NCBI GenBank assembly: GCA_965113315.1
Contig: OZ220368.1
Length of the DNA stretch: 64,000 nucleotides
Direction: 5' to 3' (one strand)
Origin: Podarcis vaucheri
Lineage: Eukaryota
This document shows positions 1-64,000 of this stretch, piece after piece. The notes below the pieces were generated by a model, which made no database searches, had not been told where the DNA came from, and saw only the letters and a program-made list of their open reading frames with translations. Numbering within the stretch: the stretch's first letter is position 1; each line of letters starts with the position of its first letter. The translations under genes and the position numbers were made by a program.

Positions 1-105
1 ATGTTTTGATTTTCAGGGATGACATTGTTGCTTTTATAGATGAGTTCCCTTTTGAAATATGTTTTCAATTTATCTTTTGTGTGCATGTATATATTTTCTA
101 TACAG

Positions 106-258
106 AAAGTTACCCTGGAATTCTATATCGACATCCATGCTCACTCCACGATGATGAATGGCTTTATGTATGGGAACATTTTTGAAGACGAGGAAAGATT
201 TCAGAGACAGGCTATTTTCCCCAAGCTACTCTGCCAGAATGCTGAAGACTTCTCCTTT
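106..258 (+). CDS. AGBL4: AGBL4/CCP6 internal coding exon (153 nt, phase 0-0), M14 zinc carboxypeptidase domain
   Basis: Acceptor ttttctatacag|AAA and donor TTT|gtaagc. Translates KVTLEFYIDIHAHSTMMNGFMYGNIFEDEERFQRQAIFPKLLCQNAEDFSF, nearly identical to vertebrate AGBL4 as recalled. IDIHAHS carries a Zn-ligand His (cat 136-138). Confidence 0.96.
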
Positions 259-576
259 GTAAGCAACTCTCTCTCTCTTTTTTTCTACTGTATTTCCTCC
301 CCCTTCCCTTCCCTTCCCTTCTTCTTTCTTTCTTTTTTTTTTTTTGGTATTATTAAATACAAATTCATACAACTCATTCAGCCTTTGGCAGTACCAGAGT
401 CTTCAGGCAGCCCGTGCTCCATACAAGCCATGATGGCTGAGATATGTGTGTGTTGCTGCTGCTTGGTGGATTCACTTTTGTTGTGGCAGCATTGTCACAA
501 TCAGTAGAGCCTGGTCACATTTGCAACTGACTGCATACTGGGTTTATGAGATGGGCGAGGAACATGCGCCTTCAGA

Positions 577-835
577 CAGGGCCAGATTTAGATTTGATGA
601 GGCCCTAAGCTACTGAAGGTAATGGGGCCCTTTATATGTCCAGCTGTCCTTTGTCAACATAGGTATCTAAAGCCATTTGCACATAACAAAATATGTATTT
701 TATCAAAGTAATTTGTTTTTTATCTTATATTTTGGAAATGTACATCCAGTTTTTTTCTTTAAACTTTTTTGGGGCCCCCAAGAAGGTGGGACCCTAAGCT
801 ATAGCTTGTTTAGCTTATACGTAAATCCAGCACTG
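577..835. mobile_element. hAT-type MITE with 8-bp TSD, nested in an older hAT-type MITE (about 550-906)
   Basis: TSD CCTTCAGA at 569-576 and 836-843. Imperfect TIRs CAGGGCCAGATTTA / TAAATCCAGCACTG. Confidence 0.85.
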
Positions 836-999
836 CCTTCAGATGTTGCTAGACTGGAACTGCCATCATTGCTGACCCTTGGGTCATGCTGGCTGGGGCT
901 GATGGCAAAGGACAGAGTTAGAATAGATTTTTGCCCTCAATGGAAGTGCCATGTTCAGAGGCAATATAGCTTATCCTTGACTACCAGGAGTCAGACTTC

Positions 1000-1100
1000 A
1001 GGGGTAGGCTGTGAGCTGCCAGAGACATATGGCAAGTCACTTTTGGAAATATTGTGCTGAACTAGATGGAACAGTGGTCTGATCCAGCAAGGTGGTTAAC
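1000..1100 (+). mobile_element. Degenerate Squam3-like SINE 3' fragment
   Basis: gctgaactagatggaacagtggtctgatcc resembles the Squam3 tail and the copy at 6575-6735. Confidence 0.35.
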
Positions 1101-4100
1101 TGAAAAAATGTACTTGATACAAAAACTTTTGTTTGTTTGTCAAAATGGGATGTTATGTTGTATCCCTTAAATGCTATATTGGACAGATATTTCTCTCCCC
1201 TCCCCCCCCCTCGCAACCTGACCTGGCCTTTATTTTTTTTTCCTTTTCCTTTCTCCTCAGTGCTTAATTTTTTTCTGAGGCCAGCCAGCCAGCCAGAATA
1301 TGCCATCAATGGATGTTCCAGCTGCTGAGTTGTGTTTAATCTTGCATTATTCCAGTCACAGCCAATATCATCCTAATAACCCATATTTTGAAGGTGCAGG
1401 AATAGGGAACGTGCTATAAAGGGCCTCCCTGGCTTTTCCTGCACAGAAACAACGTAAAGCAGCTGAGTCTGCATATTGGAAACAAAGCAATCAACAGAGA
1501 GTCCCATTTGTCTACTAGCAATAATGCTAGCCTGAAGGGTTTTCCCCACCTCACAGTACTGTATAGAAATTGTTTGCATCTCATGGTTTCACATAAAAAA
1601 AGAAAAAACTTTGCAATGCAGAGCTGATAAACAAACTAAGGTAAGACATGCACTTGGATTTGGTGACAGTGCTTGGGTATCTATCTGCAGAAAGTGTAGG
1701 CCAAGGGTCAAAAGTGTCAAAGCCACTTTTGAGGTCAAGATCTTCAGTATGTTACTAATAGCTTAAGGTCCTGCTGCTGAGAAATGCTTTCACTACAGTG
1801 GTAAGGTTGCCATAAGGCCCACTGGGATGGATTTTCTATGAATTCTGGATCATTACCCGGCCCAAATTCCAATTCCATTTTTCTAAGTCTCTAGGAAATA
1901 TGAGGCAAAAGATGCAGCCAGCGTTATGCCCTGCCATGTAGTGCTCCCACCTTTTATTCAATGCAGGAAGTTGTGTCTGTGATTGACATTACTGGCTTAA
2001 GATGCAGCTAGGTCATTTTTCTTCTCAGTTAGTATCAAAACTGGAGTCTTTTGGGTGGGTAGGGATGTGTGCACATTAAAGCCGTAAAGTCCAGGGATCA
2101 AACCTCTTTGATTCTTTTGATGGCCTACCCTGAATCAGAATCTTAGAAAATGATGGAGGAATCCAGGATTCTGGTATAGTTTTGATTGGGAAACAGTGTG
2201 CCCAGTCCCAAACAGAAAAAAGCATCTTGGTCTTTTTAGGGGTCCAAATAGATGTGAAGTCGGTAGAGTGATTGCAATTAGTGTGTCTGGTTTTAAACTT
2301 TTAAATAGCACCTACGGTGCCTTTGGGGGTAAAAGCAAGATGGTGCCATTGAGGGTGGGAGTTTGAACAATGGACACTTAAATAAGGATGCATCGTGGGG
2401 CAAATAGCAGCTCTAGAGAGGGAGGTTTTCATCATGAACTTAGCCCAAGGGAGATGCTGGGTTTTACAAAAAGGCTACCCATGTTCTGCCGTTCTAATCC
2501 TGTGCTTTCATATTTACTTGTAAAGCTGCCAGTCTGTGTGGCCAATATTGCATTAACAAGATTGCTATATTATATCCCTGTGGAAATTTGCCAAATTATG
2601 TGCATATGACTGATTGTGATCAAAGCAGTGCAGGCAAACATATTGTCTTATATGACAAAGATAAAACAGGCTTGCAGATTGTGCATTGAAATAATGAACT
2701 AGGCTACAAATGTAAAAAATGGGGAAAAAATGCAAGTTTTTAAAAACTTGAACAAATGGAGTAGGAGCCAGACATTTTCCTTGCCTAGATCACCATTTGG
2801 TTCAGAACTAGCTGGGACAACTTACTTGACCCTTTAAGACTGTTATTATATGCCAGGCTTGAATTGTTAAACTGCTGCTACTATGTATCTTCTCATATTG
2901 GATAAAATACAACTAAATTAATTCTGTTTTGGAAGGAAGGGTGCATATCCTTGTCATTTGGTAGTGATGGTGGTTGTTGTTGTTTTTAGAGGAAGAGAAG
3001 CCTTTTAGGAAGAGAGAAAGTAGGTGCCAACAACCAAATAAACATTGTTTGCCTCCTGCTCCAGGTCACTTCCAGAGGCAACTGGCAGGCTTCAGCAAAT
3101 GCTGGCAGCCAGCGTATTTGAGATTATTCTGGGAGCTGCTGGCTCACAGCTTCTCACACTGACTCAGCAGTTTTGGTGTGTGACCTTGTACAGGGAGGAA
3201 TTCACTTGGAACAAGACTCAAATGCCAGTTATCGCTGGACAAAATAGCAGGCCCCAAACTAATAGCCTCATTGTCTTGTTGATCCACATGTTTAAACTGG
3301 CAGCTCACATTCCTTCTGTTGTACTTGGATGTGTTTTTTTTAAAAAAGAAATCTCGTTTAAAAATAAAGATCTGCAAATGTTTAACCAGGGGGATGTAAG
3401 ATCCGTGACATGCTTTATTATGGATACCCCTTCTCCACCAGGTACTACTGGTGGCTGTTACTGTTCTCTATTGCTTGACAGGCTACTATAATTTGGATGA
3501 CATGAGCAAATCTTTGGTCACTTCCCAACATGTAACAGGGATGCTCCTGTTGCATATCTCTGCCTTAGTGTCAGAAACCCTTGTCATGTTGAGGTCTGTA
3601 CAATCCTGTGACCGTCCCACATGGTTGCAAAACTCTCGACTCTTTCTAAATAAACAAGCCCTAGTAGTGTCTTGAGCTATAGTAGTAAGAACAGCAGGGA
3701 ATACAGTTGGCCAGGCTACCAGGATTTCTTTGTTAAGAGATATGTGCAGATATGACACTCTCGGTATAAGCCTTTGTGGGTGTGAGGAACAAAGCGGTGA
3801 CAATTAGAAAGCTGTGTATATAAATACACAGCAGGCACCGAACGCTCCAGAAGGACGGAAAACTGCACGGTAAACATTATCATGCCCATGTTTGAGAAGT
3901 GTGGGAATGGGCCACTGTTGTAGCTAATTATTTTTCTGAAGCTTCAGGAGGTCTCATTTACATTGTATGCTACAGCAGACATTTGTAAGGATTAGAATAC
4001 TTCCCTAGAATTGCTTCAAGTGAAAGCTGGCGGCTGTTGGCTGCATGAAGTGTTGTCTGTAATTGACTAGCTTCATGTCTTCACACAGCATCAAGACAAT

Positions 4101-5807
4101 GTTCCATTATGTTATCCATTGACAGTATCATTGAAAAGATTACTCTCCTTAAAGTATCTGTCAAGCTTGATTGATTTACAAGGGACAAAAGCACCGAGAG
4201 GACTTGAAATGCAGGTCCTTCTTTTCTCTCACACCACCGTTTAGCATACATAATGGATCCCCTTTGATGTCAAAAGCTCATATTCCATTAATAATGAACA
4301 GGCTTTTTGAATGCAGGCTCCTTGTACAGAGTCCCACACTAATAACCTGTTTGCTGCAAAATGGGAATCACTGGCAAAGCAATCATTTGTCTGGATTTTA
4401 CATGCTATCTGTGAGTCTACACTCAAAGGGATTTCTTTCAGCACTCTGCATGACTGAAGCTCAGGCAAATCCTGGTCTTCCGCTTCAAAAACAACATCCT
4501 GAAGATGGTCACTTGAATGGTTTACTTTAATTAGGCTGGGAAAAATTAGCATTACTATATTGTGGAGTGTATTTCATGCATAAGGAGCTTATTCCCATTG
4601 GTGAGTGATACTCTAAATATCTGGTTGAGCAAATGCTCCATCTACATGTTTGATATGGTGAGTCCCCAGATACCTCTATTGCTGCCTTGGGTGATTCTTA
4701 TAAATAAAATGGGGCATTCTTCTATCAGTGGGAAAATGGCTGTTCTGTCTAGGGATGTGCTTGGTCAGAAGCTGCTCCCTCCAAACAGCCGGGTCTCCAG
4801 GGAAGTTTTAGAACAACTTTGTAAATCCCTGAACTGTTCTTTTGCTAATTTCATCTGCTATTTTTTTCTACCACAAACTAAGTCTGATGAATTCAGGATC
4901 CATCCTACATAAGAACACATAATCCCCTTTTCAAAGCCATCCAGGTTAGTGATCATCATTACATCCTTTAGATTCTCTATGTCAAGATCACCCCGGGCAT
5001 TTTTGTGAGGGGGACCATAGTAGCAGTCAATTAAATGAAGGACAAAACAAATGACATATGACGTGTTTGCTAATTTGGACATAGCCTTACTTTCTTTATA
5101 ACCAGAATGGTTCTCATCCATTCTATCTGAGGGAGGAATTTGAAACTCAAAGTTTTACCTGCAAACATTTTTCAGTAAATGATCGTACCTTACTTATTTA
5201 TATTTTCATGGACAAAAGTTAAAAGTCACTAGTACAAAGGCTGAGTCACCAGATTTTATGAGTATCTGCTGATTTAATTACCAGTGCATCTGATGTCATT
5301 CATAATATAAAGCTAAAGCTGGATTTGGAGTGTGCTGCTTTGCTAGGCATCACTTATTTTACTTAGCAGATTAGTCATCAAAAGCAGCTGAGCATTTCAA
5401 GAAGCCATTAGAGCTTGGGGATGACTAATTGTGCTCTTTGCAATGGGATCAGAGAGGCCCATTTGCTCTTCTTTTTCCAGGAAAAGGAAATGGACAAAGT
5501 CAGTCAGAGAGGGCTTCATTCCCCATCCATCCACCCACCTCAGGCAGATGCTAGGTCTAGCTGTAATCATTGAGATGTCTTGATTAGGCCCCATATTGGT
5601 GACCCCTTCCTTTTACTCTTTTCACCCAAAGTAGGCCAAGTGTTGACTCCTGCAGTTTTTCAACCAAGTTCAGATGACAGAAGCAGTCAGTCAACAACCA
5701 GCTCCTGGGCATTGTTCCTTCTGCCAAGGGTAGCAATCTTAAAGGGACAGGTTGGGTAGAGCAGAACTGTGCCACAGGCATTTTCTCACCTTCCTTTTGT
5801 CCAGGTT

Positions 5808-6246
5808 GTTGTTGTTTAGTCGTTTAGTCGTATCCGACTCTTCATGACCCCATGGACCAGAGCACGCCAGGCACTCCTGTCTTCCACTACCTCCCACAGC
5901 TTGGTCAAACTCATGTTTGTAGCTTCGAGAACACTGTCCAACCATCTCGTCCTCTGTCGTCCCCTTCTCCTTGTGCCCTCCATCTTTCCCAACATCAGGG
6001 TCTTTTCTAGAGAGTCTTCTCTTTTCATGAGGTGACCAAAGTATTGGAGCCTCAGCTTCACGATCTGTCCTTCCAGTGAGCACTCAGGGCTGATATCCTT
6101 CAGAATGGATAGGTTTGATCTTCTTGCAGTCCATGGGACTCTCAAGAGTCTCCTCCAGCACCATAATTCAAAAGCATCAATTTTTCGGCGATCAGCCTTC
6201 TTTATGGTCCAGCTCTCACTTCCATACTTCCATACATCACTACTGG
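5808..6246 (-). mobile_element. BovB (RTE-clade LINE) 3' fragment, 5'-truncated
   Basis: Minus ORF RVPWTARRSNLSILKDISPECSLEG...LQYFGHLM...LEKTLMLGKMEG...RGRQRTRWLD is the BovB C-terminus. (CAA)n tail. 11-bp TSD TTGTCCAGGTT at 5797-5807 and 6247-6257. Confidence 0.95.
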
Positions 6247-6574
6247 TTGTCCAGGTTAGCTGACTGGTACTTTCTCAGAATCGTGCTGCCTAGAACTGCT
6301 ACTGCCCAGTCATGGATCTTGGATAGTCACTCTCCTAAATGTCTTCTCTTTGCGTATTGTGCTGCATTCCTTGAAATTCTGCATGGAAACCATGCAGAAT
6401 AAAACTTTGCAAAGGCTTGAAAGACTTTGACATAGCTGATCTGTTGGGAAACTATTTCTGGCTACTTACATTAATCCTCTGAATCACTAACAATTATGGA
6501 CACTTATTCTTTCTGAGAAAATGTCACTCGGTTTGAAATACCACCACTTTCTAATCTCGGTATTTACATAATTT

Positions 6575-6735
6575 CTTATCAGAAATCCCTAGCATATGTA
6601 AGCAGGGCTGGGAAAGGTCCATATCTGAAATTTGAGAGAGCCACTGCCCACCAGTACTGTATAATAAACAGTGCTGCGTTAGATGGATAAGTCAGTTAAG
6701 TCTGCCTCAGTATATGACAACTTCCCATACTCCTA
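6575..6735 (+). mobile_element. Squam3-like SINE fragment
   Basis: gggctgggaaag...ctgaaa...gagagccactgcc...tagatgga...gtctgcctcagtata...cttcc follows the recalled Squam3 body and tail. Confidence 0.55.
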
Positions 6736-9042
6736 CCTAAATTTCAGAGAATTGCCATGTCTTCAAATTAGCCATGGAATTAGCCCAAAGCAATCTCTGT
6801 AATTGATTTCAATGGGAGAGAAAGTTAAGTACATAATTAAATATCCCTCCTTTGAAATAATGGGACTTAAGCTCTTGGAATCCATTCATCCTTATTCACA
6901 GGTTTAGATTCTCAAACTGACCACTGGGTCTTCATGTGGAAGAAGGAGTATAAAATTCTTTATGTTTCAGTTAAGCCTTGCTTGAGCAGCAAGGTCTTCC
7001 CAAGCACTGTATTCCTGTATCCTGACTTGCTCTTTGGCCCCAAATAATCCTTTAGTCTTGAATACTGGTTTTCCTGGAGTTCATTGGCTCCTCTCAATGT
7101 ACTGGCTCTGACCCTGACACTGCCATAGCAAATTTGATAGCGACACTTAAAATTGGGATAGCTGGGATTAAAACCAGCTACGTTTTCCTCATCATCACAA
7201 AACTGGATTCTGCTTGCATGTAAAATAACAGATAAATTTATTGCAGTAGCTCTCCAATAGAAGCTCTCCTATTCCCCCTTTTTTCTAAGAAGACAAATGG
7301 AACTATTATTTTATTTTTGTTCCTTTGGAATACATTTCTGTACATTGGACACGCCATAGAAATTTTGGTGTTCATTTTGGAGGCAAACAAAAAAATAGGA
7401 TGGGAACTGTATGTGTTTTAAGACTGCAAATGCTGGTTGCTCAGGAACGAGGACCCTCTGGATATTCCTGGCTAAATGAAACCAATCTGTCACATGATGT
7501 TAAACCAATCTGCTCGTGTTAGCCACAGGGCCATCTTCAAATTAATTTATAGCCCCCAAAAATAACAGAAAGGAAGAAATATCCACACAACTGTTTCTTG
7601 TTTTCTTCTTGCCACTTCTTGTCCACATACATTGTTTTAAAGGCCCAGGGGGAAGAAATCCCATGTGCTTAGGGATGAAACCAATTTTCTAAGCAAACAT
7701 ACTAGTAAAAGTTACACTCATAAAAACCACCAGCAAGGGCCTAGTTTTTGTTATATTTATATAGGAGGAGGTTTCTGGAGAACTTGGCAGTTCTACTGAG
7801 AGGAATGATGAGAGGAATGATGAAAGTACTTTTGCCCCCAGAACTTGCAAGGGTTGACTATACAGAAGAGTTTGGGCTTGTTGTAGTAGTATTTTAGTTC
7901 TTCTCTAGCTCAGTAAACAAAAACAAAGCACCTCTTGAAAGGCACCTAACATGGAAAGTGTTATCTCAGTGCAAATATATGTATCCTATTGATCCCGATA
8001 CCCAACTTCTTGCTTCTCACCCCACAAGGTAACAGGGACCTATAGAAAACTATGGTTAAATAATACTGGAAATGACCACCAAGTTTATCACCTTCCAGCC
8101 TGGAAACCAGTTCCATTTCCTGATGAATGACTGCTGCAGAATATCTTGCTTCACCCAGTGCAAAAACAGCATTAATCGTGTGGTGATGTAGCACCCACCT
8201 ATAATCTCTTTTTGTGTATGTCTGGGTAGGAGGCATTGGAAGAGATGAAAAGGGTATTGCAATGGGGTCTGAGGCCTTCCTGACCCGTCTCTACTTCCAT
8301 GCCTCAAAGTCCAAGGTCATCGATGTAGGTCTGGTTGTTAGATTTTACTCTTAATCAAATCTGATGCAGGAAACTAGATATCTTATGGTGTGGCCATTTC
8401 AGGGTGTTCTGAGCTCTACTGTGCCTCCTTCAGAAGGCTTCTGCCACTTATCACGGCTGTTGGAAATGTGGCAAAACAGTAGCTTGACCTACCTGAGTTT
8501 TTCATCTCATATGGGTCTCCATTCTCCAGTTACACTGTATGGAATGCGAATAAGACTTCTTCTTTCATCAGAAGATTATGTGAGATTGCATGTGGTGAGT
8601 TTTGCCTATGATCCATTGGGCAATTAGATCTGTGTGCCTGCGGCTTTTATTGGTGTTTGTTTGTACCTCGAGCCTGAAATGGAAATCCTCTCTTAAAATT
8701 AGCTCTCCTACATGTTCCTGCACATATGATTCAGAGCCATCTACTTAAAAGACTCAATACAAAAGAAAGGAGTAATGGAAATTCATAGGTTTAACTGTTG
8801 CTTGCCTGCATTGGTAAGGCTGATAGGATGTATAACAGGTTTAATTTTTCCTAATCCTCTATTTTCTGTTCTGCTTAGGGAACATAAAAATGTAGTGAAC
8901 TATAGATAGAAATGGTGTATATTGGCTTCTACCCTTAGGTTTTCTTGCTATATCTTTGAGATGTTTTTGTTTGTGCATAATCCTTCATAACATGAGAATA
9001 GTTTGGCCTGTGTCTGTTACATACAACTGGCAAAATCCCTCA

Positions 9043-9345
9043 AAGCAGGAGTCAAACCCCTTTTCAGCCCAAGGACCACTTTCCATCATGGGCAACCTTC
9101 CCAGGCTGGGTAACAGTACTGGACAGAGCAATATATGTTGCTCTTAAAAGAGCAGGCTACACTCCAGCCATACAGCAGCCTCCACATCCACCTCTCCATC
9201 CAGGCAAGCACTTCAGTGATACATTCCACCACAGCAAAGACACTTAAGGAGGGCACAGAATGGATCCAGTAGGGTGTGTGGCCTGGTTGAGAGTCCTGAA
9301 GGCCAAATAGAGAGACCTGGAGGGTTGCATGCAGCCTGCAGTCTT
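9043..9345. mobile_element. Degenerate hAT (Charlie-like) non-autonomous element
   Basis: Start gcaggagtcaaaccccttttcagcccaaggaccac and end ggccaaatag...ggagggttgcatgcagcc. Related ends occur at 50403, 34505-34800 and 56755-56915. Confidence 0.4.
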
Positions 9346-9999
9346 GGTCACTTTCAGCTCATCCATTTCCAAGACAGAGCCTGAGCCTGAGAGGAGTAGT
9401 CTGGACTGAGAAGTAAGAAAGGTCTCATTTGGATTTTTAGGCCTTGTTGGAGCAAGTGTGCAATTGTCTTGCTTGGGGCTCTCCAAGGTTTTGCAAATCA
9501 GGTTTTAAACTAAGCTGTGTTCTGTCAAGCAATCTGACTACAGCTTGAACTATTTTTTATTTCCAACATGTAGAACTTTCTTTCCTATACCCATGTCTGA
9601 TTGTCTATAGTGTAGCAGTTCCCTTTACCTGCCTTTGCTATTCTGCAATTTTCACTTACTTGTTCTGTACTGGAGTTACTCCCCACCCCCGACTTAATTT
9701 CCCTCCTTTCTCACTCTAACTGAAGCCACTTCAATTTATTTCTATCTTCCTTGGTCTTGCCCTTTTCCCTCTTCCAGTGTCTGTTCTCCACCATTAATAA
9801 ATTTCCTGGGACCTCTATCCAAACACTCCCAAACCTTGCCTTTTATGCAGCTACCCTGGGTATCTGATTAATGTTCTGCAGCTGCTGACCTCCAGCTGTC
9901 CCTCCCCTGGCTCATCTGTGTTTTCATTTGAGTGAGCCAGGATAGGAATGTTGTGGGAGGCAGTTGAAGCTCCTGTGTCCTCCTGACACCAGGATGTGG

Positions 10000-10002
<3 letters not shown>

Positions 10003-10040
<38 letters not shown>
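10003..10040. repeat. (TG)19 microsatellite
   Basis: Direct reading. Confidence 0.97.
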
Positions 10041-10041
<1 letters not shown>

Positions 10042-10158
10042 CTGCTGGTGGTAGTCGTATCAAACTAGGATGATAGGAGAGAGTTTTCTGTTGAAGATAA
10101 AATGTGGAGCTTCTCATATGACACTGCAGCCATTTCATTACCGAAGTATTACTTAGGG

Positions 10159-10291
10159 CAGTGGTGAGGAACATCCAGATTACAATGGAACTACAACATC
10201 CATCATCCCTGACAATTGACAATGCTGGCTAAAACTAATGGGAGTTGGAATCCAACATCATTTTGGAAGACCACAGTTTTTCCTATCCCTG
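10159..10291. mobile_element. Palindromic ~130-bp hAT-type MITE (abundant family)
   Basis: ccagat...actacaac..ccatcatccctgac...gctggct...atgggagttgg..tccaaca...tggaag. Same family as about 550-906, 15356, 48190, 50860, 54108 and 62907. Confidence 0.65.
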
Positions 10292-11450
10292 GCTTAGGGT
10301 GAAAGCATTTGCCACATTATTTTTGAGATTTCATCTGCAATCTTAAGGACTAAGAACTTGCCTTTTATAGATAAGTATTCTCAGGAGACTATGGATTTGT
10401 ATCTCTACTTTAAGGAAGCACCACTCCATGCCAAATTTGTGATAATTTCACAGTTATATCTGTACGTAGACATTCTTCTATCTGCATTCCTTCCTTATGA
10501 ACATTTTAAGAGCATAAATGCATATGATGCATCGTCTCTGGACTTGGAAATCTCTAAGGTTTGGATTTCCAAATGGTGAGTTTCACCATTAGCAGCCACA
10601 GAAGGCAGAAGATGTGGCGACTCTACTGATTCCAGCCATACATGGCCAGCGGAGCAAACCTGCAGTTGCCATTGCTGCAGTGAATGTGATATGTGGCCCA
10701 TTGCCAGTTCTAACCAGTTGACACTGCAGGACCTCCAACTTCAGGTTCATATGGGTGCAGGTAGTTGCTCTGAGAGTCTGATCCAAAACCATTTTCTGCT
10801 TTAAAGGTTAATAATCAGTCCATTAAATTGGGCCTGGAAACAGATTGTCACCAGATAAATATAATGTGATCTGAATGCCTAGCTGCTACAGTTAAGGCAT
10901 TGAAGGACTGCCATGTGGACCTCATAAGTTGCTAGTGAAAGCCTTTCTAAAACGAAGCCTTCTTCTCCAATAGTTCCTATTTCTGCTCCTTCACCATTTC
11001 TACAGCCCTGCCCTACTTTTCTCTTCTTTAAGGTTCCACTTGTCAACCCTTCTTTCATAATAAGATGGTCCACTCTGCTGCTACAGAGACTGAAAATCAG
11101 TACTTTGGATCTCATTAGAGAAGATGCATTGGAGTACTGCTTGGCACAAAACAGTCAAAACAGTCAACAGTGGGAATGTTACTATCATAAAACATTAGTG
11201 GAACAGCTAAAGCTTCCTACATTTAATGCTAATAGGAAACGGGGTTCCATCTACTTCTAATTAGCCGCAAGACTTGCCTTTTTATAACATGAGAAGCTTT
11301 AAAACATATCAAATGCTGATAGAGCAGCAGGTATTTTTTGAACTGCAGTCTCCCTGTATACCTCATTTATCAAGAGTTGCCATGAATTCCTACATATCTG
11401 TTAGCTCTCAAGTCCTAGTTACAAGGAGCTAAGGAAATCAAGCAGCGGGG

Positions 11451-11474
11451 TGTGTGTGTGTGTGTGTGTGTGTG
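11451..11474. repeat. (TG)12 microsatellite
   Basis: Direct reading. Confidence 0.95.
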
Positions 11475-12414
11475 TTTAAAAAATCATTTTTATACTCTCA
11501 TTTTCTCAGGTACTGGTTCCTGGCAGTCCTGGTATTGCATGGAGTGAATGAGCATATGTTCTAGGCTGACAAGACAGCTGGTTTCAGGGGCTTGTGGTGG
11601 GCATGGGGTCTTTTATTGCTTTGACAGTAGCTCACCTGCAGTCTAGGCAAAGAGTTTGCTCCACCTAGTGGCTGTTACACTTTCACGGTTGGATACAAAT
11701 TCATTCTGGATTTTGTGACAGAACACGGAATTGCCCAAGGTTGAGCGCAGAAAAGAAGGGTTAGATGTTGCACACATTTGTTGACCAACAAAGAGACTTT
11801 GCTGCTGCAGTAAATTAAAATGGCTACTCAGTGGAAATAGTTCTAGCTGTAAAATAAGATGTTGTCCCACCCTGCAGAACACAGAGCACTGCATGAAAAT
11901 AAGAGAGGAGTGGGGTGGGAAAGAAGATTCTGGCAGCACTGGGACAGGGATAAAGAAATTATCTTTGCAATCTCTCAGGGTAGTGAAGCCCATCCAGAGA
12001 GTCAGATGCGTAGGAACATCTACAGAAACAGCCCCCCAGAGTTCTTTTCTGCCTAGAGAAAATAAAATTTATTTAAAATTTATATGGTGATGCTGAGCAT
12101 TAAAGCAGAAGTGAGATGTGAACTTGCAGTATCCCAGGATACAATTCAACCTTTTGACCAGTGTGGTGTGCTTGAACTTCCTGTCTACATATACGTACAT
12201 TGGGGTGAGGGGATCTGAACATTCCAAGAACTATGGGAACGCCTATATATGTGAACGTGTAAATAAAATTGTGTTTTGAATAGACTGTGTTTTAGTGAAT
12301 TCTCTCTTTAGAACCAGACCTAACTAGATAAGATGACAGAGATCTCTGATTACATCTCCTGTTTCTTTAAAATTTAGGGAAGAGCAGATGTTTGGGGCAG
12401 GGGAGAGATTTAGA

Positions 12415-12547
12415 TGTAAGTAGAGCCCTTCTGGATCAAACCAAAGGCCCATTTAGATCTGTATCCTGTTTTCACAGTAGCCAACAAGCAAGGCAGGAGC
12501 CCACAGTAATTTTCTCCCCAGCAACTGGTATCCAGAGGCAGACTGCA
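12415..12547 (-). mobile_element. CR1 LINE 3'-end fragment
   Basis: agagcccttctggatcaaaccaaaggcccat...atcctgttttcacagtagccaac...cagcaactggtatccagaggca is the reverse complement of the CR1 tail type at 48440-48692. Confidence 0.55.
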
Positions 12548-12879
12548 TCATTCGGTTTGGATTGAGACGGAAGTGCTGGGGTAGAGGAACTTAACCCTTT
12601 CCTCAAGTGCTGAATTCTCAAGGCAAAGCTTCCGCCCTCTAGTTGATAGCTGCCATATTATGGGAAACTTACAAACAGCAGCTTCTTCATTCTACTGAGG
12701 TAGCGTGCATATACACGAGAACAACTGGCCCTGGTGTTCTCTTTAGATGCAGGAGTTTGGACTCAAATATGTGGTTTGCATGTGCATGGACTTTTTCTGG
12801 GAAATACCTTTCCAGTTGTGTTTCAGTAGTATGGCCTCAGCCCTGCTCCAGTTGATTTCTCACCTTCTCTTTCTTACAG

Positions 12880-13042
12880 TCAAGCACCTCCTTCAACCGA
12901 GATGCTGTTAAGGCAGGGACAGGCCGTCGGTTCCTTGGCGGGCTACTTGATGACACCTCTTACTGCTACACCCTGGAAGTCTCCTTCTACAGTTACATAG
13001 TTGGAGGGACTACTTCTACAGTCCCGTACACAGAAGAAGCGT
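12880..13042 (+). CDS. AGBL4: AGBL4/CCP6 internal coding exon (163 nt, phase 0-1) containing the catalytic Glu
   Basis: Not in the ORF track; read by hand as SSTSFNRDAVKAGTGRRFLGGLLDDTSYCYTLEVSFYSYIVGGTTSTVPYTEEA plus the first base of Y. YTLE Glu codon is at 12976-12978. Confidence 0.96.
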
Positions 13043-13097
13043 GTATCCTTTGTGATGCTTTAGTTTTTGTTTTCGCTCTACCACGACCTGGGAATCT

Positions 13098-13106
13098 AAG
13101 GTAAGC
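13098..13106 (+). promoter_or_regulatory. Candidate alternative U2-type 5' splice site AAG|GTAAGC (intron start 13101)
   Basis: Near-consensus major donor 58 nt downstream of the U12 donor. The exon frame is open up to it. Usage is not shown. Confidence 0.45.
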
Positions 13107-15172
13107 AAAGACTTGGAATAACAGCAGCTCAAAAAAAATACCTTCTTTGCTCAACCACACCGTTATATCATCTTTTCAAGGTTTCTCAGAAGTTTCTGTT
13201 AGGATATGGCTTGGATCCTGAAGTAATTTAGTATCAGAAAATTCATGGGCGGAATGTTTCTCATCCCCTCATTCTCCCTGCAGCATTTGTGTCACATTTG
13301 CCAGAGTATCTGGGAATGTGGGATGGGACATGAGAGAGCTGTTGGGTGAGAAGAGAACCAGGCTAAATTGGGTAGCTTTCTGCCTAATCTGGGGTTGAAC
13401 CCCCCATTTCGCCATCAGTCTTTTGTTCCCCATCACATGTTGTTCTGGGGGCCCTTCTATACTCTTGAGGTTTTATGAGGGGTGCAGGTGGCTGCAGGAT
13501 GGAGGAGGCAATAGCAAGATTTCCTTCCAAGAACTTCTTCAAGTAAAATAACCGTAGAATCAAAGACTATGTCTATATACCTGTCTTCTCCCCCCTCTTT
13601 TAGGGCTGTATATTGTATAACCTCATTAATGTGCACCTTTTCTGTTTATTCATACTATTCTATAATATTCCAAAGGTTTGCCAGAAGTTTCTATTAGCTT
13701 CTATATCTAGTGGCAAGTGTTAAATTTGTTCTGTCGTCAACCTCTTCTGAATCCTGGTCTAAGCTGTCAAAAGCAATTTTAGCCCCTGTGAGAAAATGCC
13801 AGTCACTATTCAAAAAAGACTGTGCTGTCCTTGATTATGCATTCCCTCCGTGATTTACATCTCCCACTTCCTCAGCTCCCTGCTAAAAGTCATCCTTCCT
13901 TTTTATTTCCCTTTTTGGGGAATGGGGGGGGGGGTTGGGGCTCTTTATATCTCTGCAGGATCAACTTGTCTTATGCAGATGGAGCTATATCACTCTTGCT
14001 TCATACATCATTGCCATCAGCCAGCCAGAGCAGAAAATAAGTTGTAGATAGCAGTGATTATCTTTGGTGATGAGGTACAGAAAAGCTGAGACTGCAGTTT
14101 GATTTCCATAAGCATGGCTGACCCTGCTGTGCTAAAAGTAGCACAAGCTGGTTTGAACAGGCAAACATGGAAAATGTTAGCATAACCTGTGTATTAATGT
14201 GGAAAATCTTACCCTGCTTGGATGTAACTTCCTCTCCTTCCTCCTTTGCGGATGTTAGATCTCTCAAAGAGGAGAAGCCCTACCTTTCCCTGAATTCCAT
14301 TGCACTCATTCCCTGCCACCTTCTGATGTTACATTTCACTTTCTGTGACCCTGGCCAAGAATGATTGTGGTTGGGAAGTTAGAAGCAGGGCTAGCAAGCT
14401 TCTTGAAAATCGTCACTGCAGAAGCTAAATTAATTGGCACAAGAATGATTAATTGAATACTATTTCATTATAATTGAAATACTGTTTCATTATAAATTCC
14501 ACGATCCTTTAGAGTGCCCAAGCTTGGATATAAAGAAATTTGTTGAAGATTATGTTGTGGAGCTATTGAGGCATGTTAGGAAAGCATAAAAAGACAGCCT
14601 TATCATGGGAATGGGGATAAGAGTTCCTGTCTCTGCCAGGGATTGTACTCAAAACACCAGCTTTTTATCTAAGAAATCACTCTTGTCAAATCATCCTAAT
14701 TTACCAGAGAGACTCGGTGATTGTGATTTCTAGTTAGCTCCATTTCTTAAGTAGAAGACAAAGCAGAGTTCTTTAATGTATTGTGTGGAGCACTGTTTTT
14801 CTAATTTATAAATGATCAAGCTTAAGAAGACAACACGTCAGCATTGAAAATCACCCTCTTTAATGTCAAGATGTGTCCTGGTAACCGACGTATTTGCAGC
14901 TAAAATGAAACCATGCTAGTTAGGTTGCAGCAGCTCTTTATGGGCATGTTTGCAAATTGGTAATTAAATAACATGGTTGAGGGTTTTTTTAATGACCTTG
15001 GAGTTCATTAATGACTGCAGGGAAAACATTTTTTTCTACTGAACTGTGTTGAGATGAACCCTTCTGTAGCTAATTGTACTTTTTAAGAGGAGAATTTAAA
15101 AGTGTAATTTGATTATGTTAATTCAAACAATATGTTAATTTTATTTATATGGCCCACAGTGAAATCTGTGGA

Positions 15173-15288
15173 TTGGATCCAGAACAAGTTGGTAGCACTT
15201 AGGTTCGATTGAAAGTAATATGAAATATTAGTTACGACTAATGGATGTCCAATTAATTTCAATAGGACCTAAGCTGGGCTGGATCCAA
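15173..15288. repeat. Short palindromic (hairpin) interspersed element
   Basis: Perfect terminal IR TTGGATCCAG/CTGGATCCAA and inner arms cttaggttcgattgaaa / tttcaataggacctaag. Confidence 0.7.
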
Positions 15289-15355
15289 CCCAATAGCATG
15301 TATTCTCCTGAAGATGCTGGAAGAGGAAGCAGTAACCATTTCTGGTTGCAGTGAA

Positions 15356-15489
15356 CAGGGATAGCCAATGTGATACCCTCCATGTGTTGTTGGACTAGAA
15401 TTCCCATCAGCCCCAGCATCTCCAATTATTAGGAATGATGGGAGTTGTAGTCCAGCGACATCTGGAAAGTACCACAGTGACTACACATG
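15356..15489. mobile_element. Palindromic ~130-bp hAT-type MITE
   Basis: cagggatagccaa...tgttgttggactagaattcccatca...tgatgggagttgtagtccagcgacatctgg. Confidence 0.7.
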
Positions 15490-16807
15490 TACTGACTATG
15501 GGCTACAAAACAGGACCACAATATTTATTAAGGCTGTGGTGTACATTTCTGCATTTCACCACTGAGGCTGAAAATAGCTTTCCTCTGTCTGATACTATTT
15601 CAGCGTATTTTTTTCCTGTTTAGGGTTTTCTTCACTTTCTTAAGAGAGATCTATCAGTCAAAAGTCATGTAGTAAGTGTGATGACATCCAGGTGCAATGT
15701 AGCCAATCAGATTTGACTGTGTGATGACATCACTTAAAGGAAACAAAGCCAACTAACAGAGCTTGCTGCATTAGGCACGTGAAGAATTCCAACCAGTTAT
15801 ATCATTCATTGCCCTCGCTCTGTATGGGCAAGCATTTTTACACTCCCTTTTATGTTGTCCTCTCAAAGTGCTAAAAGGGTAACTTTTGGTGCTGCTGGAA
15901 ACGTTGCAAAAATGCCTCACCTCTGATGCATGTATAACCCTTGTGCCACCCATGTGATGTGCTCATAAATTTCAATGGGGTTTCACTAGTGTCAGGGTGG
16001 AAGTTCAGCCCAGGTTGGGGGGTTTTGGGGGGGGGAGGAGGAGGAGAGGAATCCGCATGCAAAACAGGAGCTGAAAATGTCTCCTATGCTTTACATTTCA
16101 ATAAGAGCACAGAATAAATCAACTCTGTGCCCCCCCCCCCCGTTCACTGCTTTCAACTTCTTAGTTTGGTTATTTTAACAGAAATGGAAAATGGTTATGA
16201 TTTATGGTGTTTGTTCAGAGAAACAAAAAAATTACAAGGAGAAAAGTGTTTAAATGGGAAACATATTTAAATGGGAGCACCACAATTTTTCCCCCTTCTT
16301 TAAGCTTGTCCTTATTCCTTTCTCTTACATATAAGCAAATTGGAAGGAAGCGAAGCAGATGGAACTGATAGCTAAACTCTTGGCTGTTCAGAGAACCATA
16401 AAAATGCTATTAAACCTATAGTTGAAATAATTCTTTGGTAAATGTTAAATTCCTATTAGTTATACTTGCAAAACTTAGGTGCAACAGAAAGGGCAATACT
16501 AAGCTGAAAGGCAGTGGAGGCAATGAAGGGCTTAAAAACTATGAACAGTCTACAAAAATTACCTGAAGAGAGTAAAGTTGATAGCAACCATGTCAGATTG
16601 GAGATTTAGCTTGGCAACTGACTTGGTACCTGTGTGTTTGTATCTGTCTGAAGTACAAATAAGACGGGGCAATGAACACTTTGAATGGCCCCTGGGGCAT
16701 AGATTAATTACAAAAATCTGTGTATCACTGGGTTTTTTTGAGATGTTCTGCCATGTTTCATGTTTGTGAGTGTGGCTTCTAAACAGAAAGTATTAATACA
16801 CCAGGTG

Positions 16808-16810
<3 letters not shown>

Positions 16811-16840
<30 letters not shown>
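16811..16840. repeat. (GT)15 microsatellite
   Basis: Direct reading. Confidence 0.96.
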
Positions 16841-16843
<3 letters not shown>

Positions 16844-17268
16844 GACTGCTCAGATTAAAGGATAATATAGGTACAAACAAATGCATGTATGGTGCATATT
16901 GCTTAATTTAAAATAAGATTTCTTTCTATTACCTGAATAGAAGTTCTGAGAATGTCTTCTCTAGAGCTGCCATGTTGCTGGTCTTCAAACTGAATGCATT
17001 TTTAACTTCACATCCCACCTTGATGTCGAATCTTATATGTGCGTATGGCACAATGAATGCGCTAAACATGTTGGACCTCATACATTTGCTTCCTCCTTGG
17101 TTGGCCTTGCCTCCACAAAACTGACCTAACATCCACACATCCCTGATCTTTCCTACCCAATTGTGTGGGATAATTATTGCATATTATTGGGCTGGACTTT
17201 ATGGGTTGAATCCAACTAAGTCAGGCTCAGAGCAAACCCACTGAAATAAATGAAAGCAAGTAGTTTAA

Positions 17269-17472
17269 ATTCCTTCCAGTAGCACCTTAGAGACCAACTA
17301 AGTTAGTTATTGGTATGAGCTTTGTTGTGCATGCATAGGTATCTGAAGAAGTGTGTATGCACACGAAAGCTCATACCAATAACTAACTTAGTTGGTCTCT
17401 AAGGTGCTATTGGAAGGAATTTTTTTAGTTTGTTTCGACTACAGCAGACCAACACGCCTACCTACCTGTAAC
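17269..17472 (+). mobile_element. Penelope-like element terminal repeat (pLTR) fragment with inverted 5' duplication (fold-back)
   Basis: 17267-17337 is an inverted copy of about 17352-17422. Sequence matches the 3' end of the GIY-YIG element at 40894-41533. 8-bp TSD TAGTTTAA at 17261-17268 and 17473-17480. Confidence 0.9.
17338..17377 (+). ncRNA. Minimal type I hammerhead ribozyme motif (Penelope-type, dimer-dependent)
   Basis: GGUAU-CUGAAGA-A-GUGUG-UAUG-CACAC-GAA-AGCU-C^AUACC: 5-bp stem I, intact core, stem II and palindromic AGCU helix III. Predicted cleavage after 17372. Confidence 0.8.
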
Positions 17473-17667
17473 TAGTTTAAGTTCATTTCAGTGATTTTAG
17501 TGGTTCTATTCTAACACTGCTGGGTACAGCCCTGTATACACACATGTACCACTTACAGATTATGCAGAGCAAGGCAGAAGCTGACCATGTTCCTGATTTT
17601 ACAGTCTTCTGTTTGAAAGGCTATCGGAAGACAGCCCTCTGTTTGAAGATGTGTCCAGTCTAAGAGT

Positions 17668-17776
17668 AGTATTCAACTAAGACCACTCAGAGATGACTCA
17701 CTGAAATTAATGAGCCTAAGTTAGTCAAGCCTGTTCCCTTCAGTGAGTCTACTCTGAGTTAGACTAGCATTGGATG
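17668..17776. repeat. Short palindromic interspersed element
   Basis: Arms actcagagatgactcactgaa (17685-17705) and ttcagtgagtctactctgagt (17739-17759), 19/21 complementary. Confidence 0.7.
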
Positions 17777-18427
17777 TGGTGATGCACATCCTCCTTTTCA
17801 GCAATATGTGAAGACAGGTTTCTGCTGTTCCACCATGCACTGCCATACCCTTTTCCCTTGCCTTCTCCATTAGTGACATTTGTTTTAACTCAGAACTCAG
17901 CTCCCTGGCCCCTGCCTCCTCCCAAGTTCTTTTTCTTCACATTCCAATGTGCTTGGTATCAAGAGGTAGATTTTTTTTAAAAAAGTATGCTCCTTTATAA
18001 TGAGAAAATGAAAATGCTAGTTGCATATCTTCTGCCAGTTCTCTTCTGGAAAAAAGTAAGTGTCAGCAGGAATCTAGTTATCAATTAATTGCAGCCAAAG
18101 CAAATGCTACAGTACACTACTAGCTTCCACATGCACCATTTGCCAAGTTTATAATAGTATCAGCCTAGCAAGCCATTAGTAAGATCCTGGTCCTCGGTAC
18201 CATCTGAGAAATGCTGCTTTATCGCCACACTAAAACAAAAGCTATTTTCAATTATTGCACACATACTTCCTCACTCCATATAAGTTCCTGTTTGCCTGCA
18301 ATAAGCTTACAAGTTCACTGTGCTGTATTGTGCTTCTAGACTTCTTGCAGGAATGTCTCTGGGAAATTCCTTTTCTAGCCAGAGATTCAATGGGGCTCTT
18401 TACAATAGCAGTGGAGCTTCTACGTTT

Positions 18428-18580
18428 CATAGAATTGAAGAGTTGGAAGGGACCCTGAGGATCAGCTGGTCCAACCCCTGGCAATATAGGAATTGCAACT
18501 AAATCATACATGATAGATTACCATCCAACCTCTACTTAAAAACTTCCAAGAAAGGAGAGTCCACACAGTACTCCTGGTGT
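18428..18580 (-). mobile_element. CR1 LINE 3' end
   Basis: catagaattgaagagttggaagggacc...gtccaacccctg...ccatccaacctctacttaaaaacttcca is the reverse complement of the CR1 3' terminus. Confidence 0.7.
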
Positions 18581-18600
18581 GGTCTGACCAAGGCACAATA

Positions 18601-18602
<2 letters not shown>

Positions 18603-18646
<44 letters not shown>
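18603..18646. repeat. (TG)22 microsatellite
   Basis: Direct reading. Confidence 0.97.
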
Positions 18647-18651
<5 letters not shown>

Positions 18652-19019
18652 CAGTCATCAGACCCTATCTCATATATCCCAATGCCACAAACGGTATACA
18701 GGGAAGCCAGAGAAATTGTTTTGATGGGCAATGCAAGGAGGCAAAGAAAGATCTTCTAAGAGTTATTAGGATTTTTTTTTTTTGAGGGGGGGGGACCCTC
18801 TGTAATTAATAAGGGGGATATAAGTAGGATTAGAGTAACATATAAGAAAATCCTTAAGAATAAAATAGCGAATGTTGTGAAATGACAGTGGCAAGAACTA
18901 GGGCTGGCGGTGTCTGAGGAAAAAAAAGGGAAGATAAATTCTGGGACCTGGCAGCTTGGAGCATGAACAAAACAAGAGCAACATTAGATGCCACCATATT
19001 GGCGCAAAGCTGAGTGGAA

Positions 19020-19262
19020 TATAATAATTAATAATTATTAATTATAAGAATTTTCACCTTGCCCAGCTGACTGGGTTGACCCAGCTTCCAGCATATATAA
19101 AAACATAATAAATCCTTATACCTTAAACACTTCCCTATACAGGATTGCCTTCAGATGTTTCCTAAATGTTACATAATTACTCATCTCCTTAATATTGGAT
19201 GAGAGGGCATTCCACAGGGTGGGTGTCACTACCAAGAAGGCCCCCTGTCTGATTCCCTGTAG
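19020..19262 (-). mobile_element. L2 LINE 3' fragment
   Basis: gccttcagatgtttcctaaa...gagggcattccacagggtgggtgtcactaccaagaaggcc is the reverse complement of the L2 end (AFxVxxPTLWNALxS), preceded by an AAT-rich tail. Confidence 0.65.
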
Positions 19263-19962
19263 TAGTAATAATAATAAGGACAACCAGCAGCTGTCGAAGT
19301 GACCACTGATTGGTCAAAACTACTGGAATGGTAGTATCCCCTATGGCATCCCCTACAGAAATAAAATCTCTCATAGACTACTACATCTCACCATTTTGAA
19401 TGCTTGGTAATCTGCTCTAGGAAGGCAGCATATTATTTATGCCATTCAAATTCCAGAGACCATGGGAAGCCTGCATGCCTATTTTGTATTTATGTCACAA
19501 GAGAATGCTGGCAATATTGATTTAATTTAGCAATAATACTCTCATTTTTTGCTTTTGCCTTTGTACTCTCTAGAGACTTTAATTAACGACAATGCACAGC
19601 ATCCTGCTAGGTACGGATTTTTTTCTCCCTGCCCTACATTTTTAAAAAAGTGTCTGGAGAAGCTAAGAAACAAATTGAATCCACCTTTAGTATAGCAAAC
19701 AAAGTTCCAGTGAATTCAGCAAACCTGGCATACTTTCCTGTTGCTGAACAGCCCTAAGAGCAGGACCTTTATTACAGGCATCTTTGTTTCTGTGTTAAAT
19801 GTAGTTTGTTTTTTTACTTTGGCTGCCATGTACAAAATGGCATGATTTGTCCTAAGGAGTAAAATCTAGCCCTCCTCATAAACAATGAACACCCACTCTT
19901 CAAATCTTATTTAAGCAGTTTCTAAGATAGCACAGGTCACCACCACCACCACCACTACTACT

Positions 19963-20101
19963 CAAAAGCTATTTTTTCTAGAAAAAGAGGTGCCAGAACT
20001 CACCACGAACACCTCCCTTGTTCTCTTACAATGGCAATGGCACCCACCTGAGAGGTGCTGAAACTGAGTTCCAGTGAGTTCTGGCTTAAAAAAAAGCCCT
20101 G
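19963..20101. mobile_element. hAT-like MITE (same family as 59310-59452)
   Basis: Right end aaaaaaagccctg; degenerate left end gctattttttctagaaaaagaggtgccag. No TSD seen. Confidence 0.55.
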
Positions 20102-20865
20102 GCAGTGACAGATCTTGGATTTGGGTGTGTGTATGGAAATGAATGCCCATTGTTTACAATTCCCTGGTCCTTGTATCTGGGACATTGTTGTGGCACCATC
20201 CTCAGGCATAATTAGGAGAACAGTACCAGCCTTTCTCAAGAGTTCTCCGTGTGGTGGTAGTGCTGCTGCCAAATATGTTTTGGGAACAGGAAAGAGGCTG
20301 TGCGTGTGTTGTCTTACAAGCAGTCTCATTCCTGTTGATGTCTGCAGGACCATGTTGAAGCTTAAAATTTGGAATGGACTTAGAAATGAGCTATTTTTCC
20401 AAGAGGTGTTGTTTTTTTTAACACTGTTACTTTAGATGACCCCATTCTGCATTGCAACTGCGGCGTCAGCTATCCATATTCATTTGTGTTGCTGCTGCTT
20501 TTATATTAACAAATTCTGTGCTCAGCTCGCTTTACCAATAATTTAAGTGGAACTATCTTCCGGGGTTGATCATTTCTTCACATGTAAGAGATCTCCACAC
20601 TAGCGCTACTTTATTCAATCGCTTGCCAGGTGTCCTGCATATGTCTGCAGAGTTAAAATGGACATGTGCGGGATATGTGGCAAGAGATGACTCAGGCCAA
20701 TGGAATATGCTTGTGTGGGACCCTACCATTTTAAAAGACTAAGGAGACAGCCACCTATGTGATGAGAGCATGATTTAAGATTAACAGTAAGCCTTATGTG
20801 GGTGCAGGAAGCAAACAACTGAGAACACTGGAGAGGGGTATATCCAAAGATGAATGTGAGATGCT

Positions 20866-20890
20866 GAAGAAGAAGAAGAAGAAGAAGAAG

Positions 20891-20922
<32 letters not shown>

Positions 20923-20943
20923 GTAGTAGTAGTAGTAGTAGTA
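20866..20943. repeat. Compound microsatellite (GAA)18(GTA)8
   Basis: Direct reading; consistent with the F18/Y8 runs in the ORF track. Confidence 0.97.
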
Positions 20944-21008
20944 GTGCAGGATCTGTCTATCATTGCTCCATCTCATACTTGTCACCAACCAGAACTCATG
21001 GTATCATT

Positions 21009-21123
21009 ATAAAAAAAATCCCTTCCAGTAGCACCTTAAAGACCAACTAAGTTAGTTCTTGGTATGAGCTTTCGTGTGCATGCACACTTCTTCAGATACA
21101 CTGAAACAGACGTTGCCAGATCC
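21009..21123 (-). mobile_element. Penelope-like solo pLTR fragment
   Basis: Near-identical to about 40936-41047. Flanked by GGTATCATT at 21000-21008 and 21124-21132. Confidence 0.88.
21062..21099 (-). ncRNA. Minimal hammerhead ribozyme motif, intact, antisense to AGBL4
   Basis: Minus strand reads GUAU-CUGAAGA-A-GUGUGCAUGCACAC-GAA-AGCU-C^AUAC. Confidence 0.8.
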
Positions 21124-21982
21124 GGTATCATTGTATCATTGCACAATGATCATTGCAGATCATGGTATCATTGTGATTGTATATTTTTCTGACTTGCACC
21201 TTAATCCCCTGGACATGAGATTTGACCCAGAGAACAAGCAGCAGTAAGGTGTCTAAATCCCCATGGAGATACAACTAGATCTCTCAGGCTCCTTAGAAAT
21301 CCTTGCCTTTCAGCAGAATAACAAATCCTAGACTAACTACAGTTCTTGCTTTTCTTCTCCTTCACATACAATCCACTCTGCCATACTTAAGCAAGTCAGC
21401 AAAGAAACAGTTGTGGATACACTTCCCCACAAATTTAACTACTAACTATTACCTATAACTAGCATATATGTTTCTCCATTCAAAGTGACTTAGTCCTTTT
21501 CAGCTGGGCATGGCTAGTTCTCGCTTTATGATTTCCACCCCTCATCATGGGTAAGCTGGCACCATCCAGAGGCAATAGGGAAGGGCACAGGAAAGTGCTA
21601 GGGAACCCAAATGCATCCTCACCCACTTGCCCTCTTATGCCAAGGGTGAGACTTTAAACCCAGCTTGATGTGTCACCTTAGCAGGAGCCCTGCTCAAAAC
21701 TCCTTGCCACTGACCAGTGGCCACACAAACCAGGGGAACACAGCACTCATAATGCTCCATTATTGGCCCTTAAGTTACTGGTTTAAGAAAGGCTAGACAA
21801 ACAGTGTTCTAAAATCCTTTTCTGAGACATACAGCTTATTTCCGAGCCCGCCATCCTGGAATGACATTAGTTTAGTTGTGGCACAGGTGTGCGTTGTCCA
21901 CATATCTACATTTACAGGAGCAAAGACATAATGGTTCAGCTATTGTCCGAAACAACTTCTGCAGTATGCAGCTACTAGAGAT

Positions 21983-23052
21983 AAATGAATGAATCTTTAT
22001 TTGCATCAGCCACCGGCCATAGCAATAAAACAACAATACAATATACAAAGAATAAAGATAAAAAGTCAATTATATAAATACATTTTGGGGTTTTGAATCT
22101 ATAGTCAAATAGTGGATCTTATTCTAATTGCCCCGGCTAAAAACCCTGCAATCTTTGCTGTCACCTGCTCATCTTGATCTGCCAAAAGAAAGGACACTGT
22201 GACAGTGGCTGGGTGACCCGGAATGGACAATAAAAGAGGGATGATAACCTCATTCCTCGAGTCTTTATAAAGAGTGCAAGCCAGAAGGGCATGCGCCACC
22301 AAGTTGAAATGGGTAGGTGGGAAATAGTTGTACCATGGACAAAATTTCCTTATTATGGCCAAGTTGTCCTCTCGCTTAATATCATTTAGGCGCTGACTAA
22401 TTAGACTGTTTGCTTTACTAAAATCCAGTGTGAGTAGCTGTTGTGGTGATAAACCACAAGAGTGAAGTTTTTGATAGACAATTTTAGTCCAGGCGCTCTT
22501 GTGACGATCTTGCAGCACTAGGGATATTAGACCAGGGGGATTTCAGTTTAGGCGAAGCCAATAGTTAAGTGTCCTATGCCATACCCATAATTCTGCCAAG
22601 GGAAGATTAGGTGCAATGAGATGGTACAGAGAAAATTTGCCTTAAGAACTTTGATTGGACAGCTTCCGTAGATCCAAGCTGAGTGCCTGTCCAGATCTGA
22701 GCCCCATATAATAACTGTGCCAGGGGTTTAGCTTGGAACACTTCTAGGGCTGATAGTGTATGTTTACCACCTTTTTGTGTAGAAAAAGTGTGTCAGAATT
22801 TTGATACTCTGGGAAGCTTTTTCTTTTGCACACTTCTGGTGTGCTCCCCATGACCCTGTAGACTGGAAAATAAGGCTGACCTGTTCAATGAGCTGGTTGT
22901 CCATGCTCCATCTATGGGCTCTATAGTTTCTTGAGAAAACCATGACTTGGGTTTTCTTGTAATTCACGGCCAGCTGTTCTCTCTGGCAATATCCTGAAAA
23001 TGCCCACATCAGTCTTTTTAGGCCTACTTTTGTTGGGGTAGAAAGATGGAAT
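21983..23052 (-). mobile_element. Degenerate non-LTR retrotransposon 3' part, RTE-X-like
   Basis: Minus ORF pieces GLKRLMWAFSGYCQREQLAVNYKKTQVMVF (RT end/thumb) and AKPLAQLLYGAQIW. 3' end AATAAAG(ATTC)n. TSD CTACTAGA(G/A)AT at 21972 and 23053. Clade is tentative. Confidence 0.75.
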
Positions 23053-24172
23053 CTACTAGAAATGTATTCCCAGTGGCTGGCACCAGTGTTATCCTTTTGT
23101 AGCCAGCTTTTCACACAAGGAGTCTTCCCGCTTTCCTCTGCTTGCTTAATACAATGCCCTCCCTTTCTTTTTGAGGCACAGTTCCTTGATTTGGTTCCAT
23201 TTTCAAAGCCTTCCTGGAAGACAGCATTTCTTCAGCCCAGGGTCAGGGCAAGTGTGAATCTTGTGAACCGTCAATATTTTTCTTGAGATGATAAATGGCC
23301 TGCCGATAAACGAAGGCAGCTGCCAGCTCTGTCTGAGAAACACACCTTCATCCCCAGTTTGTCCGTGCCTGGCTTATTTATGTGCCTGCTAACTTTAAAC
23401 ACTTACACCAGACAAACTTAAAGCAGCCTTCTGAGTTATTCCAAAACCGTAATCGCCGTCGTGTGTGAGGCAGATACCAGTCACAAGATTTCTGCAGCTC
23501 CAGTGCACACAGAAAGACTCATGCTCACATGGAGCTCTGTGAAATCAGGTAGTTGTGCAGGTAAGGGGCTGCAAATGGTGAGTTTATTTGGGAGGGGTTG
23601 GCTTTCAAGCCTCAAATGGGCATGATTTCACCATATAAAAATGTGTTCTGCTAGTAAAGTTTGTGGATATATCTGCAAAGGTGCCCTAAAGGTTTCCCTC
23701 TCCACACAGAGTGCAAGTAAAGAGAAAGATACCTAGAAAGGGCATCAGAAATAGTATGGGGAGTTAAGGAGCACCTATAGTGACAGGCCAGCCCAACTTG
23801 TGACCACCGAGCCAGATTTAGCTTCCCATCCCTGTATTGTGGCCTCCCATATATATGCATAGCAATCTCTGCCTTCTGTTTGGCAGTTCCAGGCAAAGTG
23901 CAAAAGAAATGATCCCCATAGGTTTCTCAAGCCCCGATGAACAGTCCTGTCCTGCATGGCTGGTGATCTGCACTTGGGTTGGTGGGTCATGCATGTCCGA
24001 TCTAGGAGACTGATTTGGACCCATGGGCTTTGGCGTTCTTGTGGCTTTTCATTTGAAAAGCAATGCCATGTGTCCTGCATCTGGTCAATACAATCTTCGT
24101 TTTTCCTTAAGTTTGCCCCTTTTGCAGTATATATGGGTTAGCCTATATGACTTTAAAAAAAGAAAAAGAAAA

Positions 24173-24196
24173 CAGCAGCAGCAGCAGCAGCAGCAG
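24173..24196. repeat. (CAG)8 microsatellite
   Basis: Direct reading. Confidence 0.95.
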
Positions 24197-24369
24197 GCAA
24201 ATAGGGAATTCTGTTGCAAACTACTGGCTTGGTGCATCTTTCTGTATCTCTGCAGTCAAATGCAATCATCCTATAACCCAGGAGATAACTAAGCAGTTTT
24301 CCTCTTCCTCCATCACCTTCTTTCCTGGGTGATTCCTAAACAGCATAGATTGCATTTGTCTGTAGTTAA

Positions 24370-24386
24370 AGTGCCCTCTTGTGGCA
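24370..24386 (-). promoter_or_regulatory. Candidate CTCF motif
   Basis: Minus strand TGCCACAAGAGGGCACT versus core consensus CCASYAGRKGGCRS (one mismatch). Confidence 0.45.
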
Positions 24387-27300
24387 TAAATGAGATTTTC
24401 CTCCTTCCTCCAAATGTCCTTACAGGAGAAATATTTGGATGTTTGCTTTGTTGCTGTGAAATAAAGTCAAGCCACTGCCCCTGCTTTTAAAATCTTTATA
24501 GCTTCAGTTTCACTTGGCAGGCAGCGATGGTGGCCAGTAGTTATCATCATGGTGATTCAAGCATTTCTGTAATAGCTGAGGGAAAGAAATTATCCACATT
24601 GTAGCTATAATAGGTTGGGATTCATCCTTTTCTTACATACAGAAGACAGTAAATAATCATATTTAGGGTTACAGATGCTGCTGTAAATAGATGAAAGTCT
24701 CTGCTCCATTCTTCTCTTTGGGTTATATCCTCATCAGGCATAAACTGGAACACTAGCCTGTCAGACCATGCCAGGATCAGCCTAGTATGTGCATCAGCCT
24801 CAATTCATCCCCTTACTGCAGTGTGCTATGCCAAACCATCCCCCGTTAACATCAAGAGTAATTTTGCCAATGATTTCAGTAGCTTCACGGCTTATTGGTT
24901 AGAAAAGAGGTGACTGAAGAACAGGCAGGCATTTGTCTTAAACGTTCTCAAAAGTGATCCACACAGAAAGCCAGTTGCAGACACACTTGCTAATGTGAAT
25001 TCAAGGTTAGCAGTCACTGTAGAAGTATGTAGCTGGATTTAAATGAGGCTTTAATAAAAGGAAGGAGTTAATTGCTTGCTGTTGCAGGTGTTTTCACATT
25101 CTCACAATATTTATGGAACGTTTCACACTGCCATTGATTGTAGCTGAAGTTTGTGAGTCAAGTTAGGGATCAGTTGATCTGGACATTTACTTTGTTGTTG
25201 CTATAGGAGGCAAAGCTTGGTTTACATTTAGGTTTTTGTTGTATCGAAGGGCATTCTTAAAAGATAACTTCATACTACAAAGTTGTTCTGCAAACCTGAT
25301 GCAATCTTTCTTTCAGTGTCATCATCTCATTATAGTGGGAAGTTCAGGAACAATCTTTACGGGGGGTGTTTCTGCCATAGGAGGTACAAGGGTTATAGGG
25401 TATTTTTAAAGAAAACAACAACAACCCATTTGTTTATAAATGTGTATCATGAACCACCACCTGTACATATGAGGGTGCAGGGACAAGTGCATAGGCAGCA
25501 ACAGATGATGTTAATCAACTCCAAAGCCAGCCTAGCTCTTGTCACATCAAAATAAATAAATAAAAACGGCTGTTGCTTCCCAGTCAGCATGTTGAGGGAA
25601 AACTGGATGGTGACTCAACTCAGGCAGGTGTTTTTGTCCTCAGCTTTTGCATTGCAGCCAGGTTCCTATTAGAGACTGTTTTAGGGAAACAGAGTATACC
25701 ATACCAAATGTCTCTCCACCTTGTATAGTTGGGAAGCGTGATTCCCAATAACATTGTTGTATATTGCAGTAGTTCACATTCCAGGAACATTCTTTAGATT
25801 GGTATAATAGGATCATGTTTACAAATGACCTGTTTGCCACTCAGACTTGTTTACATTTTAACAAGTCCACGGCCAGATTAGGGAGTCTTAACTTCTCTTT
25901 CATCTGCCTGTGGCTTGTGAGCAGGTGTAGCATATGGAAACAAGCCACCAGCACTAAGTCACAACCTTGGAGGAAGCAAGGGCAGAGGTAGATCTGAACC
26001 AACAACATTCTGGCGTGGAGTTGCTGACAGAGTTCCCATCAGACTAGAGATTTCACAGAGAAATACAAGGATCTGTGACTGGTCTAGGGATTTTAAACTG
26101 GAAAATCATCATTAAAGATTAACAGTTTTAGGATGAAACCTGGACATGGCAACCTCTAAATCTTAATGCTGTAAACAGGCATTGAGTCTTTATGCAGCAT
26201 GCATATATGTTTCCTTGAATCCTATAGGGAATATATGTTCGTCATCACCCAGTGCAGCACACGTGTAATGGACATACTGTCTGTCAGTCCTTAGAGAAAT
26301 GGTCCGCCCTTTTTTTGTATTCTCTGTTTCAAAATCCTCCAGTGCTGCAATCTGTTCAGTAACTCCCTTCTGGGATTATTTATTGTCAAAACAGCAATCA
26401 ACAGAGTTTTAAAACCAGCTCAAAAGCTCTCTTGGCGTCCCTTTAGGATAGTTTCCAGGCATCACATTTGTTTGATACCAAAGCTGTTGTAAATCACTCC
26501 AAAATGTTCACTGATGTCATCTATTCATCCATAGGTGTTCTTTGGGCCTCCTTCTAACATTGCAGGAGTTGTTCAGGATTTTGTGTGGAAGTGTAACTGA
26601 GGTGCCAGTGGTGGGTCTCACGATCGTTAGGTGCCAGGAGCTATGTCAATAGATGATCGTGTTGCAGGGGCATTTCTGAATCACTGCAGAACAAAAAAAG
26701 AGAAAGAAATAAAAAAGCAACATTGTAGAGCATAAAATAGTTGAGCATGGAATACTGAAGAACTGATCCCTCCAAGTCATTCTTAGGCAAGACATTTGTC
26801 CCTCAGTCTAACAAGGTTGAGTGGTTAAATAAAATAGGATATTTTGCCAACTGCTTTGAAAATAGGGTGCAAAAGAAACCTAAGAAAGGCATTGAGGGAA
26901 TGCTTATTCTTGGCTATGGTCTTTACACTGTAGTAGAGGGAAAGGTTATACAGTATTCTTTCACAGAGCTGATAGGCCAACAAAGAACTGCTACAGTTAA
27001 ATAGGCTAATTCACCTGGGATTGGTTCTGCTGTCTGTTGTGGTTGCTTTTCTACCAATGGGGCAATTTTAATTAGCCAGAGTACAACACGAGATCAGCAT
27101 AATTAAAATCATGTCATTTCATTTCTAGATAACAGTTCAGTGGAAAAGTAGCCCCCCCCCCCGCTACTGCCCTGCTGTAGGTTAATGGGCAAATTCATTT
27201 CAACCGCCTTCTACCTCTTGTTTAGTCTTTTCTGCTTAGGGCCACACCTCAACTGTTACATACCCATTGTGCTTTCAGCGCATTCACTGGGATGAGTCTC

Positions 27301-30300
27301 CCTTTCATTTGGTATGGTGTTTATTGTGATAGACATGCTGAAATCATGTTGGCTGTGCAAAGTGTTAAACAGCCCTTTGGCAGTCAGCATCAGTACCACA
27401 GAAGCACTAGTGAAACAGGACACAAACCTCTCCCTTCTTCCACGTAGAAAACTCTTGCCTGTGTGAACTCAGTCTCATGCCAGTCCAGTTCACAGACCGC
27501 CTTCCCCGAAAGAATCAAGTGAAGCAGGCCTCTGCATCTTCCAGGCAGTCCCCCATAAGGTCTGGCTCAGATGGGATTATTTGCAAAGAGGGACCCTATG
27601 CCCCCCTATTTCATGCAAATGTATGAACCAGAGCTGAGTTGCTTACATACCCTGTATCCTCACAATGCATACATAAGGTGTGAATCAATAAAAAAAACTG
27701 GTTGGGTGAGATGTGAGGAGGTGAACGATGCAAGCATATTGTCAAACCAATAGGAGTCCTTCATTTTTAGAAGCTACTCCTGCTGGTGCCATTTTTAATA
27801 AAGGAAACTTACTGGAATAGAACATAAATCAATGGGCCTCTTACTGGGATGGCTCTTTTCAAACACCTGCTTGTAAATTAAAAATGAATAGAAACAAAAT
27901 GCAGCCACCCAGCATCAGGAAACCAAAAGCAGCCACGCAGTTTAGATGTGTTGTTTCCCGAAAGAGTAAAACCAGAGAATGCTGTAGAAATGTAGCAATA
28001 ATGATATTTTTAAAAACCCACCAAAAACCAGAGCTCAGGCCAATGTTTTAAGAATGCTGAGCGCATGTTGTTTTTGTGAGCCTGTAATAGCACCACTTAT
28101 ATCTAAAACAGTATGTGTTCCATAAAAAGGGCTGAGTAAATACTGATATAAAGCAGTGCATGGTAAGCTCCAGCCAAAGAAGGTAACAGGGGAATGTGAT
28201 CAAGCAGTAGGCTACTTTTCAGATAGTCTGCTCTTGGAACCCCATGAAGCCAATCACTAGTGCCTGGTACATGTTAAATCTATATTAAAATTTTGATGAA
28301 GAAATTGGGTTGGGGTTCATACATAACACATTTGTACCCTGTGGGGACAGACCTTTATCATTGCTGGTGCAGTTGCCCACCCGCCTCAAATGATGCCTAA
28401 ATTGATATCCATGCATGCTGTAACTAGTGGATTAGCAGGGTCATTCCTCAATTGTGGTTCCAGGGTATGGTGTGAAATCTTGCTGCCTCTGCTTCTCGCA
28501 TGGAAAGAAGATGGGATGTAAATTGTTTAAAATAAATTTATAATGACACATATTCCTATAGGCTTGGAGGCTGATCTGAGCCTGTTGAGACAGAAGGTTG
28601 CACAACACCTTCTGCCAAAATAAAGGTTTCTTCCCCTTCCCCTCCATCAAAAATTGGCAAAACTTCTTTCTGACATTCTCTTAAAAGTATCCTGCTAAAT
28701 TTAAGCAAATAGATGTCCTTTTCAGAAAAAAGTGGTCCCATCATCATTTTCAAACTGAGTTATTTTTGATTTCTTCATTGAGTAGGAGGGTAAATGGTTA
28801 TGTGCTCCTGGGGGCAAATGCAATCATATCTAATAGATTTAAAGGAGGGGGGGGTGTTATGCTGAATAATGAAGTTAACAGACACCAGGTTTCCATCCTG
28901 AGCTGCACAGTGCTTTGTCCATCTTAAACTGTTTCCTAAAAGTCCCAGCTTCTGTTTAATGCAATCACTTTTATGCTTTATGTTCTCTTCTGTATTTCTT
29001 GACATGATCTAGTCATTTGGCCTGTTAAAAACAAAACAGCCCCCCCACCACCACCTCAACCCACTGCAGGGAACAAAGTGGTCTCTGTTGGTGAAACTGA
29101 GAACAATCCCTAGGGCTGTTTTTATTTATGGTTGCCTTAGCTGGGCTGACGAGATCAAGATGTCCTGATCTACTGAGATCTCTAGACCATCTTGCTCTGC
29201 TCGGCAAGAGTCTAAATAGTGTCGCTTCAATGAATTACCTGTGCTCTTTCATGGTGGCAACAACTTTTCTACAGCTGCAGGTCACACTTTTGTGACTGTG
29301 TGGTATAAACTAGGCCTCATCGTGGAATTGTAATAAATCTCCTGCATGTTGAGCTGGCAATGTAACCCTTTCAGGAGCCAACTGTTCATTGCAAACTGGA
29401 CAGCAAGCAGTGATAAAAGGAAATCGGTTAGGGGGCAGAGACATTCCTTTCCCCCCTGCTGGGTCTGCCAGTTAACCCTGCCAGGAACCAGAAAACCAGG
29501 CTAGAGGTGTCAATGGAAAATGAGCTAGGGGAGGAGGGAAAACATTGCAGAAGTCAGAACAGTTTCCTAGCAAATCTACTTGACTCCTGCTCTGACTGGG
29601 GATGAGGACCCTCAACAGCCTGAGCTGCATTAACAGGAACAGCATGATACAATTTGCAAACTCTTCTACACTTTGGAAACTGCTGGGGGGGGGGGAGAGA
29701 GAGACACAAATACAGAACAGCCCCTGATGGAATCTGATTGTATTTTATATGGGTGCTGTGTTTGTTTCTTAAGAGCCTCGTGGATTTATGTGGCATGTTT
29801 ATAAGAAACTAAGGATCTGTGTGTCGGTGCTACTCAAGTGGGGTCAGAATGTAAGCAAAACCCCTGCTCTTCCTTATTGCAACCTACAAAAAAGATTTGT
29901 GCATCCTCTTCCCTCCTCATTCTGGTACTCGTTTCTTTCTGGAATTACCTTGTTTCTAACCGGTGTTGTTTCTAGCTCCATACCACAAAGTGTTTAACGT
30001 ATTACCACTTCCCATCACAGAAGTGTGTGAATGGCATCAGGGCATGCATGCTTATTTGTTGGGATGTAGTACAGTGGGTTTGTTGCGTGAGAGAACTAGT
30101 GCTTTGATTTCTTCTTAATATGGAACTGGGTCCATCAGGGCCTATGGGGAGTCCATGGGAACCGCAGGGGAAGTGCTGTACAAGATATTTGTGTTTGACC
30201 TTGACGTTTACAAGGGCATGCATCTCTAGCCTGTATGAAGTATATCAGATGCAGCCACAAGCATGTGTGAAATGGGCAAGGGCTAATGTACAGATTTAAC

Positions 30301-32944
30301 ATTAAAAGCCCCAAGACGTACTACTGTGTTTCACTGTGTTTAAAGAATATAATGAACCTGGTCCCTAATATTCTGTTAGTATTTTCCCTGTTAATCTACA
30401 GCACAAGTAATCATAGGCCTGCAACCAGGGCTTCCAGAAAACTCTTACTCTTAGGTGGCATTCCATCATATCTCCCTAAAACATACAGAGCAGCTCTTGT
30501 TTCAAAGCACCCCGGGCCCATTAAACTACCTGGAACTAATGCTGCTGCTACAGGGTGATTTGTTTCTGAGATTTCCTTCTGACAGGCCCCTAACTTGGAT
30601 CATATACTGGCTGATCTTGATGACCTTTGATGCAAAGACTCCAGATCTAAAGAGCAGTGAAAGCCCAGAGCGAAGTACACCTTCAGACTCCAGCCATAGA
30701 CAGTTAATGTTCCTTCTAGGAGGCCGTGAAATCAATCTTCCAGGTCAATATGTGGCCTGCCTCAGCATTATGTTTATGCATTTCTGACAGAGCTGGTTGC
30801 AGCCTCACTTGCATTGGTGAACCTTTCATTGTTTTAGCGGATTTCAGCTCATACCTCTTTGAACATTTCATTGCCAATATGCAGTCTTCTGTCACCCAGC
30901 TGCAACAGTGAAACCAACACTCTCTTCTATAGATTTCAAGGGCACAATGTTCTACTGCTTACTCTTAGACCAGGAAAGGAGAAGTAACTATCAATCTGTC
31001 TTTCTTCCCTGTAGTGCACTAGGAAATTATCACAGTGTTTGTTAAGCACTATGACTCAAATGAATCAGGAAGCTCAGCCCTTAACAGCCTGTGGCTTCAT
31101 CTGGTATCCTCTGCCTCACCCACAGTAGTGGTCCAGCCTTCATCATGTTCTCCACAACTGCTAGTCTGCTACACTACCTCTTATTAATGAGAAGCTGCAT
31201 CTGTGCCCCAGAGTTAAGGGGACAGTAGGATTCCAGGCATTTTGAACCACCAAAAGTTTGGTTGCTGGTCAGAACCAGAAATATAGACACTCATCAAGAT
31301 GTTGCTAATTGTCAACCACTGCATTTTGAGCTTCCAAATTGTTGAAAGCGAACGTAGTTATATCTTTTGTTATCTAGTGTTGCCGAGAACTCAGTTAAAC
31401 TGAAACTCTGCACTTGCCCGGATACTGTGTGTGCATTTTAGCTCTGCTCTGAGCAGCGCACCTGGTGCCATTGTGGTGAATCAGAGAAAGTGATTATTGT
31501 TCAGATTTAAGCACATCCCAGTTTAGCAGTAAGCTAAAGAAAGTCCCCAACAACAACAGTACTTGAGATTGAACTGTGCAAGGGTCTGAAGACATATGCT
31601 CAAGCCTAATTAGTTGCTGGAACTTTTGCCACTAAACTCTTATTCAATTATCAATTAACTCTAGGAAAGTAACAATAGGGCATCCTCCAGCAAGCATCTT
31701 CTCCCACTAATTGGATTATATTCCTTTGGAAACATCCCCACCTTTCCCAATAAGGGACATCTCAGTCACCTGGGCTGTGAGTTTTGATTAACCAGAGCTC
31801 TCTCATGACCTCCCTGCCTCTCTCTGGCAGGAAAATTGTATTGTGATGTTTATTGACAGCTATATCCTTGGCATTCAATGCCCCTTCCTTCCAGCCCTGT
31901 CCTTAATGAGATCACTCTTTGTGTTACAGCTATGCCCATCAAGAAGTTTCTTTCTTACAACTAACTGGTCACCTCTCATTCTCCACTATGACCAATCTTT
32001 CTCCACTGAAGCTGTCCCATGTCTCTCTCCTATTCATTCAGCTTTTTGAAATCCTCCAGGACGCTCTTCCACATCATCCAACTCTCTGACACCATGGATG
32101 CCATTGGGAGTCAGACTACTTCTTCAGCTTACCTGGATCACAAATCTTGCATCCTTTCTGCCTCCCTGCTTCTTAGCCATGCCCATTTCCTCCTCTTACA
32201 TTAGTCAGGACCCCTGCAGGAAGCACAAGCCAGTGTTACCCTGAAAGGAAGCCTTTTCATGGAACCTAGGGTAGGGAGAGGATTTATCTCAGTGGGAATT
32301 TATGAAACCTAGCCTACCTTGAGCCACCCCATCAACACTTGAGACTAGAAAATATTTTCTGCTTGTTTACTGAAAGCTCACAAGCTTGCTGTTAATGATG
32401 TCCAGGCGGATTAGCCTCAAATAATTTGTGCTTAGTTTTTGCCGAGAGTCCAAGACCCAGCCCTGACCTTGCACCCGCAGGTCACAGTAAAACTCTGAAA
32501 GCAATAAAACTCTTTACTCCCCCTTCCTTGGGACAGGTAATTATTAATGTCTTCCTACTACCTCTATCTTGCTCATTCCCATAATCTTGCTGCTCTAAAG
32601 TCCTGTGATTTGCATTTGAGCTTTCCCCATAGTACCTTTTCCCTGCCCATCTTTACCCGATATAAGGCAGTTTATCTGCTTCTTTTTAGCTTTGTAACAG
32701 GAAATGTTTGCACTTATGGTTTGGGCAATGTGAGTTTGAGTAGCTTCTGTGACAACATGGATAAGATACAGGTTTGTGAGTTGTATGTATGTATAGGAAC
32801 ATGAGCAAATCTAGTAGCACAAGTGTTTGCTTGAATCTTGTCATGATTTTGATCTTGTGCGTGTCATGAATTTGGTCCCAAAAGTTAAATACAATGTATA
32901 CAATTAATATTGTAATGATTTAAGAGGTGACTTTCAATGTGACT

Positions 32945-32951
<7 letters not shown>

Positions 32952-32984
<33 letters not shown>
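32952..32984. repeat. (CT)16 microsatellite
   Basis: Direct reading. Confidence 0.95.
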
Positions 32985-32989
<5 letters not shown>

Positions 32990-33182
32990 TCCTATGAACT
33001 CCACCAGAGGGGTCCACTATCAGTAGCAATCAAATTTTAATAATTAGGCAATAATTTCCTAAATACCTTCTTATTAGTTATAGTTAACGGGTGCTGAAAA
33101 TAAGCACCCTGAGATTGCCTCACAAAGTGAAAATTTCATATTTGTAGTTGTAGATGTGTGTGAGGAATAAATAGAGGATTAA

Positions 33183-33492
33183 ATAGACTCATAGATATTA
33201 CAGGTTCAGTTCCAGACCAGCACAATAAAGTGAATATTGTACTAAAGTGAGTTACAATGGTTTCCCAGTGCATTTAGTTATGTTGACACTATAGAGTTGC
33301 TTATTAAGCCATGACCCGCTGGCTGCAGGAATGGGAAGGGAAAACCCTCCTCCAACCCTAACCAGCTCCACTCCTGTGGCAAGAAGAGGCTTCCTTCTCC
33401 TGGAAGCAGCTGGGCTGCCTGCCTGCAGCTGTACCCACAACCTCCTCCGAAGCAGCAATGTAGGTGAAATACAATAAAACAGGGTGTTCCTG
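33183..33492 (+). mobile_element. Tigger1-like (pogo) non-autonomous derivative
   Basis: Left end agatattacaggttcagttccagaccagcacaataaagtgaatat...ggtttcccagtgcat...agttatgttgacactata and right end caataaaacagggtgttcctg+TA resemble recalled Tigger1 termini. Confidence 0.7.
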
Positions 33493-34504
33493 TAATAAGT
33501 TTCCAAGCAGTTATTGCTGATTCAAATACGCAAAAGAAGTGATGACTTGTCCAAAGTATTGACAGTTAAACCAATTGCATGGAATGAGGCATGATGATGG
33601 GGAAGAATATGTTCTGATTACAGAGTAGTTAAACCAGAATGCAAATGACCTTTGCAGCAATGGTATGGCATATTACTCTAATGAACATAATCACCATATT
33701 TGCCATATTTGCAATATACATGTGGATATATCCATAGAACTAAACAGGTATGTTTCATACATCCCTGATTTTAAATACCTTAAAATTTCATTGTATAATT
33801 CGGACAAAACTGAAGGTAGTTTTTTCCCCCTACGCCAGTACAGAAACCACTTGTGCTATTTACCACCTGCTCTCTAAGTTAGCAATTTATGACCTGCTCT
33901 CTAGGTGTACTTTCCATTGTTTCTTTCTTTATCAAGGTGTTAAGCAAGTCTCTTGAAATCTGCCAATGGCCACTTGCCCTTGGACTAGTAGGATTACTGG
34001 GGGTGGGAATTCGGATTCAACACTGACTTAACAGTGGTCTTGCAGAGATCTCTCTACTATTTGACTTGTGCTTCAAGTGGTTTAATGCACAGAGAAGGTC
34101 TGAAAGCTTGAGTTGATTTGTTTTTAAAGGGGTCACGCACTGGGATTTTATTTGATACAGTACATCTGTGTCTAGCCCTTTATATTACATTTCCTTTCAC
34201 AGGTCTTCTTTACAGTGGCTTAGGACTTTTTATTCATTTAGTCACTCTAATGCTGGTGTCAACAGATGCTTATTGCTTCACTGGAACTTACAGAACAAAT
34301 GTTGTTTTAAATGGAGACACCCTTTAATTGTGCTATAAAGTTGGTGGTCAAGGTAGGACCTTGTATTTTATCCTCAATGTCCTCCTTTTTTACTCAGTTT
34401 AGGCACTGCTTTTTCTCCTATTGTAGTTGCAACTATTCCTTGTGCCTTCTATGGTAATTCTGGTGTGTGTTGTGCTTCCCAATGTCTGTATCATTAACCT
34501 AGAC

Positions 34505-34800
34505 CAGGGATGAAGAACCGCAGGCCTGCAGGGCTTCTCTATCCAGCCCTTTGTACTCCCAGGACACAAACCCCTCCCCAACCTTGCTTTCCATTCTTCT
34601 CGAGTGTTTGTGCTTTCCTGAATGGATGGAGAGGGTGTGGCTGTGTGTGTGTGTAGAAACTAGCCTACAGAACACAGGTAAAATTCATATTCATTCCTCT
34701 GCCCACCTTTGCCTTTGGCTCTACCCACCCTTGGCATTTAGCTTCTGGAAGGATCCTCAGAAAGAAAAGCGGGTCTTGGGCTGAAAAACATCCCCACTCC
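34505..34800. mobile_element. Degenerate hAT-like MITE
   Basis: Termini ccagggatgaagaacc and gggctgaaaaacatccccactcct. Confidence 0.4.
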
Positions 34801-37800
34801 TTTTCTATACCATGCTGTTATGGATGCTGTCTGCTCAAACCTTTTTTGCTTGACATTGCTTGCTAATGTGCCGAACGTCTGACAGGTGTTTCCTAATGGA
34901 GCCAATGGCTAGGAAGCAGGGCCAGCCCAAAGCATTCACCGTTTAGAGTGGAAGCAGATGGTGCCCCATCCCCTCCGTTCACACAAACAAATGGAGACAG
35001 CGGGTAACAATAATAGGAAGGCGAATGCCAACTTTAGCTTCCCCAACTCTTCTTTACTGCATCTGCTTCTGCACCTGTGGAGAACAGCAGCCTGTTGAGG
35101 AGCCAGAAGGTGGAGCCAGAAAGTGGGTTGGTCCTTTGGGTTAGGATGAGGGCGAGGAAACTCCCATTGGCAATTGTTTGTGAATGGGCTTGCTCCTAGG
35201 TCAAAGATGGAGGGGTGAGTCAACCTGACTTCTAAGTGAGAGGTAGATGCTGGAGAACTGCCTTTGTGGTGAGAGAATGAATGCAGCTCACTAGTGCACA
35301 AAGTGTGGATGATGGGGTGCCTAATGTTTGCTATTTTGTATTATATTTGCTTTTGTATTAATCTGTTCACTGTTTGGGGGACCTTTGAGCCAAACAGTGG
35401 CATATAGACAAACCAATGAATGAATGAAAGCCAAAGTGTGTAATAACCAAGGCCAGCCAAGTTATTTAGTACCTGAGTCAGGAAATCCCGCAAGCACCTC
35501 CTTCCCTCCCTAGTAGTAAAAGTAAAGTAGAAACAAATTAAATAGCAAACCATTTATTGCCCTTTCATGATGCCTGAAATCAGGGGTCTGACATGGCTCT
35601 CTCACTCAGCCTAATGGCAGTGATTCTTGTTTTGCATTCTGAACGGGAAAGATCACTCTGGAATGTATGGAATATGAAAAGCATCAGAGTTCAGGGGAAA
35701 TGACATCTACACATGGCCCAGCTAAGGAGACCCAATTAACTGGCAGACCTGTAGGCTATACTTTCCCTTTCCCACCTCTAAGCCATGTAGATACATTCTA
35801 AATGAACCCAGAAGCATAAATTAAGACAAAGGCCCATAAATGTAGGCATACCCATACTGAAAGGATACTTTCAATGTATATCCATCCATCAGCAATCATC
35901 ATGGTGGGAATGAAAACCCCTCAACCTGGTCTCCAGCTAATCTCTGGCTATTCTTGCCATTTCATTTAGGGGTCCCCAGCATGGACCCCATGGGCACCGT
36001 AACACCCCCAGACATTCTCCTTGACACCCACCAAGGCATCCTGTCACTTCCTCCCCCCCTTTTTAGTTGAGGCTTATGGGCTTCTTATTGTTGCTTGTTT
36101 GGGGGTGCTGTCTGCTTTTTAAAATTTGTGTGACATTTGTCTGGGGGAGATATAGGTATTTTGCCTGTTTACAGGAGGGGCCAGTTTTGAGCAGGATAGT
36201 AATGGAGTTTTTACTATTCAAATACATCTATTGGCAAATATATTTTTCAATTCATTCCTTTTTACTTAGAAGAAAAGTTGAGCAGGTGAAAGTTATTTCT
36301 GCAGTTCTGCTTTCCTATTCCTTATGTGAAAATGCATCTTTTGGTTGTGCTATGTGAAGAAAGAGCCTCTTCCCCCCTTTATCTGCTCTGGATGTTGCAA
36401 ACTTACTGCTGCTGAGATCCCAGGAAAGTCCTATTCTGTCATCTGCTTTTGTTAAGAAATAAAATGCATTGCTTTTGCATTTGTCAACATTAAGCCTCAT
36501 TTGCTGTGCATCAGCCAAGCAACGTGGCTGGGAGAAGGAGACTCTAACATTTCTATGCTGGCTTTTCTTTCTTCTTCTGGTCTCCCCCCTCCTGCTGCAT
36601 CCACTCGGATGCCCAATTCCATGTTGTCAGCAGACTTAACCAGTTTTCAGTCAGCTTCTCAGAGCCATTTATATAAATTAGGCCTAGCAGGGGCTCCCAG
36701 AATCGCACAGCAACAAACATTACTTTGCATTTGTTGACTTTAATTTTCACATTGCCGTATGTTGACCCAGTTCCGGAGTAGCTGTAAATCGTGGGTTGCT
36801 TTTTGGCTGTGTTTTCTCAGCCCTGCCAGTGAATTTGGGAAGCCTAAAAATTCTGTCTCCCCAAGTCATTTGCATAACCTAAAAACGGCAGCGGGAAAGT
36901 CATATGCACTGACCTAATTTAGCTACTTCGGCCATTTCATCTCCTTTCTGTTCCACTGCCTGATCTGTAGCCATTCTCACTGCTGCTTTCCACTAAATTT
37001 GTCACTTTCTCTGGGGAATTTAGCTAAGCTGCCTACAAAACCTGGCTGAGTTGCTATAAGGGCAAATAGTACTTTAGCAGTTTAAATGGGATAGAAGGAT
37101 CAGAGACTTAACAGAATTTCTAGAATATTTGCTTTATTTACAAATCTACAAGTAGATAAAGGGAGGCAAAGAGGCAAGTGAGAGATCCTCTCCCAGAGAG
37201 GATCAGGACAACCCTCCAGCTTTGTGCTTCCTCCAAGCACCTTGGTTACAGATCATTCATCATGATTTGTTTTCAGGAAGATTAGATGACACTGGTTACT
37301 TACTAAGAATTCATTCTGATTTGTTTCCAGGGAGGGTAGATGATATTATGTCAAGCAAATGTTATTCCACACTTTCCAGTGCATCACCTTTCTTATCGCA
37401 AAAAGTCTGATTTTTTTTTTAGATGTGTAGGTTGCTCTCCCCCATATCCATTTTAATTGCACAGCCTTAATTTTCCAGTATGTGACTGAATCCCACCTGA
37501 AAATATTAACACTCTTGTTAGTAACTCCCATTTCTCTCTCCCCCCCATTTCCAGCAGCAAATATTACTGTTTCTCTTAGATTTATTTATATTTTCTCTTT
37601 TAAAAAACTATACATTGTCTTATTGCAAACCAAACATCAAGTGGGGGTATGGGTGGGTGGGTGTGTATGCATGCTGGATACTAACCTCTGCCTCCCCTAG
37701 CCCTTGGGTTTGTTTGTGTAGAGTTTTTTTGTTTGTTTGTTTGCTATTTCTGCAAACCCAGGGGTACACACAAGCTTGCTGATACCTCTTGGATAGGTCT

Positions 37801-38820
37801 TGTGCCATTACATAAGCTTTGACAGTCACCTCTGTCAAATATCAGAAAGATATCTGCCATAGATCATGTATGTGTGCACGAACACATATACAAAGTGCTT
37901 CTATGTTTTAGGGAGAGGTCCTGAGATTTTTTTCTCCCCCACTCCTCCACTGTTTTCCCCAATGCTTTGATTTGGAGCTGGGTTTCTGCGATTCAGTTTG
38001 ACTAGTTCATTTCTCCTGGGAAAGGCAGGTTTGGTTGCCTTTCAGTACAGGAGAAAAGGTGAGGTCTTTTCTGTTAGCGTGAATATGAAAGAAAAGCCTA
38101 AAGAGAAGAAATGCCCATTCGAAGGGCAGAAAGTCACAGCATTTCTGCTGCTACTTTCCGGGAACAAAAATAGCAAGAGCAGGTCCCAGCTGCTGGCCAC
38201 TGTGGGTTTGAAAAGGTTATCAAGACATTATAGCATATAAACAGCAGAGCTATTAGCTCTGAGCTGTGAAAAGTTTCTAACCTTCACAGCGAAAACCTTA
38301 AATTATTTTTGAAGTGTTAATGAAAGTCAGCTCTCCAAAGATGGATGTGGAGCAAGGAATTGCATCAGACAAATGGCAAGTAATGTATTAATAGTTATTG
38401 CTTCAGAAGGCCCTGAGGGGGGGGGGGGTCTGAGGTGGCTGAAAGTCAGCCACCTTCATATGAATCTCTCCCGTGAAAAAAAGAAAATCCTGGGTGTAAT
38501 ATTGATCATGCCCAACCAACTAGGAGGTATTCCTCCTCCAATGGTTCCAGGCAAGAAAATCATAAAAGAGCTCCAACTTTCTGGCTGTGATGTTACATTA
38601 TGTCCCATGGCGTCTTGGCTCATCCTGCAAGCTGCAGCAAAAGGGGGAGGAGGTCAGTAGGAGAAGGAGTTCAGCACAGTCAAAGGAAAAGCAAGATTGA
38701 CTCAATTTCTCTTCACATTCAGATTTCATTTCCACAGGATTGGTCTCAGCGAAAAACCATGGGGGGGTGTCAGTGGTTTATTCCCTCAGGGTTAGGGGAG
38801 ACTTCATGTTCCAATAACTA

Positions 38821-39049
38821 CAGTGGTACCTTGGGTTACAGACGCTTCAGGTTACAGACACTTCAGGTTACAGACTCAGAACCCAGAAATAATAGCTCAG
38901 GTTAAGAACTTTACTTCAGGATGAGAACAGAAATTGCGTGGCGGCAGTGGGAGGCCCCATTAGCTAAAGTGGTACCTCAGGTTAAGAACAATTTCAGGTT
39001 AAGAACGGACCTCCAGAACGAATTAAGTTATTAACCCAGAGTACCACTG
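38821..39049. mobile_element. Tc1/mariner-pogo MITE with TA TSD
   Basis: TA|CAGTGGTACCTTGGGTTA ... TAACCCAGAGTACCACTG|TA (16/18 TIR match) with internal ttcaggtta(c/a) repeats. Confidence 0.9.
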
Positions 39050-39096
39050 TACTGCTTTGGTCCACTGCTAATAACCCCATGGAGAAATATTATCAG

Positions 39097-39238
39097 GTAT
39101 AGCTCAGTACAGCACAAGACTCTTACCCTCAGGTTTGTGGGTTCAAGCCTCATGTTGGTCAAAAGATTCCTGCATTGCAGGGGATTGGACCAGATGGCCG
39201 TCATGGGCCCTTTCAACTTTACAATTCTGTGATTCCAT
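39097..39238 (+). mobile_element. tRNA(Lys)-like-head SINE with CR1-derived tail (P.s.1/SINE-like)
   Basis: A box tagctcagt, gactctta, B box gggttcaagcc, then ttcctgcattgcagggg.ttggac.agatg...ccctt.caact.tacaattctgtgattc (CR1 3' end). Confidence 0.75.
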
Positions 39239-39351
39239 TATCTGAACAACACCATGAGCTAATCACAGGCTTTGCTTTTAGCAAGCATTTGGATAAAGTA
39301 TATGCATTATTATTGAGCATTTGAGTCTGTCTTGGCACTGTCCTTTCCCAA

Positions 39352-39473
39352 GACAGTGTAATATAGTGGCTAAAGTGCTGGACTTAGACCAAAGTTATCT
39401 GGATTCAAATTCCTGCTCGGCCTGAAATTTCTTGTTAACTTTGGGCCAATCTTTACATCTCAGTCTAGCATAC
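39352..39473 (+). mobile_element. MIR/CORE-like SINE fragment
   Basis: cagtgtaatatagtggctaaagtgctggact...ctggattcaaattcctgctc...actttgggccaatc. Confidence 0.55.
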
Positions 39474-40809
39474 TGAACTTTTAGTTCAGGGATTGCCAAA
39501 CTGGTGCCATGATGCCTACGTAGATAGGGTCCTAAAACTTCCTAGAAAAAAGTTATGCAGCAAAATGTGCAAGTACCCTGTATGAGGTTCATATTGCCTC
39601 ATACATCAGAGCAGTTCCTGGCCTTGGAAGAATCCACCCCCTTTTATTCCAATTGGTTGGGCAGTCACAGCTCTCCTCCTTTGGGGGACAGATAAGAAGC
39701 AGGGAAGAACTGCTAACTCCCCTCATGGTTTGCCTCCCTACTTTTCTAGCATAGGAAGGCATTTTTATTTGTGGGGTAGTGGTGAGGGGACTGTCTTCCC
39801 CCTTTTCTTGCCCCAGAGGGCATTTTGATGAAGGTGGAGAAGCAGGGAGGGGTCTACCTTTCCTCTTTTTTTAGACCTGGAGGCCATTTTGATGGGGGCG
39901 GGTAGAGAGAAGAGGCAATGGGGATGCCTGCCCAGCTTGCTTCATCTTAGAATCGGTGAGCTTTCTAAGGGTCCCAGAAAGTGACAGTAAAACCTGTTGA
40001 TTTTTAGGAGTGCTGTATTAGCCATTTATAGATGCCTTCCCCTCCCTTGCTTCATAGACTGCCTTCCTGCTCTTTTATGCATTTTGATTTAGAGTGGGGG
40101 AGGGAGCGGCAAGTGGGATGCCTCCCCCCACCCTTGCCTTGAGTCTTGTCTCTTTGCTTTTCCCTGCCCTGAAGGACATTTCTATTTGGGGCTTTATGCC
40201 CTTGGTGTCAGGTGCATCATGTACCCATTCAAAGCAGTCCACAGTCAGCTACCCAAGGTGAGTCACTCTGGGTACATGAGCTGCAGAGCACTTGATTTCC
40301 TTTTCTGTCCCCTTTCTGCTGTTTGTTTGGCTAGCTCTTTCTTTCTAGTGAAATTCTCCTCCCACTTTCAATCTCTGTAGCAACAAATGGAATACGGTTC
40401 AACTGGTAGCTTGAGCTCTTTCTGCAGATTGGGTTCCTCCTCCCATCCTTTTATTTGCTGGCTGCAATATGTTTTGTGTCATATAGGGGAGGAAAGTAAC
40501 CTATTTGCCTCTGTAGTGGAAAATGCCTGCTGTATATTCATGGCTGTATATTCAAATCCTTTCGATGTTGTGGCCACTGCAGCAGGTTGAGATGCTCTTT
40601 CTTAGTCAACAAGATCCAAATAACACAGGACTTAATGCAAATGGACATCAGGGTGGGGTGGGGAGCAGGGATGTAGGTGGCTACATTAGCCAGGCTGGGT
40701 AAGTTCAGTTATATATATAATCATTAAAGTGGCTTCATTAAGAATGTATCTTAAGAGACAGCAACACTACTTGGTGTGGAGTCAGCAATCCAGAAGGAAT
40801 GGCTTCACA

Positions 40810-40893
40810 GTGTGAGCCTATGCATGTTTATACAAAAGCAAGTCCCACTGTATTTAGTGATGCTTACTCCCAAGAAGGTGTGTCTAGGATTTC
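40810..40893. repeat. ~85-bp palindromic element (family also at 41554-41640, 45296-45380, 47487-47566)
   Basis: Reverse complement aligns by eye with 45296-45380 (aatcct..acacacct.cttgggagtaag...cagtggga.tt). Confidence 0.6.
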
Positions 40894-41533
40894 AGTTACA
40901 GATAGGTAGCCGTGTTGGTCTGCCATAGTCAAAATAAAAAAATTCCTTCCAGTAGCACCTTAAAGACCAGCTAAGTTAGTTCTTGGTATGAGCTTTCGTG
41001 TGCATGTACACTTCTTCAAATACACTGAAACAGAAGTTGCCAGATCCTTCTATATAGTGAGAAGGTGGGGAGGGGTATTACTCAGAAGGGTGGTGGGAAT
41101 GGGAGATTGGCAGATAGCTGAGATGAGCCTGTTGACGACTCTTAACGACTGCAATAGGTCTTACAGGAAAAGGCAAGGGGTGAGAAGGTGAAAAATGGCT
41201 TAGTCATGTATAATGAGATAAGAATCCAATGTCTTTGTTCATACCAGGTCTCTCCATGGTTTTAAGTTTGGTAATGAGTTGCAATTCAGCAGCTTCTCTT
41301 TCCAGTCTATTTCTGAAATTCCTTTGTAGTAAAACAGCTACTTTGAGATCTTGTATAGAATGTCCTGGGAGATTGAAGTGTTCTCCTACTGGTTTCTCTG
41401 TTTTGTGATTCTTGATGTCAGATTTATGTCCGTTTATTCTTTGGCGTAAGGTTTGGCCTGTTTGTCCAATATAGAGAGCTGAAGGACACTGTTGGCATTT
41501 GATGGCATACACAATGTTAGACGATGAGCAATT
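40894..41533 (-). mobile_element. Penelope-like element (probably Neptune-type) 3' part: GIY-YIG endonuclease, 3' UTR and pLTR
   Basis: Minus frame CSSSNIVYAIKCQQCPSALYIGQTGQTLRQRINGH...VGEHF...REAAE...GMN, stop at 41204-41206. Followed by the pLTR shared with 17269 and 21009. Confidence 0.93.
40986..41023 (-). ncRNA. Degenerate hammerhead motif (C3U core change, stem II mismatch)
   Basis: Minus strand GUAU-UUGAAGA-A-GUGUACAUGCACAC-GAAAGCUC-AUAC. Position 41019 differs from the other two copies. Confidence 0.65.
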
Positions 41534-42237
41534 ATTGGAGACAATACTTTTTAGGCTCCAATCCTTTACCCAGTTACCAGGGACTAAGACCCACTAAACT
41601 AAACAGGGCTTGTTTCTCAGTAGGCATGTCTAGGAGTCCAGATAGAGGTTGTAGTTATGCTATCCCTTGGAACATAATGTAGAGAAATTAAATTAGATAG
41701 ACTAAACATTTGGGGCTGGCTGTTGCAGTTGTTTTATCTTTCAGGCAGCTGAAATATATCCTGTGAGATAAGTTAAACTGTGTGACAGTGACTGATGCAA
41801 AATTGGCCAGTCATCTTCGTGAATGCGTAGGGATTTGTACTCTGGTTTTTCAGGTCAACCAATCACTTGTGGCTTTTTATATAGGAATACAAGCATTATC
41901 AATTTTCTTTCAAGTCACACTCCCTTGTGGCAGCCATTTTGTGACTGGAGCCCACAACATACTCTCAACATTTCAAATGTGCCCCTGGGCCCAAAAAGGT
42001 TGGCAGTCACTATTCTATCAAAGCTTATTTCTTTAGCCCAACACATTCCCAAACAAATACTGTTTCTTCTGAACTTGTGCTTCTATACATATTTGCCTCG
42101 TGCTACTTACATGCATGAGGCACTGAGGCATAGATCTGAAAGAGTTCTTTCATCTCTTACTATAGATAGCAGGAGCTCAGGGAACTCATACAGTATCTCT
42201 GCTTCTTCCCCCAAAGAGCTTGGAGCTGCTTAAATAT

Positions 42238-42325
42238 GGTTCCCATGCTGTTTCTCAGTGATGCAGCTTACATGGCCAGGCCAGACCTGCTTAACTTCAT
42301 CAGCAGAATTGTATCATGTGTTTTT
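42238..42325 (-). mobile_element. 5S rRNA-derived (SINE3-like) degenerate fragment
   Basis: Minus strand gaagttaagcaggtctggcctgg...gagaaacagcatgggaacc resembles the 5S internal control region gaagctaagcagggtcgggcctgg...gagaccgcctgggaata. Confidence 0.4.
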
Positions 42326-44557
42326 CACATGTTCTTTCAATGCATGAATGGACAGGGACTGGGATAGTGCCTGCTGATCTCGCTCCTGACCTCCAGTTGT
42401 CCATCAGCAATGTGAATAAGGCAGTGGAAATTCAAATTGCCCATGTCTCTGCTCAGTTGAGAAGTTTGAGGGAGTAAAGGGTGGTGCGAACACACTGGCA
42501 GAGCAAATCTAGCTCTCCAGCCCATGTATTTGCACCATGCTAATCTGCCCACTGCCTCATCTCCTAGCTCTGCCTCTCAGAAAGCAGTCTCTCATGGCCA
42601 ACCAGAGGTTGAGTGACTGGTGGTGCCCCACCAAGCCATCCACTACTGGAAATGATGCATTTGAACATCTGAACTAAAGTGAAACCCCTGTTTCAACATG
42701 CATCTAAAGAGCAACATTTTTTAAAGTGGAAAATTCATGAGCTATTATGTGGTCTGAAGATACTGGCTGTGCCGAAATGACTTCTTAATTTAACTGACCC
42801 AAATAGTGTGGCTTTACTTCACCTAAAGTGGTTTCTGCACTGTTAATTAACTACTTCCAGTTCACATTACTTATATTCTTTTGGATTTTAACCAGTACTG
42901 TTATTTTTATGGCTTTGTAGGGGGGCAGCTTTGGCCTGCCCAGTTACTGTTGTTCAATTAATATTAGCTCTAAGAAGCAACTCGTTTTCTCTGTTTATTT
43001 GGTTGCACCTACCATTATTGCCTTACCTGGTGGGAACCATAAACAGATGTAATTATGCTCCATTAAAATGGTGATTGATAATGGCCTGACTCCACAAGGT
43101 GCATTATGAGACTTCCTTTCCCCCCTGCTAGCTGGGCTTATTAATTGTAATGTATAGCATTTTGCATATACATTAAGTCACAATTAAAATGCACACAAAT
43201 GAAGTTCAGATTAAGTTTAGTCATTGGTGTAAATTCACAAAAGGTAGACTTTGTGGAACTTGGGTGAAGGCTGCAATGCCTGATGTGAAACTAAAACTTA
43301 AGAGATTGCAATTTATCTTCATTCTCACAGAGATAGGCTCTCCAGAATAAAACATAGTTGGAGCCAAAACCTATGGTTTGATCTATCCAAAGATGTTCTT
43401 TACAGTGCTAGCTGAAACCACTAGAACAGAACAGCACTATTTTCTATGGTTAATGACTCTAAGTAAGTGAACAATAAGTAAATAACTATGGATGACTCAG
43501 ACAGCATCCTCCTGACTTGTCTGACTGGCAGATTTTGCACAGAAATACTTTTAGAACTAAAGGATAAACAGGGCAAAACACAGCAGTCTTGATGCTGTAA
43601 GATGTGGCTTTGAGTCCCTAAGTTGGCTAAACAAGTACATTGTGTTGAATCTCATGTTCTGGGAGGTGGGAGATGAGCTACATCAGATACATAATAAATA
43701 GGATGATTGTTGGGCCTTCAGCTTCATCTTGTTGATTACGATCTGACCTTTACATCTGCCTCTGTCTTTCACTACCAGAATTGATAGCACATCCACATAA
43801 AGCACATGACTTTTAATAAATGCCCATTATTTAGGCATTTTATCAAAAATCTGCAACATGATATGAAAATCTCTTTCTATATAAGATGAAAGAAGCAGCT
43901 AATGCACTCCTTTATGCTAAGGATGATTGAGTGGGCAAGAGCGGCCAGAGCTTAATAAAAAGGAGGCAGGGATTCAAACCGTGACTTCGGGAGATTGAGT
44001 CTATAGATCTTCATTAGAGCTTTATGCCTTAAAAAGTGGTAATAGTCCCAAGGATTTACAGAAAACCACTCTGAGCTGCATGTTAACTTTTTTCACCACT
44101 GTTTCTCTGTATAATAGAAATAGAACCATGATTATTGTTGCTGTTGCTGTCTGTTAATAATATAGTATCATCCATGTACTTTGCACTTTACAACCTAGTG
44201 AATGAAAAACCAGTTTCCTGACTGAGGAGCTTATTATCTAAAATTGGAGGGAGGGAAGCAGGGACACCAGTATCAAGGAGACAATGCATTCAGTTGAGCA
44301 ACCAGTATGGTGGAAGAGAGCCATGTCTCTACAGTTTACTTGGATGGGATTGGAGAAGAGCAGAGCAGTCGTGGTGGCAGGGTTGTGGGGGCCCACTGGC
44401 AGTAATGGCAAAGGGCCGTAGTGGAAGTTTCCATGCAGCCCCATTTCCATCTTGATAAGCTATAACAGTGCCAGCATTGGCAAAGTGATTCTGTAGCTCT
44501 GCCCCCACCAGACTGGCTGCCACTGGCAACCAGGCTACAGTTTGGTTAAGCAGAGTG

Positions 44558-44798
44558 CAGTCATACCTTGGAAGCCAAACGGAATCTGTTCTGGAAGTCC
44601 GTTTGACTTCCAAAATGTTCGGAAACCAAAGCACAGCTTCTGATTGGCTGCAGGAAGCTCCTGCAGCCAGTCGGAAGCCACGCTGGATGTTTGGCTTCTG
44701 AAAATTGTTCAAAAACTAGAACACTCACTCCCGGGTTTCGATAGTTTGGGAGCCAATTTGTTTGGGAGCCAAGGCGTTCGAGGTCCAAGGTACGACTG
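44558..44798. mobile_element. Tc1/mariner-pogo MITE
   Basis: TIRs CAGTCATACCTTGGA / TCCAAGGTACGACTG; right flank TA, left flank TG. Central hairpin gcttctgattggctgcagga / tcctgcagccagtcggaagc. Confidence 0.88.
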
Positions 44799-45295
44799 TA
44801 TAAGAAACTGGTAAAAGTTCTCCAACCTCAAACTTAGAAGGAAATTTTAGAAACTCAGCAAAGTCCACTTCAAAAAAAGAAAGAAGGAAGGGAGGAAGGA
44901 AGGAAAGAAAGAAAAGATGATCTAGGAGAATAGTTTACTGGAAGAGAGGAGTAAACTTCTCAAGTGTTGAGGATAGGGATGGGTTGCTGGTAGAATCTTT
45001 AAAATCTAAAGAGTGGGCAGATGTGACAGAAAACCAAAGAAATGGCTGTTTATAAGCAAGATGGCAGCACCAGTGCACTGTGTGCATGGAAGAAGCAAGA
45101 GGCAGAGTGTCTGGATGATGAGGATGTGTGCAGTGTTGAAAGCAATGGCAAGAGAGAATTTCATAACAGAAGTTACGATATCCTTTCCTGGATATTCTTG
45201 GCCATGTTCACTACAGGCATTTTGTGTCCAAAAGATACCAAGATGCTAGGGGCAAAACATGATATCCTCTGACAGTCTTTATTTTGCTAGTAATT

Positions 45296-45380
45296 TGCAA
45301 TCCTGTACACACCTACTTGGGAGTAAGTTCCATTGAACTCAGTGGGATTTACATCTGAGCAGACATGTCTGGGGCTGTGC
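45296..45380. repeat. ~85-bp palindromic element
   Basis: Inner arms gtaagttccattga / tcagtgggatttac. Confidence 0.6.
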
Positions 45381-46619
45381 TGCAAACTTCTTAAGGAATG
45401 ATTTCAAAAATGTCCTATGATTCTTTGACCCTGTTGTGCCATATTTCATATTCTGAACACCCTAGAGGGAAGAAAAACAAACTCTGTATGCCAGTACACT
45501 TTAAAGAAGGACAATTTGTTCTTCACAATCATTTCCAGCTACGGTATAAATTATTTGGAAAAATTGATACTGCATACATTAAGGAGTGTTATTTCTCCCC
45601 CTCTTTGTTGTCCCTTTTTTTGTTCTGATTAGACAAATGAATCATGCGAGTGAGCATTCCCTGTGATGCTGCTAATTGATGGTACACTATAAAATTGTAT
45701 TGCAATAAGCAAACACTTTCAGCCTCCCTGTGCTTAGCTGCATTGGCCCACGATCAGCAAAGCTTTGAAATCCTGAATTTAAATTACCATTCTTTTGACT
45801 GCTGTTCATGACGTTAATTAGCTGTGTTAATTGGTTGTTTTGATACATGAAGAGCAGAATAATCCAACTTTATTTTTTATTTTTTGGAAAGCCAAAATTA
45901 TTAGGAGTTTGGCAAGAGCACGGGGAGGGTTTTCTTTAGTACTTTTGAATGCTTCCATCTTCCTGTTTTCTGTGTGCACTGTTGTGTTTGCTGATGACTG
46001 CATTCTTTTTTAAGCCCCCTGTGTGAGTAATCAACACAGGAGTCAATGGTACATGTTTGAATATGCTTTCCAGCAGAGATCTGTGAGACATTGTTGTCTC
46101 CAAATTATTGAATTGCTGTAGACAAAATGCAACCATGCCAACATCATTTGTATTGTAGGGGGGTCTGGCAGATGAAAGGATACGTGCTTTAAACCATTTA
46201 GCTGCCAAAGTTGCTGCTATAGCCACACAGCAGGTGACTCAGAATTGAGTTCTGAAGTCATGGTTCTGAAGTCATGATGCGCCAACTCATCAGAACAGGG
46301 CAGGCTCTCGGTTTTATCACACTAAAGCAAGCAGGGGGAAGTGGTCTCATGGACACATGACCTTTAGCATTCCAGCTTATAGGTGGTGTCCGGCTCTGCG
46401 AGATAAATGGTAGGTAGCTATCTGCTTTTGTGAACAGTTGCTAGGAGGGAATGTGCTTGCTGTTGTTTTGCCCTGTGCTGTGCACACTTCACAATATCAA
46501 CATGTGGGGTCACTTAAATAGGCAACTACTCCATATTTTGTGGACCTCCTATATTCCCGCTCCACCTTTTATTGCTCCTTTTGCCTTTCTCCACTCTGAA
46601 TTTGCCCGTGGGTGAGGTG

Positions 46620-46942
46620 GAAAGGAGACAGGGAAAAGGAAGTTCTGGGAAACTGCAGGTCAAGTTTATATTTGATACAAGGGGAGACACTACAACAGAT
46701 TATAAAAAGAGTTCATTTGATTAGTAAGAGCCAGCATGACTTTGTCAAGAATAAATCCTGCCAGGCTACTTTTATCTCTCCCTCTTTTACTTCGGTGACT
46801 AGCTTAATGGGTTGTGGGAATGCTGCACATGTAATTTATCTTGATTTCAGCAAAGCATTTGACAAAGTTGTCCATGTTTTTTGGTTAGCAAACGAGTTAA
46901 ATGTGGGCTAGACGGCAATACTCTCAAGTGGATTCACAGGTT
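46620..46942 (+). mobile_element. CR1 LINE reverse-transcriptase fragment (degenerate)
   Basis: SQHDFVKNKSCQATFIS...GNAAHVIYLDFSKAFDKVVH matches the CR1 RT motifs QHGF...SC and YLDFSKAFDKVPH. Confidence 0.88.
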
Positions 46943-48189
46943 TCACCCTGATTCTATCCATGCCACCCACTGCCTGTTTCTACCATTCATTAGCCTGGAG
47001 TCCTTGTGCCCTTGGAGAATCAGAGATACATGGCAAAATGTGCAGCTCCTATTCTTCACTGATGACACTAGTGTCCACAAGTCTGCCTCCATGGAGGACA
47101 CTGCAAAATATCTTGTCTCTTGAACTCTCTTGTGCAAAGAGAAGCAGTAAGGACACTGAGTGGCGTTTCAGCGTTCTTGAACGAACCTTTTCCTGTGCTG
47201 CTTGCTACAGACTAGGTAACCAGACAAAGCCCCAAACCCTTGGCCATGCCCTCAAGCACTCATTGTTTGCTGGGATAGAAACAGAGGAAAACAAAGGCAT
47301 AAAACAAATAGTGAAATAAAAGTAGGTCTGAAATTACAGATTATTCTGATACACTATATGTTACTTATATATAATGACAGTCAAAGAGCTACAGCTTTTT
47401 GTCCTGTTCAGTTGCATTTCCCTTTATACATTTAAAAGGAAAAGAAGCAGTAAAGTGGTGGGTGTTTGCAAAATGCATCTATTTTGGCTGCAGCCCTAAA
47501 CCTGCTTACCTGGAGACCATCAATTCAATGGGCTTATATCTGAGTAGATCTATATAGAATTTCACTATGTGTTTGTGCACATGTGTGGCACACTCTTCTC
47601 GGTGGAATTTTATTGATTTGCAGAGAAGGGCTTTTTTTGCTGTCAAGATTGTGGAGGCTTTAGCCTGTAAATTTTATTTCCAGCGAAGTGTCAAGCAATG
47701 TAATCCAGCAAAGCTACCATGATGACTGCCATTGGAGGAAAGTGACAGTTTCTCTGCCATTTTCCAAGCTCTTCCCATCCTCCAAACACTTTCTGTTTTA
47801 CCGTGTGGGCGGATTGATTGGCAGGTACCTCAGTAAATAGGTTGTGAAAATATCACTTAAATGACTTGATATTGCAGGTGACATGAAGGACTTGTGAAAA
47901 CAGCGTCAATTAAGCCATGTGCATGTGTGTATGTGTGTGCCTGAATATGGCTTCTGAATGCTTTTGAAAGTAAAAGCACCTATCATTCAAAGTGTTACGC
48001 AAGAGGCACTTAACAGGTGAAGCAACACACTGAAAGTGCAGTGTAATCAGTTGCTACTGAGAATCCTCACTTGAAAAGGAGAAACTGCCAGGTGCTGATG
48101 TCTTTAACTCCATGTGGTTAGTCTGTCCAAGTTGAGAAGTGATCTGAACACAATCTGGTGTGTGGCTTGCTGCCATATTTAAACCAAGG

Positions 48190-48325
48190 CAGGGAGGAGA
48201 ACCTCGGACTCTCCAGATGTTGTTGGATTCCTTCTCCTATCAGCTCCAGCCAGCTTGGCCTATTCTTAAGGATGCTGTGAGTTGTAGTCCAGCAACATCT
48301 GGATGCCCAAAGCCTCCCCACCATG
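48190..48325. mobile_element. Palindromic ~130-bp hAT-type MITE
   Basis: Arms tccagatgttgttgga / tccagcaacatctgga. Confidence 0.7.
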
Positions 48326-48439
48326 TTTCGGCTTTAAAAAATGAAAGTGGTTTGGGGTTTCTGTTTCATTACTGCAACCTAGTGGATCAGGCAACTGACT
48401 CTGTGCATTCTAAAGCATAGCTAAGCCATAGAATCTGCT

Positions 48440-48692
48440 ACAAGAAGATGTAGTGATGGCCACTAACTTGGATGGCTTTAAAATGGGCTTAGATAAATTC
48501 AAAGCTAAGGCTATCATTGGCTACTAATGGCTACCTATTATCTACGCTATCAGGGGCAGAATGCCTCTGGATTCCAGTTTCTTGGGATCATGAGGAGGGA
48601 GCGCTATCACACAGTTATCTGGTTAGCCACTGTGGGAGCAGGATGCTGGACTGGTTGGTGTTGTGTGTGATGCAACAGAGCTCTTATGTTCT
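48440..48692 (+). mobile_element. CR1 LINE 3' end
   Basis: gatgtagtgatggccactaacttggatggctttaaaa...ttagataaattc ... gccactgtggga.caggatgctggact ... ctcttatgttctt. Confidence 0.7.
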
Positions 48693-49672
48693 TGTAGGAA
48701 ATGAATCACATGTGAACTGGCCCTACAGCCCTTAGACCTCAGGTCTAAGTAGCTACAACTACTCTGCTGCTTAAGTACAGTCTGATATTAATCTTCCCAT
48801 TGCCACCACTACCACTAAGTTTAGCTGCTGCAATATTTGCTCTTAAAGAGTGCTGGGCTGGCATAGCCTGATTACCAACGCTTATGAGATCCTGCAGTTT
48901 TTCTGGGTATGTCTCTTTTCTTTCATTTGTTCTTTAAAAAGAAAAGAAAGGACTTGATAAGAAAATCCAATTCTAGATGCAATATCAGTCCTGGTCCAAT
49001 CTTACCTCGGTAGCCTAAGCTTGCTTCAGACACCAGTGGACAGTTGACTCATCCCAGGAAATGTAACACAATTTAGTGCAATTTTCCACAGTTGACATAT
49101 GTTGATCAATATAGGACTTAGATTTAACAAGCGTGGCATTTCAATTAAATTGAATTACTGAAGAGTATAGTCATCATCGTACCAGGAGAAAGGTGTTTTA
49201 GCAAATGAAACGGCCAACCCCCCACTCTCTCCTCATGCTGTGTTGCAGCTGGTCTGTGAATTAAAAAGTAAGCTTTAGCTTTCAACTTTCATCAACACTT
49301 AATTCTTAAGCAAACCATGTCATTAAGGTAAATTGTTTCTCTTCCCTCCCCTCTTTCCCTCGGGCTACTGCTACATTTTTATTTTTTTGAAAGCATAAAA
49401 GAAGGATGCTTGCTACAGAACAGGCACATATACTGTCCATTAGATGATGCATTACTAAACACCCAGCTCCGCTGTCCTCAATTAATAATTCCACACTGTT
49501 CATATAATGGCTGAACTGCAACGCAAAAACTCTTCTACGCACAACCGTATTCTCATTTGCTCTGTTTACCTATGAGTCTGCCTTACCCCATACATGCCCA
49601 CACAACTGCTTCTGGCGGAACTGGCACTGTTACAGGTGTTCCATAATACCCATTGCAAGAACTTGATCTTTT

Positions 49673-50085
49673 TTTTTAAAAAAAAAAGATATTTATTGAA
49701 AGTTTTTAAGATATAACAAAAAAAAGAATAAACATACCAAATTAAAAAAAACAGTTAAAAACACACATTAATTTTCAATAACATAACTTCCATACACTTA
49801 TTTCCTCGTACCTCCCTTCTTTGTATTCCAGTTCAATTTGTTAGTTCAGCAAATCCTTACCATTAAACTTTTACCCATTTGTGAAACCTTTTTTTGTTCA
49901 TATCTCTTAAAACATTACAGCTGGAAACCGCTTAGTTTCTATCCAACATCCTTCTAACATTCATTAATTTTACAATGTTTCTGTAAGTAGTCTTTGAATT
50001 TCTTCCAGTCTTCTTTCACCGACTCTTCTCCCTGTTCTCGGATTCTGCCAGTCATTTCTGCCAATTCCATATAGTCAATCACCTA
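49673..50085 (-). mobile_element. L1-type LINE 3' end inserted in an L2 fragment
   Basis: Minus frame VIDYMELAEMTGRIREQGEESVKEDWKKFKDYLQKHCKINEC* (stop 49954-49956), 3' UTR, AATAAA and poly(A). TSD CAAGAACTTGATCTTTT at 49656-49672 and 50086-50102. Confidence 0.85.
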
Positions 50086-50395
50086 CAAGAACTTGATCTT
50101 TTAGTGTGGCAGCACCTACACTTTGGGAAGCCTTGCCTATTGACACCAGGCAAGCACCTTCACTGTGCTCTCTTCCATGCCTGTTAAAAACTTCTTATTT
50201 AGACAAGCCTAGCCAGATGTTTAGAAAGTTGGTGTGAGTTTTAATCAGTTTTTAGTTTATTGTTATTTCAACTTTTTGAAAGTTTTAAATTGTTGTTAAT
50301 TTTTATAATGGAAATTTTATTGTTTTATCTTTTTGTGTAAACTGCTTTGAGGGATTTTTTTTTTTTTACAGTGTATAAATTTTATGAAATAAAAT
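50086..50395 (+). mobile_element. L2 LINE 3' end (host of the L1; continues left to about 49620)
   Basis: tttagtgtggcagcacctacactttggg...ttaaaaacttcttatttagacaagcc (FSVAAPTLW...LKTxLF), then gtaaactgctttgag...tataaat...aaataaa. Confidence 0.7.
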
Positions 50396-50711
50396 CAAAA
50401 TCAGGCAGGGAAGGAAACGTTTTCATCCCAAAGGCCACGTTTTCTCTTGGCTACACACCAGTGACAAGCACAGCTAGATGCAGCCAGTGAGTGTAGTCAG
50501 AGGCAAAAGTGGGTGAATAAACAGATGTGGAAAAGACCAGCCATATAAAAACCAGAGGTTTCTACACACACATACACAAATATCTTTGCATTCTCAATCT
50601 AGGTAATCAAGAGACACTTTCACAATTTGGATATACTTCTAATATAAAATATGCCCCTTGCAATTATATCCCATCCCTTGTCCAAGGAGTTCAGAACAGT
50701 GTACATGGAAG

Positions 50712-50858
50712 GAGTTATCTCACTTTGTCTTCATTACAACAACCCTAGGCTAAAAAACAGTGTTTGGCTCAAAGCAAGCCAGTGATCTTCATGGTCCACG
50801 TGGGGTTTTGACCATAGGGCTCCTAAATCCAAATCTTCTAACCCAGTATTCATCCACA
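50712..50858 (-). mobile_element. MIR/CORE-like SINE fragment
   Basis: ttacaacaaccct...tggctcaaag...ccagtga.cttcatgg...ggggttttgacc...ctcctaaatccaa. Confidence 0.45.
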
Positions 50859-50859
50859 T

Positions 50860-50978
50860 GTAGCCAATGCAGTGCCCTCCGATATTGTTTGCCTTCAGCC
50901 CCAGCATCCTTGACCACTGACCATGCTGCCTGGGGCTGATGTCCAACAATAGCTGGAAAGAACCAGACTGACTTCCTG
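50860..50978. mobile_element. Palindromic hAT-type MITE, internally deleted
   Basis: tagccaatgcagtgccctccgat...cccagcatccttgaccactgaccatgctgcctggggctgat..tccaacaatagctgga. Confidence 0.55.
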
Positions 50979-53633
50979 TACATCCACCACGTGAAGAATG
51001 AGTGCCTTCTCACCTGTTTTAAACTGATCTAGCCTAGGAGGGCTAGTGGATGAACACTGCACACATTAGCAACTGCATATGAAACCACATATGCAGGTGA
51101 ATGTTAGGCAGATTATTTTTTTTGGTTCACTTCAAGCCAAGTTTGTTTGCAGTCCCTTCTGCTCTTCCTTTTACCATGCTAACAGACACTGTAAATTCAA
51201 GTGTGAAGGAACCATGCCTGCACAATTATCTTCTGTCACAGGAGTTGCAATCTGCATCATTAGCCAGGCATTAATGTTGGCAGAAGAACAAGACAGGAAG
51301 AGGCAGTGTTTAATATAAACACCAGTAAATGACAGCAAGCCTGCGTGCACAGTTTAACATCCTTTGGTTTTTTTATCATTTCCACATTGGGCTTTACTTA
51401 TTACATTTAAATAAAACATGTAGCACAATTAGAGGAATGTAATAAAGATCACTCTATCTATCTTATAAGTGCATATGTCTGTTGCAGTATAAGCATTTAG
51501 GATGCAAGCTAAATAAGAGTGTTGAAGGTGGTTTAATACAGGTGCTATTTTCTGTGGAGCATACAGTCAACTGGCTTATGAAGGTTTTTTAAAAACAACA
51601 ACAATAAAATAAGTACTGCAAAAATCTGAGAATGACAATGGGGTTGTATTGGGAAAACACATACAACACCTCTATCATTTTATTCTCAGCTATCTGAAAA
51701 GAACTGCCAATGGCAATTATAGGATTGGAGTATATTTCACTCTTTAGGAAATCTGAAATTCCTGGTTACCATAGTGTTAGCATAGGTTGATTGGAGGCAG
51801 ACTTTGGTAATCTTTCAAAATATGGCACCCTTTGCAAGGCCAACATCTGGCACCCCAAAATCTTCACCATTATGGATCATCTCAATTGTGTGCCCCCATG
51901 GCTCAGCTCCCTGTATGGCAGAACACACCACCTTAAATCCTGCACTGGATTGATATTAAAGTAATGAGAAGGTCAGTTGTGCAGCAGTATATCTTTGTCA
52001 CTGCCACCCTTGTCACACACACCCTTCTTTCCCAAGCAAAAATGCTAGGGAATCTGGAATGGGGTACTCTACATTAATGGCACATTGCTGACATGTTCTA
52101 CAAGAATTTGGCTCTTATTTAATGTGCAGACATAGAGACGGCGCTCATGTGGCATCTGAATTCTGTACCTACTTTAAAAATTGCAGTGAATATGTCTGTT
52201 AGCTGGGAAAGCCATATAGGGGGCAACTAAGTAACAGTGCAGTCAATTACCTGCCCAGATGTGGTGGGTGCAAAGCATTTTCCAAGTCAAAGAAAATGTT
52301 TGATGAGATAAAGGGAAGCAGTTCATGGCAAATGGCAAATGTGTGGTGGAGGTGGAGGAGGAGAGAGATTAATTCCCCTCTTGAATGAGAAGTGTGTTTG
52401 AGACTGACAGATGGGCTGTAAATACTCAGAACCAAGGACAGGAGCTGAGAAAGAGACAGTCTGGTGATTGAAGTGTGATTGTGATTGAGGTAGTATGTTT
52501 CCTAGCCAAGGTGACAGGTTTTTTTTGTGCTGGGGTTGAAGCAAGGAAGGGGAAAGAATTCAAGCCAAGGGTGCTGCACTTCACATCAGCCTAGACTAGG
52601 GCACAATCTTTAGACTCGATAAGTGATATCCGGGTCCCATACGGGTTATCCTTGCAGGTCAAATTCACTGCCTGCCTTTTAAGTGAGTTGTTGAAGGTGC
52701 AAGAAAGGTGAAAAGACTCTTTGTTCCTTGCTAAAATCATTGAGCTGTCTAGCAGCGTTGGCTGTGGTAGCCATGCGACTGGAAGTTAATCACGCAGTAG
52801 TGAAATTTGCCCGATGTTGATCATGAGAACAGCGACTACACATCAGTAGCAATTCGGCCCCAAAAGTAGGCATTACCTAAGAAATATAAAGTGGGAGGGG
52901 CATTTCAGATCTAGAAGAAGTTCTGTACATATTCCCTCCATATGTGTTGCTTTGCTGTGCAGATGTAAACGTATCATAATGGCTTTGTTCAACATCATAC
53001 ATTATTCATTCATTCATTCTTCTACTACTACTTCTACTACTACTACCTGACACACCCTCCATTGTTACTTTTAATACATATTATAAAATGTTTGAAATGC
53101 TAATTCACCAGTTCAGGATTTGAGCAATGGCTACACAGATTTATCTCAGCAATTTAAATAAGATTCTGGGCAAACCCCCGTAAATAAAACCCATGGGTCA
53201 GAGACCAGGGACAGGTTTGGGGTTTAGAGATTTTCTTCTTTTATATTTGGTTCTACCTTGAGGAACCCCCCTCCCCCCAAAAAAAACCCAAAAACAATCA
53301 CACACACCTGGAACCACAATCTGCATGTCTAGATAGCTGCTTCTGCATCCTCTCACACACACCTGAGAGATGGCCAAACAACCATATTTTTAAAAAGTTC
53401 TTTAAAAACCCAGCAGTATTAGCAGCCAGAAGATTGTAGATACATAGATATTCTGAACTTCAAAACTTCCCATTTCCTCCCAAGGTCTAAATGCACAGTT
53501 GAAAGTCTCTTTCCTTTGGCCCGTCTCATGGAGTTGGAGTCCCTTGCTTGCTCTGCCAATATGCAAAAATTGAGAGTGTAGAATGGGGGTGGGTGGGAAT
53601 CAAGAGCACTGGAAAATGGAAACATTTGGAGTG

Positions 53634-53667
53634 CTGCAATCGATCCTGGTCCAGCAGGTGGCAGCAG
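53634..53667 (+). promoter_or_regulatory. Candidate CTCF motif with possible upstream (U) motif
   Basis: CCAGCAGGTGGCAG at 53651-53664 fits CCASYAGRKGGCRS exactly. CTGCAAT lies just upstream at 53634-53640. Confidence 0.5.
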
Positions 53668-54107
53668 AAGGCTCTCATAATTCCTCCAAATTTTTTTAGA
53701 AACTTGCAGTTCCTGATTTTGCCAATAGAAAATTGAGAAAATGAATCCAGCTGCTAGGATATCTCAACACTTCCCTTCGGGCCTGAGTAGAGTCTTGGGT
53801 TTCAGTGTATGTGATTCCCAAAGGAGAACTATTAACCGTGTGACTATTCATCACGTTAATGGGAAATAGTGACCGGTGGAAGCCAGTCCCCTTCTTAAGA
53901 CAGAGTTTAACTTGGACCTATGGCAAACTAAGCTCCATTTCTTATGCACCTGTTGAAGGGAGCCAAGCATAAATTTATCTAGATAATTTTCCACCTTCTT
54001 CATGCTTCTGAACCAAACATTTCAGAGGATCAAGCTGGGAAAGTGGACTGGAGACAAAGCAATGGATTTTCATTCCCCAGCAGGAATTCAGAGTCCCAGA
54101 AACACTT

Positions 54108-54243
54108 AAGCCTCTTTCAACCTTGGTTCCCTATATGTTGTTGGACTGCAACTCCCATCACCCTGGAACACTGGTCCTACTAGCTAAGGATGATGGGAGT
54201 TGTATTCCAACAATAGCTGGGGACCCATGGTTGAAAAAGGCTG
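54108..54243. mobile_element. Palindromic ~130-bp hAT-type MITE
   Basis: Termini agcctctttcaacc / ggttgaaaaaggct; inner arms caactcccatca / tgatgggagttg. Confidence 0.75.
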
Positions 54244-55456
54244 TTCTAAATGGTGCTGTTTGTCCTGCAGGGATTATACTCTCTGTATTAACTCCTTGTA
54301 CATAGAGCAATGAAAGATGCTCACCTGTCAGCAGCACACCCCTCCATACACACACACACCTTAGAAAAGTCAACCCAGAATTCCCATTAAATCTCCCTGT
54401 AGTCGTGGCCCAGCAAAAGCTCCCTGTTTCCTGACACTGAGCAACTTAGTGACCTGGAATGTCTGCCTGATATCTTGCTAGGCTTTCTACCGCATCTATC
54501 ATATCATATGGTTTATTTATTTTATGCACTGCACCTCACTCTGGTATCTGTACAGGTGGTGGGCAGTATATTTATATTTTTAAGACAATTGTGTGGGGTT
54601 TGTCCTACTTGCCATGTCTATAATTCTGCATCAGCTGCAGGAGTGCAAACTGACTCTCTCACTCTGGCTTTTATTCCTCTCCCATTCCAGCTCAAAACAG
54701 TACTTTAGTTCAGCTTGCTTATGCTTCTTCCTTCCCCTTGATTGCTTTCTGCACTTTCTTTATTTGCCCATACTGGCTTGCTTTGCCGCAAAGTGTATTT
54801 ATTGCTAGCTAGCACACATAAATGCTCAGACATACATTCAATTACCTTTGAACAATTTCCATTTACTTTCTATTTTTTGCTTCCCCCCTGTTCAATTTCA
54901 CCAAGCTCCTGCATTCTCCTGAGTGTGTTCAACTGACATGCACTCTTCTTCTAGTTCTTCTTTAATTAAGGACTTGCACTAAATTCTCATCAGTGGGATT
55001 CAGTGGCTATCTTGTTTATACATCTTGGGCTGGGAATGTAAGCTTACCCCCCAAAACAGAGCAAGCGGTGCTGGTGTTTTGTTTTCTCCATCTACCATTG
55101 AACAATTATGCATAAAATCACTTTCCTGCCATGCATCTTCAGAATTGTTTTTGTCCAGACATGATTTCCAGTAGTAGGGTCTAGGAAACACACTATTTTG
55201 GCAATGTTTTCTGGACCATGTATTTGCTCCAGCACTCCTTTCCTTCTTCACTCATTCAGTCTAGGAGAGAGGATTTAACAACTGCTTAGGTTACGACAGG
55301 TGTGGGAATATAAGGGGCGGGGCTGAATCAGAGCATTGGTTTGTTTAGCTTATTCTGAGTGAGGGCATGACAACTTGCACAACTTGTGATCTACCAAACT
55401 GAACGCAGCTGATCTGCAATGTACTTTAGCCTGCAATTGCTGACAGTTAGTACTGA

Positions 55457-55943
55457 AAAAGTAGAGACATCACCTTGCCAACAAAGGTGTGTATAGTAAA
55501 AGCTATGGTTTTCCCAGTGGTGATGTATGGAAGTGTGAGTTGGACCATAAAGAAGGCTGATTGCTGAAGAATTGATGCTTTTGAATTATGGTGCTGGAGG
55601 AGACTCCTGAGAGTCCCATGGACTGCAAGAAGATCAAACCTCTCCAGTCTGAAGGAAATCAGCCCTGGGTGCTCACTGGAAGGACAGATCGTGAAGCTGA
55701 GGCTCCAATACTTTGGCCACCTCATGAGAAGAGAAGACTCCCTGGAAAAGACCCTGATGTTGGGAAAGATGGAGGGCACAAGGAGAAGGGCACAACAGAG
55801 GACAAGATGGTTGGATAGTGTTCTTGGAGCTACCAGCATGAGTTTGACCAAACTGTGGGAGGCAGTGGAAGACAGGAGTGCCTGGCATGCTCTGGTCCAT
55901 GGGGTCACAAAGAGTCAGACACGACTAAACAACAACAACAACA
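55457..55943 (+). mobile_element. BovB LINE 3' fragment, 5'-truncated
   Basis: RDITLPTKVCIVKAMVFPVVMYGS...KLRLQYFGHLMRREDSLEKTLMLGKMEG; (CAA)n tail. TSD AGTACTGA at 55449-55456 and 55944-55951. Confidence 0.95.
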
Positions 55944-58224
55944 AGTACTGATACCTCACACCGGATTACTGTGCTGATTTTTTTTTTTTTGATACTGTTT
56001 TATTTAACTCGTTTATTTTAATAGGATTTTGTATAGTTTTAATACACTGGAAACCATTTTGGTATTTTCCTATAAATGAAAAGTGGTGTGGGGGTATATA
56101 TTTTCTCTCTCTCTCTCTTGTGTTATAGTCTGCCTCTCAACCCCATGCTCCATCTTTCCTTGTTATTGGGCACAATCAGAACTGCAATTATGCTTGGTCA
56201 ATATGTAGCTCTTCAGATTGCTTACTTGGCAGGTGCCCAGGATCTAAGCAGGGAATGGAAGCTGAGGCTGGGGAAATCTATGGGCCTTGAGGGATTGGAG
56301 CTGACAGTGTTACTTCTCCTCCTCCAGTCAATTATTTTCCTCCAGCCCCTTCTAATACTCCATTTTTTATAATAAATGATGGATTACGTACATAAAAGCT
56401 TTTTAGAAAAAACAGGGCTGTTGTACCAGGATTTTATCCTATGAAATTCTAATCTACGATAACTCATGAGGCAAGCATCCCTCAGCAGGTTCTTTCTCTC
56501 TTCTTAGCAACACAATGTATTGGGGGGGATGGGGACCAACACACCTGAGGACAAAAACAACACATAGAACCCACTGGTAGAGATGGTTACAGTGCTTTAA
56601 CATTTGCAGATGGATCTTAATCAAAACTAAATCATGCTGCAGTCTTATATACCAATATCTGTATGATCTATGAGGTGCATGGGTATCTTCAGGAATTTTT
56701 CCAGGGGTGGTCAAAGTAAAAACTTGGGGGGTAGGGCGAATTTCCCAGGGATGCGCAGGGTAGTTTTCATGGCCAGGAAGCTTCAGTCCCAGAGGCCAAA
56801 TGTGCCCCTTCAGGCCCCTACTTTTGCCTTTGGCTACAGCAAAGGCAATCAGGTCCCATAAACTTGCCCACAAGAAAATGTGGCCTTCAGACCCTCAGAG
56901 GACTAAACCCCCTTGGTTTAATCCTCTGACTTTTCCATTATTGCCTCTTCCTCATTTTGCTCGTCTCCTCTTTCCCCAATAACTCTACTCTGACTAACCT
57001 TGCAGATCACCCCATGTAATTTCTCCATTTGCCCTTTGCCCGTTCTAGTTTGAATCTCATGAATACTGCTGTCTATTCCCCTCTTCACCTTTAAAGGTGT
57101 CTAGAGTAATGTTTTAACCTACTACGGTCCTGATAAGCACCTAAAAACTTTGTTCGGGGCTATTAAATAGGGTTTGCCAAGTTCCCATTTGCTTCCTAAT
57201 TCACTGGAACTGTGTTGAGTAGAACTTTCAGCTGAATTCCAGCTATCCATTGCATACAGAAGCACTACATTTATGTAAGTGATTAAGATGCAATATCAGT
57301 TGTTGTTGTTTTTAAAAACTCTAAACTGGCACTATTACTGAGATGCCTGAATGCAACTAATGTTCCTAAAAAACGCTGAACTCCCTCAGATAAAAGATGC
57401 AGCACCTTAAATTAGGCTGAAAAATCCTGACCTCTGCAAACCTTGTTTTCATCCCCCTCCTCACATACATTGATGCTATATGAATATCACTAGATCTCAT
57501 TCAGATGCAACGTATGGTGCTGTGGACTGAAACAGCTCTCTGATTGTAATTAATCCCCAGAACAATTCCTTGCTCCCATTAAATATTAGCAGACATCATA
57601 GATAACCAAGGAGGAGAGATAACATGAATGTTGTGAAGGAGAGAACAGTAATGCTGGTAGGTTCTCCCACATTTTAATTTTGACCTTCCCTTGAAAAATA
57701 AAGTTTCCTTAGTCCCCCTTCCCTTTGGCCCCTATTTGCAGCCAGAGAATTACCAGAGCTTCTGCCTCTTTGAGTTATTTTCTTCTCACTGATAAAACCT
57801 TAAATCTTTTTAAAAGACTGCTTGTTTTAATTGAAAAATTTCAATCAATCTACAACCCCCCATCCTAAATAGCCCCACATGCAGTAAATAATCCGTAGTG
57901 AGTCTTTCTGCAGTAAAGAAATAAATAATTCTGAATCTGCTGTATCCTACTTGATCTCCAAGCTTTAAATCACTGTGGTTTGCACTGAGCTCAGCCAAAA
58001 TACTAAACACACTGGAGCATGACTATTACTTAGGGACTGCAAGTCTTTTTTTAAAGGTACAGCATCAGAGGCTGTCAACCTTTCCCCCCAGGGGAGCTCT
58101 ATCATGATGGAGCCTGCTGGTTCTGTGCAAGCAAATTGGCTTCCATGCCACTTCATCTGCTCTTAACGTTAGGGGTGAAGAAAATGCTTTAGACATAAGA
58201 ACAGGTGGGCTGTAGAGCCAATAC

Positions 58225-58383
58225 CTCAGGGAAGTTGCAGAACAGCCTTCCCAAAAGGTCTCTAAGAAGAGAATGGATGGCTGTTAATCAGGTATTGTAC
58301 AGTATAAGGCTGGGAATCCTGATTTGGCAGGGGGTCAAACGGGATAAGTTATAGGAGCCCTTCCCTTGTTGTGATTGCATGAC
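58225..58383 (+). mobile_element. Old CR1 3' end
   Basis: ccttccc.aaaggtctctaagaagagaatggatggc...tcctg..ttggcaggggg...cccttcc...tgtgattgcatga. Confidence 0.45.
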
Positions 58384-58687
58384 AGCAATATGCAACATCC
58401 AACGAGAAGACTAAAAACCTTTCTACTTAATTCAGCCCAGGTCCTTGGACATCAGATTTCCTTACTCTTTTCCAGTAAATCTGATCCATTTCAATTTGGT
58501 GTGCCAAGTAGTGTTTACTAAGGTAATTCCTCTCGTTTCTTTGTGATGCATTGTACCAGGCAAGACATTTGAACATTTCCCTTGGTTTGCATGGATTGTT
58601 GGTATTTGTTTCTTCTCTGAGCAGAGTCTGGTTGCATGAGGCCACACCCAAACTGGCATGTGCAATATGAGTTCTGCTTAAGATAAT

Positions 58688-58925
58688 ATCCAAGTCCCTC
58701 ATCCTGTCAGTGCAAGGATTTCCACATGTGCATTAGGGCTCCCCCTCCCCCACCGCATGTGACCTGCATTCTCTCTATATCTGTTCTGGAGCATTGGAGA
58801 AAACCCCATAACAGATTTAGGGGATGGATGGGGAGAGGAGACAGAATGGGGGGGGGGTCCCATGGTGCAAGTGGAAATCCTTGCGCTGACAGGAGGCTTA
58901 CTTAACGCCTCACTGGATACAAGCC
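58688..58925. mobile_element. Fold-back (MITE-like) element
   Basis: Arms tcctgtcagtgcaaggatttccac (58702-58725) and gtggaaatccttgcgctgacagga (58871-58894), 23/24 complementary, with further inner pairing. Confidence 0.75.
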
Positions 58926-59309
58926 TAAGTGTGCCATTTCCGTGATTTGCACTGCACATGTTGGACCAGATTACCATTGGCCAGGCTGTGGTAGCTAATT
59001 TTAGTCGCTTAGTGGACACACACAACTGAGAGTAAATCATATTAAATTCAATGAGACTTTCTTCTAAACAGGTACAGTATGTATAGGAATGTGCTGTAAA
59101 GGGATTCATTTCTGATTCAGCTTGCAGACAGGTAGTTGGAAAGCAGTCTGTGCCATCATCTTGAAAGAACATAATTTTTGAAGTACAATTTATAACGCTT
59201 TAAAATACGTTGTGGGAACAGCTTATATTCTTTTAGAAAGAATCTGTATTAAATCACTGGGCAGTGAATTGTATCTCCTTTCACATAGATATAGAGCTAT
59301 TGATGCTGG

Positions 59310-59452
59310 CAGTGCTTTTTCTGGGGGGTCCTCAAAGGTACGCAGTACTGGCACCTTCATACCCCCCCACCCATGTTAAAAGTGTGTCACTTCCTATAAC
59401 AACTTCATGGTGCGTACTGGCACCTTTTTTCTAAAAAGGAGAGAAAGCACTT
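59310..59452. mobile_element. hAT-like MITE
   Basis: TIR cagtgctttt / aaagcactt; degenerate 8-bp TSD gatgctgg / gatgttgc; internal gtactggcacctt repeat. Confidence 0.6.
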
Positions 59453-59619
59453 GATGTTGCTGAGTTTCTTTGCTTGCTAATGTATATGCTGAGAAGAAGA
59501 ATAAAGTACAGTCTTTCTTGGATTGCACCACTGCAGACTACAGGAGCAGGACCACATGTTTGAACACAGTCCACTATTGAAAATAAACAAGCTATATCCG
59601 GACGCTTCTGTCATTGTCC

Positions 59620-59908
59620 GTATCAGTTGCAAATTTCCTTTCTTTAAAGGGTCATTGTGAAAATTCATTAGCATTTATGTAATGCATTGATGTTGTTTTC
59701 ACAAATCTATGCATTTTGATGCACACTTTACTCAAATAGATGCATTTTTTGTACACATTGTCTGGAGAGCTGCATTGCAAAATTCAGAGAAGTGCAAATT
59801 TCAAAGGATAGCTGTCCTCCAGTTCACTTTTTGCTTCAGGCAGAGCAAATTACGGTAGGCAGGTTCACCTTCAAATGTGAACTCAACCAATTTTGTCCCC
59901 CATCCCTA
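59620..59908. mobile_element. AT-rich DNA-transposon-like repeat fragment (hAT-like end ccccatcccta)
   Basis: Repeated atgcatttt motifs and gcattgcaaaattcagagaagtgcaaatttc, recognised from memory as a common lizard repeat. Confidence 0.4.
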
Positions 59909-60236
59909 AAAACAACTATTTGCAAAGAGAAAATTAACACTACACAGAGAAGGCTAAGCTCATTCACAACATGCAGCTTTTCTACATGCAAGTATGTTGG
60001 GAGGTATTTATATATACATTCTCATGATTCTTTTAAGCATGCAACTCAGCCCAAAATCTCATATGGAGTGTCCAACCTGCAACCCACTACAACAGACTTA
60101 TGGTAACTGAATGCTGGTATTTCTATTATCCTGTTTTTAAAAATCCATGTACACAGAAAACTAGCACATTAGGAAGTTGACTAGCTTGGACCATTCTCTT
60201 TGATATTCTAATTTTCTACATGCATTCCCAAGTGTA

Positions 60237-60606
60237 AGGTAAAGGTAAAGGTAAAGGTACCCCTGCCCGAACGGGCCAGTCTTGACAGACTCTGGGGTTT
60301 GTGCGCCCATCTCACATCTATTGGCCGGGGGCCAGCGCTGTCCGAAGACACTTCCGGGTCACGTGGCCAGCGTGACAACGCTGCTCTGGCGAGCCAGAGC
60401 CGCACACGGAACGCCGTTTACCTTCCTGCTGGTAAGCGGTACCTATTTATCTACTTGCCCCCGGGGGTGCTTTCGAACTGCTAGGTGGGCAGGCGCTGGG
60501 ACCGAGCAGCGGGAGCGCACCCCGCCGCGGGGATTCGAACCGCCGACCTTTCGATCGGCAAGCCCTAGGCGCTGAGGCTTTAGCCCACAGCGCCACCCGC
60601 GTCCCT
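60237..60606 (-). mobile_element. Full-length young Sauria SINE (Squam1)
   Basis: Minus strand starts gggacgcgggtggcgctgtgg (A box), B box GGTTCGAATCC (60531-60541), (ACCTTT)n tail. 13-bp TSD ATTCCCAAGTGTA at 60224-60236 and 60607-60619. CpG-rich. Confidence 0.95.
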
Positions 60607-62906
60607 ATTCCCAAGTGTAGGTGACCATTAAAGGGGGGGGTTGCATTTTGAAGCTGAGAAAATATTCAGCCAGATAGTGGGGAGAATTGTTTGGTTTGCT
60701 AGATGGGGTGTGTGAGAGGAGAGAATGATTTATAATGCTCATTTAGTGTAACTGTGATGAAAGAGATGTACAAGACAGAGTTTCAACTCAGGAAAAGCTT
60801 CCATAGTCTTGAACATCAGTACCCACACACCTAAGGACCTACTTCTTAATGAAACCGACAAAAATATATTCCTAGGCCATAGTTACATGAAAGAGAGGAA
60901 ATTCTCTTCTTGATAAATGCCGCAATTTCTGTAATGGAAAACTGACTTTCTAGCAAAGTTGGCATACTCAGCAGAGCTGTATCTTGTTGTTGGCTTTTTC
61001 CTCTGTATGCATCTCCCTCCCTCTTCCTCCTCTTTTTTCATAATTTAACTGCTTGCATAAAACAAAGAAGCACACAGGTCTGTCAAATGATACCTCCAGG
61101 CTAGAAGGTCATAGTTCTTAATCCTCTTAGGGGGATAGACTTGGATGAGTTCCATAACTAATAACCCAGCCAATAGCATTTCAGGCTGATGGAGGTGCTG
61201 TCCTCTAGAAGAGACATAAAAGTTAAGATCCAATCCGTTTGATGGAGACCCCCAAAGGACTTATCAAATATTGAACGGCGCTGCTAACTGGCTTTGCCCT
61301 TGTCAAATCCTTATCGCGGCAGAAGCCTCACTCACTGTGGCATAGAAATGACACAACAGATCTTATTAAAATGAGATTGTGGCTTTGAAAGGAGTCTTAT
61401 TAATTCCAATAATTGCCACTGCTTTGCAAAACGCGGGGTGGGAAGTCAACCCACACTCTTGAAAGCAAAATGGTCCCACATTTTAAGAAGTAAAACAAGC
61501 GCAAGGATGGATCATAGTGCGACTGGTCTCTGCAGTGGCAACATTATTAAATGATCAGTGAGCTATTAAAGCTACAGTGCTTAGTATCTCCCCTAAAGAC
61601 TCATAGCGCTAACAGGTTTCCAAATTGAGGTTTTTATTGCTGGAAGAAGGCTCTGTGTGCAGTTCTTGAAGCTGCGATTACAGGGAATGGTTGTGAGCAG
61701 ACTGACACTAAACAGGAGCAACAAATCTTCTTGAGTGAAAACTGGCAATGGATGACTCCCCAAAGTGTTTCAATATGACAGCAAAGAGGACTATAGAAGT
61801 GGAAAGGATACTGCATAATAAGAAACTGAAACTAATCAGAAATATGGTGTTTTACTTGGATTTAAATAAAGAGCAAGGTTTTACGCGCCTTTATCTGACC
61901 AGTTGGGATGGGTAAAAATGGGTAATTGATAGCGTTACAGGAAATTTCACCCACCATTAACTTCAAATGATATCCTTTCCTAGGGGGCCAAGGTTTCTTA
62001 TATTCCTTCCAAAGGTATTGAAATGTAGCCACTAGCAGAGGAGAAACTGCTGCCACTTCTGTTTTTCCAAGAGCAGGTCTTTCACCATGTCATTTGGGCC
62101 AGAAAAGAGGAAGGAATACTAATCCAATAGCCATCACGAGGATGGTAATGACAGCAGGAACCAATGTTCTGGGGAACACATTTGGAAAATTGAAATCCAG
62201 GGAAGCAGCCATTGTTAATTCCATTGAAGTAAGCACTGCATTGGGTCAAGTAAGTTTTTTTTCTATCTCTCTCTCCTGTGGCATAATTTTATAGATTGCA
62301 AATGCAGGATAGTGTAAGAGGAAAAACTGAAAATAAAAGTCAAGCAAAAGAAAGAAAAAGGAACCAGTTGAAGACATTGCTGCAATTATAGTGGACAAAG
62401 AGTCCCTGTACAGTGGATTTTAAGAACCAGCCCGCCTTTTTCAGCACCCTTATTTCGTTTGTTACCAGCTCAACTGATTAGAGGACAGAGACACTGGAGC
62501 GCATCTGAAGTTGAGATAAGAGAATCATTACAATACTAAGGGTGCAAAGCCTTTATCTCCTTTGCATGTGAGAGATGCAATTGTCTGCAAAGAGTGACTG
62601 AGAAACATCCCAAGATCAAGCTTTTTCAGACTACCAATGCAGCTTTCTGCAGGAGATCTATGAAGTACTAAACACTTGGAGCCAATGATAGATGAAACAA
62701 TTGACCTCTCATATGCACCTACATCAAATGTAGTTAAGCTGAAATCCAGAGAAAGAATAAATGAAACAGGTGCTGCACAGTGTATCTGCAGGACTTTAGA
62801 AAAGGTTTTGGTCACTGAGACTTGTGCTACATTAAGAAGCAGAGTAATAATAATAGTAATACCTTCTGAATGATATCATGAATGTTTTCTTTCTTTTTAA
62901 AAAACT

Positions 62907-62992
62907 TTCCCATCAGCCCCAGCAAGCATGTTCAAGGATGATGGAACTATAGCCTTGCAACATCTGGAGGGCCACAGGTTCTCTACTCCTGC
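62907..62992. mobile_element. Partial palindromic hAT-type MITE
   Basis: tcccatcagccccagc...gatgatggaact.tag...caacatctggagggccacaggttc.ctactcctg. Confidence 0.6.
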
Positions 62993-63245
62993 CTAGATCC
63001 TGGGTTAGGTCCCTCATGACAAACAGTGGTTGGTTCTGAGCTGACATCAAACATTACTTGAAGTGATTAGTGTCCTTGTTTTAAATGAAAGCTCAGTTAT
63101 TTTCAAGAGTGTGAAGTCTTGTTCTTCCAGATTTCCATGATGTGATTCCCCCACCTACAGTCAGAAGTGGTACAATCCAGACTCAGGTTTACCCACCTTG
63201 ATTCAAGGTGAAACCTGGCACATTCTTGCTAATAAAAGTTGATTC

Positions 63246-63248
<3 letters not shown>

Positions 63249-63293
<45 letters not shown>
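63249..63293. repeat. (AT)22 microsatellite
   Basis: Direct reading. Confidence 0.96.
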
Positions 63294-63295
<2 letters not shown>

Positions 63296-64000
63296 TATTT
63301 CTGCTACTTTGTCTCCCTTTGCCCCAGTTGAATAATAATCCTGCATAGGCTTCAGGGTCATTTCTACAATTAGACTGTAGCTCATTTACAAACCTCTTGG
63401 ATTAGTTTCTCTGTATAATACTTCCAGCTTTCAGCCACAGAGCTAAGACTTTACATGATTTCACATTAGTCATCTTCTCCATTTGAAGAAAAAATAATGA
63501 GCAGAGATATTTCCCCCCACAGAGTGTGAACTCTGCATCTTAAATTCATTTGTTTTGATATCCCTAATGTGAGTAGGCGGGTAATAACAAATGCTTCATT
63601 TAGAAGTTGGCATCTTTACATAAGATGCCTGGAAACCCTGAAATGTTATACTTCTGGAATTTCCCACTACTGGAAATTGCATCAGGTAATTACTGATAAC
63701 TGCATTTGTACAAGACACAAATAGATTTAAGTTTCAGAATGGACGAAAAGCTAATAATATAATGTATGTGTGCACAAAATGGAAGCGCATACAAAATCAT
63801 GGACAATCATTGGTGTTTGCTGGAGGGACAGGGTGTTTGGTTCAGTAGGTTATGTAAAGGTGATACATAATCAAGCTGTACGTAACATTCCCTTTCAGAA
63901 GTTGAGAATCCTCTTCAGAGTAGCCAAGTCACATGAATGTGCATGAGGTAATCCAAGTGGGAGCATACGTTACAATTTTAGCAACATATTATTTAGTTTG

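Follow-up and report, generated by a model that had tools for sequence, protein, structure and literature searches.

A 51-kb U12-type intron after the presumed catalytic-glutamate exon of AGBL4 (CCP6) in a lizard, a likely counterpart of the human and mouse minor intron

Results

The window, a stretch of 64,000 nt of Podarcis vaucheri DNA, carries coding exons 10 and 11 of AGBL4, the gene for the tubulin-trimming enzyme cytosolic carboxypeptidase 6 (CCP6), followed by all but the last 176 nt (L002:1-176) of intron 11. Thirteen AGBL4 exons were mapped in the genome against the homologue P0005, and homologue matches of the exons bear out the initial annotation's assignment of the gene. Below, L002 coordinates count from the first base beyond the window, and a slash marks an exon/intron boundary.

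106..258, + strand: coding exon 10 of AGBL4/CCP6, KVTLEFYIDIHAHS...DFSF with the DIHAH motif inside, placed by tblastn to CCP6 homologues
259..12879, + strand: intron 10, U2-type, 12,621 nt, pyrimidine-rich acceptor ...TTTCTTACAG
12880..13042, + strand: coding exon 11, 163 nt, with the presumed catalytic Glu of YTLEVSF
12976..12978, + strand: GAA codon for the glutamate presumed to be catalytic (P0005 E421; E401 in homologues from mammals)
13043..64176, + strand: intron 11, GT-AG, U12-type, phase 1, 51,134 nt (13043..64000 in the window)
13043..13051, + strand: U12-type 5' splice site GTATCCTTT, T at -1
13101..13106, + strand: candidate U2-like donor AAG/GTAAGC, 58 nt into intron 11, from sequence only
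L002:177-273: exon 12, 97 nt, (Y)MKLGRNVARTFLDYYRL..., encoding the greater part of the last helix predicted
Between exons 12 and 13: intron 12, U2-type, 4,949 nt
L002:5223 onward: exon 13, the last exon

Both Pfam domains of P0005 (PF00246 and PF18027) scored over the cut-off, and the protein has the layout of CCP6 (M14D), an N-terminal CCP domain followed by an M14 domain that bears the HPGE and DIHAH motifs. The DIHAH motif of exon 10 presumably carries the third zinc ligand. Exon 10 ends at an ordinary GTAAGC donor at 259. Exon 11 protein matches had 89 to 100% identity among the 120 matches listed, and nearly all named matches were labeled CCP6/AGBL4 or BEND5-overlap.

The translation of exon 11 runs SSTSFN...YTLEVSF...PYTEEA and leaves a single T over, so that intron 11 is in phase 1. 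The exon/intron boundary, GAAGAAGCGT/GTATCCTTTG at 13042/13043, fits the conserved RTATCCTT 5' splice site, and GTATCCTTT could form a 6-bp duplex (−5.3 kcal/mol) with the 5' end of U11 from the same genome, in which two U11 matches (best, 108.4 bits) and two U12 matches (best, 146.7 bits) exceeded the Rfam cut-offs. The donor 9-mer alone proves little, with six matches in 64 kb on both strands versus 1.6 expected. The donor at 13043 is considered real because of its position at the exon end, its branch-site partner, and the joined frame, in which T plus AT restores Tyr. The phase 1 U12-type donor proposed in the initial annotation therefore stands.

Exon 12 (YMKLGRN...) begins 177 nt beyond the window end (L002:177, equal to G000:C25:52144177 and to 64177 in the extended sequence), in agreement with the earlier claim that the rest of the window lacks it. 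The acceptor CAG lies at L002:174-176 and is preceded by the branch site TCCTTAAT at 64158-64165 (L002:158-165), with adenosines at −14 and −13. This site is of the TCCTTRAC type except for its last base, T, which is also found at the catalogued human site. Only 11 nt (TAGACACTCAG) separate it from exon 12, without a distinct polypyrimidine tract, and the short branch-to-acceptor spacing is that of a U12-type intron (a review gives an optimum of 11 to 13 nt [PMC3584512]). Pyrimidines make up 65% of positions −20 to −4, branch site included, versus 88% at the upstream U2 acceptor. Among 1805 YAG sites in intron 11, the true acceptor was the only one with TCCTTRAY at −25 to −9. With a bulged A, the branch site could pair with U12 from the same genome at −7.1 kcal/mol; the plain U12 duplex energy does not single it out, as the true branch window ranked 64th of 1804 YAG windows. 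Joining exons 11 and 12 gives PYTEEAYMKLGRN, as in homologues, in a frame open to the normal stop.

No N occurs within the 184 kb examined. A tblastn search of 13100-64100 with all 120 listed proteins gave a single match at an E value of ≤1e-3, between the non-CCP6 tail of P0050 and repeat-like sequence at about 23.2 kb; it was rejected as a hidden exon. Nothing that the initial annotation named as refuting its claim turned up. No Rfam match in the window reached the gathering score.

Contigs from two runs of a relative (presumably RNA) suggest that the acceptor at L002:177 is used: in each run, a contig spans exons 12 and 13 with a match that begins at L002:177. For these contigs (side 96), bin depths of 0.92 and 1.67 fit a start at 177 and not at 175, 176, or 178, and 262 and 219 unmatched letters lie upstream of it. 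The raw reads of X21 and X22 had no depth at exon 12, and most of the signal in that comparison came from repeats. The donor region (12600-13700) had no records in four of four runs (X5, X9, X23, and X24), which is uninformative either way; no read joining 13042 to 64177 was seen.

The 12 AGBL4 introns measure 7.4, 21.8, 128.4, 97.6, 104.1, 199.3, 28.8, 24.9, 46.1, 12.6, 51.1, and 4.9 kb (mean, 60.6 kb) in a gene of ~0.73 Mb. Intron 11 ranks fifth and contributes 7% of the intron length, with four introns of 98 to 199 kb upstream of it. Of 770 human minor introns, 10 exceed 51,134 nt. Intron 11 is thus long for its class, although no record, and middling for its gene; the length of >50 kb given in the initial annotation holds, but “giant” overstates an intron below its gene's mean.

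Homologues of exon 11 differ in what follows it. Among the 120 listed matches, 71 continue with YMK, while 40 (39 by regular expression and P0104 by eye) read through into C-I-L, which is what a conserved T/GTATCCT would give. The named read-through homologues come from snakes, a monitor lizard, a skink, a crocodile, turtles, birds, mammals, and a caecilian.

The exon 11 glutamate is invariant in alignment A1. In a structure model it lies on strand 416-423, the last long strand before the final helix, 40 residues ahead of the domain end that aligns to residue 307 of CPA. Residues 190-461 of the model superpose on CPA 14-307 (Z 18.2; root mean square deviation [rmsd], 3.6; 242 aligned) and on CCP5 (Z 26.6; rmsd, 3.1; 268 aligned), whose structures (PDB 8v3m/8v3q) are the nearest solved relatives of CCP6; the PDB sequence search returned no CCP6 chain. 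PDB sequence alignments stopped short of this glutamate, and its assignment as the equivalent of CPA E270, from its position in the predicted fold, is plausible. Overall confidence in the model is low (mean pLDDT, 54), with ~90 at residues 441-460. Exon 12 supplies the greater part of helix 440-461, and this helix superposes on the ends of solved M14 domains; both read-through and skipping of exon 11, exon 12, or both lead to early stops. With most of the last helix predicted for the carboxypeptidase domain coming from exon 12, removal of intron 11 is probably needed for active enzyme.

Discussion

Intron 11 of lizard AGBL4/CCP6 measures 51,134 nt and has a donor and branch site of the U12 type. 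It is very probably removed routinely by the minor spliceosome and is the likely counterpart of the AGBL4 minor intron of human and mouse. As expected from established knowledge, U11 would base-pair at the donor and U12 at the branch site, and major-spliceosome contacts across exons 11 and 12, both short (163 and 97 nt), may help to define the intron ends. The length may reflect general expansion in a gene of this size rather than a special device. Failed splicing is predicted to leave a carboxypeptidase domain without its last helix, and intron 11 would be a required step, not a demonstrated control point.

The initial annotation proposed that minor-intron recognition over >50 kb may gate active CCP6 and hence tubulin deglutamylation. 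In the form of a regulated gate, slow minor splicing over 51 kb would limit active CCP6 and thereby tune the deglutamylation of tubulin in testis, brain, and cilia. We regard this as unlikely. U12-type splicing is described as slower and was proposed as rate limiting in one review (PMC3584512), the downstream exon encodes most of the last helix, read-through or exon skipping gives early stops, and the highest Agbl4 values in mouse are those for testis (66) and cerebrum (6.1) (PMC6717393, expression table). However, AGBL4 is absent from the 150 minor introns retained in normal mouse tissues (PMC6717393, file 4), a set that was filtered at >95% coverage, which disfavors long introns; the same study found retention mainly among the shorter minor introns. 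It is also absent from the mouse and human alternative-splicing table for normal tissues (PMC6717393, file 6), which names genes and lists the long EIF4G3 intron. Intron 11 makes up only 7% of the AGBL4 intron length, and four introns of 98 to 199 kb precede it. AGBL4 appears in the supplement of PMC8034651 only in the patient-cell expression table, at 0 to 0.07, its TPM was 0 in the cells compared in PMC9992838, and the main text of PMC12956336, which names RNA-seq data from U11-knockout mouse testis (GSE294209), does not mention Agbl. Gating, if true, would connect tubulin glutamylation with those disorders of the minor spliceosome that involve ciliary defects; this link would be only incremental, since a published list of ciliary U12 genes (PMC9992838, supplement) already includes AGBL4.

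A bypass by the major spliceosome, with the U2-like donor at 13101 used in competition with the U12 donor, is quite improbable. Spliced in frame to the last exon, this donor would yield a CCP6 form that lacks the final helix. The reading frame stays open as far as AAG/GTAAGC, a join to exon 13 would run in frame to the normal stop, and among alternative splicing events at minor introns, cryptic 5' and 3' sites were the most frequent (PMC6717393). In a switch built on this bypass, low minor-spliceosome activity in testis or neurons would let the major spliceosome use this donor, and minor-spliceosome activity would set the amount of active tubulin deglutamylase, a proposal of equally low probability. 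No read supports the bypass, an in-frame join has a prior of one in three by chance, and past C-I-L the peptides read through in other species soon diverge, so that no conserved extension is visible. The stop of the relative's contigs at L002:177 fits an upstream exon not ending in G, which excludes only a join of 13101 to exon 12 and only in those contigs.

Stepwise removal through internal recursive U12-type sites is the least probable alternative and was rejected for such sites, since the 51,134 nt hold no AG/RTATCC or AC/RTATCC junction and, although its sense strand has additional RTATCCT (11) and TCCTTRAY (6) motifs, none of the branch-like ones is followed by a YAG at the usual spacing. 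Near 31.9 kb, a donor-like motif and a branch-like motif lie within 38 nt of each other, but their order is wrong for a recursive site, and the branch-like one has its A at about −24.

On the preferred reading, routine removal by the minor spliceosome, intron 11 confirms in a lizard, at a similar length, a minor intron known from human and mouse. It also hints at the reason for CCP6 truncation by gene predictors: one in three of the homologues listed is read through at this donor.

The AGBL4 minor intron is already known, and a look-up of the likely counterpart found it catalogued at chr1:48539739-48587003 in human (47,265 nt) and chr4:111617283-111656325 in mouse (39,043 nt) (MIDB/PMC6717393), one minor intron being listed for the gene in each species. 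A human AGBL4 intron of the same 47,265 nt is also given in Table S3 of PMC6800510, and AGBL4 is flagged isU12 in the supplement of PMC9992838; in main texts, the literature search found no link of AGBL4 to the terms minor intron, U12-type intron, or minor spliceosome. The human sites are CCTGTATCCTTA (5' splice site) and TGCTCCTTAATG (branch point) (PMC6717393, supplement). The lizard intron shares with its likely human and mouse equivalents the GTATCCTT donor with T at −1 and a similar length, being 8% longer than in human and 31% longer than in mouse, and shares with human the branch core CTCCTTAAT; donor position +9 differs (T in the lizard, A in human, and G in mouse). Site sequences, phase, and the single listed minor intron make it likely that these are counterparts. 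Longer human U12-type introns occur in FHIT (522,707 nt), DIAPH2 (100,276 nt), SLC9A9 (94,503 nt), EIF4G3 (86,961 nt), STXBP5L (86,662 nt), KIAA1328 (73,635 nt), UBE2H (71,531 nt), and RALGAPA2 (60,680 nt), and for the long minor intron of EIF4G3, unlike that of AGBL4, use of a cryptic exon is listed.

Identity and extent of the intron

Intron 11 of lizard AGBL4 is real, correctly classed as a minor intron, already known from human and mouse, and of ordinary length for AGBL4. It begins in the window (G000:C25:52080001-52144000 of the 1.6-Gb host genome) and ends in the stretch directly downstream, L002, of which 120 kb was examined for the next exon.

12880-13042: exon 11, a coding exon of 163 nt with YTLEVSF (translation SSTSFN...YTLEVSF...PYTEEA plus one T)
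13043..64176 (extended coordinates): intron 11, 51,134 nt, phase 1
L002:177 (177 nt beyond the window end): start of exon 12, the YMKLGRN exon, 97 nt

Exon 11 belongs to CCP6/AGBL4, with 89-100% identity in the 120 listed of 437 protein matches; the named proteins among these 120 are nearly all CCP6/AGBL4 or carry overlap labels. The lacertid lizard CCP6 protein P0005 is 100% identical in six of eight upstream exon alignments, and the remaining two (88% and 78%) both extend into intron sequence. GTATCCTTTG lies directly 3' of exon 11. Because the 9-mer RTATCCTTT occurs six times on the two strands of the window versus 1.6 expected, the donor motif alone is little proof, and it is its position at the exon end that marks it as a donor.

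U12-type introns are defined by their 5' site and branch site, lack a polypyrimidine tract, and have an optimum branch-to-acceptor distance of 11-13 nt (PMC3584512). Exon 12 is preceded by TTCTCCTTAATTAGACACTCAG, which provides the branch site TCCTTAAT, with adenosines at -14/-13, followed by CAG. TCCTTRAY is found at -25..-9 of only one of the 1805 YAG sites of the intron; by duplex energy alone, the true branch site ranks only 64th of 1804. The joined reading frame is open to the normal stop, and comparison of the intron with 120 proteins revealed no hidden CCP6 exon, the single match being in a non-CCP6 tail. The initial annotation is upheld on the U12 donor at the end of a CCP6 exon (by translation, protein matches, and position), on phase 1 and a length of >50 kb, on the lack of an overlooked exon in the window, and on the U12 class; a branch site, which it proposed to look for 10-20 nt before the next exon's AG, is present.

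Among transcript data, the donor-side comparison returned 0 records in four of four runs. On the acceptor side, one contig each in X1 and X12 (sequencing runs of a relative, putatively RNA) joins exon 12 to exon 13 over 4,949 nt. In both contigs the exon-12 side amounts to 96 letters, with a further 262 or 219 unaligned letters upstream, and the bin depths (0.92 and 1.67) are those expected if the match begins at L002:177. Over the aligned exon-12 and exon-13 stretches, these contigs support use of that acceptor. High-copy repeats abundant in the compared runs occupy L002:647-957 and 2125-2375 within intron 12.

Probable recognition by the minor spliceosome

Two U12 and two U11 gene matches were found in the genome; the best U12 copy pairs with the branch site of intron 11 and the best U11 copy with its donor.

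G000:C29:42597806-42597955 and G000:C17:24850125-24850274: U12 snRNA, full-length copies
G000:C1:102921884-102922025: second U11 copy, degenerate, with diverged 5' end

U11 and U12 would recognize the two intron ends, whose definition would be aided by interactions with the major spliceosome over the flanking exons (163 and 97 nt), of the cross-exon kind that PMC8034651 describes; we infer that this established knowledge applies to intron 11.

Catalogue entries and length

The initial annotation suggested a look-up in minor-intron databases, and the AGBL4 intron is already listed for both human (5' site CCTGTATCCTTA, branch site TGCTCCTTAATG, 47,265 nt) and mouse (39,043 nt) in supplements of PMC6717393. 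It also appears in Table S3 of PMC6800510, and AGBL4 is flagged as a U12 ciliary gene (PMC9992838). Matching sites and phase indicate that the lizard intron is probably orthologous. In the whole human list of 770 minor introns, counted by eye, 11 exceed that of human AGBL4 and 10 exceed 51,134 nt, the longest being that of FHIT (522,707 nt). The description "giant" is overstated: intron 11 ranks among the longest 2% of minor introns, but it is no record and is fifth among the 12 introns separating the 13 mapped coding exons (727,263 nt together, with a mean of 60.6 kb and a median of 37.4 kb). Mean U12 intron length tracks genome size (r of 0.87), and a size restriction on U12 introns has been argued against (PMC7367187).

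Does intron 11 gate CCP6?

The initial annotation proposed that slow removal of this intron limits active CCP6 and so tubulin deglutamylation. Minor splicing is slow and has been proposed as rate-limiting (PMC3584512), but gating of CCP6 appears improbable. AGBL4, expressed in testis and brain, is not among the 150 introns in the mouse retention table of PMC6717393, nor does it occur where that paper lists alternative splicing of minor introns in mouse and human; the paper finds that shorter minor introns are those retained. Absence from the retention table is weak evidence, because its 95% coverage filter works against long introns. AGBL4 expression is about zero in the minor-spliceosome perturbation tables of PMC8034651 and PMC9992838, and a search of main texts returned no paper that connects AGBL4 to minor splicing.

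13101-13106: strong U2-like donor, AAG/GTAAGC, 58 nt past the U12 donor

Translation could continue without a stop as far as this donor, which would bypass the U12 site by joining exon 13 in frame, but it has 0 supporting reads and an in-frame join has a one-in-three chance.

Conservation and gene models

Residues following exon 11 in the 120 listed matches are YMK in 71, C-I-L in 40 (39 by regex plus the protein P0104), and others in nine. C-I-L is the peptide expected from read-through of T/GTATCCT, and named cases include snakes, lizards, a crocodile, turtles, birds, mammals, and a caecilian. Judged from protein rather than DNA, these records presumably reflect gene models in which a conserved U12 donor was overlooked. 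Many CCP6 models in public databases may thus be truncated there, although some might be real intronic-termination transcripts.

Other sequences in the window and genome

The window contains ordinary repeat remnants and microsatellites, and an Rfam search of it gave no match.

41204-41593 (-): open frame encoding a GIY-YIG domain (above the Pfam cut-off for PF01541, E 2.3e-06), probably left by a Penelope-like retroelement
5816-6274 (-) and 55568-55951 (+): pair of open frames, nearly the same in sequence and without Pfam match, presumably 3' ends of an RTE/BovB-type LINE
22105-23390 (-): remnant without Pfam match, which we label LINE-like
31862-31929: ATATCCTT and TCCTTAAT 38 nt apart, with AC and CAG shortly after
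G000:C1:86784454-86785227 (+) and G000:C29:41243154-41243942 (-): single-block CCP6-like matches of ~250 aa, 39-41% identity

The stretch adjoining the LINE-like remnant, near 23.2-23.4 kb, is matched by the tail of P0050, a gene model from yak, which suggests that this model incorporated a repeat. The pair at 31862-31929, within intron 11, resembles an AT-AC intron of 54 nt, whereas the shortest noted on the human minor-intron list has 73 nt; the resemblance is probably due to chance. The CCP6-like blocks are probably large exons of other CCP paralogues.

Probable consequence for the protein

Splicing of intron 11 is probably required for active enzyme, because the intron splits a predicted helix and the read-through form and all three skip forms stop early. 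The same is true of most introns within a domain. In the AlphaFold2 model of P0005 (54 sequences; mean pLDDT of 54, about 90 for residues 441-460), the presumed catalytic residue Glu421 is on strand 416-423 and the intron divides helix 440-461 at Tyr444. For CCP1-3, the equivalent of CPA E270 is named as the essential catalytic residue (PMC4230590). The model resembles CCP5 (Z, 26.6; rmsd, 3.1; 268 aligned) and CPA (Z, 18.2; model residues 190-461 to chain residues 14-307), and the divided helix aligns to the end of the solved M14 domains.

Follow-up and report, generated by a model that had tools for sequence, protein, structure and literature searches.

A Sense-Oriented Minimal Hammerhead Motif with an Inverted Arm in a U12-Type Intron of Podarcis vaucheri AGBL4: A Probable Penelope-Like Insertion of Ordinary Shape

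Introduction

Why does an intact hammerhead motif lie in sense orientation in an intron, and does the inverted copy of its own sequence beside it have anything to do with its persistence there? The question is raised by a locus at 17261-17480 of a stretch of 64,000 nt from Podarcis vaucheri (assembly GCA_965113315.1, contig OZ220368.1), which is called the window below. The initial annotation proposed that the inverted copy acts as a cis lock, letting a sense ribozyme persist in a slowly spliced intron. Our preferred reading, to which we give a probability of about 0.82, is a simpler one: one insertion of a young Penelope-like element (PLE), truncated at the 5' end and accompanied by an inverted copy of the element's end within one target-site duplication, in which the block of the ribozyme by this arm is a likely by-product.

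Host Gene and Intron

The window contains coding exons of AGBL4 (CCP6) on the plus strand at 80-273, near its start, and at 12880-13042, the latter being 100% identical to a gecko CCP6. By exon mapping, the gene is on the plus strand and spans C25:51.42-52.15 Mb. The exon at 12880-13042 is followed on the plus strand by a U12-type GT-AG intron with a total length of 51,134 nt, which occupies 13043-64000 within the window and has its 3' end past it. Its 5' splice site at 13043 reads GTATCCTTT, in agreement with RTATCCTT, and a branch motif of the TCCTTAAY type near the 3' site, TCCTTAAT with CAG, is found 176 nt past the window end. The exons are joined in frame across the intron, T+AT giving the Tyr of EEAYMKLG, as in protein P0002. 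Slow splicing is a general property of U12-type introns. The intron had been called a giant U12 intron; the U12 type holds, but the size is giant only in a relative sense, since other gaps between mapped AGBL4 coding exons reach about 128 and 303 kb.

Structure of the Insertion

A minimal type I hammerhead motif occupies 17338-17377 on the plus strand, sense to AGBL4. Direct reading gives stem I (GGTAT at 17338-17342 with ATACC at 17373-17377), the hammerhead box CTGAAGA (17343-17349), an extra A (17350), a stem II of 5 bp (17351-17364) and GAAA-GC-TC (17365-17372), hence C17 is position 17372, after which the cut is predicted; the palindrome AGCT covers 17368-17371. Thus, the CUGANGA, GAAA and UH boxes, helices I and II, the extra base after A9 and the palindromic positions 15.2-16.2 are all found, and helix III is absent. 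According to those sections of the work on minimal hammerheads of metazoan PLEs that were used here (Cervera and de la Pena 2014, PMC4209133), such motifs likewise have a helix I of 4-5 bp, an extra base at 9/10.1, a G10.1-C11.1 pair and palindromic 15.2-16.2 positions and are reported in reptiles, while the present motif is distinguished by a helix II of 5 bp with a palindromic loop. A covariance scan of the window with Rfam gave 10 matches at E<=1, none of them a hammerhead; this is expected for a motif without helix III, so the evidence for the assignment is direct reading together with the minimal descriptor as published. Two sets of weaker matches were set aside, namely microRNA-family matches at 17284-17405, which are below the gathering score and merely reflect the long hairpin at this place, and a CUGA-like match at 42754, which has no stems and is due to chance.

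The arm is an inverted, shorter copy of the element end at 17267-17335 (minus strand), running from the U-tract to a point midway through stem II, and it is complementary to 17354-17422 at 94% over 69 nt (4 mismatches). The predicted fold of 17261-17410 is a single long hairpin, in which pairing runs on to 17337 and a 14-nt loop (17338-17351) holds the 5' strand of stem I and CUGAAGA; the stability z is -19.5, and 0 of 200 shuffles were equally stable. Between the arm and the motif there is a junction filler, TAG (17336-17338, plus strand), whose G supplies the fifth pair of stem I. The remaining stub (17378-17473, plus strand) consists of the pLTR end and an AC-rich tail and ends in CTGTAACT. 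The whole is enclosed by an 8-bp target-site duplication, TAGTTTAA, at 17261-17268 on the left and 17473-17480 on the right, the outer ends of which coincide with the limits of the feature as first noted. Since the duplication lies outside both halves, the arm and the stub were inserted in one event. The earlier description of an intact minimal sense hammerhead, with an inverted copy of about 70 nt leaving CUGAAGA in the loop and a junction G that gives a stem I of 5 bp against 4 bp in the other copies of the window, is therefore accurate.

Two further family copies were found in the window, both on the minus strand, without an arm and with a stem I of 4 bp. The copy at 21012-21110 has an intact core and keeps part of the native upstream sequence; the copy at 40894-41570, whose upstream end is approximate, extends into the GIY-YIG end of the element's ORF. 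With narrower limits, these copies are placed at 21012-21099 and 40894-41023. Both belong to the longer, upstream-bearing kind, and the stub is 91-94% identical to them. The remark that the two copies without a fold-back are antisense is correct, but it had passed over the broken core (C3 to U) of the 41-kb copy. In this last copy, a TATA is predicted at 41056 and an initiator A at 41026 (minus strand).

An ATG in loop II opens a reading frame (17357-17386), with the stop at codon 10 both here and in the 21-kb copy, and the ORF of this young subfamily may therefore start outside the hammerhead, unlike that of PAc, the Poseidon_Ac element of Anolis carolinensis.

The Element Family

In longer family copies, an ORF with reverse transcriptase (RVT_1) and GIY-YIG domains lies upstream of the hammerhead end, contiguous with it and on the same strand; in one of them (L217), the matches are over the cut-off with E values of 6.6e-11 and 2.2e-05, respectively. 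The Penelope-like origin named in the initial annotation is thus confirmed by the coding part of the element. Ahead of GIY-YIG, the linker CNKPRCQLC (C-X4-C-X2-C) is present. The CX2-5CxxC linker marks Neptune/Nematis and is missing from Penelope/Poseidon in the account consulted in part (PMC8557442), so the family points, by its sequence, to an endonuclease-bearing (EN+) PLE of the Neptune/Nematis type and not of the Poseidon clade. Many longer copies are 99-100% identical over 377 nt, and the family is, on this sequence evidence, a young Penelope-like element.

The abundance of the family is considerable. Exact copies of the 35-nt hammerhead number 9,116 genome-wide, and an inverted arm ending <=20 nt from the core is found in 1,422 places, compared with 71 in a reversed control. 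A stem I of 5 bp occurs in 1,084 copies and was rejected as a special trait of the present one. Among the 100 matches listed, at least 10 pairs of opposite-strand hammerheads less than 1.3 kb apart were counted by eye, all of them head-to-head. Such opposite-strand pairs, 100-700 bp apart, as well as thousands of dispersed single copies, have already been described in the cited sections on metazoan PLEs (PMC4209133).

To count insertions, 1.86 Mb were used, made up of 729 kb from AGBL4 and of stretches of 730 kb and 400 kb within two alpha-neurexin genes, which lie on opposite strands; the first 30 loci, ranked by their likeness to the 17338-17377 copy, were excluded from all rates. Inverted insertions made up 22 of 37 in these three giant genes. 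In other armed copies, the target duplication likewise encloses the unit, the matches being 8-15 bp long. An inverted, 5'-truncated copy next to the main one is a usual PLE shape, as far as the available parts of two reports on EN+ PLEs and on Penelope of Adineta vaga go (Craig et al. 2021, PMC8557442; PMC3846280), and these reports share with our locus a head-to-head inverted 5'-truncated copy, a duplication of 8-10 bp around the whole unit and a tail on one side only. The present unit differs in being an ORF-less stub of 212 bp. The 5' truncation, adjacent inverted copy, optional tail and duplication around the unit are all observed here, and it may be concluded that the 5'-truncated shape with an inverted arm is the default of this family and that the locus is ordinary, a fresh instance of a known PLE insertion shape.

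Formation of the Insertion

The right half of the unit ends in the AC-rich tail, the left half begins at the U-tract, and each overlaps the duplication by one or two bases. We infer a model of two-strand priming, in which the element endonuclease would nick both target strands 8 nt apart, and cDNA would be primed from both 3' ends on the element's RNA, at the AC-rich tail for one end and at the U-tract for the other. Both cDNAs would proceed to the 5' end of the RNA, probably a few bases upstream of the hammerhead core, and their ends would be joined with a short filler. Stubs would then be near-complete copies, made from both nicks, of the first 140 nt of an RNA started in the pLTR. A self-priming fold-back, as given in the consulted portion of PMC3846280, also fits the junctions.

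The best-studied analogue is PAc (Frangieh et al. 2024, PMC11167929). In the sections of that work considered here, its hammerhead likewise sits within the pLTR, its AC-rich end lies about 100 nt downstream, the tail is optional and the target is AT-rich; its protein nicks and extends both strands, and cDNA starts inside the RNA at an AC-rich site. This both-strand priming is compatible with an inverted insert. The present family is distinguished from PAc by its C-X4-C-X2-C linker.

The 5' ends of the stubs are clustered: 21 of 30 cores keep just 1-6 nt of native upstream sequence. Family-wide, TATATAGA, a predicted TATA motif, is situated 30 nt ahead of an initiator-like TTCAGT, and 7 nt separate the A of the latter from the core downstream. 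The clustered ends suggest that they mark the predicted start site of the element. The upstream piece is kept, with a slightly different search pattern, in 3,855 copies genome-wide.

The junction G was found in 4 of 10 armed cores and in 0 of 20 others (p=0.008), two additional copies chosen for this G being double-hammerhead palindromes that were kept out of the counts. Because it is confined to armed cores, it appears to be a scar of the joining step, for which the ATACC of the motif itself or the cap may have served as template. In loci L012, L016 and L017, at about 1450-1505, the junctions carry repeated short re-copies of the hammerhead 5' end, as if priming had recurred where the RNA ends. 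Together, the clustering of 5' ends and the fillers at junctions offer material for testing how PLEs form head-to-head insertions.

Contigs from all four runs of related organisms connect the insert to both flanks, so the insertion predates their split; no empty insertion site was seen among the matches listed in these organisms' contigs. A search of sequencing runs listed no RNA sample with the insert, a result that carries no information on expression. Such persistence fits neutral fixation as well as function. On the preferred reading, the unit in its host would probably be neutral intronic sequence that folds as a long hairpin.

Effect of the Arm on Hammerhead Folding

Folding predictions leave neither hammerhead stem when the arm is present, stems I and II both having a pair probability of 0.0. 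Without the arm (0.75-0.95 overall), the values are 0.75-0.88 for stem I and about 0.94 for stem II. Prefix folding indicates that the arm pairs with the motif as the latter emerges, and forcing both stems in the presence of the arm costs 26.7 kcal/mol. The suggestion that the arm can block hammerhead folding is thus borne out by prediction. An arm-less version of the 17338-17377 copy folds stems I and II better than the copy in native context does, which shows that this copy would not be self-inhibited.

Stem II (17351-17364) is a 14-nt palindrome family-wide. The best predicted dimer pairs via stem II (-33.2 kcal/mol) and not via helix III, and a dimer of the hammerhead type is estimated by the nearest-neighbour method at -17.7 against -20.2 kcal/mol for two monomers.

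Orientation of Copies in Host Genes

The initial annotation asked whether sense-oriented intronic copies are depleted unless they carry the arm, and counted a lack of association between orientation and fold-back against its reading. Every family copy in the 1.86 Mb was scored, which gave 40 matches; after exclusion of 10 matches with a broken core, 30 intact cores remained in three genes, 15 sense and 15 antisense. The sense:antisense ratio was 6:8 among uncovered cores, 6:4 among armed ones and 3:3 among doubles (Fisher p=0.68), and the share of sense copies among uncovered cores had a 95% interval of 0.18-0.71. Counted per insertion, single hammerhead-bearing insertions were 5 sense and 8 antisense and inverted insertions with one hammerhead 8:8 (p=0.71). 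One antisense copy, C25:51604597, was classed as uncovered because its own duplication assigns the arm to a neighbouring insertion; left in the armed class, it changes p to 1.0. Orientation and arm are thus not associated in these three giant genes, and no such depletion is found there. The pattern of the window itself, one armed sense copy against two antisense copies, is what three draws would be expected to give when about 60% of insertions are inverted.

A lean in the predicted direction is seen in a part of the data. Among cores with zero mismatches, a subset chosen post hoc, uncovered copies were 2:8 and armed copies 4:1 (Fisher p=0.089 two-sided and 0.047 one-sided), and allowing one mismatch gives p=0.17; four of the six uncovered sense cores have 2-4 mismatches. 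Matches listed on C1 beside MAM-domain exons also lean antisense, but only the MAM exons of the gene at the C1 start were located, and these matches were kept out of the orientation counts. In view of the perfect-copy lean, the C1 lean and the three-gene sample, there may be a weak orientation bias at the population level in the direction foreseen by the initial annotation. In the open-access literature, where absence is unproven, no study relating orientation to fold-back for PLE hammerheads in introns was found, and the sections of PMC4209133 considered here contain no test of orientation in host introns. According to a preprint, seen in part, tandem retrozymes are mildly excluded from the introns of Xenopus (10.64898/2026.07.22.740005); no orientation test occurs in the passages used.

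Explanations of a Possible Bias

If a weak bias exists, the ribozyme is not the sole candidate cause, since half of the antisense copies in the zero-mismatch subset are of the longer kind with the upstream piece resembling a TATA and an acceptor. The bias could come from signals unrelated to cleavage: the predicted TATA/initiator region upstream could double as a splice acceptor (CTTCTGTTTCAG), stretches that are rich in U or resemble a branch point occur in the tail, and the fold-back would mask these. Selection against a cryptic acceptor or promoter in upstream-bearing copies is possible. Unpaired upstream-bearing copies with an intact core were 0 sense and 4 antisense (p=0.125), or 0 and 5 when one broken-core copy is added (p=0.0625), short stubs without the upstream piece were 6 sense and 4 antisense, and both antisense copies of the window are of the upstream-bearing kind. 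These numbers, however, are tiny and non-significant, and both the acceptor and the promoter are predicted from sequence, so we regard this explanation as rather improbable, although it fares best among the rivals to a plain insertion. The predicted TATA/initiator bases overlap with a putative acceptor at the 5' end of helix I, and the intron of the D. virilis Penelope reportedly has its splice acceptor at the same place.

The cis lock as a selective filter, where cutting of the pre-mRNA purges unarmed sense copies and armed ones survive, is in our opinion unlikely. Transcription reaches the arm before the motif, and in prediction stem II and the cut site are captured by the arm on emerging, at the cost given above for forcing the stems; the zero-mismatch subset leans as this explanation requires, and the insertion has persisted in the related organisms. 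Neutral DNA, however, would also be expected to persist in close relatives, and the overall counts are null. Moreover, arms are equally common on antisense copies (8:8), the arm carries its 4 mismatches in 69 nt with no compensatory change, and AGBL4 itself contains two zero-mismatch sense hammerheads without a covering arm, C25:51509247, which has no arm, and C25:51973600, which has a short distal arm only; forcing both stems there costs just 0.7 and 1.9 kcal/mol, respectively. The claim that the arm lets a sense copy persist thus finds no support.

A lock is also likely unnecessary, because published lone minimal motifs are inactive. In the part of PMC4209133 consulted, cleavage of a single Schistosoma motif is undetectable, and dimers or multimers cleave little. 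In the corresponding parts of PMC11167929, the PAc hammerhead cleaves only with the element's protein, insertion does not require the motif, and its cut site is the end point of no RNA-seq reads. The lone motif of the AGBL4 intron, by analogy, likely does not cut, these cleavage data being derived from a Schistosoma motif and a Poseidon-clade element rather than from the present Neptune-type family, for which protein-assisted cleavage is an analogy only. According to a second-hand account (PMC2995048, seen in part), splicing still took place in introns that a slow hammerhead had cut, while a fast ribozyme aborted processing.

A broader version is likewise doubtful. In it, PLE hammerheads would cut host pre-mRNA, perhaps where the germ line or brain contains the element's protein, and would do so often enough for introns to lose their intact sense copies without an arm, while the habit of fold-back insertion would disarm most new copies. 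If this were true, a transposon would carry a safety catch in its own insertion geometry, and about 9,000 natural copies would let us read it. The cited papers leave it open whether PLE hammerheads cut in vivo, and the family, with its roughly 9,000 near-identical natural motifs, some armed and some not, permits a direct genome-wide test of this point. The locus itself matters little, more than a thousand others being like it.

Domestication of the locus for the regulation of AGBL4, whether as an intronic ribozyme that can be switched or as a hairpin with an effect on U12 splicing, can practically be dismissed: conserved intronic type I hammerheads do exist in amniote genes (RECK, DTNB and others; PMC6155905), and the hairpin is 4.3 kb from the U12 5' splice site, but those motifs show amniote-wide conservation, full helix III and tertiary loop contacts, whereas the present one is a copy of a young repeat (family copies 99-100% identical) with over a thousand look-alikes, without helix III or such contacts, with no sign of constraint and with a hairpin predicted to be too stable to switch.

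Other Repeats in the Intron

A second family of palindromic short repeats flanks the insertion at 17226-17253 and 17685-17759, and the insertion site of the stub may lie next to or within an older element with inverted repeats. Two hairpin repeats of another family, at 15384-15461 and 54128-54223, give sub-threshold microRNA-family matches and are likely miniature inverted-repeat transposons.
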